A DNA stretch of 64,000 bases. Origin: Raillietiella orientalis. Taxonomy: Eukaryota. This document shows, piece after piece, positions 1 through 64,000 of the stretch; positions within the stretch are counted from its first letter, which is position 1, and each line of letters begins with the position of its first letter. The position numbers were made by a program, and so were the translations under genes. The DNA lies in contig JAYWIR010000097.1 in NCBI GenBank assembly GCA_036172245.1, forward strand, positions 1-64,000. Direction: 5' to 3'. Under the pieces are notes generated by a model that saw only the letters and a program-made list of their open reading frames with translations, made no database searches and had not been told where the DNA came from.

Positions 1-17
1 CCACGGTCTTTCTTTCT

Positions 18-3000
18 TATCCATGTAACATTCCTAACTGTATGGACACTTTCCCTACTATGCGTGGATTACATGCGATGGCATATGCGCCTGCAAAATC
101 AAAGCAACAAACCCTTCTCCCCACTTCGCACTTCTCGTTCAATACCCACATTTAACCGTTTTGATGGGATGGCGACACCCGAAGCCCCCCCCCCCCCCAC
201 ACACACGCCTGTAGCCATAGAAACAGAGCATCCTATCCCTACAACAGCTTGTAAACCAACAGCATCAGTACCTCCCATAGTTCCATCAAATTCATCTTTC
301 TCCGACGCCTTACAACAGCAAGCACAACCGATGCATCCGACTCCCTTATACCCCTTGCACGCAACCAGCGAACCAGCACCCTATAACTCCGCAGCACAAC
401 AGGTTCTGCCAAGCACCCAGCATGTACTACACACGAGCCCACACTCCGTCCTTACTTCTTACACTCCGATCCTCACGACCCTTCTTACACAATCGACATC
501 TAATGACGCTTGGCAACATACCCTGCATACCCTCGAAGAAATTATGAATACCTTAACTTCGACATTGCACACACGCCAATTTTACCCTTCCACAAGGCCT
601 ACATCCTCTTCCAATGCCTTTTGCCTCACCTCAAAGAAACCACTTCAATCCCTGTATCGGCGAAACCGAAAACGAGACACTCGCACTCTTCTTCACGCGA
701 GTCCCATTCAATTTCAAGGCTGCAAATCTATAATTCAAACCATTTCTAGTGAAAAGTTCTCAGCGATGGATGAACAATGAACGCGGACATACTCAAGGAA
801 AGCCTTTAACCCTTCTTCGGAAGTGAATTGTGAAAACATCACGCCTGAAGAAGTTCCGTTGACGTTAAGGAACACCCAAGACACTGCCCTAGGAAACGAT
901 GAAATCCCGTACTCCCCCCTGCGGAAAGCAGACCCAGACGGATCTTGTCTTGCAGCCCTATACAATTCATGTATCCGTCACTTGCGTATCCCGAAGGACG
1001 GGAAAACATCACGCACAGTCCTAATCCCTAAATCTGGACCATCTGATCCGGCAGATCTCACGCAGATTCGCCCCATCTCAATCTCCAATACCATTGGCAA
1101 ACTATTCTGCGAAATTCTCGCGAAAGGGTTGCGCTCGTGGTTCCTCAACAACGGAATTCTTGGACACCATGAAAAGGGATTTCTTCCTTCTGATGGTGTG
1201 CTGGAGCAAAACTTTGTCCTGACCACTGCTCTCGAGCGCTCCCGAGTGCACCACCAAGACATCGCCATTGCATGGATAGACTTCAAAGACGCTTTACCTC
1301 CATGACCCCCAGCGGCTCATCCTAGACACGTTGACCGTGCTAGGGGCTAGAAGTCGGTTCCACGGAATCCTTGCGGGAATGTATTAGGAAGCTACGACCA
1401 CGACAGTGGCTTCCGACGGACTTACGATCCCAATACCGATTCGGTCCGGAGTTCGCCAAGGATGTCCCCTAAGTGGTCTGCAATTGATCATCGCCTTAGA
1501 ACCCCTTATCAGAGTCCTGAAACGCCGACACCCTTCTTTTATTCCGCTCGCTCATGCAGGTGATGTTGCGCTTATGGCCAGCTCGATGTAGGAGCTACAA
1601 CTGGCCGTCAGCACGCTCGCAGATTCAACCCGAGCTGCAAACTTGCAATGGAATCCCAATAAATGCGGCTCCTCCCACTACGCAGCTTTTCCAACGCAAG
1701 TGCGAATTTCTCCAATATTGGTGGTGAGCGGTGCAATAGTTTTGTCCTTTTCCCTCCAGGATACTTATAATTACCTAGGGAAACCGATCGACTTCCATCC
1801 ACTCACGTACCTTCATTGCTAATTTCAAAATCATTGCGGACTCCTCCTTAGCCCCATGGCAGAAACTGGACGCCGTCAAATGCTTTTTCTTGCCGTCATT
1901 AGTGAGCGACCTTCGTGTTGGCACGGAGCCACTAACGTCATGGGCCAAGATTGATAAAATAATAGGGAATACGTTGGAGCAAAGCATTCTCCCGCTTACC
2001 CAAGGACCCTCAAACGAATACCTATACGGAGGTGTTCGTGATGGATGCTTCGGGATAATGCTTCTTGTCGAAGAAGGACGAACAAGGATCGCTGACTCTG
2101 CCTTCAAACTGCTAGCGTGTCCGGATTCACTTGTGACTGATCTCTCCTTCTCCTCCCTTTCCGACGCCGTACGTAGGAAGGCTCACGTGCCGCCAAATTG
2201 GTTCGGTTCACGCGGTTCCTCAATGGATGCTGTTCGTTCCCCTTAGACCGCCCGACTGGTGATCCCCCCACAATGTGGTCCACATTACGGGAAGCAACGA
2301 ATCACCTTCCCATAACGTGGAACTCTCATGACAATACTGTGATGTTCCCCTTATCCTTTCCCGAACATGGAAACCCCCAAATCCTCCCCTTGCCGCAGCG
2401 TCGAGAAGCGGCACGGACGATGCGTGCTCACTTTCGAGTGCAAAAACGCGTAGCACTTCCAGCCAAGACAGACCAAGGTGGGATAATAGGATGTGCAGCC
2501 CTCCACAAAGCCTCCATGTCATTGCTGCCTACATGTGATGGATTCTGCTTTGCAGACTGGCGATTTATGCACCGTGTCCGATTGATCCACTTATTCCTCA
2601 ACGGAAATCGGAAAACGCCTAATGAAATCGAGGGACGCCGAAGATGTGGCTGTGTAGAAGAAACGTTGACGCATGTCCTGTGCCACTGTCCAGTTTATCT
2701 TGGGGCAATGATCACCCAACGACATAACGTTGTTATCGACACCTTGATCAAGATCCTCTCCCCTCGATGGCCCGTTGCCCAAAGGGGTCACCGAGTGGAT
2801 GTGTTAAACTCCTCTCTTCGCCTCGACATATTTTGCAAAGAATGCGTCCACAGCTGTTATAGTTGACGTTGTCATCTCTCCTGAAAATCGTATATCATCG
2901 CTACAGCGTGCAAGGGAAACGAAAATCCTGAAGTACGCAGACATCGACACCGCCCTCAGGAATCAAGACTTGAGAACCATCAACCAAGCATTTGTAATTG

Positions 3001-3170
3001 GTGCGCTCGGCTCATGGGATCCCGAAAATGATAAACTCCTAAAATTGCTTGGAATCCCTCAAAGAACAATTACTGCGATCTCTAAGCATCTGTGTTCCGA
3101 AATTATGAAATCTTCCCGGGACATATCCACACGCCCAACCCTTCTTCGTATGCAGGAGAAAAGCTCGTAG
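18..3170 (+). mobile_element. Decayed non-LTR retrotransposon, RT + restriction-like endonuclease (NeSL/Utopia/R2-type), copy A
   Basis: Frameshifted fragments occur in the expected order. N-terminal C2H2-like finger YPCNIPNCMDTFPTMRGL/RWHMRL (~18-100). RT motifs IRPISISNTIGKLF, EKGFLPSDGVLEQNF, AWIDFKDA, SGVRQGCPLS, LAHAGDV (YADD site), YNYLG, LAPWQKLDA. Then FADWRFMHRVRL, zinc knuckle RRCGCVEETLTHVLCHC, RHN, LRLDI and AFVIGALGSWDPEND (RLE domain). Multiple stops and frameshifts. Confidence 0.9.
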
Positions 3171-3769
3171 GAAATCTTCGCCAGGAGAATACGTACCAAA
3201 CACACGGAGAGCTATGCCCTATATCCCAAATACAAACAGCAGTTCTCCCACATCACGGTGTAGGTCCGCCGGCATATGACATCCTTTGGGACGCTTCTTC
3301 CTCATTTCCAATAGCAGAAGCTATTCAGTTGCCAACGTCCCTCTAAGTGCTATTCTAATACACTGACCCTCTTTCAATGTTCCTAACCTCAACAGCTGTG
3401 TATTCAAAGACAATTGAAACCTCTGTAAGATTGAACTTTGCAACTTACTAACCCTTATGTAAGGTGCAAATGGAACACGAATGTCGTAAGAAACCAAATT
3501 CAGGCCTGAATCCGAAAGCGCCCAATCCGTCGCTCTTCGAAAGAGCGAGGTGGGTCGGAACCCAGGCGGATCGCTCCCCCTCAGACGGAGGAAGAAATGT
3601 GCTTGGGGAACGAGAAGGCGATGTCCGCGATGGCGCGCGACTCCTCTCTGTAAAGCGTCCCGCCAAAAGAAACCAAAGACACAACCATCGACGGAACGCT
3701 TCCATCCGAGGCACAATCCGTCGAGATGGATACCCGCCTTCCGAACAGGAGAAGGGACTCATGACGCCT

Positions 3770-6540
3770 TTACCATCACAACGGTGATGCGTGGACTCCC
3801 CTCTTGGCGACGATTGCACCCAATTTGATGGAACCTCAACGAGTTGCGCGACGACGGCAAGGGACGAGACGTGGCCGCCAGCCTACGAGACTTCGATCTG
3901 GCGCTTCTGCAACAGACGCACATGCTCCACGCAGAAGACGTTCAGAAAACCGAAAGCATCTCAAGTGATCGGCTACTGTGGAGAACGGGTTCCGACCACC
4001 CCTGCGGAGTGGCCTTTTTGCTGAAGCAGCCGTCACAAACGCCTTCCGCTCCGTACGGAGAGGCACACAAACTCCTTGTCTTCAATGCCCATCTTTTTGA
4101 TGACATTGGAAAATTTTCGGATCGTAAGAGGAGAATATAAGTTACAGGAGGGCTGGGTTGTAGCCCTTCAGAATGTAGACCGCGATTTCCGAGGCGACTC
4201 CGGACGTTGCCGTCGCTGCCACCGAGTTCCATGCCCTCGCCGGAGCTCCGGGAGACGATTGTGTGGTGGGGCATGTCCGTGCCTCCATAGACTGGGCAGA
4301 CGTAGCCCTCACGTCACCCTTCGCCTACCAAGCGGCGTTCTCAGGCATTTCTGTCTTCAAACAGCCGCGATTCCACACACAATTTCACAAGCCGCTTACA
4401 TTCACTGGAGCTCACAAGAAGCATGTGCAACCCCAGCGCACGTAAGCCCCGTCTTGCGGGATTTCTATTCCTCCCTATACGCAAGAACAGCACCGGATAG
4501 CGGATTTGGGCAGCGTTTGCTGCCAGAGGGCGCTCCTGCTTTAAGGAAGGAGGACTGATTGATGTTGGAGCAGTGTTTCTCCATGACGGAGATCGTTTCT
4601 GCCATCCGAAAACAGAAACAACGCAAGGGTCCTGGGCATGACGGTCTGTCCTCCGAGTTTTACGAATGCTTCGCAGCGGAACTCGTGCCCCTGGTGCATC
4701 AATCATAATTGGTGCTGATTCGCGAACGATTCGCCTCTTGCGATGCGTTCCCATCTCGTTCCGATCGCTAAAGTACGTCTCTTCCCGAAGGGAGGAGATT
4801 TACGCAACGTAGGCAACCGGTGGCTCATCACAATAGTGAATGAGGACGCGAAGTTGACTGCGAAATTATAAGCTGAGAGACAGGGATGGGTGGTAAATTC
4901 CGTCGTCGGTCGGAGCAGACTTCCGGACAAACCATGAAAACCAACCTCTTCCTCACCAGCAAATGGTGCAACAGTGCGAGGCACAGACGGGTCAAGACCA
5001 TCCGTGATTCTCCTCTGGTCTGGGAGGGGATAGCCATAGAGGAAGAGACGCGCCCGGAGCTCTTGCAGTCGCCGCGAATCCCACGGATCGGTACTGTAAG
5101 TACCTCGTTGTGCCGTAGGGAGAATATCTCCCTGCGAAGGTGTGGTGCAGCGGCCTCCAGAAAGCAGATTTGCGGATCGGCCCGTTCCAAGAAGGCAGGT
5201 TTTTCGTGCCGGAACCAGCCGCTGTGTGGAACTCGTTCGCGGCGCTCTTCCTTCGTCTTCTTCTTTCCGTTTTGCTCTTCACAGAAGAGGCGCAGAAAAG
5301 GACAAAGGATCTTCTTCTGATCGACCTTTGTGGCAAATGGAAGTCCCCGAGTCCTGTTGAAGGCTTATGAGCTTCGCGTCGAGACAGTAACCTCGGTCTT
5401 CTGACGGTGGATGGCTGAGGGTTCAGCTCCAGTTTCTGATGACCGTACTTCTGGAAAAGATGTAGAGCACCACCTGGTGCTACCCTGCATGTCTCCTCGT
5501 CAAAACAGCCACCAGGAGCGCGGGACTTGCGTCGCTGCTTGCACTCCGTTGCCGCCACATCGCCTACCGCCGATTGCAGCTTGGGAGGGTGACGGCACTG
5601 ACGAGGATGATCACGCAATAGATGTCCCGCCGTCCCGCAAACGGTAGCGCCTGGCGGCAGGAAACTGTTCACGAGCATGTGGGAAAGGAGGACAGTCTCT
5701 AGGAACGTGCGAAACAGGTGCACCAGATCCTGTTCGAGCGGAACAACTGTTGCACCCTGCGAGAGATCCTTGAGAATCCCGAAAAAAGCGCATAGACAGG
5801 AAGAACTTCCTTCCCTGCAACGCTGCCATCTTTCAGGGAACACCTGGGCACTAACAACGTGGTGAAATGGGAAATGAAGGCAAGGATCTCCGGAAGGGAG
5901 AAAGGACTGGGCGAGTGGGAGACGGGCCAGCTCACCAACACTGCGACTCCGCCCCACGGACTCTTGCGCTGGGGCAAGCTGTTAAATGTTCCAGAGTAAC
6001 ATTTTGAGTGACCCTCGGGGCCCTCATGGACACCCGCATTCTCCCTTTGAAGTGACAGGAGTCGGAGCTGTTGGTGCTGCACTGGTGTCTCCCGCGCAAC
6101 GCCCTCGTCATCACTGGACGCAGGGAGGTTTGCACACCAGCTGTGTCAAGTGCGTGGAACTTCAATCCCTACCCCACCTGTAAGTGGTAGTGTGATGCTC
6201 TCACATCCCTTTGGGAACGCTTTGCCAGGGTCCTGAGAACACCCGGTGGCAACTCCAGGGGCACTTGAAAACCCCTCTTCGTTGGAGACGCTTTCCGTCC
6301 AGCGGCCTCCCTGGCAACCCTGTGCTGCCTTCACATTCTTCTTTGTTATTGAAATGCTTCAACAAAGCAGCAGGAGGATCCAGCGACAAGGATGACATTC
6401 ACTTCGCCGTCCTTTTCATCAGGATAGCAGCGCGGTGGTCCCACCTGGATAACTGCTTTCAGCAAGGCCTTGCCGGCATACTCGAGAGGATGGGATGGAC
6501 AGCCACCAGCAGACAGTGATCCCTTCCCAAACCCCTTCAT
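3770..6540 (+). mobile_element. Decayed L1/Tx1-like LINE ORF2 (AP endonuclease - RT - C-terminal zinc finger), internally deleted
   Basis: APE-like LRDFDLALLQQTH...GVAFLL (3880-4030). RDFYSSLY, then GPGHDGLSSEFY and LFPKGGDLRNVGNRWLITIVNEDAKL (4450-4870). KYLVVP (~5100). C-terminal LVLHWCLPRNAL and CVKCVELQSLPHL (6070-6190). The middle of the RT (YADD region) is missing. 3470-3770 may be an ORF1 tail. Confidence 0.7.
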
Positions 6541-6609
6541 AGTGTATTTACTATCACTTGCTAATACAACGGAAGTGGTATGGTCGTAATACAGCTTCCG
6601 TAAAATGTT

Positions 6610-7200
6610 TGCCTTCGATAAACGGCCTTCGCAACCGGGAGAAAATCGGGTGAGGACGCACGCGTATCGCTGTCGCCCCGTCGCTTGTGGTGTTTTTTAG
6701 TTTATTACGTATGGCGCGTGGAGATTCGGTGATGCGAAGGGCAGTAATGCCCGACGGTATCACCAGCGAAGCCCAGCTGATGATGTCCTCATCGCTCCCA
6801 CAGGCTATGGAAGTGGGGGCGGCGCTCTTCCTCCCAGATTCGCCCCTCGCACAAGCGAAGGCTTCGAACGTGCTGGCTGTCATGGCGGAGATGAGGCCTT
6901 ATCGGAGGAAGGGAACAACCCACCCCTCAAATACAAGGTAGGAAATTTATATCACCCCGAGAGCGAGCGCGCCTTCTCGAAGCGGTGCGCGCTCCCGATG
7001 TAGACACGGAGGAGCTTCGGACCATGTCCATCCGAAGCGGCGGACAGTATGTCGAAGTCATCTGCAAAAAGGCAACCCTAGCGCAGAGACTTCTCAGGAC
7101 CGCCGCTGCGACGGGAAGCGGGAGCTCCCCCCGTTCATGGTGGACCGTTTGGTTGTTTGACACCCTGGAGCTCCGGGGCGTTTATTTCGATGACAAATAA
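6610..7200 (+). mobile_element. Possible 5' UTR/ORF1 fragment of a further LINE
   Basis: GC-rich segment with an ATG ORF at 6711 (MARGDSVMRR...) and a frameshifted continuation (EELRTMSIRSGGQYVEVICKKATLAQRLL) resembling LINE ORF1 RRM-like regions. It sits between two LINE copies. No diagnostic motif. Confidence 0.35.
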
Positions 7201-9020
7201 ACATGTGTGGGGCCAGCGATCCTGCAACGTCAGAAAGAGTTCGGAACTTGCCGAGCAGCCTGAATGCAGGCCGGCGAGGGTCGAGCCGGCAGCGGAAGGG
7301 GAGGGGGCAAACGGAAGGAAAAATAAAAGAAAACGCCATTTACAAAAACAGGGAAGGCTGGGGAAGGGCTCACGTTCCTCTGCAGGGCGTGTTCTGCATC
7401 CTCTTCAGGATGTTGGCAAGTTCCATCTGCGTATGCCTCAAATGGGGTCATCTGGAAACTGTCCTCAGGAAGCCGGGGACGAATCAGATGACGCCCTTAT
7501 CGTGCCTTCCTGTTATTCCGTAGCTCCAGGCCGCGACTATCCCACGTGGTCACCAAAGAGCTTCTAGGCTGCGGCAGACGAAAGAGCACCTTGCACGAAG
7601 AGCTGCTTGAGAACGTCTCTGGTATGGTACACTTTTGCGCCCAGGGTCGCTGCGTATGGCAACCACAGTGTCTGGAGGGCAATACAGTCAATGACCATGT
7701 GCAGGAGGAATTCCAGTACCCCTCACTTGCAACAGCTAGAGCCCACGGTTCCCCGGCTCCGGTGGGACCGAGGAGCGTTGCACGAGAGGACCCAGTGCAA
7801 CAGCAGAAGTTGCGACTCCTGCCACTTCAGAGTGAGCGCCTAATGGTTCTTCAGCACTGGAGACAACTCGACAAGTCTACCTGTGGGATTTGCAACACCT
7901 CACCCCAGCGCAATAGTCCTTTTGCTGGGGCACTTCGGGTCGCAGGGTACCTGAGCTGGCGCGTGGTCCTTCCTCCTGCTTCCTTCTACCGAATTCCTAT
8001 TTCGGAGGAGAGCTTCCATTTCGCCGGCTGGTTAGCTCCCAATTGCTCTCTGACTGAGAGCTGGGCAGGTTCTTTGTGCCCACGCACACGCGGTGGGCTG
8101 CGCGATGACGTCCTGCAGCGAGCGGTTGTTGTAGAAGGAGTGCAGCCAGTCTCTGCCGCTACTCCGGGAGCGCTTCGTTCTTCTGGACCCACGTGAGAAA
8201 GGTTTCCTCTAACTAGGCACCACCGTTCGGGGGCCGGCAGGAGATGCAGGTATTCGTGCTGATCAGCTTGGCCACTCCGCGGATCTGCAGACGGCATCGG
8301 GTCACGTTGTCTCGTTCCTCGCCACGCCAGGAGCGAAGACAGTCCGCGTAGCCGATTTCTCACTTGACCAGATGTCGTGCGGGATTGCACCAGCTAGTGC
8401 TCCACATCTTCGATGACGCTTGCTCTCCACTGGAGCTGTCGATCCTGCTGGTGCAGCATCAGGCGACCGAGACCACCGTCGCGAGACGCATATGAGGCAA
8501 GTCCTTCAGGCGGACTCTGCACCTTTCTTTGCCCCACAGGACCATCCTCAGGACATCCTTCGTCCTCCTCTTTATGCTGCTCGGTGGAGGTCAAACAGAA
8601 AGCAGGGGCCCGAAGAGGACGGCCACGAACGTGTTTCCCACCGCGACCCGTTTTGGTAAGAAAAGCCGCTCGATCGTGGTACACCTCGCGGGCATTACGT
8701 TACGGATAACCTAGGGGGCAGTCCGCAGCAAATTACAAAAATTTGCTACGGTGCACGCGCTGTGGGCGGAGCCCATTCTCTTCGTGGAGTTGGACAGGCT
8801 TCTGCGCGGCCTGGCGGCAGCGCGAATCGTCGTCCGCGAGGGCTGTGGGTTGCTGCAGAAACTGCAGGTCACCTGGGAACCCATCGACTTGTGATGAGTG
8901 GGGAAACCCAATTACTGTGATTTCTGCAACACCTCCGGCAACCTCAAGAAGAAGGGCCCGAATGTGCAGTGCCAGAGATGTAAATGCTCGGGTCACGCCC
9001 GTCAGCTGTACCATAGTTTC
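7200..9020 (-). mobile_element. Decayed L1/Tx1-like LINE, 3' half of ORF2, inverted relative to the 3770-6540 copy
   Basis: Minus-strand PTALADD (YADD site, ~8830) and SPPEGLASYASRDGGLGRL (8460-8520), homologous to SPVEGL*ASRRDSNLGLL at ~5350-5400 (+). The antisense ORFs also match: QQQKLRLLPLQSER...SPQRNSPF (7800-7925) vs QHQQLRLLSLQREN...LPQRKSPW (5955-6080). Confidence 0.7.
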
Positions 9021-9529
9021 TGCGCGATTTCTATCCTTGTGTACCAGCTGTCCAAATGGAATTGATATTCCTGGCCCAATGAGTCTTAAGAAAGATCAAG
9101 AACGATGCGGTCTTATATTGAGGATCGTGTTGACCATCTTGCGTATTTTTGCCAATTATTATTTTCCTTAATTCAAGCCTCAAGTAACCCAGTATGTAAA
9201 AAGTATGCAAACAAACCCAGTATGTAAGAAGACAAAGAAAGAAGAATTTTTTGCTTGGTTAGCATACGTTACATCACTTCAAAAATGTTTTGATAAAAAA
9301 TGAATGAGGTCACATTGCAGTCCCGATCAAAATATAAGTAAAATGCACATCGAAATGAGATTCTTTTAACTTTTTACTGCAATTTCGTACTTTGATAGCG
9401 AAACGTCATTTTGTTTTCCTCACAGCGCGTATACGCTCTTCAAACGCATTACATTGGCGCTTTTACAAAGCGTGTACATAGTTCGAACTCGCTTAATCGA
9501 ATAAAGCCAATCTCGGCCTTTTGGTTTGC

Positions 9530-12500
9530 AGGTTTCTTTGGAAACCTTGATAAAATTGTAGGGGAAACTTTGGAAGAGGACATCACGGAAGATGTTGCAC
9601 ATCTTGGGATAGAAGATGAGCAGCCCGTTGATCTCAGGATATGGTGCGATGCTCCTCTATTCCCTGTACCAGAAGAGAGAAGAACTGCAGAAATCGAGTC
9701 TGGAGAAGAACAAGTATTAAATTGCTGAAGCTGTAGATGAGATGCATATTACCGATGCCCCTACTCGAACAGCAAAGAAGTAAAATGAACTGAAATCAGC
9801 GAGCAGTTTGAAGAGAACAGGAAAGCCTTCTCAGGGTTCTTGAAGTCGGATATTATGGAATGGCCCGACTTCCATAACGCCTTTGACGAATTGGTGGATA
9901 AAATAAAGAAAATTCTGAAGATCAGCCCACCAAAGGGTCACAGCAAACCAAGACAAGTAGACCCACATAACAAGGCTGAGATACAAAGAATGTATCGGAT
10001 GAACCGGCGGAGGGCTTTCCGGTCAATTTGGGGGCAGATGGAATCTCGCTGCCAAATTGATGCCGGGAGGATTGAAGAACATTTCCACGATGAACTTGAG
10101 GCATCCCCGACGATTGACTGCAATCTGCCGGGGAATATACTTCTAGGGAGAGACTTGCAAGCTGCTCCCCTAGAATTGTCCCCTTTCACGCAGGAAGAGG
10201 TGGCTTCTTGGTTGAGAAAAGCGGAGAACTCTTCACCTGGTCTGGATGGAATAACTTATTCGGGATGGAAGATGGTAGATCCTGAAGCAGAGTTGTTGAC
10301 TGCCATCTCTATCAACAGCCTGCTAAAGCACAAAAGAATTCCATCCTCTTGGAAATGCACGCGTACGGTTCTGGTACCGAAACGCGATCCATCCTCACAG
10401 ATCATGTCTGACTGGCGTCCAATTTCAATTGGTAACGCCAGCTCCCGTCTCTATACGAAATGCTTGGCTGGTCGTTTGCGGGACTGGATTCTAGAAAATC
10501 AAATAATATGACTCCAGCAGAAAGGATTTTTGCCATTTGATGGCGTTTTAGAACGTAATTTTGTTCCACAAACATGTTTGGATCATGCTTGGAGATCCTC
10601 CAAGGACTTCAGTGTGGTTTTTGTTGATCTAGCCGACGCATTTGGTTCCTTGATTCATGACATGTTAATCAATACTTTCGAAAAGATTAATGTTGGTAGT
10701 GTTTTCGTGGAACTAGTGAAAGAACTTTACCAAGATAGTTCCACGTATGTCCAGCTTGAAAACACTTCGAAAAGACCATTTATTCCCCGTCGAGGGGTGA
10801 AGCAAGGATGCCCTCTGAGCTCTTTGCTATTCATCATTGCTGTGGAGCCACTTTTCCGTGAACTGAGGGAGTGCTACGGTGAGAGTTCCCTACTGGCCTT
10901 CGCTGATGATCTGGCAATTATGGCCATTTCCGAGAAAGAGACTATTCAGAGGCTTGACCATTTTAAGTCTCCGATTAAAAGAGCTGGTCTCCAAATCAAC
11001 GCTAGCAAGTCTGCTACGTTGTTTTACTCCGGGAGAACACCGAAAGGAACAAGAAGCGTTGCTCTAACGGTTGATGACGAAGTTGTTGCCGATCTCACGC
11101 TATCAGAATCATATAAACAACTTGGGAAGCCATTTGGAATACAGGTGTTCCCTTGTATTCCAACAAAGGAAGAAATGGTAGCCAAGGCGGTTCAGGTTCT
11201 TAACTCTGGCCTCTCGCCCTGGCAAAAGATGGATGCCATGAGAACGTTCTACTATCCAAGCTCAGTGCATTTTCAACGTTTGGGCACCCATCAGAAACGT
11301 GTTGATCGGGAATTACGAAGAATTATAAAAGACATTTTGCATCTCCCATCAAGAGCAGCTAAGGAGTTTGTTTATGGTGAAAGGAAGATGGGGTGTATAA
11401 GGCTGATGCGGCTTTCTGATGAAGCGGAAACCTTCATCATTGATAGTTGCTTTAAGCTCCTCTCATCTCCTGATGAGTCAGTCAGCCAGCTTGCCAACGA
11501 TTCCCTGCGTGAGGTAGTGCAGAAGAGCATTCTGCAACTACCCACGGAAGAAGACATGGGAAGATTTATGACTGGTGACTGCTCTGGAAAATTCTCTCGA
11601 ACCAGTTGAGATCTGGACCACTGGTCGACAAGCATCTTCCCGGATGCATGCAATATGGAGTTTTGAAGATCGGCGTGTTCAACTTCAGATAGGAGACCTG
11701 AACTTTGATACAGGAGCATGAGCAGGAGAATGAGCAGGAGATGAGCAGGAGAATCACTGCTGCGATTCTCGGTGCTCAAAAACATCAGGCATGGCTTGAC
11801 TTGATATTTAAGCACATTGACCAAGGAAAACCCATGCAATGCGTAGGACTGCATCGCGCATCAAGTTATTTCTTGAACAACGGGGACTATCTGCGCTTTG
11901 CTGATTATCGCTTCATCCATGATGCAAGGTTAAACCTTCTACCCATTCGGGGTGTGAAACGAAGACCTGCTGCGGAACGGAGCTGTAGGAGGTGTACCCT
12001 CCGAGATGAGACGTTGCCTCATGTGCTCAATCATTGCATGAGGCACTCTCGTCTTTATACAGCTCGGCACGATGAAATAGTGCGACGAATTAAGAATGCA
12101 GCTGTAGACGTCGCAGGATGGAAGCTGTCATCTGCAAACCAGGTACTTCAAGGAAGTGAGAGCCCGCTGCGGCCGGATTTAGTCTTGCCAAAGGCTAATT
12201 CGGTCGTTGTCTTGGATATTTCCGGTCCCTTTGAAAATATGGAGGACGCCTTCACCACAACAAGAAGGGCGAAAGAGGACAAGTACCAGGACATCGTCCA
12301 ATTCTCTATAGAAGGATTGGATGCAGCGCCGAAGCTCGTGCCATCTTGGTTGGCTCCCTTGGATCATAGGATCCAAGGAACGGCGCAGTTCTAAAAGAGC
12401 TGAAAATCTCCCGTTGTTATTGCGACCGGATGCGTAAGCTGATGGTCGCGTCATGTATCCAACATAGCAGGGATATCTACTGGACGCATCGTTTGGGGCA

Positions 12501-12530
12501 TCCAGCTGATGACGCCCTAACTGGAATGCC
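9530..12530 (+). mobile_element. Non-LTR retrotransposon RT + RLE (NeSL/Utopia-type), copy B, least decayed
   Basis: ORFs 9840-10511, 10530-11609 and 11705-12394 carry SSPGLDGITY, WRPISI, QKGFLPFDGVLERNF, DLADAFGS, RGVKQGCPLSSLLF, LAFADDL, LSPWQKMDA, FADYRFIHDARLNLL, CRRCTLRDETLPHVLNHC, RHD, LRPDLV, PFEN and KEDKY. One in-frame stop and a few frameshifts. The 5' boundary is approximate. Confidence 0.93.
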
Positions 12531-12679
12531 AGAACGTGAGGAACTCCCATAAGCTATCCATGAACATGAGCCCGAAGAGAAACATAAGGAGAGACGTCAA
12601 AGCCCTCCTGCAAATATGTACTTTGTAATCTAATTTCCTTGAAATCAACAAAAGGTATCAGTAGTAAGACCAAGTCCCT

Positions 12680-15180
12680 ACCAAGTAAGGCGAAATGCCT
12701 CAGAATAGAACCTCATAACAAAAAGGAGGTCCAAAAATTCTACAGAATGAACAGAAAAAGAGCAATAAGGGCTATAATGAAGCAGCGGGATATGCGCTGA
12801 AGTTGGGACCTGAAGTCGAGGAGCACTTTCATCGGCTTTCTGTTTCTATGCAGAAGGGAAAGCTGATGAATCGCGTGCGAAGAGCATTCAGCTGGACAGG
12901 GAGGATGTTTCTTCTCCACTCAAGCTACATCCACTGTCAGAGGAAGAGCAACCTCTTACTGGCTACGAAAAGCCGAAAATTCTAGTCCAGGATCTGACGG
13001 CACAACCTACGCCGGCTGGAGGATGGTTGAGCAACATGCATCGTTGCTAACACCATTACTCAACATCTTAATCTGCAATGCAAGAATCCCGGTGGCACGG
13101 AGATGCACGAAGACAGCCCTGCTTCCGAAGGGTCAACACTGCTCCATGAACATCCATGATTGGAGGCCTATATCGCTGGGCAGTAGCGTGTAAAGGCCCT
13201 ATGCAAAATGCCTTACTGTTAAGGTTAAAGAATGGGTAATGGAACAGGAAGTAATCTGTCCTTAACAGAAGGGTTTTCGACGGTGTACTGGAGCAAAACT
13301 TTATCCTCCGGAGTCGTTTCGATCATGCAAGAAGGAAACCAGAATTCCTGGGACTAGTTTTTCTGGACATTTGAAATGCTTGCGGCACAATCCCTCATTC
13401 CTTGATGCTACAGGCGTCAACGGAGGCAGGGTTTCGCAGCCACTTTATTCAGATAGTTGAATATATCTACAAGGATGCATACACCTACATTCAATTGGAT
13501 ATGTCGTTTGCTGGGCCCATGATGCTCAAGAGAGGTATCAAACAGGGATGCCCATTAAGCTCCCTTCTGTTCATAGTAGCCATTGAACCTGCTCCGCGGA
13601 CTTTTCGGGAAAGCTACGGAGAAGAAACCATCCTGGCTTGCGCTGATGATCCTATCATTCAGGTTAGAAATGAAGAAGAGCTAGAAGACAGAATGGCACA
13701 CTTATTCGACCTTTCAAGAAGATCTGGACTCTCAGTTAATCCGTCCAAATACGCATCATTCAACCTTCAGGGAAAGACACCGAAGGGAGTTAAGAACTTG
13801 GCGCTCAAGTCTGGAGACACGCTCGTTCCGTGCTTGAATCTAGCTGAGGCGTACAAGTACCTTAACAAGCCGTCCGGTTTAGAAATCTTCAATCAACATC
13901 CCAACAGACAGGATCTTTTGTTTAAAGCAGCAAAGATATTGACGAGTGAACTGGCCATTGCAAAAGCTGGATGCCTTGTAGACCTTTGGTTTGCCAAGTT
14001 GAATACATTTTGAAAGGTTGACAACGTATCGTAAAGGTGATTGGTCGTACCTCGACAACGAAATAGGAAGAATGATCAAAGAATTGCTTCACCTCCCTCC
14101 CAGAGCCGCCAATAAATACATATATGGTGGCAGAAAGAAGTAGGCTTGAGAATGATGAAGAGGATACATTTATCTTGGACTCTTGCTGGAAGCTCCTCTC
14201 CTGGCCGGATGCTGCATTCATGAAATTGGCTCTGTCCTCTCTTAAGGGAGTTCTATTGAGAAGGACCCTTCCTCCGCCAACAGAAGATGATATGGGAAAG
14301 TTCGTATCATCAGAACAAGAAGGAAAATCCAAGCCAGAAGGGGTGGACATTAAAAGTCATTGGACGGTAGGGAGGAAAGCCTCGGGGAGGCTGTCCGCAA
14401 CTGTGTTGACGGTGACCCCAAGATCTCCGTCTCTGGTGTGACTATTGAAGTCACTCAGAGAAGAAAGGTGGCGTGGACAATCCGGAGTCTCCAGCGGGAA
14501 GCGGCATGACTTTCTCTGATAAATAAGCATCCAGATCAGGGGAAAGCGATGCGTTGCGTTGGACGCCATCAAGTCTCAAGTCACTCACAAGTCAGTATCG
14601 GCGAATACTTTCGGTTCATCCACTCAGCACGGATGAATTTAATCATGATTCGAGGGATATCACGAAAACCAACGATAGATCGAACATGCCGTCGTTGTGA
14701 CACTTGGGAGGAGACATTGTCTCACATACTTAACCATTGCATGAGGCACTCCCCATGTACCAACTCCGCCAAAACGTGGTAGTGGAGAGACTGACAAAGA
14801 CTTTCAGAGCTGGATGGAGGCTCTTGTCTGGGAATCAGCAGGTTCCAGAGAAAAACTCGACACTTCGTCTGGATCTCGTCCTCGAAGAAGATGGGAAAAT
14901 GGTGGTGTTGTATGTTGCATGCCCCTTCGAGAATGGGGAGGAGGTATTCTTCACTACCGGGATGGAGAAGGAGGACAAATACCAGGAGATCGCCACTGCT
15001 CTATCTCATGGAGGAATGAAGGTCGTCGTTTATGCCTTTATTGTTGGAGCGTTAGGGTCATGGGATCCTGAAAATGATGGAGTACTCAAAAGAGTAGGCG
15101 TTCCTCGAAGATACGCGAGGAAGATTAGAAAACTCATCGCATCTTCTGTTCTTTCACGGAGGGATCCTGACTGGTTCTAG
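12680..15180 (+). mobile_element. Decayed RT + RLE non-LTR retrotransposon, copy C, related to copy B and directly downstream of it
   Basis: Starts with RIEPHNKKEVQKFYRMNRKRAIR (cf. QVDPHNKAEIQRMYRMNRRRAFR in copy B). Also KRGIKQGCPLSSLLF, LACADD, YKYL, FILDSCWKLLS, FRFIHSARMNL, CRRCDTWEETLSHILNHC, LRLDLV, CPFEN, KEDKY and AFIVGALGSWDPEND. Confidence 0.9.
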
Positions 15181-15665
15181 ACTGCAACACTGGACCGGGA
15201 ACATCGATGACGGACTGTGAAAGGCGTGTGGAGCGGAAGAAAAGCAGTCTTACGTGTTCACCTGCCTCACGCTGCGACCTGATTGGCCGGCGGTGAAGGC
15301 GATGACCCTGCAGAGAAGACAGAAGATGGAAATTCTGGAGGGTTTGCGTCAGGGGAGCGAAATCGTTCCCCTGCAGCTCCCGACGGTTCGTACCACGCTT
15401 GCGGTCTCCATCGCTGCAACTGTGATCAGCAGGGCAAAAATGCTCACAGCCGGACGAAGAGTACCGCCGTTCGATATCCTAAAAGGGCTGATCATGAAAG
15501 ACATAGCGATGGGGAGTTGCGGAAGGTTCGCAGCCGGGACGTATCGCTTCATCCTCATGAAGATGGGCGAAAGCACCCAGGTAAGCGGAAGAATCCCCGG
15601 CTCACCCTGGAACCAGTCCTCGGAAGACGGAAAAGTGGGAAAGTGAAGTGAAAGTGAAGTGAAAC
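15165..15665 (+). mobile_element. 3' fragment of another LINE with a short tandem-repeat tail
   Basis: Degenerate zinc knuckle GL*KACGAEEKQSYVFTCLTLRPDW (15212-15290) runs in frame into ORF 15254-15646, which ends in an imperfect (GAAGT/AAAGTG)n tail at ~15631-15663. Confidence 0.45.
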
Positions 15666-17438
15666 GAACTAGAAAACGGGTGCAGTTGCTCGTGCCGAAA
15701 ACATGGAAAGGGCGGAAAAGACTGACAGTTGTTTGTTGCTAACAACTTGACCCCACCGTTTGTCGTACCCGGGGACAGTCGAGGTGGTTCGAAAACTCTG
15801 TATTGAAGTGGCGAGAGCCGAATTAAGTTTCGCTGTGTATTGCATGCCTTTGTAGGAAAGCGGTTCCGAATTCGGGTTCACGATGCATTTCATTTCATGT
15901 GCTTGTAGAACAGTGGTTGTATGTTCCTATATGCTTATCATAGGGCGAGTATCCTTCTTTATCCTATTTTCCGAGACGAGCAGCAACACGGCGCGCGCTC
16001 ACTGCAAAAGATTCGTCAGTACGAGGTTTCTTGAGGTCCGGGTGATTGCTTTCCAGCATTTGTTTCTGGAAACATTCGGATTTCGTGAATAATCACCAGC
16101 ACCTGTTCCGAAACAGAACGGTGGATGCTTCGTCTACAGCGACAAGCACCCGTAGGAGGCACTCTGCAAACTTTTGGCAAATCACCTTAGTTGGTACATG
16201 TAAGACGTGCATTCCTTGTTCAGTGTAAGACCTCAAGATTTCCATTGACGACACGCGCACGTGCCCAAAGATCGGGCACAAAAGTTGCACCACTAACGAC
16301 TTGAAATCGTTTCCATGGTTCCGTAAGCTACAAAGAAGAGCCACGATGCTTCTGCTGCCGAACATTCACACAGTATCCAAAGGGAAGAAGCAAACCAAGG
16401 CTGAATGCTTTTGTTTCGAAGCGTCAGGCTAGCAAGTGGCGTGAGCATTGATGAGCATCTCGCATTTCGAAATGAAGGAGCACGAGCACATGGATCGCCA
16501 ACCAAGGAGGCAAAGAGTGAAATTCGAAAACATCAAGTCGAAACACATCATGGACGTCCTATGTCCTTCCTGTGGAAAAGGAAGGGGACGCTACTTTCAA
16601 GTGGTACTTTTGCTAGCACTCCTATTCGGTGTTTAGGAAGGGGAAACTTAGAAAACCAGGATGCAAAAATTGGTCGTCAACGGAGATGGTTTATTGCAAG
16701 CTCATCGTTGACCGAATCGTCTAAAGCGCGCTCTTGTGCCGTGATACGTGTGGGGATGTCCATAAAAATTCAAAGTCGAAGAACCACCATCAGATGGGTT
16801 ATCTTGAAAAGTGAAAATCACTTCACTTCCAGAAGCATCCCGTATTCCTCCTCGAGGGGTGGAGCAACTATGGAAGTTCCTGGAATGGAATCCAAGATAG
16901 AATCGAGTTTCGAAACTTCCGACTGCAAGTCCGACTGTCGCCTTCCTCTTTCACTCCACTTTGCGCTTTATCGGAATGGATTGCAGAACTCTGATGCGAG
17001 AAACACGGAAGCGTGAAAACGGTAATCGAGAAGATTTCTTCCGCACCGCACAAACACTGCATGCAAGCGCTTCATTCATGTGCGTATATGTCGGAGCGCT
17101 TTCGCATCGGCTGGAAACTTCTGGAAGCAGCATGCATCCTGCTATGGTTCGCACGCTGATTTCTCGCACCCGTTGGGTCGCGTCACGTGCGGCTTCCCGA
17201 GTCGGGAGGCAGTTAACAAATCGATCACTCAAGGGCGAATGTAATGGGCGACTTCATTCGATGGCATTGGAATCGTGATTGATGGGAACTTCAACAACAT
17301 GGCCACCACCGCAGTAATGGAATGGATGCCATGTTATTTGCTGTACCAAAGAGGGGGGGAAAGGGTGCGCTGGAGACGCTTCTCACTTCCGCGGAATGCG
17401 TGCTGACATGAATGAATGGGAAACAGAACCAAACTAAC

Positions 17439-17534
17439 CTTTGAAAGTGACGTACCACAGAATGACTGCTGCCGCCGTGAGCAGCAGAGCCAGTCCAAGA
17501 ATGGTGAGGACGATTATGGTGAACGTATCCAACT
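17439..17534 (-). CDS. Transmembrane exon of the cysteine-module locus
   Basis: ttttactttccAG acceptor; reads ELDTFTIIVLTILGLALLLTAAAVILWYVTFK; donor GTTAGT after 17439 (alternative GTACGT after 17456). Confidence 0.75.
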
Positions 17535-20500
17535 CTGGAAAGTAAAAGCTCGTTTGAAATCTTCAGCAGTAAGCTTCTTCCGATGCGCGGCAAGAGCGAC
17601 AAGCTGCCTGAATATTCTAAAGCGCGCCTCCTTGGTATGTGCAAGACAGCTCTGAGCAGTTCGTGTTGCAATCGAGAAAAGGCACTTCCAGGCTGTTTTA
17701 CTTACTCCATTTCCTACTTTCGCACAACGACCCGTAATATTCCACAGGACAGGTGCAATTCACTTGATTCTGGAATTTGGCTTCACATTTGCCACCATTC
17801 ATGCATGGGCATTCTGAAGTGAAACGGAAAAAATGATTGCTTGCCGGTTCGTCAGCAAGTCGGACACACTGCTGAATGCTCGCAAAACTTGGCATCCATG
17901 ACTCTTGCATTCGTTCACGCTTTTCACGAAAGAAAAGTGGAAGGAGTTTCAAGCTCAATCAAACTTTCCCGCTGTTTATTCTTTGGGAACCCGTATTGAA
18001 ATGGCATCCAGGTTGCCTTCATGTGCGCGTTGTTACGGATGCAAGCAACAACAGCATTCGGTTATCTGCCATGGCGGGACTTACTGCACACAAGGAATCC
18101 TGTACTTTCATCCTGAAGGCAGTAATGTTGGCACTCTGACGTATTGCTGCATCCGCAGCCATCCGGGTAAGGCGCTCGATGACACTGAACTAGGAACGGG
18201 TGGCATTCAGTATTCCGAGATTCTCTCTCCAGATGAATGCAAGCTGCAGAGGAAATCCATTACCGCACTTCCTGAAGCCTGTCGTAAACGCCAGCAAGCA
18301 GGAACGGCTTGCGCACTGATCGTCCGTCGCGCAGGTACACCCGTCGGGGAGATGTGACCCCAAGCATAAACCTAATTCGGGTGAGCAACAAGTCAGCGCT
18401 TGCAAAATTATTGCAAACACATACTCGCACGAAAGACGGGCGTGGTGCACGGAGCCAATGAGACAAAGAAGCAACAGTTACAAAGTTTGGCATTAATCAT
18501 TTAATAACCCTTTTGATTATCACGTCGTTTGCTTTTGTAACTGCGACGAACTTTTGTACCAAACTTTTTGTATGCGTGTACTTATCGAAAGACCGTAAAC
18601 GGAGTGCACGCACCCCTTACAGGTCTGTCGGTTGGTTAGAGAGAGAAGGCAAACGGCACTCCATCCCATACCCTTACGCGCGTAACGGGAGTCGGAACGT
18701 TGAGCTTTGGTTCGAAATCCCGGAACGAAAAACGGGGAATCGTAAACATTATTCCACATCGATTGATGCACGAATTTATTCTCACGTACACAGTGATGTA
18801 TATTAACACGCGTTTTATAGACAGTAACATTATTTGAACGGATGTATATTTGTGAACGTTTATCTGCATGCATAGCAAGCCATTGATTCGATCATTGAAA
18901 AAGGTGTATATACCTGAAAAAAGTCGCAAAAGAATGGATACGCATATAAGTAGTTGAGAATGTGGATATTGGGAAAATTTGGGGTCTGACCAGGTTCACA
19001 TCGCGCAACTATACTCACTCGGATCACATAGTCCTTTGATGCAGTGATGAAAGCAATCTCCATCCTTGTCACAAGGACATCCTGTAGGTTTCGGGACGAC
19101 AGTGCAATCTTCTGCAAATTACTGATTATTGCAATTTATTCGTCGGTACCTTTCTCGTGAAAAAATGCAAACTCGTATGTGCAGCAACTTGCAAGATCTA
19201 ATCTTCATTTAGACAAGCGAATTGGATCCCCAGAGGAACTTTCGACATCCCCTTTTCACCATCATTCGGGATGAAGACTCTTTTTGTAGTAATTCAGAGT
19301 TTTGTACGAAATCTCCGCTGCACTCGCTCGCAAATAGCCGCCATTGGTCACTCTGATGAGTCGCACAAACGAAGCCACTTGATGATTATTGATTACTGGT
19401 TTAGGAAGAAACGAAAACTCAGTTTCCGGCAAGTGGAGTACGTGCAATCAGACGTTCGCTCTTGACTGACTCCTTTGCTTCAAAAGAGAAATTTTCCCTG
19501 CCATTTGATGATTTACGACATGGAATTATGGACACATTTAACCTTTCAGATGTTCGCATTCCTGTAGTTTCGTTTTCCACAAATCATTATTCTTGCAGTC
19601 ATTCATTCTTGATGGAATGATTGGAGTACGCATTTTTCCGAGGGAGGGACAGCTCGGAGTTGATCGAAGGGCGAACGCTCACGGTGCGAAGAGGGAAGGA
19701 TTTCAGTGTTGGCTTCAGACGAGCGAGGAAGAGCATTCAAGGAGGAACAGGTAAGACATTGGAAAGCGAAGCAGCAACACATTCAGCGAACATTTGCGAT
19801 TCCTGCTGAAATGCTTTTCTGGAGGAACAAATACGTAATGGTTTCAATCCACGATGATGGCAGCTGCAGTCTTTTCTGCTTCCGCAGACCTTTTTAAGCA
19901 AGCATTCAACTTCGCAAGTGCGGTATGTTCAATTTTCGTGGTTGCAAAAGTGCATTTCCGAAACTTCTGCCTTGTGGTTCTCCCCATTTGTTTGAACTGC
20001 AGCTCAAAAGATGGATTTGAATGCGGAATGCAACTCATAGATAGCTCCAGGCATTCCCTCCAAAGACTATCATCGCATATGCGCAACGTGTGCGGTGAAA
20101 GCAGATGATCGCAGAACAAACTGAAGACCCAATAAATTGGACACCCCTCCGCTACCATTGATGGCTCCTCCCACAATCCAATAACCAAGGACACTTCCAA
20201 TATCTTTCTAACACAACTCCATCTACACTCACCGTCTTCAACAAATAACCCTTAGCATACACCCTCGTTCCACGTACACCAAAGTAACGAGAAAAACATC
20301 CAGAAATTTCATCATGAGCGGCAATATGATCCATTACATTGCCATAATGGAATCCAGCCATCGATCCAAAATGCTCTCCTTGCGCAGCAGCCTTATACAA
20401 TATCATATTCCTATACGATACTTTCATTCCGAACTCCTCCGCCATATTTCCTATCGTCAATCCAAGAGACATGGGCTCCACCTTCGTCGCACATCCTTTG

Positions 20501-23500
20501 ATCTTCACATAAGGATAATAACGCGCACACTGTTCTAAATTTAATGTTCTCAACAAACTATTCATTTTTTCATAATCCTCAATATAAGCAAACATCCACG
20601 AACAATTCACATCGTCACAATTATCAACAGTCCTCAAAGACGCGTAATGAGCAGCACCAACCAAACCAGCCCTCTCATCGACAGTTTGCCAACGAGGATT
20701 TCTTTTCTTAACTTCACACGACGACGACGCCTATTCCAACGGCGACGACGCTTGAACGTATCATAACCATCGCGCAATGTGGTCAGTCGACGACGCTTCC
20801 AGCTCTTCGAACGACTCGACGCCTTCCTCTTTGGAGAAAGAAAACGACGTGCTGGTCGCCATTCGGTTTAGAGAAAGCCTACTGAGGATTTTTCGAACCC
20901 CCCTCCCTTCTTAACTCCGAGCTGGTGGGCGTGGCTCACCCGACTACACTAGCCTGCCACTAGGTCGGGTGAAACCAGACACTGCAGCTGGAAAGCTCAT
21001 CGCTTTTCCGCATTCCTCAGTCTTCCACGGCTGCGGATAAAAAAAAACCAGGCGCTCAAAATAAAAATGCTTACATAACAATTTCCCACGGTGTCGGATG
21101 ACCACTGGGCAATCTGGGTAATACTGACCAGATTGCGCTAACAAAAAATACTGCGCAGTTAGCCAGTACGTAAACCACCGACAACATCCACACCGCAGTG
21201 TTACCTCCAGTGGATTTCGCATGTGCCACCATGCCTTCAGCACTCAACTTCAATTGGCGCATCACTTTTTGCAACTACACAGAGCGAGAATTTAAAGAAA
21301 TGAAAGGATGGTGCTTCGCCTGCTTTGGACGCGAGACCGCTGAGAGCGGCACACCTCACTTGCAAGGCTCATACAACTCGAGGAGCCAAGGACTTTGCCC
21401 TGTTTGCACCGCAAACCATTCCATAAGACTCACTTGGAACGCGCAAAAGGCACGCTGCAGAGCAGCTTGAGGTACTGCAGTAAGGAAGATAAGAATCCTT
21501 GGACACACGGATCTCTCAACTCAATGAAACCACCGAACCAAAATCATACCAAGAACAGGTTCTTTACCATAAATAATTGACGATAAAATCAAATTCTTTG
21601 ATACTCCAACTCATCGAGAACGGAGCAGACGAGCTCTACATTTTGAAAAATCATACGCAGTTTTACTCGAAAAATGTAAACTTCCTAAAAGAGTGCTTTC
21701 GCCCATCAAGAACCAGGCAACACCCTAATCCCATGGCCAATCTTCAACTCAAACAGTAGCAAATGGACATCATGGACATCATTCGCCACAAACCCAATCC
21801 ACGAAAAATCCACTGGTATTACGACACCTGTGGCAACGCTGGCAAGACGACGATGGCGAAGTTTTTATTCTTGAAGAAGGACGCAATCTACAAGCACTCC
21901 TGCGTGAAAGCCGATGCTGTACAACGTAGAGCGAATCTTAGTGGTTGACTTTGCTAAGGATAACATGGAGCACGTACAGTACGACTTTATTGAATCACGA
22001 AAAAATGGAATCATCTTTGATTCCAAGTATCAAGCAAGTCTAAAATATTTTCAGCCACCTCATATTATTGTCTTTGCAAATTGGCAACCCGACTTTGCAA
22101 AACTATCAACAGATAGATGGATTGCCCAATAACCAAAGTCTCTCCGTAATATTTACCGTTTAGGATGCCCACAAATAGTGCTGCAGCAACGGAAGGTGCG
22201 AAGCCAAATGACAGAACAAGCTGTTTACGGGGTACGCAAAGATTCCTGCTTTTGCGGAAGGAGTTGCCTGTAGAGATGAGAACCGTGGCCAAAGACGAAC
22301 CGCAATGCGTGTCACGAAGTCACGCTGCACGCTGCACTCGAAACAGAAAGACATCGGTAATACGTGCGGCGTGCGCTTTCCAAGTCGGTTGAACTGGTCT
22401 GTGCACATCACTGTAGTTACTGGCCTTCGAACGGAGCCTCCAGGAAAGGGGCACTGCCTCCCAAATACGAACCCCAATTCTCGTTCAGGGAAACTCCGGA
22501 CGAGACAAACACTGAATCATGAAATCATTCTTCCCCTTCATGTGGTCAAGCAACAAGGAAAGGAAGGGCATGGGCCAGAGGCAGCGAACGGAACTAACCA
22601 ACCTCGCTCCTTGAAATTTAAGAGGGAAAGCGGAGGGATCGAAACGGGAATGATCACGTGCATGCAAAATGCAAATGGAAGCAGTAAAAGTTACGAAAAA
22701 GTTACGACGCCTTCAGCTTTAATGTCGAACTGAAAGCAAAGCGCACTCCTGAATTTTTGGAAAAGGGAAGAGGGAGAACAATTTGCGTTCAAGTAATGCA
22801 CTGACAAAAACGGTTCTGTGGAATCTCTTCATTTCACCTCAGCTGAACTGATTTGGCCGTTAGCTGTGCCAAACTTACCGCAAGTTCCCGTTATTCTGTT
22901 ACACTTCATCCATCCCAGACACTGAACATCCGTGGAGCACGGGCATCCCTCTGCTAGAAACCCGGACAAGGACTCCCCGATTACAAGGCAATACTCTGAA
23001 AGGTAAAGCAGTGCATTCATAAACTTTCCTCTGAAAACCCGTGTTCGTGGGGGGGGGGGGGGAGAGAGAGAAAGAATTTCTTCTTCTTCGGCGGTGAAGC
23101 GGTGCTCAGTACAACGAATGAATGAGCGTCATCATCCTACCTGCACAACTCAAGCCTTTTGCCGACTCACTCGGAACGCATTTCCCGGAGAAGCACTCAT
23201 CCGATGTTCTGCAAGGACAACCGCTCGGCCGCCACCTTTGTTTGGAACAGCCGGAGTCTGGAATGAGCTATCAAAGAACGTTGTTTACTTGAACTCTTAA
23301 AGTCGGGAAGAAAAATGAGGGAACAAGCGCGGTGTACATGTTTTTTTTTAATTTTTTTTGTTTTTTGAGGGGGGCAGGGGGGATGCAGGGCAATGGGGAA
23401 GTGGCTCGAATACATACAGCAACTTCTCTTCCAGAGTTAAAAGCTTTTTTCCCACACTAACAGAGGTCGCCCAAAAGGATGAATATCAGAAATAGGAAGA

Positions 23501-26500
23501 GGGGGAAGAAAAGAGTGCGGGAGCCCTCACGATACCTGTGCACCGGCGCCTCCTGCAATGGTGTTTGCAGTGCGCATTGGAAGTACACGGACAGCCAGGA
23601 AGTCGGGGGGCAGCAACACAATTCACTGGAATGAAAAGAAAGGAATGTGCACCGCTTGAGCCGAGCGACTGCTCTGTGTTTGCAAAAGTGGTAAAGAATG
23701 AAAAGTGCGTACCGCATACTTTTTTATCCTGCTGTCTGCCGCATACGTTATCTTTGCAGTCTTTCGGAGAGTTGCACGCACAGAAGGGCGATTTGAGGGG
23801 CACATTGCACTGTGGATCTGCAACATCGCATTTGGGTTAATCAGCCACTATCGCACAATCACGAGGTCATTTTTTTTACGACATGTACTCAAGCAACAAG
23901 GAGATAAAGGGCATTGTCTAGGGCAGGCAACGGAATCAATCAATCAGTTATACAAGCCACGCTCCTTGAAATTGAAGAAGGAATGCAGAGGGATCGAAAC
24001 GGGAAGCATTTCCGGGAGGAGAATTCTGCGGGGAGTTCGTGAAAGAAGCGGCAGTGCTCCTGAAAACTTCCAGGACAGCGCAGTTCGTTCTCACGAGGAA
24101 ATGCTTCCGAGTGTTCCGCACGCTGACACCAACGGACTGCACGGCAGACACCCTGTTGTGCACTACTCACAGCACGTTCCGAACGCCGATTTCGGTTCAG
24201 GTTTCACGCAGGACTCGGAAGCACACTGCATATCCGATACACAGGAGCAGCCGGCCTCTTTTCTTCTTGAACACTTGTCTACGATACAGGGTGAGCATTA
24301 TGAATTGAGGACAACGTTCGGAAAGCGCAGTTTCGAAGATTTTTGGCTACCCGCGCAACGCACCTTTGCCACCGCAACTCAGAAACCCGGTTGCCGCGTC
24401 TCTCTCGCAGATGTTGAAGCATTCTTCTGGAAAGGAACATGCGCAACCGTCCGGATAGGGCGGAGCACAACCTGAAGAGCCCCCCTCGTCACCACGAAAC
24501 ACCTCCCGGGATCAAGTCCTACCGCATGCTTTCCCGCTGCAAAACTTTTCTTCGCACTCGTCGTGTTGCGTGCAGGGACATCCGGGAGGTCTGGTGTGTT
24601 GCTGGCAAATTCCTAAACAGGACAACAGGATTTCGAATCTCCGATCAAAACAAGAATAAGGAAATGCAAAGCATGGAACGCAACCAAGTCGTGTACAACC
24701 TCCATCGCAGATGTATCCTCTTGTATGGATTATGCAAACAAGGCACTCGGGATTGCAAGGACAACCACCGCCTCGGGGACACACTGAACACAGCAACAGT
24801 TTTCGAGAACACGTGAATACTCATTCAGTACCAGAGCACTTCTTGATCTCGTCAACGATTGCAAGGCAATCTTTGCCTCCGCAACCTTTCGGGCTGTCGC
24901 AGGGGCAGCCTTCAACGTTCCCACGAGAACACGCCCCTTCAAAACCTGAATGCACACTTTCTGGAAGGAACCCATCACGAGGAAGGAACTTTTCATACCG
25001 CATGTCTCGTTCAAGCATAACGACTTCAGACAGTGACTGGGGTGCGCACACCTACACGTGGGCGGTTTCACGGCTATCGCAGCACACGCGTCTACGATGG
25101 AAAAGGAAGAAGGCAAGTGTGTGAATCGACAAGTCCCGAACCGGTGTACTACTGACTGTCATCCACAGAGCAGAAGTTGTGGGAGCACTCCAAACTCTGG
25201 CAGGAGTCAGGACTGGTGCACGGACAGTAGGGGCTAAGAGGTGGTTTCTTGCAGTTTCCTACAATTAGAGTCTAAGCTCGGTATCCACGTCATTTCGTCG
25301 TCACGTTTGGGGGGGGGGGGCAAAAGCCGGAAAAGGGGGACGGTTAAGTTGAACCGGTTTCCCTTGGTAAGTGCCAGCAAAGTTCTTAAACTGACCACAG
25401 TCGGAATGGAACGGAGGTTTTCGAACGCAAATGGCTTCTTACCGCAGTAGCTGAAACCTTTGGAAGTCACGCATTCATGCTGACATGGCTTGTTTTTGTT
25501 GTTGCAAGGACATCCGGGAGCTCCGATGAACTTGCAGAGAGTGTCTAAAAGACAAACGATTCGGGAATGTGTGATTTCCCTTCTACTAAAGTGCACATGC
25601 GTTTCAGGTCCAAAAAACTACAATGCCAAGCATGAATCTCGCATTTTGCGCGCTTCGAATCCACGGCTTAAGAAGGCATGCGATTTTGCAAGCAAGAAGC
25701 CCTTCGTTGAGGACGCATTCGTTCAAGAAGCCTCCTTTCTTGTCTTCGTTAAAGGTGAATGAGATGAATGTGGAATTTTCCTCTACCTGGAGTGCACTTC
25801 AGTTCGCTTAGATTGCATACTCCTTCACACTGACGAGAGTTACTGCAAGAGCAACCAGGCATGAAAGCATATCTGCAGCTTCCTGAATCGGATGTAAGCA
25901 AACGTGGAGAGAGCAAGGAAAACTTACGGCAGTAACATTTGCTGCAAATGCTTTCTCCGTGGCAGTCAGCATTGTCCTTGCAATTGCACTCTGACTTGCC
26001 ACACTTATCGGAAGCCGTAACTGTTGACGAGATGATTCATTAAAAAAAAAAAAAAACAGATACTCATTGTGGATTGCTGACACTTTCGAGGCTAGCATTT
26101 CACACTAGAGTTTTCTAATCACCACGAAACTCACTATCGGATGTGAATCGAACGGTGAGTTTTTCAAGAGTCGCGCTCAGATTGGTGGCTTTCCTCACCA
26201 CGTTCGAAACAGCAAGCATTTCTTGGTGTTTCTCAACAAGGAGTCCGAGTGGGAATTGGAAAGTTGAAGAAGCCAAGACAAAGTCGCAGTAAACGATTGG
26301 TTGGAAAAAGCGATGTTTTGGAAATTCCAGTCACTTACCGCATTTCGCTTTGAAGCAGACTCCACAAGCGCATTGCGAATGCTCAATGCAGTCGCATTCC
26401 GGGGGAAATGGAGGATTTGGAGGGCATATCAAGCGACCTAGAATACATTTTCTTTTCTACTGGATGCATACTCAGGAACTCTGGCAAGATATTGAGTGCG

Positions 26501-29500
26501 CAGTTATAGAAGACACGGTCTTGGTTTTAAGTGGCAGAAAGTGCCTGCTCTCACGTTCACATTTCCATATCTACCCATCCAATAAGGTTGCTCTTCTACG
26601 TTTCCCTCGACTTATGAGAGAGACGCATTTTGTTTGTTACAGCTAAAGCACACAACCAAAGAGATTGATTGTCTTTTTGTGCTCGCAAAGATTCGGACAT
26701 GCCAAACGAATTGCTGGTGCGCGTAGAATAGCGATTCCTCAAGCAGCTTAGGCTCCGCTTAGTGTTTGATCTTGGCGAGACTCACTTCAAGGCAAGAGGA
26801 ACCGTAAAAACACACGCGCGCACACGCAACAGAATGCAACTCCGGACGATACTTGGAGGAAGATCGGGGCTTGAGATGCAAAAGACACCAGTACTCACTA
26901 CATATTCCCTCTACACATCTCAAGGATTTCTCGCAGTCTCCATGCTTTTCGCATTGGCAGTATTCTTTGCGATTTCCTCCTCGGCAGATGTCTACAAAGG
27001 GTTTTTGCTTTTCTTATTCTCATGACAAATGGCAAAAAAGATATCGTCAAAGGGATGAAAAACTCCACGAATGAATCGAAAGATTAACAGATGGCCTCCT
27101 ACCACAAGTTTCCTGGATACACGTTCCACTTGCACACTGGAAACTGGATTTGCAGGGGCAGTGCGGAAATGCCAATGTACTGGTACACGCATCGTCTTCA
27201 CAGTGCAAGTCAGCCACGTCGTTTGTCTCTCTGATGCGTGGACACTTACCGCAAATCCCGCTATAGTCATCGTGGTATCTGCAGATCAGTTTCCCCACAC
27301 AGCTTGAAGGAACTGAACACGGACAGTATTGTGGTGCTGGATAAACACATTTCACTAGATGGAAGACTCGTTTATTGAATGCTTCGGATGAGCATGCGGA
27401 GTACCGCAAGAGCAGCCCACGCTACACCACTTGGGATGAGGACAGAGGCATGTGCTTCCTGTCGATTCGCACTCAGCAGAAGGTACTTGCAAAACAAGGA
27501 GCACAACAATCAAATGCTAAACAAAAACAAACGCCTTTTCCCGAACAAGTAGAGCACAGAATCACAAAACGACAACAACAACTCGTAGGTCATTGGGAAA
27601 CGAAAATTTATCAGAAACGTGACGGATGGAGACGGAATAAGTTGTGACAAAAGCGTTTGCGTTTCTTGCAGATGGATTACTGAAACCACTAGAAGTAGTT
27701 ATACAATGAAAGATGAAATTCATGAGAACTAAAGACAAATCTTTCATATCCCCATTCGGATTCAAATTTCTATTCGCCAAGCCCAACGTTCACTTGCAAA
27801 CGAATTGACCTTGAAGTTTGCGACCAAAGGACACTTACCGCATATTCCTTTCGTGCCGGTCCTTACGCAGGAATGACCCCGAGGACAAGTCCCTCCTTTT
27901 TGCAAATGCTTTCCGGTGGTGCAGTAGTTAACTGGAAAGAACAGAGCATGCTGTTTTAAGGATCCATATTTCGCCTGAAAGTTCTGAGCGCTTCCAACAA
28001 ACGCATCGGAAACGAAAAGAGTAAGGAATGTGAAATGGGATGGAACATTTTGCAAAGTGCTCGAACAATCTCGGTGAATTTATCAGCAACTCAAGGAGTT
28101 TGCCATTTACTTTCCGTGGGAGACGATTTTCATTTACACAACGGAATCATTCTTCCTGAGCTTTCTCCGTTGTTTTTGGGAAGGAATTGGTTACGACGAA
28201 TGAACCTGCCGGTTCATTTGTAGCACCTCCTTAGCCGCTGACTGGTCATTTTGAATGCAGATATGGAAACCGTATTTCTCAAAAACAAATTTCAAAGACT
28301 TACTGCATGTTGCTGTTATTGCATCACATCTTCCCTGACAATCCTCGGGAGCAGCACACGCACAGTTCGTTTCTCCTATCTCTTTCGAGCAGGGAGCTGG
28401 CAAATACATCAAAGATACATCCGTTGAAAAAATAATTTCCGATACTTTGCATTTGTCATCCCGTTTGCTATCAAATTTACTGTTCTTCGGTGCTTGAAAG
28501 CAATAGCATTCGATGTTTCGCGTCTCCTAAAAGGCACTTGCTCTGGAGGTGAATTTCCAGCTCCAGCATTTACGACTATTACCGTATTATTTAATATTGT
28601 CGCACGTAACAACTTCTCGATCCGGAAAGCGTGTGATATTTGCGCGATTTATTCGTCGTGCTTTCATCATCACCGAAATAACAAGGCTAAAAATGTGCGA
28701 AAAATGAATAGGAGGAGTGCTTTAAAAGTAATGAATTTGAGCCGTATTCTGGCCTTAGTTGGCTCCTGAGACTTGTTCATCAACACGTGCTGGGAACGCA
28801 TCCCAGGGGAGACTGGAGATGTACCTCAACGACCGACTACAGAAAGCTATCAACGTCTCCATCTTCCGGTTAGAACGGCTAATGGGTGCTTATCCGGTGG
28901 CTACTACCGCGGTTCGTGAAGTACTTGCTTTATCCACGAAAGCGAATCTCAGCAGTTTCATTTCCCGGACATGGAACCGCTGACACCGGAACATTCTCCC
29001 ATCAGGAAGGGGGATGCGATGCGAGGGTGCGAGGGTGAGGAAGAAAAAGCGCCGGCGACACCGAAGGAACACCGAAGACGGAGCGGGAAGGTGGCCGAAG
29101 ATTCGAAAAGTTCTTCCCTTCCCTTTGTAGCTTGTGGACGAAGAGATGTCCGTCGTCATACACGCTACAACTCGATATAGTTAACATGTTGCATTACATT
29201 TGGTTCCCTGTAACGTTTAAAATAAGAATTCATAAAGCATCAACATGAATTGTTGGGACAGTTTAGAGATCTAGCATCAAAGGAAGAATTCGAAACCAAT
29301 TCTTAGAAATCTTCAGGCTGGCTTATAACTACGCAAGACTTTTCCTCCATCTCACATAAGGGCGTCAGTTTTAGCAGCTGGACTTACAGCGCATTTCAAG
29401 TAGACAGTCTCTTCTCGGAAGTTTTCAAACTTTGTCCTTCAAATAAGAAAAAAAAAAGCATTGATTACGCTGAAGCCACGTTGCTGATGTGTTTCAGGGA

Positions 29501-32500
29501 AGTTTCAAGATCGAGCACTTCCTTACGGTGAAGGAATAAGTTGCTACTCACTGCAGAATCCGTTGTAACACACTCTGCTTGCGCAAACTGCGGGTGATTT
29601 GCAATTGCAGAGAGATAAAAGCGGAGTTTGTTCGCAATCTGGAACTGAGAAACAAAATTATTTATGGGGTAGCTGTTTCAATGCTTTCACTTTTTACATC
29701 ATGACGTTAACACCGTTTACACACTTCTACCCTGGCTTTTAAGAGTAGTATGGTTACAAATATGGAAGAATTAGTATAAAAAAAAAGAAATAGGAAATCT
29801 TTCACCAATATAATGTGGTAGATGGATTTGAAAGCCTTACCACAAACTTTATCTTCGCATATTAGATTTCCACTGCATTCGGATGATGAGCTGCATGGGC
29901 ACCCTCTGTATTTATTCAGTTTCGTACACCAAGCTGAAATTCCTTACTAACATAAGCTCATCGTTATCTAAAAACTACCTTCTCATCAGATTATTACGTA
30001 AATCTCCTTTCATCTCATGAATTCATGAGATAAAAGTGCCAACTTACAAAGATGTACTATATGATGATCAGTTCTGAGAAAAAGGATAGAACGAGGTACG
30101 CATTCAAAGCTTCATGCACGGAACAGTCTTAAAGGAGTGAAAAGTCCAAACTTTTCTCTTGTATGACAAGGGAGGAAAATCCGAAACACAGCTCGTTCTT
30201 CTCAATCCCTTTCCCAAATCAAAAAGGAAGAAGGAAACGAAGACCATCCCAGTGAGGAAACACAGTAGTACAGGTGCTGCAATTGTGAACTCTTAGTTAC
30301 TTTTGTACGCAACAAACTAGACATTGAAGAATGGAAAGTTTTGTGGTTGTGAAGCAAACACCACCGGCAACCACTGTACCCAGGCAACCGGCGACACAGA
30401 ACAGCCCGTGCTCTAGTCTGGCAATGGGCAAACGGAAGACTGTCAAAAGCAGTCCGCGAACGAATTTGCGAAACAGCGTAAACGAACAAATTGGTACCTT
30501 TCTTAGCCGTCTCAAGGTTTAAACGAAATGCTGGTTCCTTCTCAGGGGTCAACCCATCTGCATGCCAACCTAAACTCAAGGGCAGGAGACAACGCAACCA
30601 TCGCATGGTAACTCCCTGCGGTGCCTTTCGAAAAGCGCGCTTCATAGCACGGTGTACAGAACTCGAGCAAATCTTCCAGCGACCAGTTGGCATCTTGAAG
30701 ATATTCGATGAGAACGCTCCCGTTCAGGAGCCCTGAAGCAACGACTCGAGGATACGAAACCAGGATCGCATCACAGGAAACGAAGAAGCGAGACAGACGT
30801 TTCGAAAGACGGAGATATCAAGAATTCTTTAAATCAAGCTGTTTGTTTTTAGCGTTGCTCCTTTGTATTGCCCATTAAGAAGCTTTTGTGGCTGCATCGA
30901 AAACGATGAACGCAGCTGCAATCAAGAGGATAGCCCTATCTCCGTGCAGATGAATTTAGGGTCACTTCACAGGAAAGTTCACGACCATCCTAATACGAAT
31001 GAGGCAATTCGAGAAAAGAAAAAGGTGGTTTTCGCTCCTTAGTGGAAAACGGTAGCTTAAAGAAAAGCAAATGTATAGAAAGTGAATAATTAAAAGAATT
31101 AATCAACGCCCGAACACATACTGACCGCATTTGCGTTTTTTGCATTCTCCGTTTCGGCATGCAGCATTTGAGGAACAGTCGCATCCCGGGGATTTCAGTG
31201 CAGAGCCGCAATCTGGGACTATAAAAACACACACATCTAGCCGTGTCATCGTGTCGGTCATCGAAACTTTTGCGACAGAAAGCAGATCGTACAATGGAGA
31301 GCAGGAAAATAATGCATTTTCAAGATATCAAGCCAAGAAATTTTGAATTAGTTTTGCTTGCATCCTGAAACGCAGGAAATTCGTTTCATTGTGAATTCTG
31401 TGTTTACCACTATTCTCGGAGCAGATGCATTGGATTGCTTATTAAGTAGGGAAAACGTTAAGTGAAAAAACACGCCATGCAGAAAAAGGACATGAGGCCA
31501 TACCGCAAACATGCGTATTGGAATCACAGGTGAATGGGTGCCTGCAGTCTCCAGGCAGAAAGCAGTCACAGTTCGCATCTCGACCCCTTCCAGAACAAGT
31601 GGCTGAAATGACAAGGGTTTCTTTGGTTCCTTTTGAACTCGGTTTTGCTTCACGAAATTCCCGCTTTTGCATGGAAGAGGACAGTTCGAGAAAAAAAACT
31701 GAAAATCGCTTCGGGATTCTGTGGAATTCTTGATCACATTAATAAACTTTCCAAGAGATGGCAACAAGTAGGAAGACTTTTGAGCTTACTGCATTTTCCA
31801 TCCTTGCACATGTGAGACGAGCAATCTTTTGGAGACGAGCAGGGACAAGAGGGCGCACCATGCCATGGGAGGGAGGGGCATTTTTCTTCCAGATACACTG
31901 AAAATGAATAAAGGCGGAATGATTACTGTCCATACTTGCACTTGAATACTTTTGTGTGATTTGAATAGGAGCGACTGTACTCAATAAGAATGCAAAAACG
32001 ATCAAGAGCGCACTTCCTTTCGTACCCTCGAAGTTTCATTCCAAATAACTTCTAAGTCTTTTTTTTTCACTCCAAACACTGAAATCATGCTTCTCGAGTC
32101 AGACTTTGGAAAGATTTGGCGTGTGGTAATCGAAAACAAGGTGTTTTCGAAGACTGGACGAGAACGTTTCCGCCAGAATGAGGGCCACGTAAGCATCATT
32201 TTATAAGCATCCATCGTCAGTTTTTAACGTTTTAACGTCATCGAATGCTTGGCATGAGTGACTTTAAATTTTAGACTTTAAATTTTAACGTCAGTGCTCA
32301 CGGGATCAACACCATTAAATGGATTGTAAGAGCATGGCCAGCATGAATTCGTCATTCCTTCTGTTTCGGGAATAACCAAAAGAAACCGAACAACGCACTT
32401 TCAATGATTTTGCCTTTGTAGCCGTTTTTGTTTCATCTTCATCCACTTCCAGAAAAGCCTGTCACGTGTGCTCTAAAACTAATGGCGGACTGGAATCAAA

Positions 32501-35500
32501 CTGACTTCTTACAGTTCTTGTATTCTTCTGCTTCATGTCGGATGGGTTTCAAATGTGTTACGAATGCCTTGTGATTTACAATCGGTCCTTAGCTCCAGTA
32601 GTCAGGAAATGGCAGCATTGAAAATGATATCCTGATTGCTGATGGTTCGTGAATGACCTTCGGAAAACAAGCCAGCAACCAATTTGCGTAAGTTTCCTCT
32701 TACAATTGCAACAGAAACGGGAAATTTATTTTCAACTATAAATTCAGTTTTGAAGTTTTAAAAATCACGGAATAGCTTCCGGATTGTTTTGTCTTAAACA
32801 TCTTGCCTATTAGAAGGATGCGTAAATCTGCACAAATAACAGTTTGCTCCCATATCTAATTGTTCAAAAAGCAATTAGGTAAGGATTCAGTTAGAAAGTG
32901 AGACAAACAATTATCTGTGCAACGTTGCCGGCGTTTAAAGAAATGGAAAAACAAATGCTGACGTAGGAGGAATCCCTAGTTTGTTGAAACAGGATTCTGC
33001 AGTTTCGTTTCGGAAATCGATGTTTGCTCTTCGGTTAGTGAAAATTTTCAAAAACGTTGAACCTCTTTCATGCTGCCTTTCAAGAGACAATAGGAAAGAG
33101 GCATCCGTTCTTTTTGCATTTCTAGCGGAGAGTCAATGTTAGGGAAGCGAACCCGAGAGAAGATCCGTGTCGGTTCTGTTTCTTTCCACCGCATATTCAT
33201 CAGAAATGCACCGGTAGCTTTTGTTTGACAGAAATTTTCCTTTTATTCAGCGGTGTTTACACTGCTCACAAAACGAATGATCCAAATTCGTTGAACTTTT
33301 GGTCCGAGAGAAGCATCCCTCTCCTCATAAGAGGTGCAGCAATGAAATCATAGCATCTTCGGGACGAACGGGTTGCCCCTGTATATATTCAGTTTTCTAT
33401 TTGCTTATGGACCGATGTAACACTTCCTTCTCGATGTATCAGCGAATGCAGTATCTTTTACCGAATCGCATACATGAAAGTGACCGTTTAATCTACAGCA
33501 CCAAAACCATAAATGTTGTTTCTCTTTTGTAAGGATGTTTGTCCCTGAAGTGCATTCCTTCTCAGATCCATACTCCGCTGCTCCCGATCTCAATTCCGAG
33601 CATGTGACCCATGCAGCTCTAAAAATGACTTTCCAATACTTTCCCCCGAATCGAGAGTGCAAAGAGCGAGTTGCTAAGTGATGGATCACAGTTTCCAATT
33701 GATTGGAAACAAGTGTAATCGAAAGTGGTGCTACGCTCGTGTCGGCGTTTGCGTTGTCTCGAATGCCTTCCTTGAAAGTCCGTACTTACTGCATAATTTT
33801 TCCTTGCATTCCAATCCCGAGACGCATTTTTTTCCATTGCAGGGGCAGTACACCGACGCCGACGATTTTTCGCACTGCGGCCGAGTTTCTAAGATTAGAA
33901 AATTGTGTTTTGGTTTCCTTTTGGGGAGACTTTTTCTATTCTTTCCATTCAAACGACTATAGATAATGCATTGGAAGTAACAGGAGTCTAGTTACTCTAC
34001 TTTTGAATTGAATTTACACTCCAAAGCACCCATGTTGAAAAGAAGCAGTATGGACACGTTATTGCAATATAGGTTACTGTTTCGACTAACCACAAAATCC
34101 TGAAGAACATGCGAGATGTCTTGCACAATCCATGTTGGACAAACAAGGGCAACCTTCGACACCTAAAAACCGGCTACAAGTCTCTGGAAAAAAAATAGTT
34201 CGTGACATTTTCATGCAGTCGTTTCCGAATCAGATTTTTCGAAATGCTTTTGTCTGAGGATATTTCGAGGAATGCGAACAAAGGAAAACGGGAAGAAAAA
34301 ATCAACTTTTCCCATCGCGGACGTTTGAGGCATTCTTCGCTATTGCGAATGCACCAACACGTCACAGAAACTCCTGCTTTCAAGTTTTGAGCGTAGGAAA
34401 TCAAATAACACGGAAAGCAAGGGATGAGCTCAATGATGTGCAAGCGGCAAATGGGTCCTTCCTTTGCCACTGTTCCATAGGATCGTCAATAGGATCACAT
34501 GTGCACTTTCAGGTTTCAGTAGACCTACGGAGGCATCTCTCGCAACGGGAATCTTGTTTTTTGTGCCCAACTCATTTCATTCAAAGAGATCATTCGAAAA
34601 GAGAACACGCATACTGCGTACGTTTATCTCGTGTGGAAAAATACGTCGGAAACGTATAGTAAACGTATGCTTCGCCATCATGGTGTACTTACGGCACAGT
34701 CCGCTTTCACAGGTTAAACTGTCGCATTCCTCGTTGGATTGGCAGCTGCAACCAACAGGTTTGATGGTTTGGCTGCAATCAGGAACTAAAACACACAAGC
34801 CACAGATGTGAATCACGGAAGAATTGTCGCTTCTCAGGGCTCTCCGCGCGCAGTAGTGGCTGAAGAATTTCCACGAAAATGGCGTTCAGATTACTTCAGG
34901 ATAGCTTGCAGAGAGACTCGAGAAGCAAAAAGAAATACAAGGGAGTTTCAGAGATCGTGAGAATCGGAACTCGTCGCCATCCTCAACTGGAGCACTCCAA
35001 CTCGAAAATCGTCTTCTGCACATGTGACTGCAAAACTTCGGACGAAAGAAAAAATCTTCTTCCCCCATGCTGATCGCGTTTCTATCTTTATAGTTTCACC
35101 TGTCTTTCACATGGATGAAAGGTGACTCTCTCACTGCACCGTCACGCGTGTGTGCCTTTATCGTCGAAGCCGTTGCCGCGAATCTCAAGTGTTGTTAATT
35201 TTTAGATCCTGGGATGAAACGATTGCATATTCCAACAGCGACTTGCAAATCGATTCGAACGGATGCATGCAACTTGGATTTCTTCCGGTCGCATTTGTGG
35301 TCGCAATGTGCCCGCGGCGCTCCTCGAACGCGGAAAGCCAGAGTAGCTGAATTCTTCAAACTTCGTTACGTCTTCTTTTCAAAAATCAGTATTTGGGGAA
35401 AATGGAGAATGTGCGCCCATTTCCAGTAGCAAAAGCTTGAAGTTGTTTACGCGAAAAAGAAATTACGAAAAATTGCAAACAAGTATCGAATCGAATGCAA

Positions 35501-38500
35501 CAGTTCGTTTTGTGCAGTCACCATTTCTCGTCATGGTGATCGCTGACTTGGTTTCTGCAACTCTATCCCAAGTGATCCTATTCGGCTTAGTCTTCCCTCC
35601 TTTTCCTTCTTTCATCACGGTGCTTCTCGAAAAATAGACTTCAATTTAACATCTTTGTCTAAAAGAGAACATCGCTTGCCTCCACTCTCCTGGAAGATCA
35701 TTCGAAAAATTCATCCTTTCTGGGAATGCTGAAACTTTCGGTATTGTGTCGGAAATCGAATTCTTCCTTTTGAGTCAGATCCTCAGTCTCGACCATCGGT
35801 TTTCTACTTCTGCAGTACATGACTTTCTGCGAAAAAAACTCTGAAGGAGCTTTTCAGACATCGTAGTTGGAACTCCATTAACAAGGATAAAGTCCAAGAA
35901 GAGATCTGAAAATCCACAATGGTATTCCGATTACACTGATTCCTTTCACCTCCTTTTGGTTCATTAAGCTCAAATGCCAGACCTCGTTTTTGAAGCACTC
36001 TGGAAACCGTTTGATTTGATCTTTCTTCATAAAAGTGCAGTATTTTTTATGCAGAATTCCTTCACCATTTGCCTCTTTTAGTCTCCTCTTTTGGGATGGA
36101 TAGGCTCGGTGGTTGGGTTTCGTGGAAGGAGCACTATTTTGATATTATTTCGCTGCTGGATTTCGGAGAAACGTTGCAAGAAATGCAGCCAAGTGGGCAC
36201 ACGCAGATTTCTCTTACTCATTTTGCGTATCAACGAAAGCAATTTCTTTCCGATCAGTGCTGTTTGGAGTTCGGTTTTGCCTGTTAATATTAAAGCAAAA
36301 GAGTTTCAATTTCTTCCCATGTTTGTATTTCAGCACTGTGAACTTTTGCTGCTTTTGCCTGAATTCAAAGGGTTCTTGATAATTAAAGACAATTAGTTAT
36401 TCGTTGCTATCTCCCAGTTTGCTCCACGGACTTTTTCTCTAATTCTTCAATAATCGTTAGGTTAGCACTGCTTGTTTCCTCCCACGAAATGCCTAAATCT
36501 TGCGCTTTCTCTGAAGCTGTATTTTCAATGCTGATGAGTTTCAGACCTCTGTTTCAGAAAAGACTTTTGATTTATAAAGTGCTTTTTCAACAGCAATATT
36601 GAGAGGGATGCGAACATTGTAGAAACAGCGAATCCATAATCCAAGAATTCCATATTTCTGAAAACAGGAGCGTCTCTACTCGTTGCTGAATATTTCCGCC
36701 GATGCCCACTTGTTGGGCGCGTTGCCTATTTGATATTTCTCTCGTATAAATGTTTCGTAGCGTCATTCGTCATCTTCTCGTGTTGGACCCGACTGGAATC
36801 GAAGTGTACTTTTCTCTTGGATGGAGAGCTATTGATTTCCTTTCCGTGGCATAGCGGCGGAGGAGGAGAGGGATTCCACACAAATCGGGAGCGTGGCCGA
36901 AGTGTCGCACCGCTCTTAAGAAGGATCGGCTCATCAATGCTCGATTTCTTCACCCCATTTTCTTCACCCCCGTTGAAGTTGAATTTCACCGCATGAAACC
37001 CATTCCACTCGGCAAAACTGTAAAGCTGCACTCTCGCAGAGAATTGACACGACAAAACCTCTTCCAGGATTCGTGTAGATGCATTGCATTCCGATTTTCG
37101 AAAATTCACAAATACATGGAGGTCTTCAAAGAAGCGGACATTCAACTGATGACCGCAGTTTCCCTTCTCACGTGTTCCAATGGGAGAGAAACAACGAAAC
37201 AAAAAAGACTCGATTTGCCATCACTCGCAGTTTGTCTTTTTAAAAGAGTTCCGCCTTCTCAATGGATTTACTTCATTCTCCATCACATTGAGGAACTGAA
37301 ATCGAACTGCTGTTCTCGTTTTCACTTTAATGAATGAATTTTGTTCTTTCTTTCTATTCTTAAAGAAAGTAAACAAGCACCTGATGAATCAATTTAGAGA
37401 ATGAAATCGTGTACTAAAGGACGAAAACCATCTACACACGAAAGTCACATTGGGAAGCCTAATTTACTGTACTCGCGAACATAGAAGCCAAGTATTGAAA
37501 ATAAGCTAAGTGGTCACACGTGGAATACGCTATTTACCGCATTTGGAGGTACTTTCATCTTCAGAGCATCTATACCGAGGTGCACAAGGACAAGGGCAGT
37601 TGGTCTTCCCCAATCCAGGAATGCAGACATCTGTAACACATGAGAACACCAATCCTCATTTCCTTACATACCAGCTGACTTTAATTTCTGAACATTTCAA
37701 ATTAAACAAGCAAGTGGTTGCCCGTTGAGAAAAAGAAAGGGAAAAAAACGTGCACGATTTGTTTTGCTATGCAACTCAAACGTACTGAGATTCAGACGGA
37801 GAACTACTAACACGTATTCGTTACCAGAAGAAAAAAAAAAGGAAGAAAAATCTTAAAGGAATATAAAGAGCAAGCACTAGAAGTATGCAAAACCTTTGCT
37901 TACACTGAACACATTCTGGAAAAATTTCTGTGCTTGGAAGAGTCGAAAATCGGTTTAGAAATAGGCAGATGCTCCCGAATCAGTCATTGTCAGTAACAAA
38001 TGCAAAATACAGTAATGTTCCATCATGAAGCGTCATTTTTAAGACAAAGTAAAACTGTATTCACTGCAATATAACAGCATCCAAACAAAAAGGCGGAATC
38101 CTGCATTGCGTAGCAAGACGAAAGTAAAGGAATAAGAAAACTCACCGCATTTTCTTGCCGAACACGAGTCGATGTCACAGTCCCCAGGAGCCCAGCAGGG
38201 ACAAGACGGTTTCAACGGTTTGGCATTGCAAATGACCTCTGGTAAAAATACAGATGAAATTTCATGAAAAACAAGATACGTTAAAAAGATATGTCCAGAG
38301 AGCATCTTCTTCCAAAAATGGCAAGAAAATGCAAGTTTCGCGCAGACTTATCGTGACTTACCGCACTCTCCCTTCGAACAGCCATGGTGTAGATCGCAGT
38401 CCAAATCAGTAGCGCATTTCTTTGCTGCTTCTGGAATAACACACACTCAATAAAACACTGAGCTTTCCCAATGAGGCGGAAACGAGCTTAGCAGCGGATC

Positions 38501-41500
38501 ATTTTGAGATTACAGATCTGTTCTAAATATCGTGTTCGTGAACTGCCATAATTGTGGATGGCAGGAATCGCAGTCAACTATGTTGCCAAGATTAATAAAT
38601 ATCTCACGGTGGCAATACTGATAGTAATACTGATAGGACACCTCCTCTAACTATTCGAAACGTCCTATGGATTCTGCACCGAAAACCGATAAGCTTCACC
38701 ATTCGAGTTGCCTTTCTTGTTGCTTACGTAATTTTATTCAGAAACCACAAAATCCACTGATACCCAGGCCGACAGGTACAGCTTCGAATCCTTGCATTTA
38801 TATAGATTATCAAATAGAAAGAGCTGTAATAAAGATGGGGATTCAGCGCAACTTTTTTCCAACGCCCTGCAGCTTCGTCTACGAAGTAGAGAAAACTCGT
38901 CACTACCACGAATCTTCATGACTGATGATTGCGAACTTTCAGCAAACAGTGCACTTTGACAAAAGGCACTCTGAATGACAGTCAGTCAAACCTGTTTCGC
39001 AAGTTTTCATTTGCATCTGTCACTCCGCAACGCTACATCAGATTAAAGGAACATATGAATCTCGAAAGTCTGCTCAACAAATTCATTGGCTTTCCATATA
39101 GGATATTTACCTTTGATGTACATTTTTCAACATGGGAGTGCAGTCACAATAAACAAGCGAGACGGACTGTTACATCGGAAATTCAGCAAATTGAAAACTT
39201 TCACGCAAATTGACGAAATTGCCACCAAGTTTCACAATATCTTCATCCGTGCCGAATGGTTACCAGACGTATCCTATAATCGTTTATACAATCAAGAAAA
39301 TAGGATGAATGGCGCTTGAAAAAGACATTTCAGATGTTTTTCTCGGCTTACGTACTCGTCTGCTGAAATTCCCAGTTAAGCACTTTTTGAGTTCTAGAGT
39401 AACAAAAAAATTTTCCCCATAAATCTACAGAAATTGTTTCGTTAAACCATTATGGGGCCAATAGCTAAGAATCGGTCCTTTGCCTATGAGATTACTATCA
39501 GTACTATTCCGCTTTTTAGCGCTCGTTCGGAATAGAAGATGCTTACTGAAGTGAAAAGTAAGCTCCTCTTTTTTCTTTTCTTTCATGGCAGAGTAAGAAG
39601 ATATTCATACGTCATAGTTGTTTTTCGTGAGTACTTACCACATGTCAGTTCTTTGCAGGTTTTACTTTCACACCAAGCAGCTGTTTTGCATGGACAACCA
39701 GGGTACCGGGGCAGTCTTTCGCAATTCAGTTCTATAATCAAAGGGCGTTTCTCAAATAGATCTTAAGCATGTAACTCATTTTCGTTTCAAAAGAAATGAA
39801 TACAGTTCGTGAATTCTTGAATCACCTTACCACAAGTTCCACCCTTACACGAGAATGCATGAGCACATTCCTTAAGAGACCCACATGGGCAGCCCACTGG
39901 TTTGGAAGTAGCGGAGCAGTCAACTAGGACACAGGAAAGAAACATTACGATTCTTGTTTCGGTGCTAATTAACAGCCTCTTTAGTTCGATGTTCTGAAAT
40001 CCTAGAGTTTTAGAGAGAGCGTACAGTCTTAGTGATACAGTGATAACGCTTTATGACAGATTTTTCCGCAACGTGCTTGATTCCATCCCACAAAAGGCAT
40101 GACAGTTAACGTTCCATTTCCAGCATGTTCCATCTTCCGAGCAGCGTAATTCTCGTAAAGTGTTCGTGCAAAATAAAAGATTCGTCAGCACCTTCAACAC
40201 TTCCACATCGCCTAGCAAAACGCTGGCGCTATGTGCAAGCTGCTTGATTAAAATAGGGAAGCCGTAAGAAACTCTAGAAGCTCTTCGTAAAAAGAGAACC
40301 ATGGGACGGGATTCTCAAATCGAAATCACTCTATTCGCAACTGAAGAACGGGAAAGAGAATCTACAATTTGATGACATACACCTCAAAGATTCGAGTTGG
40401 TTGGAACATTTTCTAAAATGCAGCAAAGGGCACACGCATTTCTCACCCCTATCAAGGAACTCGGAGCCATTTGTTTAAGTTGCGGGAATGCCAACTGTTT
40501 TTCCTGAACGCCATGTTTCCGTATACAAAAGTTTTCATACGTAATTCAGAATGTCTGTGAAAACGTCGTTGAATAGAAATGCTCTCCACGACACACGTGT
40601 TTTGTGTTGCTCTCTCCGTCTTCAATGACAATTTGCTAGTTGGGTCAGTTATCAGAACTCTTGGAAAAATAAACTTCCCGTAGCACAATGGGTAGGAGCT
40701 GTTTCAGGAGGACTTTTAGGCTTCGTTGTGCATCAGTTTCCTGTTATGCATATTAGCAGTGTAATGACAGTCGTTCCGTAGGCATTTCCCGTATGCTGAG
40801 GAAAATTAGTAGCGAAAATAAGTTCTTTAGGAATCTGCTTAAAGAACTCTTCATGAAGAACTTGGGCAGGATAATCGAATTGCTGCAAACATAGAGGAAG
40901 TCGAAAATGTTTTCTCCGCCTTACGAAGCCACCAAGGAAGAAAAAATCTACACTCGAGTGCACACAACCATCTTTGACGGTTTCGTGGCAACGATACAGG
41001 ATAAATAGACATTAGGAATTCTTTTGCACTTTTGATGGAAAGGATAGCCCCCCCCCCCCATTGTGCTCCTTGAAAGGGCTCTTCATTTTGTGAAAAATTC
41101 AAAATGCCAGTTGTGACAATGAAATAAACTTACTACAAAATTTATTGAAGCAAATTCCACTCATGCATTTGTCACCAGACAGGCAAGTGCATCCTTCAGG
41201 CCGCTTATCACTGGGACAATTTAAATCTTTCAGACATTTGGCAAGTTCTTAGTAAACGACTTACTGCAGGTATTATTCAAGCACTTGTATGGAAACACAC
41301 ACGTTGCATTCTGAAAGCAGGGACATCTGTATTTTCCTGAATCTTCCTTGCAAATTTCTTTGGTTGAAAGAAAAATCAGGAAAGATGGTGATTGGTTGCT
41401 GAGAATGCATTTACCGCATATTCCGCGTCTGCATTCCAAACCATCGATACACCCGATATCTGTTGAACATGGACACTTGTACGCAACCTTCCTAGATGCT

Positions 41501-41507
41501 GTGCATC
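17439..41507 (-). CDS. Multi-exon locus (one giant gene or a tandem family) encoding at least 38 cysteine modules + EGF + transmembrane segment; predicted cysteine-rich type I membrane or secreted protein
   Basis: 38 manually translated minus-strand exons, each bounded by AG/GT, all phase 1-1 and multiples of 3 (69-117 nt; 18 are exactly 93 nt). Each has the pattern C-x~8-C-x-C-x~5-C-x3-5-C-x4-9-C; two have only 4 Cys. They are followed by an EGF exon and a TM exon. No convincing start or signal-peptide exon was found. Confidence 0.8.
17718..17813 (-). CDS. EGF-like domain exon
   Basis: tttcacttcAG acceptor, GTAGGA donor, 96 nt, phase 1-1. Reads ECPCMNGGKCEAKFQNQVNCTCPVEYYGSLCE with the canonical CxNGGxC...CxCxxxYxGxxCE pattern. 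Confidence 0.85.
18085..19111 (-). CDS. Cysteine-module exons, membrane-proximal cluster (3 exons)
   Basis: 19019-19111 EDCTVVPKPTGCPCDKDGDCFHHCIKGLCDP; 18264-18371 GLCLGSHLPDGCTCATDDQCASRSCLLAFTTGFRKCG; 18085-18189 VQCHRAPYPDGCGCSNTSECQHYCLQDESTGFLVCS. Confidence 0.85.
20110..20862 (-). pseudogene. cap: Putative CRESS virus capsid gene, frameshifted
   Basis: ATG at 20862. One frame off it is an Arg/Lys-rich arm, RPARRFLSPKRKASSRSKSWKRRRLTTLRDGYDTFKRRRRWNRRRRRVK. A frameshift near 20710 leads into KKRNPRWQTVDERAG + ORF 20152-20664 (…YYPYVKIKGCATKVEP…RYFGVR…WKCPWLLD). A possible further frameshifted tail VSNLLGLQFV reaches ~20110. It lies opposite rep. Confidence 0.75.
21109..21136 (-). promoter_or_regulatory. 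Rolling-circle replication origin stem-loop (nonanucleotide CAGTATTAC)
   Basis: Minus strand reads GCAATCTGG-TCAGTATTAC-CCAGATTGC: a perfect 9-bp stem (21109-21117/21128-21136) with an NANTATTAC-type motif in the loop. Confidence 0.92.
21231..22132 (+). pseudogene. rep: CRESS virus replication-associated protein (HUH endonuclease + SF3 helicase), disrupted
   Basis: gccaccATG at 21231. Motif I WRITFCNY, motif II TPHLQG, motif III YCSKE, LKQ*Q (LxxWQ with W to stop at 21757-9), Walker A RKIHWYYDTCGNAGKT, Walker B ILVVDF, KNGIIFDSKY, motif C HIIVFAN, LSTDRW. About 3 frameshifts plus 1 stop. Confidence 0.95.
22879..23817 (-). CDS. Cysteine-module exons (4)
   Basis: 23713-23817 DPQCNVPLKSPFCACNSPKDCKDNVCGRQQDKKVCG; 23536-23625 VNCVAAPRLPGCPCTSNAHCKHHCRRRRCT; 23141-23257 DSGCSKQRWRPSGCPCRTSDECFSGKCVPSESAKGLSCA; 22879-22995 EYCLVIGESLSGFLAEGCPCSTDVQCLGWMKCNRITGTCG. 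Confidence 0.85.
24171..25544 (-). CDS. Cysteine-module exons, dense cluster (8)
   Basis: 25443-25544 DTLCKFIGAPGCPCNNKNKPCQHECVTSKGFSYCG; 25157-25258 GNCKKPPLSPYCPCTSPDSCQSLECSHNFCSVDD; 24999-25091 DACAAIAVKPPTCRCAHPSHCLKSLCLNETCG; 24832-24945 GFEGACSRGNVEGCPCDSPKGCGGKDCLAIVDEIKKCS; 24700-24783 VCPRGGGCPCNPECLVCIIHTRGYICDG; 24523-24612 GICQQHTRPPGCPCTQHDECEEKFCSGKACG; 24364-24471 GCAPPYPDGCACSFPEECFNICERDAATGFLSCGGK; 24171-24278 DKCSRRKEAGCSCVSDMQCASESCVKPEPKSAFGTC. Confidence 0.87.
25787..28396 (-). CDS. Cysteine-module exons (8)
   Basis: 28304-28396 APCSKEIGETNCACAAPEDCQGRCDAITATCS; 27839-27931 VNYCTTGKHLQKGGTCPRGHSCVRTGTKGICG (4 Cys); 27250-27354 VKCVYPAPQYCPCSVPSSCVGKLICRYHDDYSGICG; 27103-27195 DDACTSTLAFPHCPCKSSFQCASGTCIQETCG; 26899-26991 DICRGGNRKEYCQCEKHGDCEKSLRCVEGICS; 26339-26437 GRLICPPNPPFPPECDCIEHSQCACGVCFKAKCG; 25928-26020 VTASDKCGKSECNCKDNADCHGESICSKCYCR; 25787-25882 GSCRYAFMPGCSCSNSRQCEGVCNLSELKCTP. 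Confidence 0.87.
29552..31897 (-). CDS. Cysteine-module exons (5)
   Basis: 31790-31897 VYLEEKCPSLPWHGAPSCPCSSPKDCSSHMCKDGKCS; 31504-31602 ATCSGRGRDANCDCFLPGDCRHPFTCDSNTHVCG; 31126-31218 VPDCGSALKSPGCDCSSNAACRNGECKKRKCG; 29841-29933 AWCTKLNKYRGCPCSSSSECSGNLICEDKVCG; 29552-29644 VPDCEQTPLLSLCNCKSPAVCASRVCYNGFCS. Confidence 0.87.
33790..34785 (-). CDS. Cysteine-module exons (2)
   Basis: 34693-34785 VPDCSQTIKPVGCSCQSNEECDSLTCESGLCR; 33790-33888 ETRPQCEKSSASVYCPCNGKKCVSGLECKEKLCS; both have GTAAGT donors. Confidence 0.85.
37538..39923 (-). CDS. Cysteine-module exons (5)
   Basis: 39831-39923 VDCSATSKPVGCPCGSLKECAHAFSCKGGTCG; 39639-39731 ELNCERLPRYPGCPCKTAAWCESKTCKELTCG; 38362-38430 EAAKKCATDLDCDLHHGCSKGECG (4 Cys); 38146-38238 EVICNAKPLKPSCPCWAPGDCDIDSCSARKCG; 37538-37630 DVCIPGLGKTNCPCPCAPRYRCSEDESTSKCG. 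Confidence 0.87.
41134..41507 (-). CDS. Cysteine-module exons, most 5' cluster (3)
   Basis: 41415-41507 GCTASRKVAYKCPCSTDIGCIDGLECRRGICG; 41265-41357 EICKEDSGKYRCPCFQNATCVFPYKCLNNTCS; 41134-41226 DLNCPSDKRPEGCTCLSGDKCMSGICFNKFCS; all are 93 nt. Confidence 0.87.
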
Positions 41508-42576
41508 CTAGAATTCACGAAACGTCATGGATGGAAACGGAGAAATGATACGGCAACGTCTTGGATATGAATACGCAAAACGTGAAACAACATCAACATG
41601 ATTGCGTTACTCTTCCGTGAGGATTCTTGAGAAGAGAACTGAGCTTTTTCGGTCATTTCATTTTAATATTTCATTAGCATCACGAAAAATAGAAAGGAGA
41701 GTTATTATCAACTTGTGGAAAGCATTTCGTGTATTATACGTAATCGCACACGTGGAAGCGATTCTCTATTTCGTGGAAATCAACAGAACGGAAACGCTGA
41801 AAATGCTGACCTGGAATCTCTGGTTCTGGACCTAAAATGATACAAAACTTGAATTATACCATCAGCATGAGAAAAGATTGAAATGTTTACAACACAAGGT
41901 TCTGGATTTCTTATTGTAGCTGAATTCATAAAAAATGCAGATTCGATCTAGTAAACTTGATGCGATTGCTCACAAATGATGCATGGCAAGAACTGATTTA
42001 GCGTTCTATAATTTGTGGTAAGCTTGCCATTTCAATCATGTGGAAATGGCCCGACCTTCCTGAATGCATCGATGTTCTATGATCGTCGCATATCTAGCAC
42101 ACATGTAACATGCATTCCAGGACAGAATCATAAAGTGATTTTCAAAATACTCTGATCTAGGTCAAGTTTCATCCGCCCAGTGTCCTTTTTCGAGGAAGAA
42201 TGAATCGCATTCGTGACAGTGACTTTTTATAATGAGGTCTGCCTAATTTGCTAGCTAGCGATTTCGCAAGTTCAACACAAGTTGGCGTGAAGATGAGTGC
42301 TTCGGAATTGGAATGCGAAAAACCAATGGCGAAGGATTGCCACTTTCATCCCTGTAAAAAATTGGAAATGGAAACCCATTCCCGAAAGTTAGCCATACAT
42401 TGAGGATGGATGCGATCGGCAATCAGTGGTGAGAATTGCGAGCAGTGCAGTTCTACGTAATACCTAAACATGAAAAGGTGATTTTCTTTTCATCTATAAG
42501 GATGCACGAATGCACAATACCGCATGTATGCCAGTGCACTGCTGTGTACATGATTCTTTTCACATCCACTCAAGCC

Positions 42577-43880
42577 TTATTCTAGAACTACTACATTCAC
42601 GTATCTTAAAGTAGAAGAAGCAGAATGATAATTACAGCTTGTCTTCACGCATCTGTCATTGGATGAGCAGCAACCTTTGCATTCATCTCCTTTAGTTCTC
42701 GAGCATGCGCAGTTTTCGTCTTTAATAAATTGCTGTTCACAAGGCACATCATGCTTAGGCTCTGGAAACAACGAGACAGCTTGTGGAGAGACTACGGATT
42801 TTGGTATGCGCTCATACGAAACATTACTGCGTAAATCCTAACATGCCGTAATCCTCTTACGAAGTTTCGGTAACGAGAGAGCGTATCAGAAGCACCGCTC
42901 GTCAAAAATTTGTTCGACATGAGCGCGCAATTGACTCGAAAATGAGCTCTACACAAAATTCAAAGAATGAACGAGGAAAGTTGGGGCGAGCAATCGATGC
43001 TTGCAAATTGCTCTCGTGACCTGTTTCAATGCTCATTCATAGCCGAGATGCCGTAAATGGTATAGGAGTTGAAACGCGAAATTCCCGAGGTTGGAAACAA
43101 TTCGGGAAGGAGTCAGATGAAATGAGAATGCAATCATTGGGACTTTGTTTCGGAATGGGAAGAGGGATGCCAAAAGGTTCATTGGTCAAATACACAAATC
43201 GACATTGTGTAGCATTGGACCCTGTAATGAGAAACAGCTGGTGAATTACGCACGGATCGGTATTGCAGGGAGTCGCAAGAACGCACGGTTGCCTGCACCT
43301 AGGAAATGCCTTTCGGGGGCAGACTTTGCAGCATAAATGGCAATCGTTTACGAAAAGGTGTTTTTTTTTCTAGTGCACAGGTAAAGCAGGCGTTCGTTCT
43401 GGAATGGACGAACGTGCATTGCCCACTGGTACAGCCGAACGGAATGAAAGTTTCTGATAAATACCCGAATTCATCTAAAGTGCATGCTAAAATAAGGTTC
43501 GGGCTGAGCATATAGATTATATAAAATAAAGGTACGACAAGCATCTTTCTTACCTAAGGGACATCCACATTTATAAACATCGAAATCGATTGAAAATTTT
43601 CTGAGGTAAGTTGACACGGATAATGCGGCCTTTCCACGCAAACGTACAATTACTGAAACAGAATGAGCAAAATTCCATTATCTGCAGGCACTGCCAGCAT
43701 TGCGTCTCATTTGCATTTGATTTCAGAGAATAGAGATGCATGAGAAGGTTGCCAAAATTTTTCACGGCCGAGCATCAGAAAGGAAATGCTTGTTTCACAG
43801 TGTTTCGTAAGCATGTGGATGCTGGCATTGACCGCACAATTTTGAATGACAACAGCAGAAGAGTGATTGAGAGCACCCTG
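42577..43880 (-). CDS. Probable small multi-exon cysteine-rich gene ending in a related module
   Basis: Exon 42577-42761 (tttccAG acceptor) reads EPKHDVPCEQQFIKDENCACSRTKGDECKGCCSSNDRCVKTSCNYHSASSTLRYVNVVVLE*. Upstream Cys-rich stretches are CRQPCVLATPCNTDP (~43255-43300), CTSGQCTFVHSRTNACFTC (~43375-43485) and QCWQCLQIMEFCSFCFSNC (~43645-43715). A hydrophobic VLSITLLLLSFKIV lies at ~43835-43880. Exon structure is unresolved. Confidence 0.4.
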
Positions 43881-44129
43881 GAATTTACGAGCTTTCTGGA
43901 GAAGTAGAGTTAAAGTATGACATGGACCGAAATCTTTTGTAACTTGAGTTCAACGTGCTATGGATTTTAGGAGGAATCTCAGCATTGTAAAAGAACAACA
44001 TTCATGTTATAGAGTAAGAATTGCGTTAAGAGGGGAAAAAGTAAAAGTTTGATGGAAACGCAAACTCGCTCATTGTCCTTTTGTTTTTCCATGCTAGATC
44101 AAGTGGTAGGGAGTGAGGCTCACTGTGGC

Positions 44130-47100
44130 GCAAGAATTGCAGGCGGTGAGCCTCCCGCAGTACTGAGATTGATAGGGATGTGGCTTTCTGCCTTGCGATG
44201 CTGATGAGAGCGATCATCAAGATCAAACTAGGCGGTTTTTCTAACTGTGCGACATTTCCATCCAAGCACTTTTCAATACAGCCCGCTTTCATCCCAGCAC
44301 TATGGAGAATGAGTCTCCTCAATGACATATCTGCAATTTCATAGTAAAAATAAGAACTGAGTGCGAAAATCGTTTTCAGTCGAATTAGGCAACACGTAAA
44401 ACTAAATGGAAATGAGAATTCATGCCGAGCATCTTGAATCCTAGAACTAGTTTCAATAGTTTTCTCATGGAGGTTTGTCGATTGCCTTACGTCCTATTAG
44501 ATGCTGCCTTTTTGGTTGGTGCTGTTGTTCTTTCTGTATTTCCGTTTCCAAATTTCGTTGATGTGTCGCATAATTTCTTGAAAACTTCTTATTCTCTTTT
44601 TCTTGTTTGCAAACATAAGCACCGTGAACGCAGAGAAATTAGCAAATTCGAATGGCCGTATTCTAGCAGAGGTTCATCAGCATCAGCGTGATATCTCTTA
44701 CTGTAAAGAACTGTTTCCAAAGAAAGCTCATACTGAACAAGCAAGAAATAAGTCACATTATAGATAGCTCACTCTCCTGAGAAAATGTATTCGGTTTCAG
44801 CTTTAAAGGTTCATCCTGAAAACGAATTTGAGATGGGAATTTTTCATTTAGAAAGGGGAAAACAAAACTTTATTTTTATGAACTGCTTTGGTGGAATCTT
44901 GAGTACGGTCCTCAAATACTTGTGATATGATTTCCAATGGAACGATCGAATCGTCGAGCGCATAATCGGGTGCACGCGTATTTGTGTACGGATGTGTGTT
45001 TTACATAGGACAATGTAATCTGTACTATTCAGCACAAATCAAAGCCCCTCGAATACCGCGTTGCGGTAACCTGAGTCTGCAAATTGCGTTCTCCGTCCAT
45101 TTCAAGTGACACAAATTGTACACACGGTACACACTGCAGAACAGTGCATTCTTTGCGTTTTCTGAATTGATCGGTGTTGAAGATTTGCCTTTTTTTCTTT
45201 CTTTGAATCCAAGTCTTCCGCATCCTTTTGCATACTAATACGAACCATGATTTCTATTTCTGCCTATGCATTATAATCCACATTAAACAGCAGGTGGTGT
45301 TTGATTTGAAAGTCAACCATATTTAATCGACTCATCTTCCGTGCTGCCTTTGAATACTCATTTTCATTTCTAAGATCCACAAAATAGATCGCCGTCGCCA
45401 ACAGAGGGATTCCAAATCGATGCCCGTGTTGTATTGAAGGAAATTTTTTTTTTTTTTTTTTTCGAGCTCCTTCGATCCTTCCCTTCCATTTTCTTCATCA
45501 TGTTCTGTTCCTGTGGAAATTTCTCTTGTGATATTAATAATAACGTTCAGTAATGAAACAGGACGGGAGACCGAAGAGAAAGATTCACGACAGTGCTTAG
45601 CAGGTTTGTGCCTCCACAGTTTTTCATACCGTTGTACGACTTTAGTTTCAAATGCTCATGTGTGCTTTTCAAAATAAGAGACAAGCGTGAAGCAGCTCTT
45701 CCTTAAAAATAGGCTGCCAAAATTCGGTTACGAATTTTTAGGCCGACTTCCAACAAAAGTGGATCGGAGTTCCTTTCGTTGTTTTGGTGCAGCGGAACAA
45801 GCATTTGGTTTCCCGAATCAGCATTCTGATCCCCCTGCTTCTGAGGGACAGAAGCAATGACATCTCAACTCTGATGAGAACACAACTGCTCTCACACGGT
45901 GTTCCCAACATGAACGCGAATGTTTGACTTTCACGAAGCGCGCTTGCTTACCTTGTTCTCCACTTTTGTTCCCACAAACTATATGCTGTTTGTCCACCGA
46001 TTTATCCTGTTGCTCCAGAGATATAGATTGTGCCGAGAAGCATGCCATGGTCTCATAAAGTCCGGAAGCCATTTCTGCTTTTACGAATTTGATGCTAAAA
46101 CACGATAGGATATTTTTTTAAGGTTCTGCTCGATTCGCTCTGCATGATTCGTCGTGTCGCTTGCATGGAGCAAGGAATTTTTTTTATCATTTTTAAGCTT
46201 CAAAGTTTCAAACTGTTTCAAGAAATAGAACGCAGCACGAGAGTAATTTCAATAGAGAAAGCACTCTGCGTGGCTGCCTACTCATTTTACTATGAAGGAG
46301 CGTCTGAGATTGGAAATAGCGGATTGCGACCTTATTCGATGAACCAGACGTGGATTTCTCTTTAGAGAATTGACCGACAATATGTACTTTGGCTGCTCAT
46401 CATTTAAGGAAGGACAAGAAGAAAAAGTCTCTCTACCTACATTACATAATTCTCATTCCGATACTGTACAAGTGTTCGAATATTGCTTTTCTTTTGCAGA
46501 AGCTTTTTTTTTCTTTTTACAAAGTTCCATCCCAAAACTAAATAAAAATTAATACGAATGATAAAATTCAATTCTCATGTCGAATCTCATACATGCAGTG
46601 GTCATTTGGATGCAAAACAGTTTCAAATTGATTCTCCATTCTTTTAGGTTGTTGATCTTGTACACATTGCTTACCTTCTGTTTTGGTCGTTTCTTTACCC
46701 ATGCGTTCCAAAAAAAAAAATGACTAATTACACTCGATCTTCATATTCAATAAGGATGCAGTGAATATCATTTCCGTCGAAGGGAAAGAAAATACACCCA
46801 TGTATCTTCATACGATGATGTATGCTTTCTTAGCACCCGATATTCTCATAGTGCAAGATCGAGGTATTGCTCCATAACGCGTCTTTTGTCTGCCATGATG
46901 CAATGTAGATTTTGGAACAGTATTGTGTGCACACTTTTCAATATAAGCGCTCACATTTATTAGAATGACGAGCCTTCGTAGTTATGATGGCTTAAATGTT
47001 GATTCAAGTTACTACTGGTAATGAAAGCAATATCGCATTTTAGCAACGGCCGAAGAGTATCGGAACGCTGGGAAATCAATTGCATTTTGCAGTATTCCAA

Positions 47101-50100
47101 ATATTTGGCTAATGTTGATTGAAGTTTGCCTTTATTCGCTCACTTGTTCAGACAAATGATTACTTGTAACAAAGATAGCATATTTGCCTATCACACGGAT
47201 AGACGAAGAACAAATCAAAGCGCAAGATTTTTCTTAGTTGAAGTAACTTTAAGGTGCAGAATTTTTGCATGTCTATTTCAACGGGATAAACTTGGATCTA
47301 CCTGACAGAGCATGTGCCATTTGGAAGTACCAAGGAAAACATACAAGGACTGTAGCAATTTTCCGACTCTTCGTATTCTGCGGTCCACTTTGCAGATTCA
47401 TGACAATCTGTCTTAAATGAAATTGTATCTACTTTCGTGCATCGTGGATCATCTGCAGATACATTATTCACCTTCGAACAGAAATGGTATTGCTTACATT
47501 TTAGTGTGAATTCCCTTGACATTTCCTTGTATCCTTGATCGTTTTCCACCTTACAGTAATATGTTTTGTTTGAAAGATCTGTAAGACGGCCGCTTATTCT
47601 CAAGTAAAGAGGCGACTCTTCAGCTCTACGGTGATCATTGGTTTATTGGCGTGCGTTCAAACAGTTTAGCGCCAAGAGTTTTTGTATCTTACGCATGAGA
47701 AATCATCCGAGCACTTTTGTCTGTTCCAAAATAAGCCTGGAAAGGTGTATCAGAATGCACAGTACAAAATAACGTTGTGTTCCAACTCTTCATTTGTGGA
47801 GGAAATATTATTTTGACTTTAGCTTCAACTGGAAATAAAGAGATCAATCCCAGCGTTTGTAGTTATTAGATTTGATGTGGCTCCGCAGAGTATTCTCTGC
47901 TGAAACAAAAAAGCCTCAATTTTGAAAAGTTTGGAATAGTTTGCAAAAACCTATGCCTGTGATATTGTGAAAAGCATCAAACACTGATGTATTCCAATGT
48001 AAAGAGGAATATGCATAATAAGTTGGTAATGAGGAGACGGATGGAGAGCTTACCAGGCTTTCCACAATTACGCGGAGTCTTATGGAGGAAAAAGTCTTAC
48101 TTCCTGCGTTTTTGCGCATCGTGGAATTCCGACATGCTGACGTTCGAAGCTCGAAAACTTGACAAACATGGCTTCATTTGCTAACCGAATGCGTTCCAGG
48201 CGCGAGCCTCTTGCCACTTCAGAATTCACTGGGAGCGAAGAGTTGAAGGCAAACTTGACCATTCTGCACCCTTTTTTTGCAGTCATTCAAGGGATGATCA
48301 GCCAACCGTTTCGAAACATGCTCGTGCAATAGTGATGTCTCATGGTTGTGTCGATTTTAGAATGAAAAGTTTCATTCATAGGAACTCTGCTTCTCACTAA
48401 TACCGCCCCCATTACTGATAACATTCGCAAACTTTTGAGAAAGGATCATAAGAAGCAGTGCATGCGCTTCGTTTTCATATGAGAAATACTCTTGAAATTC
48501 TACCCAGTTTGTCCGTGTCCCATAGATAACGGTAGTTTTGCAAATAATCTATTTTCAGCGATCAAAAGGGTGGATCCCTTCATTCGAAGTTGGAGAATTG
48601 GAAGTTACAAAATTGTGAACTAAGGAAACAAAGTACAAAGGCTTTTGATACTTTTCATTCGCGTTTCGCAGAGTTGAAGAATTGCAGAGTTCTGTTCCCT
48701 CTCTCTTAAAAAACAATCCGTGGTTGATACGACAGAAAAGACGTTTCGATTCCGAAAACGGGAGAATGCTGCACTGCGACAAGGGAAGCTTCGTGAGGAG
48801 TGGTATCTCTGAAGATGAAGAACGAGCTGTGAGCGAGCACGGTGCTTGGATGCAAGATACCCGCTCATGTGAAGGACTCGATTTCCAGCATCAATTAAAC
48901 TTTATGCTGAAAATCGAGTCCATACTTGATGCTGTTCAAAATCTCAGTGACGCAATTTATAGCATGAAAACACTCCGAAGTTGCCCTGAATCGAAATCTA
49001 ATTTCTCCATAACTCCATAAGAAAAAGAGGTTTCCAGAAGCTTCAAACCATAATGAAAGATGGTGCGACTCACTAACATTGGTTTCAATGGCTTCTTGTG
49101 AAAAGTGACCCTTTTCGAAAGTCGCACTCATATTCCAATGCAAATAGAACGAAAGGATAGCATATTGATCAACATTCCAGAAACATGTCTAAAACAATAT
49201 CTTTCGCTGTTTTCATAAAGGCGGTGGCACATTTGTGTCAGCTAGGATTATGCATCGATTATGCACCCCGTGCATCGTCATGAAAGTAATGTGACTAGTC
49301 TTGATATGGAAAATGGCCTTAGAGTAATTTCGTCCTGCTGATGTGATCAAATCTGACACCTGACATCACAGACGTTTGCACACATTTGGGATACAGAAAT
49401 TATCATAGAATTCCATAGAAAGGAAATGCTTGGATTCTTACGTTTGTAAGGGATAATGCGTATCGCAGTTTCCACTTGTCGTATAAATGGTGTGCCTCCA
49501 GCAGTAACTCCTCTGACCTACAGGAACAGCAATATTTTTCTGTAAGAAAACGTCGTTGGAACAGCAGAGAAATAATGAAATAAATTTGGCGATTCGGACC
49601 GACCGGACAAAAGTGTATGGCGGAATGCACTTTTACCTCGCTAAGCTTGGAGAGCTATACGATAGTTCTTCCAGTTATCAACCGAATTCGGTATTGAATA
49701 GCTCATTGAAAGAAAAGAGGCAAAGAGAATCGCATGCAAGAAGAGCAACACAGAAAGTAATTAATGCGTTAGTGGTTTCTTTTAGACACAAGGGAAGCCA
49801 AAATGCAAATCCAAAAACGCATTATAATTTCATCCCAAACAGCAAAAGAGAGCAGCAAACGATTAGTGTGACGTCAAACGTTCAGGAGACTTTTATTTCG
49901 ATCTCTTTCCTTCATCTTCGTAAAGTAGTGTGCAGCTTTCGAGTGCCGTTAAGAATCGGAGCCCTTCTGCATCAATTCAAAAGACTGGAGCGTGAATTTC
50001 GGTACACGCATCGCTTACAATCAAATGAACGCATGTAATCGAATACGTCTAATTCGTTCTTCCTTGTTGTGTGGAGAATTTTCAAGCTTTCGCCGTTATG

Positions 50101-53100
50101 CTCAATTCGGTTTCCCACCAAGTACAGTTTCAAAACACTCCTCCGAAACTGACCCCGTGTTGCAAGTGAAACCGTTCAAGCTCCGATTTCAGATTTCCAA
50201 AGTAAAGCTGAAAATAAAGCTAAAGACCGATCAGGTTCAGTTTCTAGAGGAGTTTTGAACACTTCAAGCTCCTAGCTCAGGGAAGATTTGTCGTAAGGAT
50301 AGTCGAATCGAATCGACCGCAGCGCTCAGTTTTTCTCAGAAAGATTTGAATGCCTTACAGCACAAGCCCAAAAAAAAACACGGAAAAGCCTGTTCAGACC
50401 CTCATCACGGATACAAGTTGGCAGGCATTGAAGCAATCACAGATGTGGGCAAATAAGCAGGCAGTCTTGATGAATTACTGTGCAGCTATTTAGTGAGTAG
50501 TTGCCACTCGAATGTCGATAGTCGTCATCCCGGAAAACCAGCGTTCGTTTCCATGCTAAACTATGCGGAATTTTTTCATAATCTCGCGATTCGGACCGCA
50601 TAAAAGTGCCAATGTCAATTCATTGATTTCATGCAAACTTCATTCGCTCGAATATCTCCTATGAGTAGCTACTTCCCTTGATATTTCGTGTAAATTAAAG
50701 AATAGCCAAAAATTACTACCTTTACGTAACCATAGTCGATCATGACACCACCAATTGTGTAAAGCTTATACTCGAGGTCTTTTCGAGGCTTCTTTATTTC
50801 CATTTTCAAAATTCCATTTCGGTCATAGATTTCAACCGAGGAGATCAGTCTAACTGTATCAAATGGCATTGGATAGAGGAAATAATCCAAGTTGGCCATT
50901 CCTGAAAACAGATGAGTTGTCCTTCAGCTCTCACGCTTTACCATCCACGAATGCTAATTTCATTAGCTATTTTCATTTTTTTCTGAAATAAGCATCTAAA
51001 GGCGATTGTCCATCACGCATTCAATTTATGGTCCGCACAAGGTTCACTAATTTACGGAAAAGTCAACTCCCGAAACTTTCGCGTGAGTTCTCGAATTTCT
51101 CACATAATGTGAGAAAGCATTGGGTGGTCAAAGTTGGTTTCTGATTCGCTGTTTAACCTTTCCCCTCCTGTTTGCATGTCTTCTTACGTGAGATCGAAAT
51201 CTCTTGGCAAATGCTTTTTAGTGTATTTCTTCAATGCAAAAATTACACGTTAATGCATTCAATGAACAATTCCCCAATTCCAGATACTTCATGTGTTCAC
51301 CGATTACCAGAATTCTTCCATTCAAGCAACAGACATCGTGCAGGCATTGCCTATAGTGCATCACGCACGGTTCATTAAAACTATAAGAAACAGTAGTGCG
51401 GCTGCATACTTCCTTTATTTTAACTCCTGTTCATCTTCGAGTGTAAAAAAGAGGATTGTCGATGAACAACGACATTTTGAAACGCTTCATGTCTAAGTAT
51501 AAATTCTTTGCTGCAGATCTCAACTCTATGTGTCAAAAACCGATAAATAAGCAGCTGAAATCAAAAACTGTTTCATTATCAGCTGTAACAGACGAAGCCA
51601 TTTTTTCTCTTTGCACCAGCAGAAATCCCATTACCATGAACAACATCCCATCGAAAGTCATCGGAAACATCTTAGTGCAAGATTGAAGAAGACGACCTGC
51701 AATGTACCTCTGCTGGAAAAAACATCCCGAAATGATTTCAAAATGGGTGCAACTCGGCCCTTATTCCTCTTAGCTACTAGAAAGCTGTGTACAATTGGAA
51801 TAGGTTGTTGAAATTCTTTGACTTGTAGCTGCGATCATCAGAATAGGTGCAGGTATTTATAATTTATCTTTGGTTTCATTACGTACAATTACTCTCCTTT
51901 AAACGCATGATTCTAACACTTGCATATACAATAAATCATGAAATGCGCATGCATGGCTGTGATTTTCCACAAGAAAAAATAAAAATGCAGTGCTGCTATA
52001 TTAATGAGTAGTATTCGAAAAGTTCCCTGAAAGAACTATGGTGAAAGTGTTATAGATGATGAAAAATAAACCTAGAACTTTATACTGCAAGCACAGCCAG
52101 TCTACTAATTTTTCCTTCTTGAAATATACATTCCTTTCTGATGCTCTGTCGCAACGTAAGATTTATGTGCTCCCAATCTGGCAGGGTGCTAAATTCTCAA
52201 AGTGAATTCAGTTAATATGTAATCGTTACTGAAAATGAACATTCTCTCTCCTGGAACCCAAGTGTTTTTAAGACGTCAGAACACTGTTGGCCGGAATCCT
52301 TGTAGATTGTGTGCCCTTATTCGATTCACAGGGTTTAACACTTTCACTTTGATAATGCACTGGGAATAACTCCCGCACCTAGCATCTCATCCGTCGAAAA
52401 TCTGTGCATCCTCCCCGAATACATCTTATACTCAAATATGAGAAATTCTCCTCTAGAAAACGAATCAACTCATCTTTTAGAGGAATTGTCCAAACAGCAG
52501 TTTGCTTCCTCGGAGAGACTTTTTTTTCATCATACATTATGATGAGGCCTCCATTTTCGCTGTGGCCTTATAAATTCCTCAAAGTGTTTTAGAATTCATT
52601 TCCAGATATCGATTATGGCTTAAAGTTTGACGGGCAGCTCACACTTGCAGCATTCTTAAACATCTGACCAGAACTTTCCGACTCTTCCTTATGCTTCTTT
52701 CATTTCCTTTTAGCACCCTTTGCCAGTACTTCTTACATAAAGACCGTCACAGATATGGAGTCAGTAATATCCTTTTCGCTGTAAGCAATAGCACAATCCA
52801 CAATCCGGCCTTCTCATCACGCAAACATATCAGTGATGAGATTTCCTCTCTTTCAATTTGCATGCCTGTTCGTCTCTGGGAAGGTTCGTGAAAAACTAAT
52901 ATTCTCTCACTTTCGGTCTTCAGAATACACTGTTGTCATTATGCAGATGCGGATAGGAAGAATTCCGCATCGTTCGCAGCGATGATTCCCACTGCATCCC
53001 ATTCCTTCCATTCAACAATCCTGAGAGATTTTTTTCAATGGTACGGAGCTCGCTTGTCGTTCCCAAGACATTAGCAGTTGGAATTCTGATGTTTTCTACC

Positions 53101-56100
53101 GAGCTTTTCATGAAGACGAAGGATCATATATCGGACGAAAATTATTGTTAATTGATCTCCCTTGCAGAGAGTCGAATACGTCATAAAATATATCTACAAA
53201 AAGCAATGGAAGCACTTATTGGATGTCTGCTCTAAGTGAAGAAGCACATTACGATGCAGTACTCATACCTGTTGGAAGAAAAGGAATAGCATCAATCAAT
53301 GGAATCGGCGAGTGTCCAAACCCTCCATCTATCTCTAATCCTCCAAATCCTCTGACTTGGAAGTAACATATGAGCATTTTCTGAATCATCACTGTGACTG
53401 TATGTTTTCCGGTGACGGGACTTTGTTCAGTATACACAACTTTGCCAAAGTCAGTGTGCCTTTGTTCAATACTAAAGTTGGGCTTTTGAAATGAGATATC
53501 CATTTGATGTAGGATTAAGTTATATTCGTCAGGGACAACAGGAGATAGAATCATTTCCGAACAAGACAAAACAAATGTGTAATTTTGAATGGTGCCGTCA
53601 ACATCAAAAGAAAAAGTTTTCCTTTCGGTGCTTACTTCGTAATGGATTAAATCGGAGTATAAATGAACCTGAACGATGTAATCGTTGAGGGTCTAAAAAT
53701 ATGGAGAATCATATCAGTCTAAACACAAATGAATGTCATCATGCATGGAAATATCTCAACGTTGAGAAGAAGCAGGAATTTATATGATTAAATAAAGCCT
53801 GCTTTTCGATGGATATTCATTTTACATGGCATTGGCATAATTTTGGTTCCATCTTTTATACCGTTCCGTACGATGCAAAAGCACTTTCTGTTTTCTAATT
53901 TCTGATATTAATTAATTAACTAATGTAACTATATTTGAGCAAAAATTTACCTGATTCTAATACTGTTATGTAACAAAAATATGTGTATACATTATGTATT
54001 CATTATATAATTATATTAATTTTATTCCTGATTTTGACTATGTTATTTACAAGAAATCTTAGAGATAGAATTAGAATATTCTTCTTTTATTTATATCAAA
54101 CCACAACTGTTTTGCATAACGATAATTTATTATTAATATATAATACACTTTAAAATTTTAAATCATTACAATTACCACTACTTCAAATGAAACCATTACT
54201 ATAACCCGCTGAATCGTAATCTTTAAGAAAGTAACATTAACTTGAAATAAATCTTATAATACCTCCAAACCACGCAACCCAATAATCTATCGCTATCATA
54301 GCCGAATTCAACTACATTTCCTCATACATAGCAATCATTTTATTCAACCCATCAACATCCAGTATAAATACCAATTTCACGCTAAAGAAGCAAGACACGC
54401 ATGCTTCTAAAATATTCATTCAAATACACACTTCACTATTTTTTAGAACTTTCAAATGCATCTGGTTCCATAATCCAGAGGAATTTAGTTACAGGGAAAT
54501 CAGAAATACAATCCTTTTTTTATTTTATACTTACTGCCAAGAGTTTTCTTTTATGATTTCGTAAATATATCCCTGCCAAAAGCAAATCATTGAATATCAA
54601 AACGAAGGTGAAATTCCCAAAGTATATCCTGCCCCATTATTCCTTGTGCCTGTTCAACAGAATGGGTGATTACAACGTAAATGATTCCAAATTCTCAGAA
54701 ACTCTGTAATGCAATTTCTTGGCTGAGGCATTATTATAGTTTTTGTTTTGAAGAACATAAAGGTTTATATTCACTGCTTTTGAGCAGCTCTGGATCCTTG
54801 TCTAATATTACCGTTCAACCAATTTGCATAATTATCTATTCTAGTAGATGGACACGCACCGGCTGTACATATATTAAAATTGAAGTTGGTCAGATTCCGA
54901 GAAGACTGTGCCGTTCAGATACCAGGCAGTTTTCCGAAGATGCTCGCATCGGATTCTGCAAGATTTGTTGATTCAAAGTAGACAGTGCCTGTGGCCATTT
55001 CAATTTCACCCTATTCCAAACGAGAATGCTTTTCTATATTTCGTGGTTGGCACTTGATTTTCAAGCTTGCGGGTCACATGGCAGGCCAAATGCCAAAGAA
55101 AAACCACTTTCATCCGAAGAGACTTCTTGACATGCCGTTTGCGTAGATTCGGAAACACAATTGCATCGAAAGATGCTTTCGATCCGCAAAGTGATGCCTG
55201 TGGAAAATGACCTTTTGTGAAATATGCGCCTTAGCGATTAGAAACAAAGTTTTCCAGAGTCTTTCATTGTAATTACCAAGGAATTACCAGTTTTCATAAC
55301 AAGAGTTTCAACATCATTCATCACTTCTCGGTACGTTACTTAGAAACTGAATTGCATCTAAAATGCATAAGCTTTCGTGTTTTCGACACGTGACAATCAG
55401 CAGATTTTTCGTATGAAATTCAACATACCGATTCGGGAGTTTTGAACTTTCCTTCCATCGGTAGAGAATTCTGTCTTTTGGAAATTAGGATTTCTCCTGC
55501 TATAATATAGTCTTCTTGACGACTGATTCGCGATTATGCATCTCAATTTTCCTTCACGAGTCAGGCTCCTTTTCGGCATTGAACATTCGTCCGAGTCACT
55601 TTTGCCTCCTCTCTGCTTATCTCAACTTGAAAATCGCTTCTTTTCACAGTGCATACCTCAGTCAGAATAAACTGCCGTGCATTCCTGAGTTGACACCATT
55701 TTTCCTATCTCAATCCCACTAACTGTTAAGCTCAGTTCAAGTCTGTACTCTATTGAATGTACAAGCAAATTGTTAAGCTCTGCGACCAAGCAACCACTCT
55801 TGCAAAAAAAAAAAAAAAAAAAAGACATCTTCGATCTATAAAACTTTTTCTTCGTTTTTCTAGAAAGTGTAAGTTTGTGCAAGACTTTCTGGACTATTCG
55901 TTGAAAACTTTTTCTCGAAAGTTATTTGCTATGGAAAAAACAGTCATGACAGCATGAATGAGTCTTTTTTGTTTTACTCAGAATTGTATGAAAGAAATGT
56001 ACTCTGTTTCATTTTGAGGGCCATGCCACTCTCGATTCAGCGTGATACGGGCATTTAGAATCCAAATCAGACTGAGCGAAAACGAAAACGAAGAAGGGAA

Positions 56101-59100
56101 AATGAAACTGCTAGCGCTATCATACGCCGTTTTGCATTCTCCCAGTGCAAAATAATTATCTGCAGTAAACACGAGAAGTTTCAGATTCCAGCACCCATCC
56201 CACACAGCTGATTTGCAAACAAACTCGAATTCAATTGTCTTTGTTTACCTTAGCATAAATCTTAAGAAGTACCTTCTGTCTCTCAGCGGATTCTTCGAAA
56301 CCACCTGCATGGAGCCTCTGATACACAAACTCTCTGTTGTATTGGATATACGGAACTCTGAAGCACGCATCATGCAATGTTTAGTATATGTACCGCCGAT
56401 GCAGGTAAGCAATGTTTATTTCTGATCCTTGGCTTTCTGTTGTCATAAGGGGCATTTCATCAAGAACAAATACATGAAAACTACGTGGGAATAGAGTATA
56501 ATAAGCTCTCTGGTTTCTTCGAATAGAAACTTTGGTTATTACTTTCGCTCTAAATTGTTTCTTCCAAATTAGCATACCAAATACAACATAAAAGGAGGTA
56601 GAAATACGTTCTACAAGTGCTTCTTTGGCTGCAATATCAATGCATCCTTACAGTTTCCGAAAGTAGGAATCACTTTGTAAAGCCAAACGTCATGTGCTCA
56701 CCGAGTTCTCTTCAACTTTTGTGTGCACAGGATCTAGGATGAAGATTCTGCGTTCTTTACAAAGACAAGTGCCTCGTTGATTCCTTCTCCAGGATCATCC
56801 ACAAATAGTAAACGTTTGTTCGCAATGATACCGATCGATTGTCTGATATTATCCAAATAATTTCCTGCATCTCAGTCAACTTGGATTTCTGTCTTCAGAA
56901 TGCTTATTCTGAAGCAGAAATCGCTTTTGCATTTCTTTCCTTTCACCTTCTATGAGTTGTTTTTATGAGTCAGTAGAAATTGAAACCATTCCTCTCTCGG
57001 TTGATTCCATCTATGAGTCTTCATTTTACCGAATTCATTAGCCATCTGTCCTGATCAGTTTTATGAACGACCGAAGATGTCTCGCCATAATGATCTTCCG
57101 TTAAGAGGTCCACTTTTTCGATGCTTTTGCTCCATTATTAGCGATTCGTCATGTATGTCACTGAGAATTTTGCAATTATGTTACTGTCTATCTCTTGGAT
57201 TAGCACACAGTTCTTTCAAATTCAATTTCAAACAGAAAGATGAAGGCATCCCAACTGCGGTCATAGGATTTCCGTGACTGAGTTAGCAGGAGAATCGATC
57301 ATTGGAATTGAGATTCCTCTATGCTCACAATGTTGATTCCTGACCATTTTGTATTGCTACAGATGCTTCATCGGAAAAAACTGCAAGTATCTAAGTTAAT
57401 CCATGTTCGCAAAAAGGGAAAACTAGTAATGTGATAACCTCACCCTGTGTTTTCAAATTTTAGAATGTGCACATCTATCTTGTTAGGATCTGTGATCAGC
57501 ACAATTCCAACATGATGAAAATATTTCTTACATAGATTAAGTTTCATCAAGAGCTCATCACAACAGACTAACAAAAGTGGATCTCCAGGTTTGTTAGTCT
57601 GTTTGCCTTACACGTTGCTTATAACGCACTGGACACGTATTCTCACTTGAAACAGCTTTGATCGCAAGGCATCATTAGTCAGCCAGTGCAGACGATTAGG
57701 AACTCTTATTCCTGCTAAGCTTCCCTCAGTGAATGATCTCAGAAAATGTTTGCAGAAAAAATGGACAGGGAAAAGCCAAGGCTCTATTTAGCAAATACCG
57801 CTTCTCAAATTTGGGTCTGTTTTTATTTGGACGTATTAATAGGGCTATCAAGCACAAAAATAATGACCGAATTACTTTAAGTATCGATTTCAATATCTTG
57901 AATTTAACACGAGCAAGACTGATGGATACTGCAGCCAAATATTGGCATAATAATATAACTGAATAAATTGGAAAATAGTTTTTGTTTCAGATAAAGCTTT
58001 TATTATGGAAAGAGGTTAAAATTTCCCCATTAGCATTGTGAAGAAAGCTCTTACCCTGTGGATCTGCTGGACAAGATGATCAAATACCAGCACCAGGGAA
58101 GTACTGGATTGCAGTAAGTCATGACTCAATCCACTATAGCTTGTGGTGCGCTCGGTCATGTGTACGAAAACATACTGTAATCAAAGAAATGTGAACAATG
58201 CAAATCTGTGATCCGTTGAAAGATTCATTATAATACAGTGATTGCGATGAAGCAGCATCCAGCGCTTTTATAACGTAGCAAATGAGAGCGAGACCTGTAA
58301 TCATTTTGTTCCATAATTGACGCAAACTTTAAACAAGATTGGAAGATTGGAAGGGAAGTGAATCATTACGACAATGATAAAAGCTTCTCTCCGTGATTCG
58401 TAAAATAATTCTCCACACCGCCCATCGTGAAAATACCGGAAAAATTCACCATTGGCATAAATCGCTATTTGCATTCAATGCAGAAATCCAAAATTGAAAA
58501 ATGTGAGCTGATTTGCAGGCACTTCAGAGCAAATGGGAATACTCTAGATGGAGATAACTGGAGTTCGGGGTGGATATTAGTTACATGAGCAGAGCAGTGT
58601 TGAAATAAACGTGGAACCCATCTGAACCCACATGTTCTCGGGAAGATAAGAGGGGAAAAAGGCAAACATCAGTGGTATGCTTGAATAAAGAATGCAAGTA
58701 TGCAGACCTAGTAATTCCCACACTGTCAGAGCATTCTGTTAAACCAGGAAACCTATCTCTATAATTACGTATTACGAGAGAAGATGCGCTGTTGTCTTAT
58801 ACAAAAGTAATCTTACTCTCTCCGTGTCATACACTGCGTGTGCGCAACACGGGGTATCCAATAGAGTGTGTTTCCTTAAAAAGAAAAAAATGAAAAACGA
58901 ACTGTTAACTTGAATGCTAAGACTGACAGCTTCGCTCTTGTGTGCTCTGAAAACCGCTGCTTAAGAAAGGAAGGAGACGACCTATAGCACAATGCACATT
59001 CATGGAAAGTTACAAAGCATGAAACCACGCAACGATCCTGATCACAGATGTTTGCAGAATAGTTTGTGGAATATTCGAGTGTAACTGTGTTCACCCAATA

Positions 59101-62100
59101 CTGAGAAACAAAAAGACCATCAGATCGGCATCACTGAAGCAATCTTCATTACAGCACGGGAGCTAGTAGAGAGAAAACTTCTGAAGTGATTATCCAGGTT
59201 GAACAGTTGAACGAGAAGACGATCCAGAACTCAAAGTTCATTAAGAAAAAACACCAAAATAGGCTTCAGAAATCATTGTAGAAACGCAGTTTTCGATCTG
59301 GACATCTGTAATCCTAAAGTAATCCATTTTATTCACGTATGTTTCAATCCATTTTGAATATATTCTTCAAAGTAGTCCTTATCTTGGAAATTACATCCAA
59401 AGCGAATATGAAACCGTTTTTCTTGAAGTTCTCTGATTAAGATTGCTGCTCATATGCTACCTCTGAGTGATGTATATTCTCATCGTATTTTACCCTGATG
59501 TGCTTAGACATGCTATTCGTTTTTCATACGTCTTACTGTTGGTCTTTCCATACACTCGGCTTGTTTCATACTACGATGCTTTTCTCACTGTATATTTCTC
59601 AGTGTATTCGTTTCTTAGTTTATTAGTATGAATTCCTTCTACCTTTATTTTCCATTCCAGGGATTCCTTCATGATTTTGGGCACACGATCCTTGTATCTG
59701 CTAGCTGCATCAGAGAATATCATGACAAAAGACCTGAAATGTCACATTAATAGCGATTACATTCCAGAATTCTTAATTTTTCAAAAGATCCTTTTGCGTT
59801 GATAGTAAATGTCATAGCCAACACGGAAATATGTGCATATGGGAAATAAAAGTACGCACATCATGAACGAATGGATTGCCTATACTCGAAAAACTACGTT
59901 AATTGTCATTTCATTTTCCCTGGAGATCTGCATTTTTATATTACGAGCAGTGCTGTTTCCGATTCAGCTTAGAATGGCTCTTATTTTGACATTATCGTTA
60001 TAATCCAAGAAGATAACGAGAAACTAGGTGAGCAGCTTTCCGTCATGCAGAAAAAACAATGTCTCGATTCGTTTTCCAGATTTGAAACCCTGAAATTCTG
60101 CAAAGTTCCGAGAAAAAAAACATTCCCTTGGTCAGCTGTTTCCCGATAAGAATATTCCAGACTATATTTCTTTTCTGTTGCCTTACTGTGGTCCATCAAT
60201 CATAGTCAACCAATAGCACCCCTTGAAAACATCTTGACTACAATCCTCAATCTGATTTGCTATTCCTGGTTTTCTCGCCTTCATCTCCGAAAACATTTGA
60301 GCTTTCTTCAGAGCCAACTGTCCTTATTGGATATTCAGGAATTCTTCGGAACTTTGGGGAAATCTGTGCTTAATGGAAGTGCTACCCTCGGAGTCCGAAC
60401 TCGAATGAGCAGCAAACATTTTTCTTTTTTTTACCTTAAAGTTTGTTTCCCAATATACGCTTATCTCTTTGCAGTTTGCTCTCCTTTTGATTTCCATTGA
60501 AATATCCATGATGCTTATTGCTTGCATCTTCCCTCAGGATAATTATTGGGTAGGCTTGCTGGAATATTTGTTTATGTTTAGTTCTTGAGCTCTTTTGTTT
60601 TTTCGTTTTTGGAAAATTGGGATTCATTTACATGAGATTGCATTACACATAAGCTTTCTTCTGATGTGGCAAGCATTCCAATTTGAGATTTCCATCTTCT
60701 CAGGAAGGTAAGACTACCATACTTCAAATTTCGAACGGCCGCTTACTTTTTTTTTCTCTTTGTTTGTTTTCTCGCTATTCTGAAACTTTGTGTTCACGTT
60801 CTTGGCTAAGCATTTTCCAATCTTGCACTGTTCCAACAACCTCACTTAACCCTGATTTTTTGTCACCAGATAATAAAAGAATACTCGTACATGGTTTTGA
60901 AACCTCCTAAATCTTCTTTCCAGCACACAGGACAGTGTTTCACTGCATTTTTGTACATGAATTCGTTTTCCACCACTTCGACTTCGAATTGTCTTCGCAA
61001 TGAATAGGGAACTTTTCAGATTCAATTTTACGAAAAATCGGCATATTGCGTATTGTTTTTAATTCATGATATTGCGGCATAAAAGGTTCTGCAACTTTTA
61101 ATTTTCGTGGTCATATATCATTTAATTAGCCAACTTTAAAAACTGAGCACCCATATGGATATAAGCACCCATTTGGGGGAAAACCGTTTTCGTGTTTTAC
61201 CAGTGTCAATGTTTTCAGAAAAGTTCGAACTGTCTCCTTCAGAGGAAAATACTCTAGAAAGTCGTTCTTTGGTTGGGTTTTACGTTCTTTTTTGGCATGA
61301 TTTGGTTCATATTTTCTTATTACGGAATTTATTCTCGGTTAGTGACGCATACGTCCAGCCTCTCGTTTCCGGCGCTACATTTGAATCCTTACATTTCTTC
61401 AGTATGAAATCTTTCCGAATTTACAATACGCAGCAAACCCTTCTGCAGAAAGGTTGGCTGCATATCGTAAATTCGGGAATTTGAATTTGTCTGGTTTTGG
61501 TTTGTTTCTTTATAAAAGAGAAACGATTTAACAGCGTTCTTCTTAACCGAAACTGTCTGTGTTTGTATTTCCCTCATTCTATCCTCTTGGACGTTCCATG
61601 TTCAACCTGTGATTTTGATGCATGCAATCATTTGAAACATACAATTGTCTGAATGTCATAATTATTCTGATTTTGCTGATAAAGCGCGTGCAATACCGTT
61701 TTCCATCTGCAACTATCCCTCACTTGTAGTTACAGTACGCACACCATAGTTCTCCCAATCATGGAATGGGGCATTAGAACTGATCAAGATATCTCCTTCT
61801 CAATAATTTGTTCCGTTTTTATCAGCTTGTAAAAGCATAACATCATGACTTTGCCTTTAGAAGCCTTCGGTGTCCTTAAACTACAAGAACAAGGAACAAT
61901 CTAACAACCTACTTTCCGGTGCATAACCATCACACGTGAATGATGTAAATGTTGTGATGATTTGATTAAAACTCCAACGCTTTTGGGAAATATGCATTTT
62001 TAGAATTCAGATATCACAGAATTCCTAATGTAGAAAATTTTGATGCATTGAAACTATAGTTTCATTGAATTGAAGATTTGTTGGCAGAAAGTTGTTTGAA

Positions 62101-62277
62101 ACGCTTGAAAACACGTAAACACCAGAGAAACTGATACATACTTCCTTTGTACCATAGAGAGTGCCACTTCATCCAGAGAGTGATACAGTGTTTCTGGATA
62201 TGTCTTTCCTCCATCTATGGTGTCTTTTATGATGTGGAGTATTTTCAGTAAATCTTCGTTTGTATCAGCCACTCCAA
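44130..62277 (-). CDS. Large multi-exon gene(s), probably hemicentin-N/VWA7-like domains + Ig-like domain; structure incomplete
   Basis: Spliceable exons include 62142-62277 GVADTNEDLLKILHIIKDTIDGGKTYPETLYHSLDEVAL (recalls the VWA GGGDCPE..AL segment) and ~61745-61880 GDILISSNAPFHDWENY. Also 53269-53569 SPVTGKHTVTV...FQVRGFGGLEIDGGFGHSP, 50720-50901, 49442-49517 VRGVTAGGTPFIRQ and 47498-47625 (Ig-like YYCKVENDQG). The family assignment comes from motif recall only. Some candidate exons contain stops. Confidence 0.4.
47498..47625 (-). CDS. Exon encoding the C-terminal half of an Ig-like domain
   Basis: AG/GTAAGC-bounded; reads AEESPLYLRISGRLTDLSNKTYYCKVENDQGYKEMSREFTLK (LxI...YxCxVxNxxG Ig signature). 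Confidence 0.6.
53890..54400. other. Strongly AT-rich insert, candidate decayed mitochondrial fragment (NUMT)
   Basis: Abrupt AT-rich block followed by a G-poor, A/C-rich skewed segment, unlike the flanks. Weak nad1-end-like and nad2-like peptides appear in the mitochondrial code (see findings). Confidence 0.35.
57562..57603. repeat. Perfect 14-bp inverted repeat (hairpin)
   Basis: AACAGACTAACAAA (57562-57575) and TTTGTTAGTCTGTT (57590-57603), with a 14-nt spacer containing TGGA..TCCA. Confidence 0.85.
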
Positions 62278-64000
62278 CTAAAAACAAAACGCAAGTTTGC
62301 ACTCTTGAATGACTATTGGCTTAGCCGTCTGCTCATACATATGTTGAAGATTGGCAAAACTAAAGCGTTCCCAGGTTGAAAAAAAACCTCGTTCAAAATG
62401 GGAAGAAGGATTCCTTCGGAAGAGGCAGAGTTCCGAAATGATACTCACCTGAATTAATATAGATTTCTAGCAAATGGGAAACAGATTTCAGACATTACTG
62501 TGCCACGAGACATTTTCTATTCGCCATAAATCTTTGGTAAGCATGATTTTGCAGGCCTGGTATTCTCTAAAGAAACCTTTTTCATTCTTACAGGCGATTC
62601 CATTCATGTTAGCTGGAATTTTTTCTCTGTCTGAGAAATGCTTCGACGCCCTCCACCGAGAAACAACAGATATTGTCTAGACTCTCGCCTATCCCAGGGA
62701 TATGCTCACGAAGTTTGAGGAATTTTCCTCTGAGAATTTCAAATGCAGTTGAACTTCAGGTTCTGATTGCAATGAAAACTGCGTTTAAGAAACGTCTTGC
62801 AATGAGATTCGATTCGATCTTGAACTCAAACCAAAATTTTCCAAAGCTAGTAATCTCCAGTTTTTCGGTGACTCCGTTGCTGCCAATCTTCTGTATAAGA
62901 CCGAGGAAATGAATTTTTCATGTGGAAGCAAGTCCGGAGAATGTATCGCCATTTTGCTTTCGTCTTTCCACCTCTAGGTTTCACCAGCTCTCAGGATATT
63001 CGAAAATCCGCAGCAGCAGCTTATTGCTTGTTGGATCAGCAATGGATCGTTTCCAATAGATTTACTGATAAAACTGAAACAGCAACCTGAAAGCAACTTT
63101 TGATATAACTGAAACAGCAATCAAAAAGCTGCTTCCATAAGGTATCGTGCAAAACGTACATCTTGCCGATTGCAAGGGTGCCCTGCTGAGTTCGTCTTCT
63201 GTGATGCAAACTGTACGGAGGTATGCCAAACCCCGTACTTTACTGGAGGAAGATACGACGTTTCTGGTCTCGTCCGCAATTTTCCTCATTACCATCGATT
63301 TCGAATTCCTTTCGAGACTTGAATAGTGAGGAACCCGAGAGTTGAGTGCCAGTGTACAATTTGAGTTGAATACGATTTCCTGCCTTGATTTTGTCTGCCA
63401 TCCGTTGCGCGAGGCTGAAAAATTCACTTGCAATTCATGGTTGATTCTTCGTCCTTGCAAGATGCAATTACGTGGGCAGTAGACTTTTCACAAATGGGGT
63501 ATTCTTGAATGCCTCTCTTATGATTGGAGCTGCCCCTACGATTTGCAATGAGCTCGAATTCCAAGTAATGCCTACGACTTTGCAAATGCCGTCATGATTG
63601 ATATAAAAAAAAAAATTAGATCCCATAACCACTTGTGGATGTCGCAGTGTTTGCTTTCGCATCGGTCATGTTTCCAAGAAAGTAGAGGGAATGGCATGTC
63701 TAAGCAGTTATTTATTTACATGCCTGCTGCCTCTCAAGCACATTGATGATCAGGCTTTGCAGATTCGGATTCACGCAAAGCCTAAAGAAAACAGACGAGA
63801 GATAACCCTCATGTCTAAGGATTACATGTTTAATTCCAGAAATGATCGGCAACACTGATTCTACAAAAAAGGTGGCACCTGTGACTTTTATGAAATGTGA
63901 CTGCTGATATACGTCGTTTTGTTTGAAAAACGTCGAAATCGGCAGCTGCAATCCATTCCTAGGCTGGAATGGGGATGGAATGGTGGGTGGTTGAATACGA

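Follow-up and report, generated by a model that had tools for sequence, protein, structure and literature searches.

A minus-strand array of small symmetric cysteine-module exons in Raillietiella orientalis that probably encodes one long beads-on-a-string surface protein

The 64,000-nt stretch of Raillietiella orientalis DNA analysed here (the window; positions 1 to 64,000 of contig JAYWIR010000097.1) carries on its minus strand an array of small cysteine-rich exons that probably encodes a single long type I surface protein of beads-on-a-string build, with ~39 knottin-like modules and all exons included. The anatomy of the exons, their open frame, an EGF domain and a hydrophobic span are read directly from the sequence; from these features we infer splicing, constitutive inclusion, fold, topology and function.

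Results

Exon anatomy of the array

An earlier sequence-only reading had described at least 38 module exons on a single strand, each a multiple of 3 in length. In agreement with both claims, we modelled 39 module exons on the minus strand, running from 41507 to 18085, with an EGF exon and a transmembrane exon downstream; all 41 exons of the model are preceded by AG, followed by GT and divisible by 3. When joined successively, they read through 1,328 codons with 0 stops and encode 238 Cys, an even number. Within the 64-kb window a six-Cys regular expression had 26 matches, and a profile built from 35 modules had 34 at E<0.01; all of these lie on the minus strand and none on the plus strand. The module exons are 69-117 nt long (93 nt in 19 of the 39), 32 of the 39 end one base after the codon of the last Cys, and neighbouring modules are separated by 1-6 residues, counted from last Cys to first Cys. 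Judged from sequence, with splice-site matrices trained on the array itself, the exons are putatively spliced.

The same reading had assigned phase 1-1 to every module exon. The exons of our model had been picked in that phase, and hence a phase-blind test of the 34 profile modules was added. A strict consensus donor was present for 22 of them, and the one nearest the module lay in phase 1 in 20 cases; for strict consensus acceptors the figures were 21 and 20. This result backs the phase claim without assuming it. Symmetric phase 1-1 exons are the usual encoding of extracellular modules in animal mosaic proteins, and for that reason the symmetry is no sign of exon skipping.

Two spacings of the cysteines recur along the array, type A (8-1-5-5-4) and type B (8-1-5-4-4). 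The model begins (all coordinates on the minus strand) with exon 1 (41415..41507, 93 nt, 6 Cys) and exon 2 (41265..41357, 93 nt, type A), followed, after an intron of 38 nt whose acceptor is weak, by exon 3 (41134..41226, 93 nt, type B). Exons 4 (39831..39923, type A) and 5 (39639..39731, type B; row 1 of alignment A1), both of 93 nt, precede exon 6 (38362..38430), a half-module of 69 nt whose 4 Cys are spaced C-x5-C-x5-C-x4-C. Then come exon 7 (38146..38238, 93 nt, type B) and exon 8 (37538..37630, 93 nt), which has 6 Cys in a variant spacing, was missed by the Cys pattern and, like exon 18, was recovered through the splice-site scan alone. The 93-nt exons 9 (34693..34785, type B) and 10 (34091..34183, type A) are followed by exons 11 (33790..33888, 99 nt), 12 (31790..31897, 108 nt) and 13 (31504..31602, 99 nt), and these by exons 14 (31126..31218, type B), 15 (29841..29933, type A), 16 (29552..29644, type B) and 17 (28304..28396), each of 93 nt. 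Exon 18 (27839..27931, 93 nt) is a degenerate module with 4 Cys, and its inclusion is uncertain. An open, in-frame intron of 54 nt separates exon 19 (27250..27354, 105 nt) from exon 20 (27103..27195, 93 nt, type B), whose acceptor is weak. Exon 21 (26899..26991, 93 nt, type A) comes next; a variant contig in run X1 shows 4 differences within 19 bp of it, 2 silent and 2 replacing. The intron within each of the three A-to-B neighbour pairs measures 38-196 nt; the intron downstream of a B exon is 509-1,210 nt long in 6 of 7 cases.

Exons 22 (26339..26437, 99 nt) and 23 (25928..26020, 93 nt, first loop short) have 7 Cys each and adjoin each other, which suggests that an inter-module disulfide may form and that both exons may be used jointly. 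They are followed by exons 24 (25787..25882, 96 nt), 25 (25443..25544, 102 nt, last loop long), 26 (25157..25258, 102 nt), 27 (24999..25091, 93 nt) and 28 (24832..24945, 114 nt), and by a variant module, exon 29 (24700..24783, 84 nt, 6 Cys), which has a weak gttgta donor and is of uncertain inclusion. Exons 30 (24523..24612, 90 nt), 31 (24373..24471, 99 nt, with a PYPDGCxC motif and a long last loop), 32 (24171..24278, 108 nt), 33 (23713..23817, 105 nt) and 34 (23536..23625, 90 nt) lead to exon 35 (23141..23257, 117 nt, 6 Cys), where a stronger-looking alternative donor at 23171 would leave 87 nt and 5 Cys. Beyond exon 36 (22879..22995, 117 nt) and a 3,767-nt intron with a virus-like insert lie exons 37 (19019..19111, 93 nt), 38 (18264..18371, 108 nt, last loop long) and 39 (18085..18189, 105 nt, again with PYPDGCxC and a long last loop). 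Retroelements, like the virus-like insert, occur in and beside the gene. Several introns measure 38-57 nt, two of them in frame, and some splice sites are weak. Upstream in the array the DNA has ~40% GC and introns of 1-3 kb, and at 26020-22879 ~50% GC and introns of 45-350 nt; the module subtypes also differ between the 5′ and the 3′ half.

At the end of the array, the EGF-like exon (17706..17813, 108 nt, phase 1-1) matches Pfam PF00008 (E 1.5e-4; 22.4 bits, above the cut-off of 21.5), and the transmembrane exon after it (17439..17534, 96 nt) encodes a hydrophobic span of ~25 residues. The latter ends in a weak gttagt donor; read on unspliced, it gives one more codon and then a TAG stop. On the 5′ side, scans of 41508-64000 for a start codon, a signal peptide or an upstream exon yielded nothing convincing. 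A doubtful module-like exon at 42636..42761 (126 nt, 7 Cys; profile E 0.18) produces a TGA stop when joined to 41507, and no exon candidates were found between it and the array start.

Cysteine frame and divergence of the copies

Exactly 6 Cys are present in 35 of the 39 module exons, 4 in two and 7 in two. The fixed frame that had been claimed, C-x8-C-x-C-x5-C-x3-5-C-x4-C, was overstated, as only 16 of the 39 exons follow it exactly, although a looser frame (x7-10, x1, x4-6, x3-5, x4-11) accommodates 32. Near-total difference outside the cysteines had also been claimed, and here the data agree: non-Cys identity of equal-length copies is 13-16%, compared with 6.6-7.1% after shuffling. The units showed no resemblance at the DNA level in a self-BLAST, and identity at third codon positions is 26-33%, near the random expectation of 25%. 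Synonymous sites between copies are saturated, and the copies are therefore old duplicates. Accordingly, the description of the modules as hyper-divergent stands for the strong divergence itself, but rapid diversification is not demonstrated because the synonymous sites are saturated; age accounts for the divergence, which requires no diversifying selection.

Predicted fold and related repeats

Structure prediction of single modules, a check that the sequence-only reading had proposed, gave for exon 5 a model with a mean pLDDT of 92.4 and knottin-like neighbours, but 2 of 5 models were poor (pLDDT ~56) and none of the fold matches has strong statistics (E >= 1.1, Z <= 3.8). The best structural neighbour was 5fzv (Z 3.8, rmsd 1.4 Å, 27 of 30 residues), and Foldseek gave TM values of 0.67-0.74 against knottins (0.67 for 5fzv), weakly indicating that the modelled fold is closest to this group. 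Like the module, 5fzv, the spider U3-scytotoxin-Sth1a, has six Cys in ~30 residues, and peptides of this type bear an inhibitor cystine knot (PMC4881942). Knottin toxins are single secreted peptides with a Cys spacing unlike that of the module, and the likeness is one of predicted fold at E 1.1.

Consistent with the claim that the module is not a named family, no family in Pfam or NCBIfam was matched by the modules. Nor did two large protein collections hold a protein resembling the predicted product, and so the gene has been called by no annotator. The profile search, likewise proposed earlier, returned 29 distant database matches, of which, at E<=0.01 for the family, 12 contain DUF7107, 10 EB and 9 Dickkopf_N; 7 lack any Pfam family. 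DUF7107 (PF23416), Dickkopf_N (PF04706) and EB (PF01683) align over profile positions 12-29, the C-terminal half of the module, and share C-x5-C-x4-5-C-x4-C with it, whereas its N-terminal C-x8-C-x-C part lies outside these matches; none of the three was reached in the 35 modules scanned, the closest approach being EB at E 0.047, in a single module. The same six-Cys repeat occurs in 23 copies in 7 of the 29 matches (P0003, P0009, P0013, P0014, P0022, P0025 and P0026), with spacing as in the window (C-x7-10-C-x-C-x5-C-x3-5-C-x4-10-C) and often with P-D-G-C-x-C or PYPDGCxC, like the exons that start at 24471 and 18189. The module is unnamed but, judged by its spacing, not unique to this locus. 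Profile-profile comparison of the module with the database repeats gave a probability of 96.9%, which is partly circular because the repeat set was chosen with the same profile. The database proteins have 1-10 repeats compared with 39 here, and none has an EGF-TM end. Some of them look bacterial; bacterial-type partner domains are FecR and bacterial TSP3 in P0009, and PKD and dockerin in P0013.

Discussion

The open 41-exon frame, the linkers of 1-6 residues and the EGF domain followed by a hydrophobic span agree with the beads-on-a-string membrane protein that the sequence-only reading had offered as one of two possibilities. One large spliced minus-strand gene would give rise to a single-pass (type I) surface protein, whose ectodomain would be a rod of ~39 tandem, knottin-like mini-domains of ~30 residues and three disulfides, each with a phase 1-1 exon to itself and only a few residues between neighbours. 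The rod would be followed by a single EGF-like domain and a membrane span, and the tail would be either very short or encoded by an exon still unfound. The array probably grew by old tandem exon duplications, in part as two-module (A-B) units, whose copies later diverged to saturation, sparing the cysteines and a G-C-P-C core. All exons would most likely be included, as in mosaic proteins with EGF or LDL-A arrays, and the product might form an extracellular stalk, stiff and resistant to proteases, or a surface for multivalent binding, with a role in matrix, coat or adhesion.

The other possibility raised earlier, a cassette library in which symmetric exons are skipped or combined variably to give many surface isoforms with different binding loops, we consider unlikely. 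Any subset of module exons would stay in frame because each is a multiple of 3 and of phase 1-1; the self-contained, even set of 6 Cys in 35 of 39 exons, the loop residues nearly free to vary, the weak acceptors and donors at some exons and the run X1 variant of exon 21 would also fit it, but none of this is positive support. The same symmetry is, however, the rule for constitutively included extracellular modules, and a crude test gave no common intronic 9-12-mer above the shuffled control and hence no selector or docking candidate. The absence of DNA similarity between units with saturated synonymous sites argues against such a library as well, as do the two adjoining 7-Cys exons and exon 32 (24278-24171), which ends in T and would create a stop before any exon starting with AA, AG or GA. 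We also doubt that the locus is a silent or decaying relic of residual intactness that makes no full protein now, for example through loss of 5′ exons. The failure to find a signal-peptide or start exon in 41508-64000, the stop on joining the 42636..42761 exon, two degenerate 4-Cys exons and one poor-donor exon, the virus-like insert and retroelements, and the lack of a matching predicted protein in large collections would fit a relic. Against it stand 41 consecutive open AG/GT-bordered exons, with Cys conserved despite saturated synonymous sites; without constraint, stops would be expected over such time, and by rough estimate a random 93-nt frame is open only ~1/5 of the time.

The shift in GC and intron size and the unlike module subtypes of the two halves could mean several adjacent genes, such as a wide-spaced 5′ half and a dense, GC-richer 3′ cluster forming separate transcription units. 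This is very improbable, as the interior of the array showed no start, no signal peptide, no stop and no terminal exon, all exons are phase 1-1 and there is a single EGF-TM end. Least credible is a polyprotein precursor cut between modules into many free knottin-like peptides acting as toxins or antimicrobials: the predicted fold is nearest to venom knottins and the copies are many and tandem, but the linkers have 1-6 residues, the junction codons (E, V, D and G among them) are not dibasic, no dibasic processing site follows those listed, and an EGF domain and membrane span at the chain end are unlike the layout of a secreted precursor.

The favoured long surface protein finds its closest counterparts among known mosaic arrays, namely the EGF arrays of fibrillin and Notch, LDL-receptor class A arrays and the EGF-DPY array of Drosophila Dumpy. 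Like these proteins, the array devotes each symmetric phase-1 exon to a single small disulfide-rich module, repeats it tens of times in tandem with very short linkers, and has C-terminal membrane anchorage and a history of old internal duplication; its repeated module is not EGF, LDL-A or DPY, and an EGF-like domain occurs as the last extracellular unit only. Dscam1 clusters and schistosome micro-exon genes also consist of runs of symmetric exons, which, as here, could be combined without frameshift. In contrast to both systems, no conserved intronic element was found in the array and its exons are unlike at the DNA level; at 69-117 nt, they are also far longer than schistosome micro-exons.

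A minus-strand array of symmetric cysteine-module exons

The window is eukaryotic, with a GC content of 35-56% and zero N. When all of it was searched in translation with the pattern C-x6-10-C-x-C-x4-7-C-x2-6-C-x3-6-C, which describes a mini-domain of about 30 residues with six cysteines (hereafter the module), 26 matches were obtained in the minus-strand frames and 0 in those of the plus strand. With a profile built from A1, an alignment of 35 modules, the minus strand had 34 matches at E<0.01, and the plus strand again 0. The consensus of A1 reads x-C-x7-G-C-P-C-x5-C-x4-C-x4-C, in which the cysteines alone are invariant or nearly so. Each module exon is flanked by an AG acceptor rich in pyrimidines, lying a few codons 5′ of Cys1, and by a donor of the GT(a/g)agt type, usually one base past the last Cys codon; the last Cys codon plus one base forms the end of the exon in 32 of the 39 module exons finally modelled.

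Because the original splice sites had been picked in phase 1-1, we repeated the analysis blind to phase, using generic consensus sites around the 34 modules detected by the profile. The nearest strict donor was in phase 1 for 20 of the 22 modules having one, and the nearest strict acceptor was in the matching register for 20 of 21, so that the phase 1-1 structure claimed in the sequence-only reading withstood the retest. The predicted module borders would thus coincide with phase-1 introns, as in mosaic proteins that carry one module per phase 1-1 exon.

A search with splice matrices trained on the array itself, for phase 1-1 segments that are open and bounded by splice sites, returned 41 candidates on the minus strand versus 3 on the plus strand, and added two 93-nt module exons that the cysteine pattern had missed (37630-37538 and 27931-27839). 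Three weak profile matches (38430-38362, 26020-25928 and 24783-24700) looked like real exons on direct reading. The final model consists of 39 module exons (41507-18085), one EGF exon and one transmembrane (TM) exon, with AG/GT borders and a length that is a multiple of 3 throughout. With no module on the plus strand, it bears out the initial description of the locus as a minus-strand array of many symmetric exons. Joined in order, the 41 exons give 3,987 nt, or 1,328 codons, with 0 stops and 238 Cys. Module exons range from 69 to 117 nt, the most common length being 93 nt (19 of 39), and contain six Cys in 35 cases, four in two and seven in two; G-C-P-C is present in 12 of them and C-P-C in 21. 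The cysteine frame turned out to be less rigid than had been claimed, since the exact frame first proposed fits 16 of the 39 modules and a looser version of it fits 32. The sole two modules with seven Cys are encoded by adjacent exons (26437-26339 and 26020-25928), which suggests a disulfide between these neighbours. Two very short introns, 27249-27196 (54 nt) and 41414-41358 (57 nt), would keep the reading frame if retained, being stop-free and in frame; the first would also add two Cys.

The ends of the gene

At the 3′ end of the array, the EGF exon (17813-17706) matched Pfam PF00008 with an E value of 1.5e-4 and 22.4 bits, versus a gathering cut-off of 21.5, and has six Cys in EGF spacing. 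In the TM exon (17534-17439), direct reading of the sequence shows about 25 hydrophobic residues; the exon is followed either by TAG, with one codon in between, or by a weak gttagt donor. This predicted single hydrophobic span, C-terminal to the ectodomain, would be that of a type I single-pass membrane protein.

The 5′-most exon, 41507-41415, begins in phase 1 and therefore needs an upstream partner. A module-like exon at 42761-42636 is a doubtful direct partner, as it ends in T and would create TGA at the junction, and a search for a bridging exon between 42636 and 41507 returned none. Scans of 41508-64000 for a first exon with Met, a hydrophobic stretch and a donor gave nothing convincing, the weak candidates being at 58304 and 44217; the former (about 58176-58304, minus strand), where Met precedes a hydrophobic run that ends at a phase-0 donor, is the sole upstream candidate resembling a signal peptide and is 17 kb from the array. 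The signal peptide may lie outside the window. Also upstream, a two-exon unit with phase-1 borders (47833-47500, minus strand) reads as Ig-type (a ...LFCTV... strand, then ...LYLRISG...DLSNKTYYCKVENDQGY...), with no Pfam match for either piece. It was rejected as the direct upstream partner, since its last base, T, would complete a stop codon at a junction with 42761 as well as with 41507. In AT-rich DNA further upstream, an open frame of 147 aa (53252-53692, minus strand), which had no above-threshold match in Pfam and for which a protein search found no homologue, might be an exon of the array gene or of a neighbouring gene.

Module identity and predicted fold

When the 35 modules were scanned singly against Pfam, no family was matched (best E 0.0096, Cyclotide), and every family in the sub-threshold list was met by one module only. 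The gathering scores of EB, Dickkopf_N and DUF7107 were not reached by any of the 35; EB appeared with one module at E 0.047, DUF7107 at E 0.031 on one two-module ORF, and Dickkopf_N gave no match. NCBIfam returned nothing for the modules. The impression that the module belongs to no recognised named family is therefore supported as far as Pfam and NCBIfam are concerned. A PDB sequence search with the module profile likewise gave 0 matches at E<=10.

A knottin, or inhibitor cystine knot, has disulfides I-IV, II-V and III-VI, one bond threading the ring. AlphaFold2, run on one module with the 35-row alignment, produced a model with a mean pLDDT of 92.4, two of the five models being near 56. The nearest solved structures were two knottins, U3-scytotoxin-Sth1a (Z 3.8, rmsd 1.4 Å over 27 of 30 residues, Foldseek TM 0.67) and its relative 5fzw (TM 0.74); Foldseek also listed colipase (TM 0.63). 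Because all of these structural matches are statistically weak (Z <=3.8, Foldseek E >=1.1), we call the predicted fold knottin-like, a weak assignment, without counting the module as a member of the knottin family.

Possible relatives of the module in protein databases

When 1.84 billion representative proteins were searched with the module profile, 29 matched at E<=0.001, the best with 68.5 bits. A protein with many modules would score far higher, which indicates that the genomes in that collection have yielded no prediction of the product of this locus or of a near relative. In agreement with this search, a word-based search with the module alignment against longer proteins (73-2000 aa) found none. 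The majority of the 29 matches align to the second half of the module only, mostly at profile positions 12-29 (C-x5-C-x4-5-C-x4-C), and the Pfam families found in them are DUF7107 (12), EB (10) and Dickkopf_N (9); distant kinship of the module with these families is conceivable. The full six-Cys spacing is present in seven of the 29, each with 1-10 repeats and 23 in total, and two of these seven carry partner domains of bacterial type. The 23 repeats often contain P-D-G-C-x-C, even PYPDGCxC as in window exons 24471-24373 and 18189-18085. Profile-profile comparison between the window modules and these repeats gave a probability of 96.9%, a value that overstates their independence because the repeats had been selected with the window-module profile.

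The module is thus unnamed yet not unique to this locus. Full-text searches of a limited literature collection found nothing on DUF7107, and nothing relevant on cysteine-rich one-exon phase 1-1 repeats with a TM segment or on tandem knottins with TM and EGF. Conceivably, the module represents an undescribed domain family common to bacteria and eukaryotes, of which this gene would hold the largest known array.

Age and layout of the array

When the 26-kb region was compared with itself by BLAST, no two units proved similar; the sole hits were a small palindrome and one pair of intronic repeats. Among modules of equal length, identity at third codon positions was 26-33%, versus a random expectation of 25%, and amino-acid identity outside the cysteines was 13-16%, versus about 7% after shuffling, in keeping with the earlier observation that nearly all non-Cys residues differ between copies. 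The lack of DNA similarity and the near-random third positions indicate that the copies are ancient and that their divergence needs no special mechanism.

Two 93-nt subtypes recur in the 5′ half of the array, type A, in which a single residue precedes Cys1 and the fourth loop is x5, and type B, in which Cys1 is preceded by two residues and the fourth loop is x4. In all three A-to-B neighbour pairs the intron is short (38, 99 and 196 nt), and the introns after B exons measure 509-1,210 nt in six of seven cases, four of them being about 1.2 kb. This pattern of pairs and intron lengths suggests that the array grew by duplicating two-module units. The 3′ half (26020-22879) is richer in GC and has introns of 45-353 nt and modules with long last loops. 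A dispersed repeat is present in two introns (22539-22650 and 23882-24005; 74% identity over 125 bp). Long plus-strand ORFs cross both copies, and the repeat is possibly an unclassified mobile element.

One protein or a library of exons

The most likely reading, held with moderate confidence, is that the locus encodes a large surface protein of type I, in which about 39 knottin-like beads form a rod. The single open frame, the single anchor, the very short linkers and the two adjoining seven-Cys modules, which probably pair with each other, are all compatible with such a rod, and everything seen in the sequence would fit a single, constitutively spliced gene. The alternative is a somatic isoform generator, in which cells or stages would include different subsets of the 39 modules and so display, on one EGF-TM anchor, a combinatorial repertoire of binding loops stabilised by disulfides. 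This idea, which we consider improbable, originated in the symmetry of the exons; symmetric phase-1 exons are the usual way in which animal mosaic proteins encode their extracellular modules. Its extension to recognition at a host or environment interface, working like Dscam but with knottin beads as parts, is just as doubtful. In a Dscam-type mutually exclusive cluster, transcripts carry one variant per cluster and the introns hold conserved selector or docking elements. Candidates for such elements were sought here as shared 9-12-mers, and none was shared between introns beyond the shuffled control, in a crude test that would miss degenerate or structured elements. The locus differs from a schistosome micro-exon gene, where symmetric exons of about 6-36 nt make up the bulk of the coding sequence, since the module exons here are of 69-117 nt, with 93 nt in 19 of 39. 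For now, the product is most sensibly regarded as an ordinary mosaic protein of the surface, built from an unfamiliar module. Because the exon map is explicit, combinatorial exon use is now readily testable.

If expressed as modelled, the gene would provide an unusually long array (about 39) of a small six-Cys module that is named in no curated family library. As the module is present in bacterial-looking proteins too, it qualifies as a candidate for a new domain family, and its arrangement here, with knottin-like beads on an EGF-TM anchor, as one for a new architecture. Most likely the protein is a novel version of the familiar mosaic kind, made here from an unnamed module. Such rods are of interest as stable scaffolds, and because they may form part of the surface or matrix in an organism whose annotation is poor.

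We also compared the window with X1, a low-depth DNA sequencing run apparently from the same organism, which matched it exactly over short contigs. One variant contig carried 4 single-base differences within 19 bp (26924-26942) of exon 26991-26899, at a depth of 3 of 6.5; two of the changes are silent, two replace residues (G to E and E to K), and the cysteines are kept. The sole other difference listed in the 20 kb compared, where coverage was patchy (23 of 30 bins with depth), is intronic, at 33649. The variant contig, a single observation, could be an allele or a paralogue.

Other elements in the window

Rfam and tRNA scans of the window returned nothing. Within the 3,767-nt intron that separates exon 22995-22879 from exon 19111-19019 is a circovirus-like (CRESS-DNA virus) insert at 20155-22132, whose reading frames are broken into several pieces. 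Its Rep-like pieces are on the plus strand (about 21174-22132). The weak match to Pfam Viral_Rep (E 0.062) and that to the solved Rep endonuclease domain 7kii (E 0.0028) fall on the Rep-like N-terminal ORF, and Walker-type motifs are visible in the frame-shifted downstream pieces. The Cap-like ORFs are on the minus strand (20155-20867), an arginine-rich ORF followed by one of 192 aa. Downstream of the 3′ end of the gene, the plus strand carries several fragments of non-LTR retroelements (781-15177), including RVT_1 ORFs at 10512-11606 (Pfam E 1.2e-24) and 13375-14010 (Pfam E 2.7e-13), the C-terminal parts of which look, by eye, like a restriction-enzyme-like nuclease region.

Follow-up and report, generated by a model that had tools for sequence, protein, structure and literature searches.

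A probable dead endogenous CRESS-DNA virus element with rep, origin hairpin and a cap-like region in a Raillietiella orientalis contig

Genes and origin-type hairpin of the locus

The stretch of DNA analysed (64 kb, hereafter the window) contains, at 20.1-22.1 kb, a near unit-length copy of about 2 kb in which a cap-like ORF, an intergenic region with an origin-type hairpin and a rep gene follow one another from left to right (Table 1). The two genes are divergent, with rep on the plus and the cap-like ORF on the minus strand of a single unit (ambisense, single molecule). A window skew scan marked the stretch from ~20100 to ~21900 as distinct and strongly negative in GC skew; the left boundary (~20100) was placed by skew only and is approximate. 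The Rep, Arg-rich ORF and stem-loop reported within about 2 kb by the first-pass annotation were all present in the sequence, as was the ambisense Cressdnaviricota layout that it had proposed, which recurs in the nearest free genomes.

Table 1. Coordinates of the element's features and of the nearby host exon (positions in the window; a dot marks a feature without strand).
Feature	Position	Strand	Basis and remarks
EGF-like exon	17701-17958	-	Pfam
192-aa ORF, probable Cap body	20152-20730	-	ORF list, position; stop codon 20152-20154
Arg/Lys-rich N-terminal remnant of probable Cap	20634-20867	-	translation
Long intergenic region between 5' ends of the divergent genes	20868-21230	.	sequence and translations
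Origin-type hairpin, 9-bp stem, 10-nt loop	21109-21136	-	inverted-repeat search, fold, motif search
Rep piece 1, frame 3 (ATG, motif I ITFCNY, motif II TPHLQG)	21231-21370	+	profile, PDB, tblastn
Rep piece 2, frame 2 (motif III RYCSKE)	21371-21553	+	profile, PDB, tblastn
Rep piece 3, frame 1 (linker domain, Walker A GNAGKT)	21577-21915	+	profile, alignment
Rep piece 4, frame 2 (Walker B, motif C, LS.DRW)	21920-22132	+	profile, identity to relatives

The rep gene consists of four collinear pieces split by three frameshifts (at about 21360-21400, 21540-21610 and 21914-21925), and piece 3 is additionally interrupted by an in-frame stop at 21757-21759. As the first-pass annotation had noted, the translations display the rolling-circle motifs I, II (HUH-type H.Q) and III (Y..K) in order and, downstream of the nuclease, Walker A, Walker B (VVDF) and motif C (VFAN); the last two and DRW all lie in frame 2 of piece 4, which closes with the stop codon 22130-22132. 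The HMM check suggested for Rep was run with a profile built from 38 intact Reps of small uncultivated viral contigs, which was searched against the ORFs of the 64-kb window and matched exactly these four pieces and nothing else (next best ORF, E = 1.8): piece 1 at 21174-21467 (profile 10-63, E = 5.3e-7), piece 2 at 21344-21577 (profile 57-109, E = 2.1e-6), piece 3 at 21760-21945 (profile 127-180, E = 4.4e-14) and piece 4 at 21908-22129 (profile 189-254, E = 4.9e-26, an overstated value, since a motif from this piece had served to fish the relatives). The same four-piece pattern was obtained by tblastn with Reps from IMG/VR and metagenome contigs. Among PDB entries, piece 1 matched the Rep nuclease 7kii (E = 0.002) and piece 2 aligned at motif III with porcine circovirus 2 Rep chains (E = 0.058-0.21). 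Pfam Viral_Rep (PF02407) matched the split piece 1 below cutoff (14 bits vs 26, E = 0.062), and the Pfam helicase family RNA_helicase gave no match from the element's Rep pieces. Piece 3 was 35% identical to the relative L053 across 110 aa (21607-21915), and piece 4 was 41-50% identical over its entire length to six relatives and 51% identical to the best metagenome relative over residues 5-72.

The stem-loop described earlier as intact is indeed so: the arms GCAATCTGG/CCAGATTGC (21109-21117 and 21128-21136) are perfect 9-bp complements, the 10-nt loop reads TCAGTATTAC on the minus strand, and the DNA fold (-8.5 kcal/mol, z = -4.29) was equalled by 0 of 200 shuffles. The nonanucleotide CAGTATTAC occupies 21118-21126 of the minus strand, that is, the strand opposite rep, in the loop of this intergenic hairpin, and Rep starts on the plus strand 95 nt to the right of the stem. 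The 8-mer AGTATTAC by itself is not rare (2 matches vs 0.82 expected in the 64-kb window); the origin signal is the motif within a perfect hairpin adjoining rep, not the 8-mer alone. A second perfect 9-bp inverted repeat is present in the intergenic region at 20936-20972.

On the other side of the intergenic region, Arg and Lys account for 26 of the first 56 residues (counted by eye) of the minus-strand frame 20634-20867, which is not the frame of the 192-aa ORF but shares positions 20634-20730 with it, so that the cap region has undergone at least one frame change within this overlap. The Arg-rich frame is not headed by an ATG, the nearest (20862-20860) lying in the third frame. From 20862 to 20152 the region spans ~237 codons, and its position, orientation, size and basic N-terminus fit a capsid gene; divergent ORFs of 219-324 aa with a basic N-terminus hold the matching place in the nearest free genomes. 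Like the rest of the element, the 192-aa ORF is strongly negative in GC skew; its length is not unusual, as the 64-kb window contains 45 frames that reach 130 aa or more. No homologue of the ORF or of the Arg-rich stretch was found, including among the relatives' second ORFs and in Pfam, and the circovirus capsid family in Pfam gave no match from the cap-like region. The sole library match of the ORF was weak, to a repeat protein containing NB-ARC and TPR domains, and Pfam detected no TPR in it. Its fold model (pLDDT 32.7) was unusable, and its Atlas score (0.84) serves as no more than a lead. Of the Arg-rich capsid remnant claimed by the first-pass annotation, the divergent Arg-rich ORF thus stands, while its capsid identity found neither a homologue nor a usable fold; judged from position, size and basic N-terminus only, the 192-aa ORF and the Arg-rich stretch probably represent Cap.

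Free relatives and named virus groups

Relatives were fished from viral contigs with a motif taken from Rep piece 4. This motif matched viral contigs at least 124 times and 596 billion bases of prokaryote genomes twice, one of the two matches lying in a 2331-nt contig bearing Rep and the other in a contig without it; the motif is viral, not prokaryotic. The search for related circular genomes in metagenomes, recommended in the first-pass annotation, was fruitful: the best relatives have genomes of 2.0-2.3 kb that are likewise arranged divergently, and their Rep identity to the element is 35-51%; examples are IMGVR_UViG_3300001372_000053 (L064, 2324 nt), L040 and L071 and the metagenome loci L137 and L127. 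Terminal redundancy was present in L057, L079 and L001, and these are therefore circular. Pfam Viral_Rep was detected in all 13 relatives scanned (above cutoff in 11), and RNA_helicase matched weakly in seven of the 13 (above cutoff in three).

The small circular ssDNA genomes of IMG/VR and metagenomes share with the element the Rep motif set, collinear across all four pieces, and a hairpin with CAGTATTAC or TAGTATTAC opposite rep. A nonanucleotide in this orientation was found in L064, L063, L040, L071, L048, L010 and L021, and in the first two it is identical to that of the element. They differ from it in that Rep identity is only ~29-51% per piece, cap similarity is not detectable, and the intergenic region measures 363 nt in the element vs roughly 95 nt in L064 (an estimate from coordinates); unlike these free genomes, the element is integrated and broken. 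On sequence grounds, it combines a Cressdnaviricota-type Rep with a hairpin origin, in a lineage that appears to have no close sequenced relative.

A non-viral origin was weighed against these data, namely that Rep belongs to an HUH replicon of the bacterial plasmid type or to a eukaryotic rolling-circle transposon and that the left ORF is unrelated host sequence. The capsid identity is positional, and the only library match of the left ORF is a cellular TPR-repeat protein, both of which would suit such an origin. However, plasmid tblastn and phage blastn gave no match, the Rep signature is nearly absent from prokaryote genomes (one of its two matches there being the 2.3-kb Rep contig), the relatives are contigs of 2-2.8 kb with hairpin origins and second ORFs with a basic N-terminus, and the left ORF resembles the rest of the element in skew, is likewise present in an independent run (X1, see below) and has no TPR by Pfam. 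In rolling-circle transposons of the Helitron type, Rep is large and forms one protein with a Pif1-like helicase. The Rep at this locus is only ~300 aa long, and its helicase part (Walker A, Walker B, motif C) aligns with the Reps of the relatives; membership among Helitron-type transposons or plasmid Reps was accordingly rejected, and we regard a non-viral origin as exceedingly improbable.

Among named virus groups, the Circoviridae resemble the element in its ambisense layout of ~2 kb and in its nuclease pieces, which match circovirus Rep nucleases (the porcine circovirus 2 chains and 7kii, the latter given as Muscovy duck circovirus Rep in the available text of PMC9973303). The helicase pieces did not match porcine circovirus 2 Rep (E up to 10), the intact relative L064 aligned with the full-length porcine circovirus 2 Rep (7lar) over the nuclease domain only, and Pfam found no circovirus capsid, on which grounds membership in Circoviridae was rejected. 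The nonanucleotide on the cap-sense strand, as in the element, is what we take to be the cyclovirus arrangement; judged by its helicase sequence, the lineage appears to be neither circovirus nor cyclovirus. Its helicase signature (VFAN..PD...LS.DRW) may resemble that of Reps of Nanoviridae and Alphasatellitidae, as the first-pass annotation had proposed. Nanovirus and alphasatellite replicons are one-gene, unidirectional molecules of ~1 kb, and their genome plan was rejected for the element, in which rep is joined by a divergent second gene on one unit of ~2 kb. L064 matched 2hwt (presumably a nanovirus Rep nuclease, its record being named only 'Putative replicase-associated protein') and 6h8o at 6e-8, more weakly than circovirus nucleases (4e-25 and 1e-14).

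Flanking DNA, integration and copy number

The surrounding DNA is eukaryotic and repeat-rich, with two reverse-transcriptase (RVT_1) ORFs and one EGF-like exon. Pfam scans covered 161 ORFs of the window (16 + 145 of at least 75 aa) and placed both RVT_1 matches 6-10 kb to the left of the element; one match at 53249-53692 was below cutoff, and the ORFs scanned within ~30 kb to the right gave none. The host exons that the first-pass annotation had placed on both sides were thus reduced to the single EGF-like exon on the left. Viral sequence is contiguous with eukaryotic DNA on both sides in the assembly only, and inactivating mutations affect both genes, as had been claimed (three frame changes and one stop in rep, at least one frame change in the cap region). 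Contiguity and decay together point to probable germline integration, in line with the earlier claim apart from its host exons on both sides.

In the independent run X1, four exact contigs of 151-153 nt (20157-20309, 20311-20461, 20549-20699 and 21438-21588) total 606 nt with zero differences from the element, and a fifth, corresponding to 20463-20545, shows 12 differences (about 85% alike). Because the four independent contigs are identical to it, the window sequence is probably accurate in the stretches that they cover; none of the frameshift sites is clearly covered. X1 gave no cover of ~2.4 kb of flanking DNA (19000-20056 and 21718-22925) or of either virus-host junction.

The bare junctions in X1 could indicate an assembly artefact, in which sequencing errors account for the frameshifts and a contaminating free CRESS genome became joined to a host contig; contamination of assemblies by small ssDNA viruses is frequent, and the available text of Dennis et al. 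warns of it in short contigs (PMC6069186). Against this, the distance from the element to the two window ends is 20 kb and 42 kb, with eukaryotic DNA on both sides, its lesions include an in-frame stop and a missing cap start besides indels, the frame changes are away from long homopolymer runs (by eye), and the 606 nt of X1 contigs agree with it throughout. We consider an artefact very improbable.

The split in X1 between element and flanks, with four exact pieces and one at ~85% inside and zero cover outside, is by a rough estimate rarely produced by uniform low coverage, and it would also be seen if the element were not a single old insertion but a member of a multi-copy host family or had a near-identical episomal or exogenous counterpart; a virus-derived unit may have been amplified, perhaps recently, by segmental duplication or a mobile element, or its viral twin may still be circulating in these animals. 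X1, however, was chosen for holding words of this stretch, so that its cover of 19600-22700 is partly selected, contigs lose rare sequence, so that holes prove little, and no second copy was found in the 64-kb window. Further copies or a living counterpart are therefore unlikely in our judgement. Should they exist, they would connect an unclassified CRESS lineage, its coat gene unrecognisable, with a living animal host, and would mean that the complete genome of a small virus, along with its origin, had been propagated within another genome.

A probable fossil of a CRESS-DNA virus

Taken together, the locus is best read, with a probability of about 0.85, as a dead endogenous CRESS-DNA virus element, a decayed fossil of known kind. 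The break that opened the free genome would have fallen in its short intergenic region, where the 3' ends of the two genes face each other, which would explain the present order of the 3' end of cap, cap, the long intergenic region with the hairpin, and rep up to its stop. Since the hairpin is internal and has stayed intact, illegitimate recombination of the double-stranded replicative form, and not Rep nicking at the nonanucleotide, may have created the junction with host DNA. Decay after insertion would then have left rep with three frameshifts and a stop, and cap with at least one frameshift and without a usable start. The element presumably cannot make Rep or virions and most likely does nothing today.

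Known endogenous CRESS and circovirus-like elements of animals are likewise decayed Rep-bearing inserts. According to the text available, all sequences newly identified by Dennis et al. were derived from rep and none from cap (PMC6069186), and on a tapeworm scaffold Rosario et al. (2018) described a Rep that is nearly full together with a partial capsid (PMC6186406). Compared with the inserts of Dennis et al., as far as that text describes them, the present element retains rep, origin hairpin and probable cap together in viral order; the rarity of this combination, asserted in the first-pass annotation, agrees with the rep-only fragments reported there from invertebrate screens (PMC6069186).

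The practical value of the element is modest, as a data point linking a virus to a host and as a probe for a living virus and for further copies. Most CRESS-DNA viruses are known from metagenomes only, without a known host, and an integrated copy testifies directly to the past entry of a lineage into the germline nuclei of a particular host. Because rep, origin hairpin and probable coat gene were kept in viral order, the element preserves the genome organisation of a lineage for which Rep identity to the nearest sequenced relatives is only 35-51%.

Rep gene and its viral relatives

To the right of the origin hairpin, the Rep motifs are spread over four separate frame segments of the plus strand (pieces 1 to 4, see table). 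The first-pass annotation had read a Rep with nuclease and helicase motifs from this stretch; both sets were indeed found in order across the four segments, with profile support. Direct searches detected little: Pfam matched the pieces through Viral_Rep alone (E 0.062), and no match was obtained in word-index protein searches with the pieces and their read-through or when the helicase read-through was run against Pfam and PDB, nor did a scan of viral contigs with piece 4 as a single protein return relatives. Among solved structures, piece 1 matched chain positions 20-65 of 7kii (E 0.002), the Rep nuclease of Muscovy duck circovirus (PMC9973303), and five Rep chains of porcine circovirus 2 aligned with piece 2 around motif III (chain positions 79-102, E 0.058-0.21), the two matches being modest and collinear.

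Relatives were retrieved by back-translating the C-terminal signature to a degenerate DNA pattern, which was scanned over IMG/VR and matched at least 124 stretches; the contigs measured 2-4.6 kb in almost every case, with two of about 1 kb. Of 122 loci from these matches, an ORF of 120 aa or more with the motif was present in 114. Pfam recognized Viral_Rep in all 13 relatives scanned (11 above cutoff) and RNA_helicase weakly in seven of the 13 (three above cutoff); since even the relatives match RNA_helicase weakly, it follows that Pfam does not see the broken helicase of the window. When 38 full-length Reps from the IMG/VR loci fished by motif were made into a profile, it matched the four window frames and no others, the runner-up frame having an E-value of 1.8. 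The value for piece 4 is inflated because the loci had been selected by a motif taken from that same piece, a bias that leaves the other three E-values unaffected. Searches by tblastn with single Reps gave the identical piece order and frames, and 114 such queries produced one match below E 0.01 outside the element, as expected by chance. Metagenomes searched with an alignment of seven sequences yielded 210 relatives; these repeat the four-piece pattern, and the best is 51% identical to piece 4 over its residues 5-72. Neither the IMG/VR nor the metagenome scan turned up a close exogenous relative. A FastTree tree was built from the Reps of 62 relatives, each of the four unjoined pieces entering as its own row; all four pieces sat on long branches (nearest distances 1.1-2.0), pieces 1 and 4 near the relatives L128, L127 and L123 and pieces 2 and 3 near L134, and no placement was drawn from it. 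The relatives are viral. Four of them (L057, L079, L001 and L063) are terminally redundant: the motif or hairpin recurs at either end of the contig, or part of Rep appears twice once the contig is circularised. They represent complete circular genomes, about 2.0-2.6 kb long.

A plasmid or transposon origin of the Rep was also considered. No match was found by tblastn against 72,556 plasmids or by blastn against phages, and the degenerate pattern matched twice in prokaryote genomes (596 billion bases) versus at least 124 times in viral sequence. One of the two prokaryote matches falls on L197 (DATKGO010000068.1), a contig of 2331 nt that was binned with a Patescibacteria MAG; it carries a complete CRESS-type Rep (profile E 4e-76), is as long as an entire CRESS genome and probably comes from a virus but was binned with the bacterium, while the other lies on a 599-kb chromosome contig without a Rep. 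The absence of plasmid matches and the two pattern matches in prokaryotes make a plasmid or transposon Rep very unlikely.

Features of the element and its surroundings in the 64,000-nt window
Feature	Position	Strand	Evidence or remarks
RVT_1	10512-11609	+	Pfam E 1e-24
RVT_1	13375-14013	+	Pfam E 3e-13
EGF-like exon	17701-17958	-	Pfam EGF 22.4 bits vs cutoff 21.5, textbook cysteine pattern
192-aa open frame (cap ORF)	20152-20730	-	overlaps the Arg/Lys-rich frame in a different phase
Arg/Lys-rich frame	20634-20867	-	26 of the first 56 residues R or K, counted by eye
Origin hairpin	21109-21136	- (nonanucleotide)	perfect 9-bp inverted repeat, 10-nt loop
Rep piece 1: ITFCNY and TPHLQG	21231 to ~21370	+	stop-to-stop frames
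Rep piece 2: RYCSKE	~21371-21553	+	stop-to-stop frames
Rep piece 3: linker and GNAGKT	21577-21915	+	in-frame stop at 21757-21759
Rep piece 4: VVDF, VFAN, LS.DRW	21920-22132	+	stop-to-stop frames
Profile match, profile 10-63	21174-21467	+	E 5.3e-7
Profile match, profile 57-109	21344-21577	+	E 2.1e-6
Profile match, profile 127-180	21760-21945	+	E 4.4e-14
Profile match, profile 189-254	21908-22129	+	E 4.9e-26 (inflated by motif selection)
Below-cutoff Pfam match	53249-53692		Pfam

Origin hairpin and divergent left ORF

The stem-loop proposed from the sequence alone is present, its perfect 9-bp stem enclosing a loop that reads TCAGTATTAC on the minus strand. Folded as single-stranded DNA, the hairpin has an energy of -8.5 kcal/mol (z -4.29), which none of 200 shuffled sequences equalled. 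With two copies in the window where 0.82 would be expected, the octamer AGTATTAC is common enough alone that the motif counts only through its placement in a hairpin 95 nt upstream of the rep start codon. Among the relatives' hairpin sites, 42 of 55 carry TAGTATTAC and seven CAGTATTAC, and the rep strand bears the nonanucleotide at 30 sites and the opposite strand at 25, terminal redundancy causing some loci to be counted twice. Like the window, the relatives scoring best against it (L064, L063, L040, L071, L048, L010 and L021) all have the nonanucleotide opposite rep, and L064 and L063 share CAGTATTAC with the window hairpin. The viral intergenic region also contains another perfect 9-bp inverted repeat (TCACCCGAC/GTCGGGTGA, 20936-20972, 19-nt loop), and 21147-21163, 27 nt downstream of the hairpin, is a 76% direct copy of its loop and right arm that contains a second CAGTATT on the minus strand. 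This copy may be iteron-like or the remnant of a duplicated origin; scanning the intergenic region for direct repeats revealed no clear iterons. A scan for bacterial promoters and terminators gave chance-level results, and such a model does not apply in eukaryotic DNA.

Of the Arg-rich capsid remnant claimed in the first-pass annotation, the divergent basic frame stands, but sequence searches gave it no homologue. On the minus strand, about 237 codons separate the nearest upstream ATG (20862) from the stop (20152). The cap ORF matched nothing in Pfam and, used as a single protein, found no relatives among viral contigs; the best E-values were 0.11 for the cap region against 602 ORFs of IMG/VR loci, 0.088 against 598 ORFs of metagenome loci, and 1.9 (blastp) and 0.72 (phmmer) for the cap ORF against 55 candidate caps. 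The seven best-scoring relatives all carry, divergent from rep, an ORF of 219-324 aa whose N-terminus is basic. Because the 55 candidate caps split into 28 unrelated clusters, the absence of cap similarity is expected and is no evidence against a capsid. An exhaustive HMMER scan returned a single match to the cap ORF (E 5.8e-8 over nine stretches), P0001, a 1316-aa protein with 14 TPR_12 stretches and an NB-ARC domain. Its kinship was rejected as repeat-amplified noise: pairwise identity was 20-26% (best E 2e-4), every repeat matched weakly, and Pfam sees no TPR in the ORF. An AlphaFold model made with no alignment was unusable (pLDDT 32.7), and the best Atlas score, 0.84 for SPRY/Neuralized clusters, is a lead only, with recognition below the useful level. 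Indirect evidence suggests that the left ORF is part of the viral unit: a strong negative GC skew from about 20100 to about 21900 includes it, and X1, a public DNA sequencing run, contains it together with rep sequence. X1 was the one public run found for this stretch, and no RNA data set was listed for it.

Genomic setting and probable integration

The window is eukaryotic and probably animal. The host exons expected on both sides did not emerge: in a Pfam scan of 161 window ORFs, the sole host protein-coding sign near the element was the EGF-like exon (ECPCMNGGKCE...CTCPVEYYGSLCE) about 2.1 kb to its left, and the scanned ORFs within about 30 kb to its right had no match. A regex search for further EGF exons yielded poor candidates only, and Rfam had no match within the window. 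To the right, a direct repeat of about 125 nt (22539-22650 and 23882-24005, 74% identity) and a 37-nt piece (23048-23084) with a summed depth of 244 in X1 make the flank look like repeated DNA, not exons. Three decayed non-LTR retrotransposon copies lie in like orientation on the plus strand (781-2866, 9789-12394 and 13375-15180), and in their C-terminal parts, judged by eye, a Cys/His knuckle precedes a PD...D...K-like stretch, an arrangement that may resemble the restriction-like endonuclease of R2-type elements. The G+C content is 49-56% over the first 10 kb and drops to 35-41% past 44 kb.

Run X1 contains four contigs identical to the element (606 nt in total) and one further piece with 12 differences in 83 nt. 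It covers neither the flanks and junctions nor 20812-21415 and 21718-22925, gaps that by themselves prove nothing. Taken together, the run supports the accuracy of the sequence and hints at extra copies, but gives the junctions no confirmation. From left to right, the element consists of the cap 3' end, cap, the intergenic region with the intact hairpin, rep and the rep 3' end, an order that would arise if a circular ambisense genome were opened between its two stop codons. Since the hairpin is internal and unbroken, a double-stranded replicative form, not a Rep-nicked molecule, would have been joined to a chromosomal break, and both genes would have decayed after insertion. On the plus strand, 20131-20136 reads AATAAA, immediately to the left of the cap stop and, on the closed circle, shortly 3' of the rep stop (22132); speculatively, this position fits a short intergenic region split by integration.

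Relation to known endogenous elements

Judged by its helicase, the element would belong to a lineage outside Circoviridae; membership of the nanoviruses is contradicted by the genome layout. Decayed CRESS or circovirus-like inserts are described as well documented in animals (PMC6069186; PMC6186406), of which the element is a further example. The newly identified sequences reported from a screen of invertebrate genomes were all rep-derived (PMC6069186), and a tapeworm locus is described as a Rep with a partial capsid (PMC6186406). The element in the window has kept the full gene order together with the origin.
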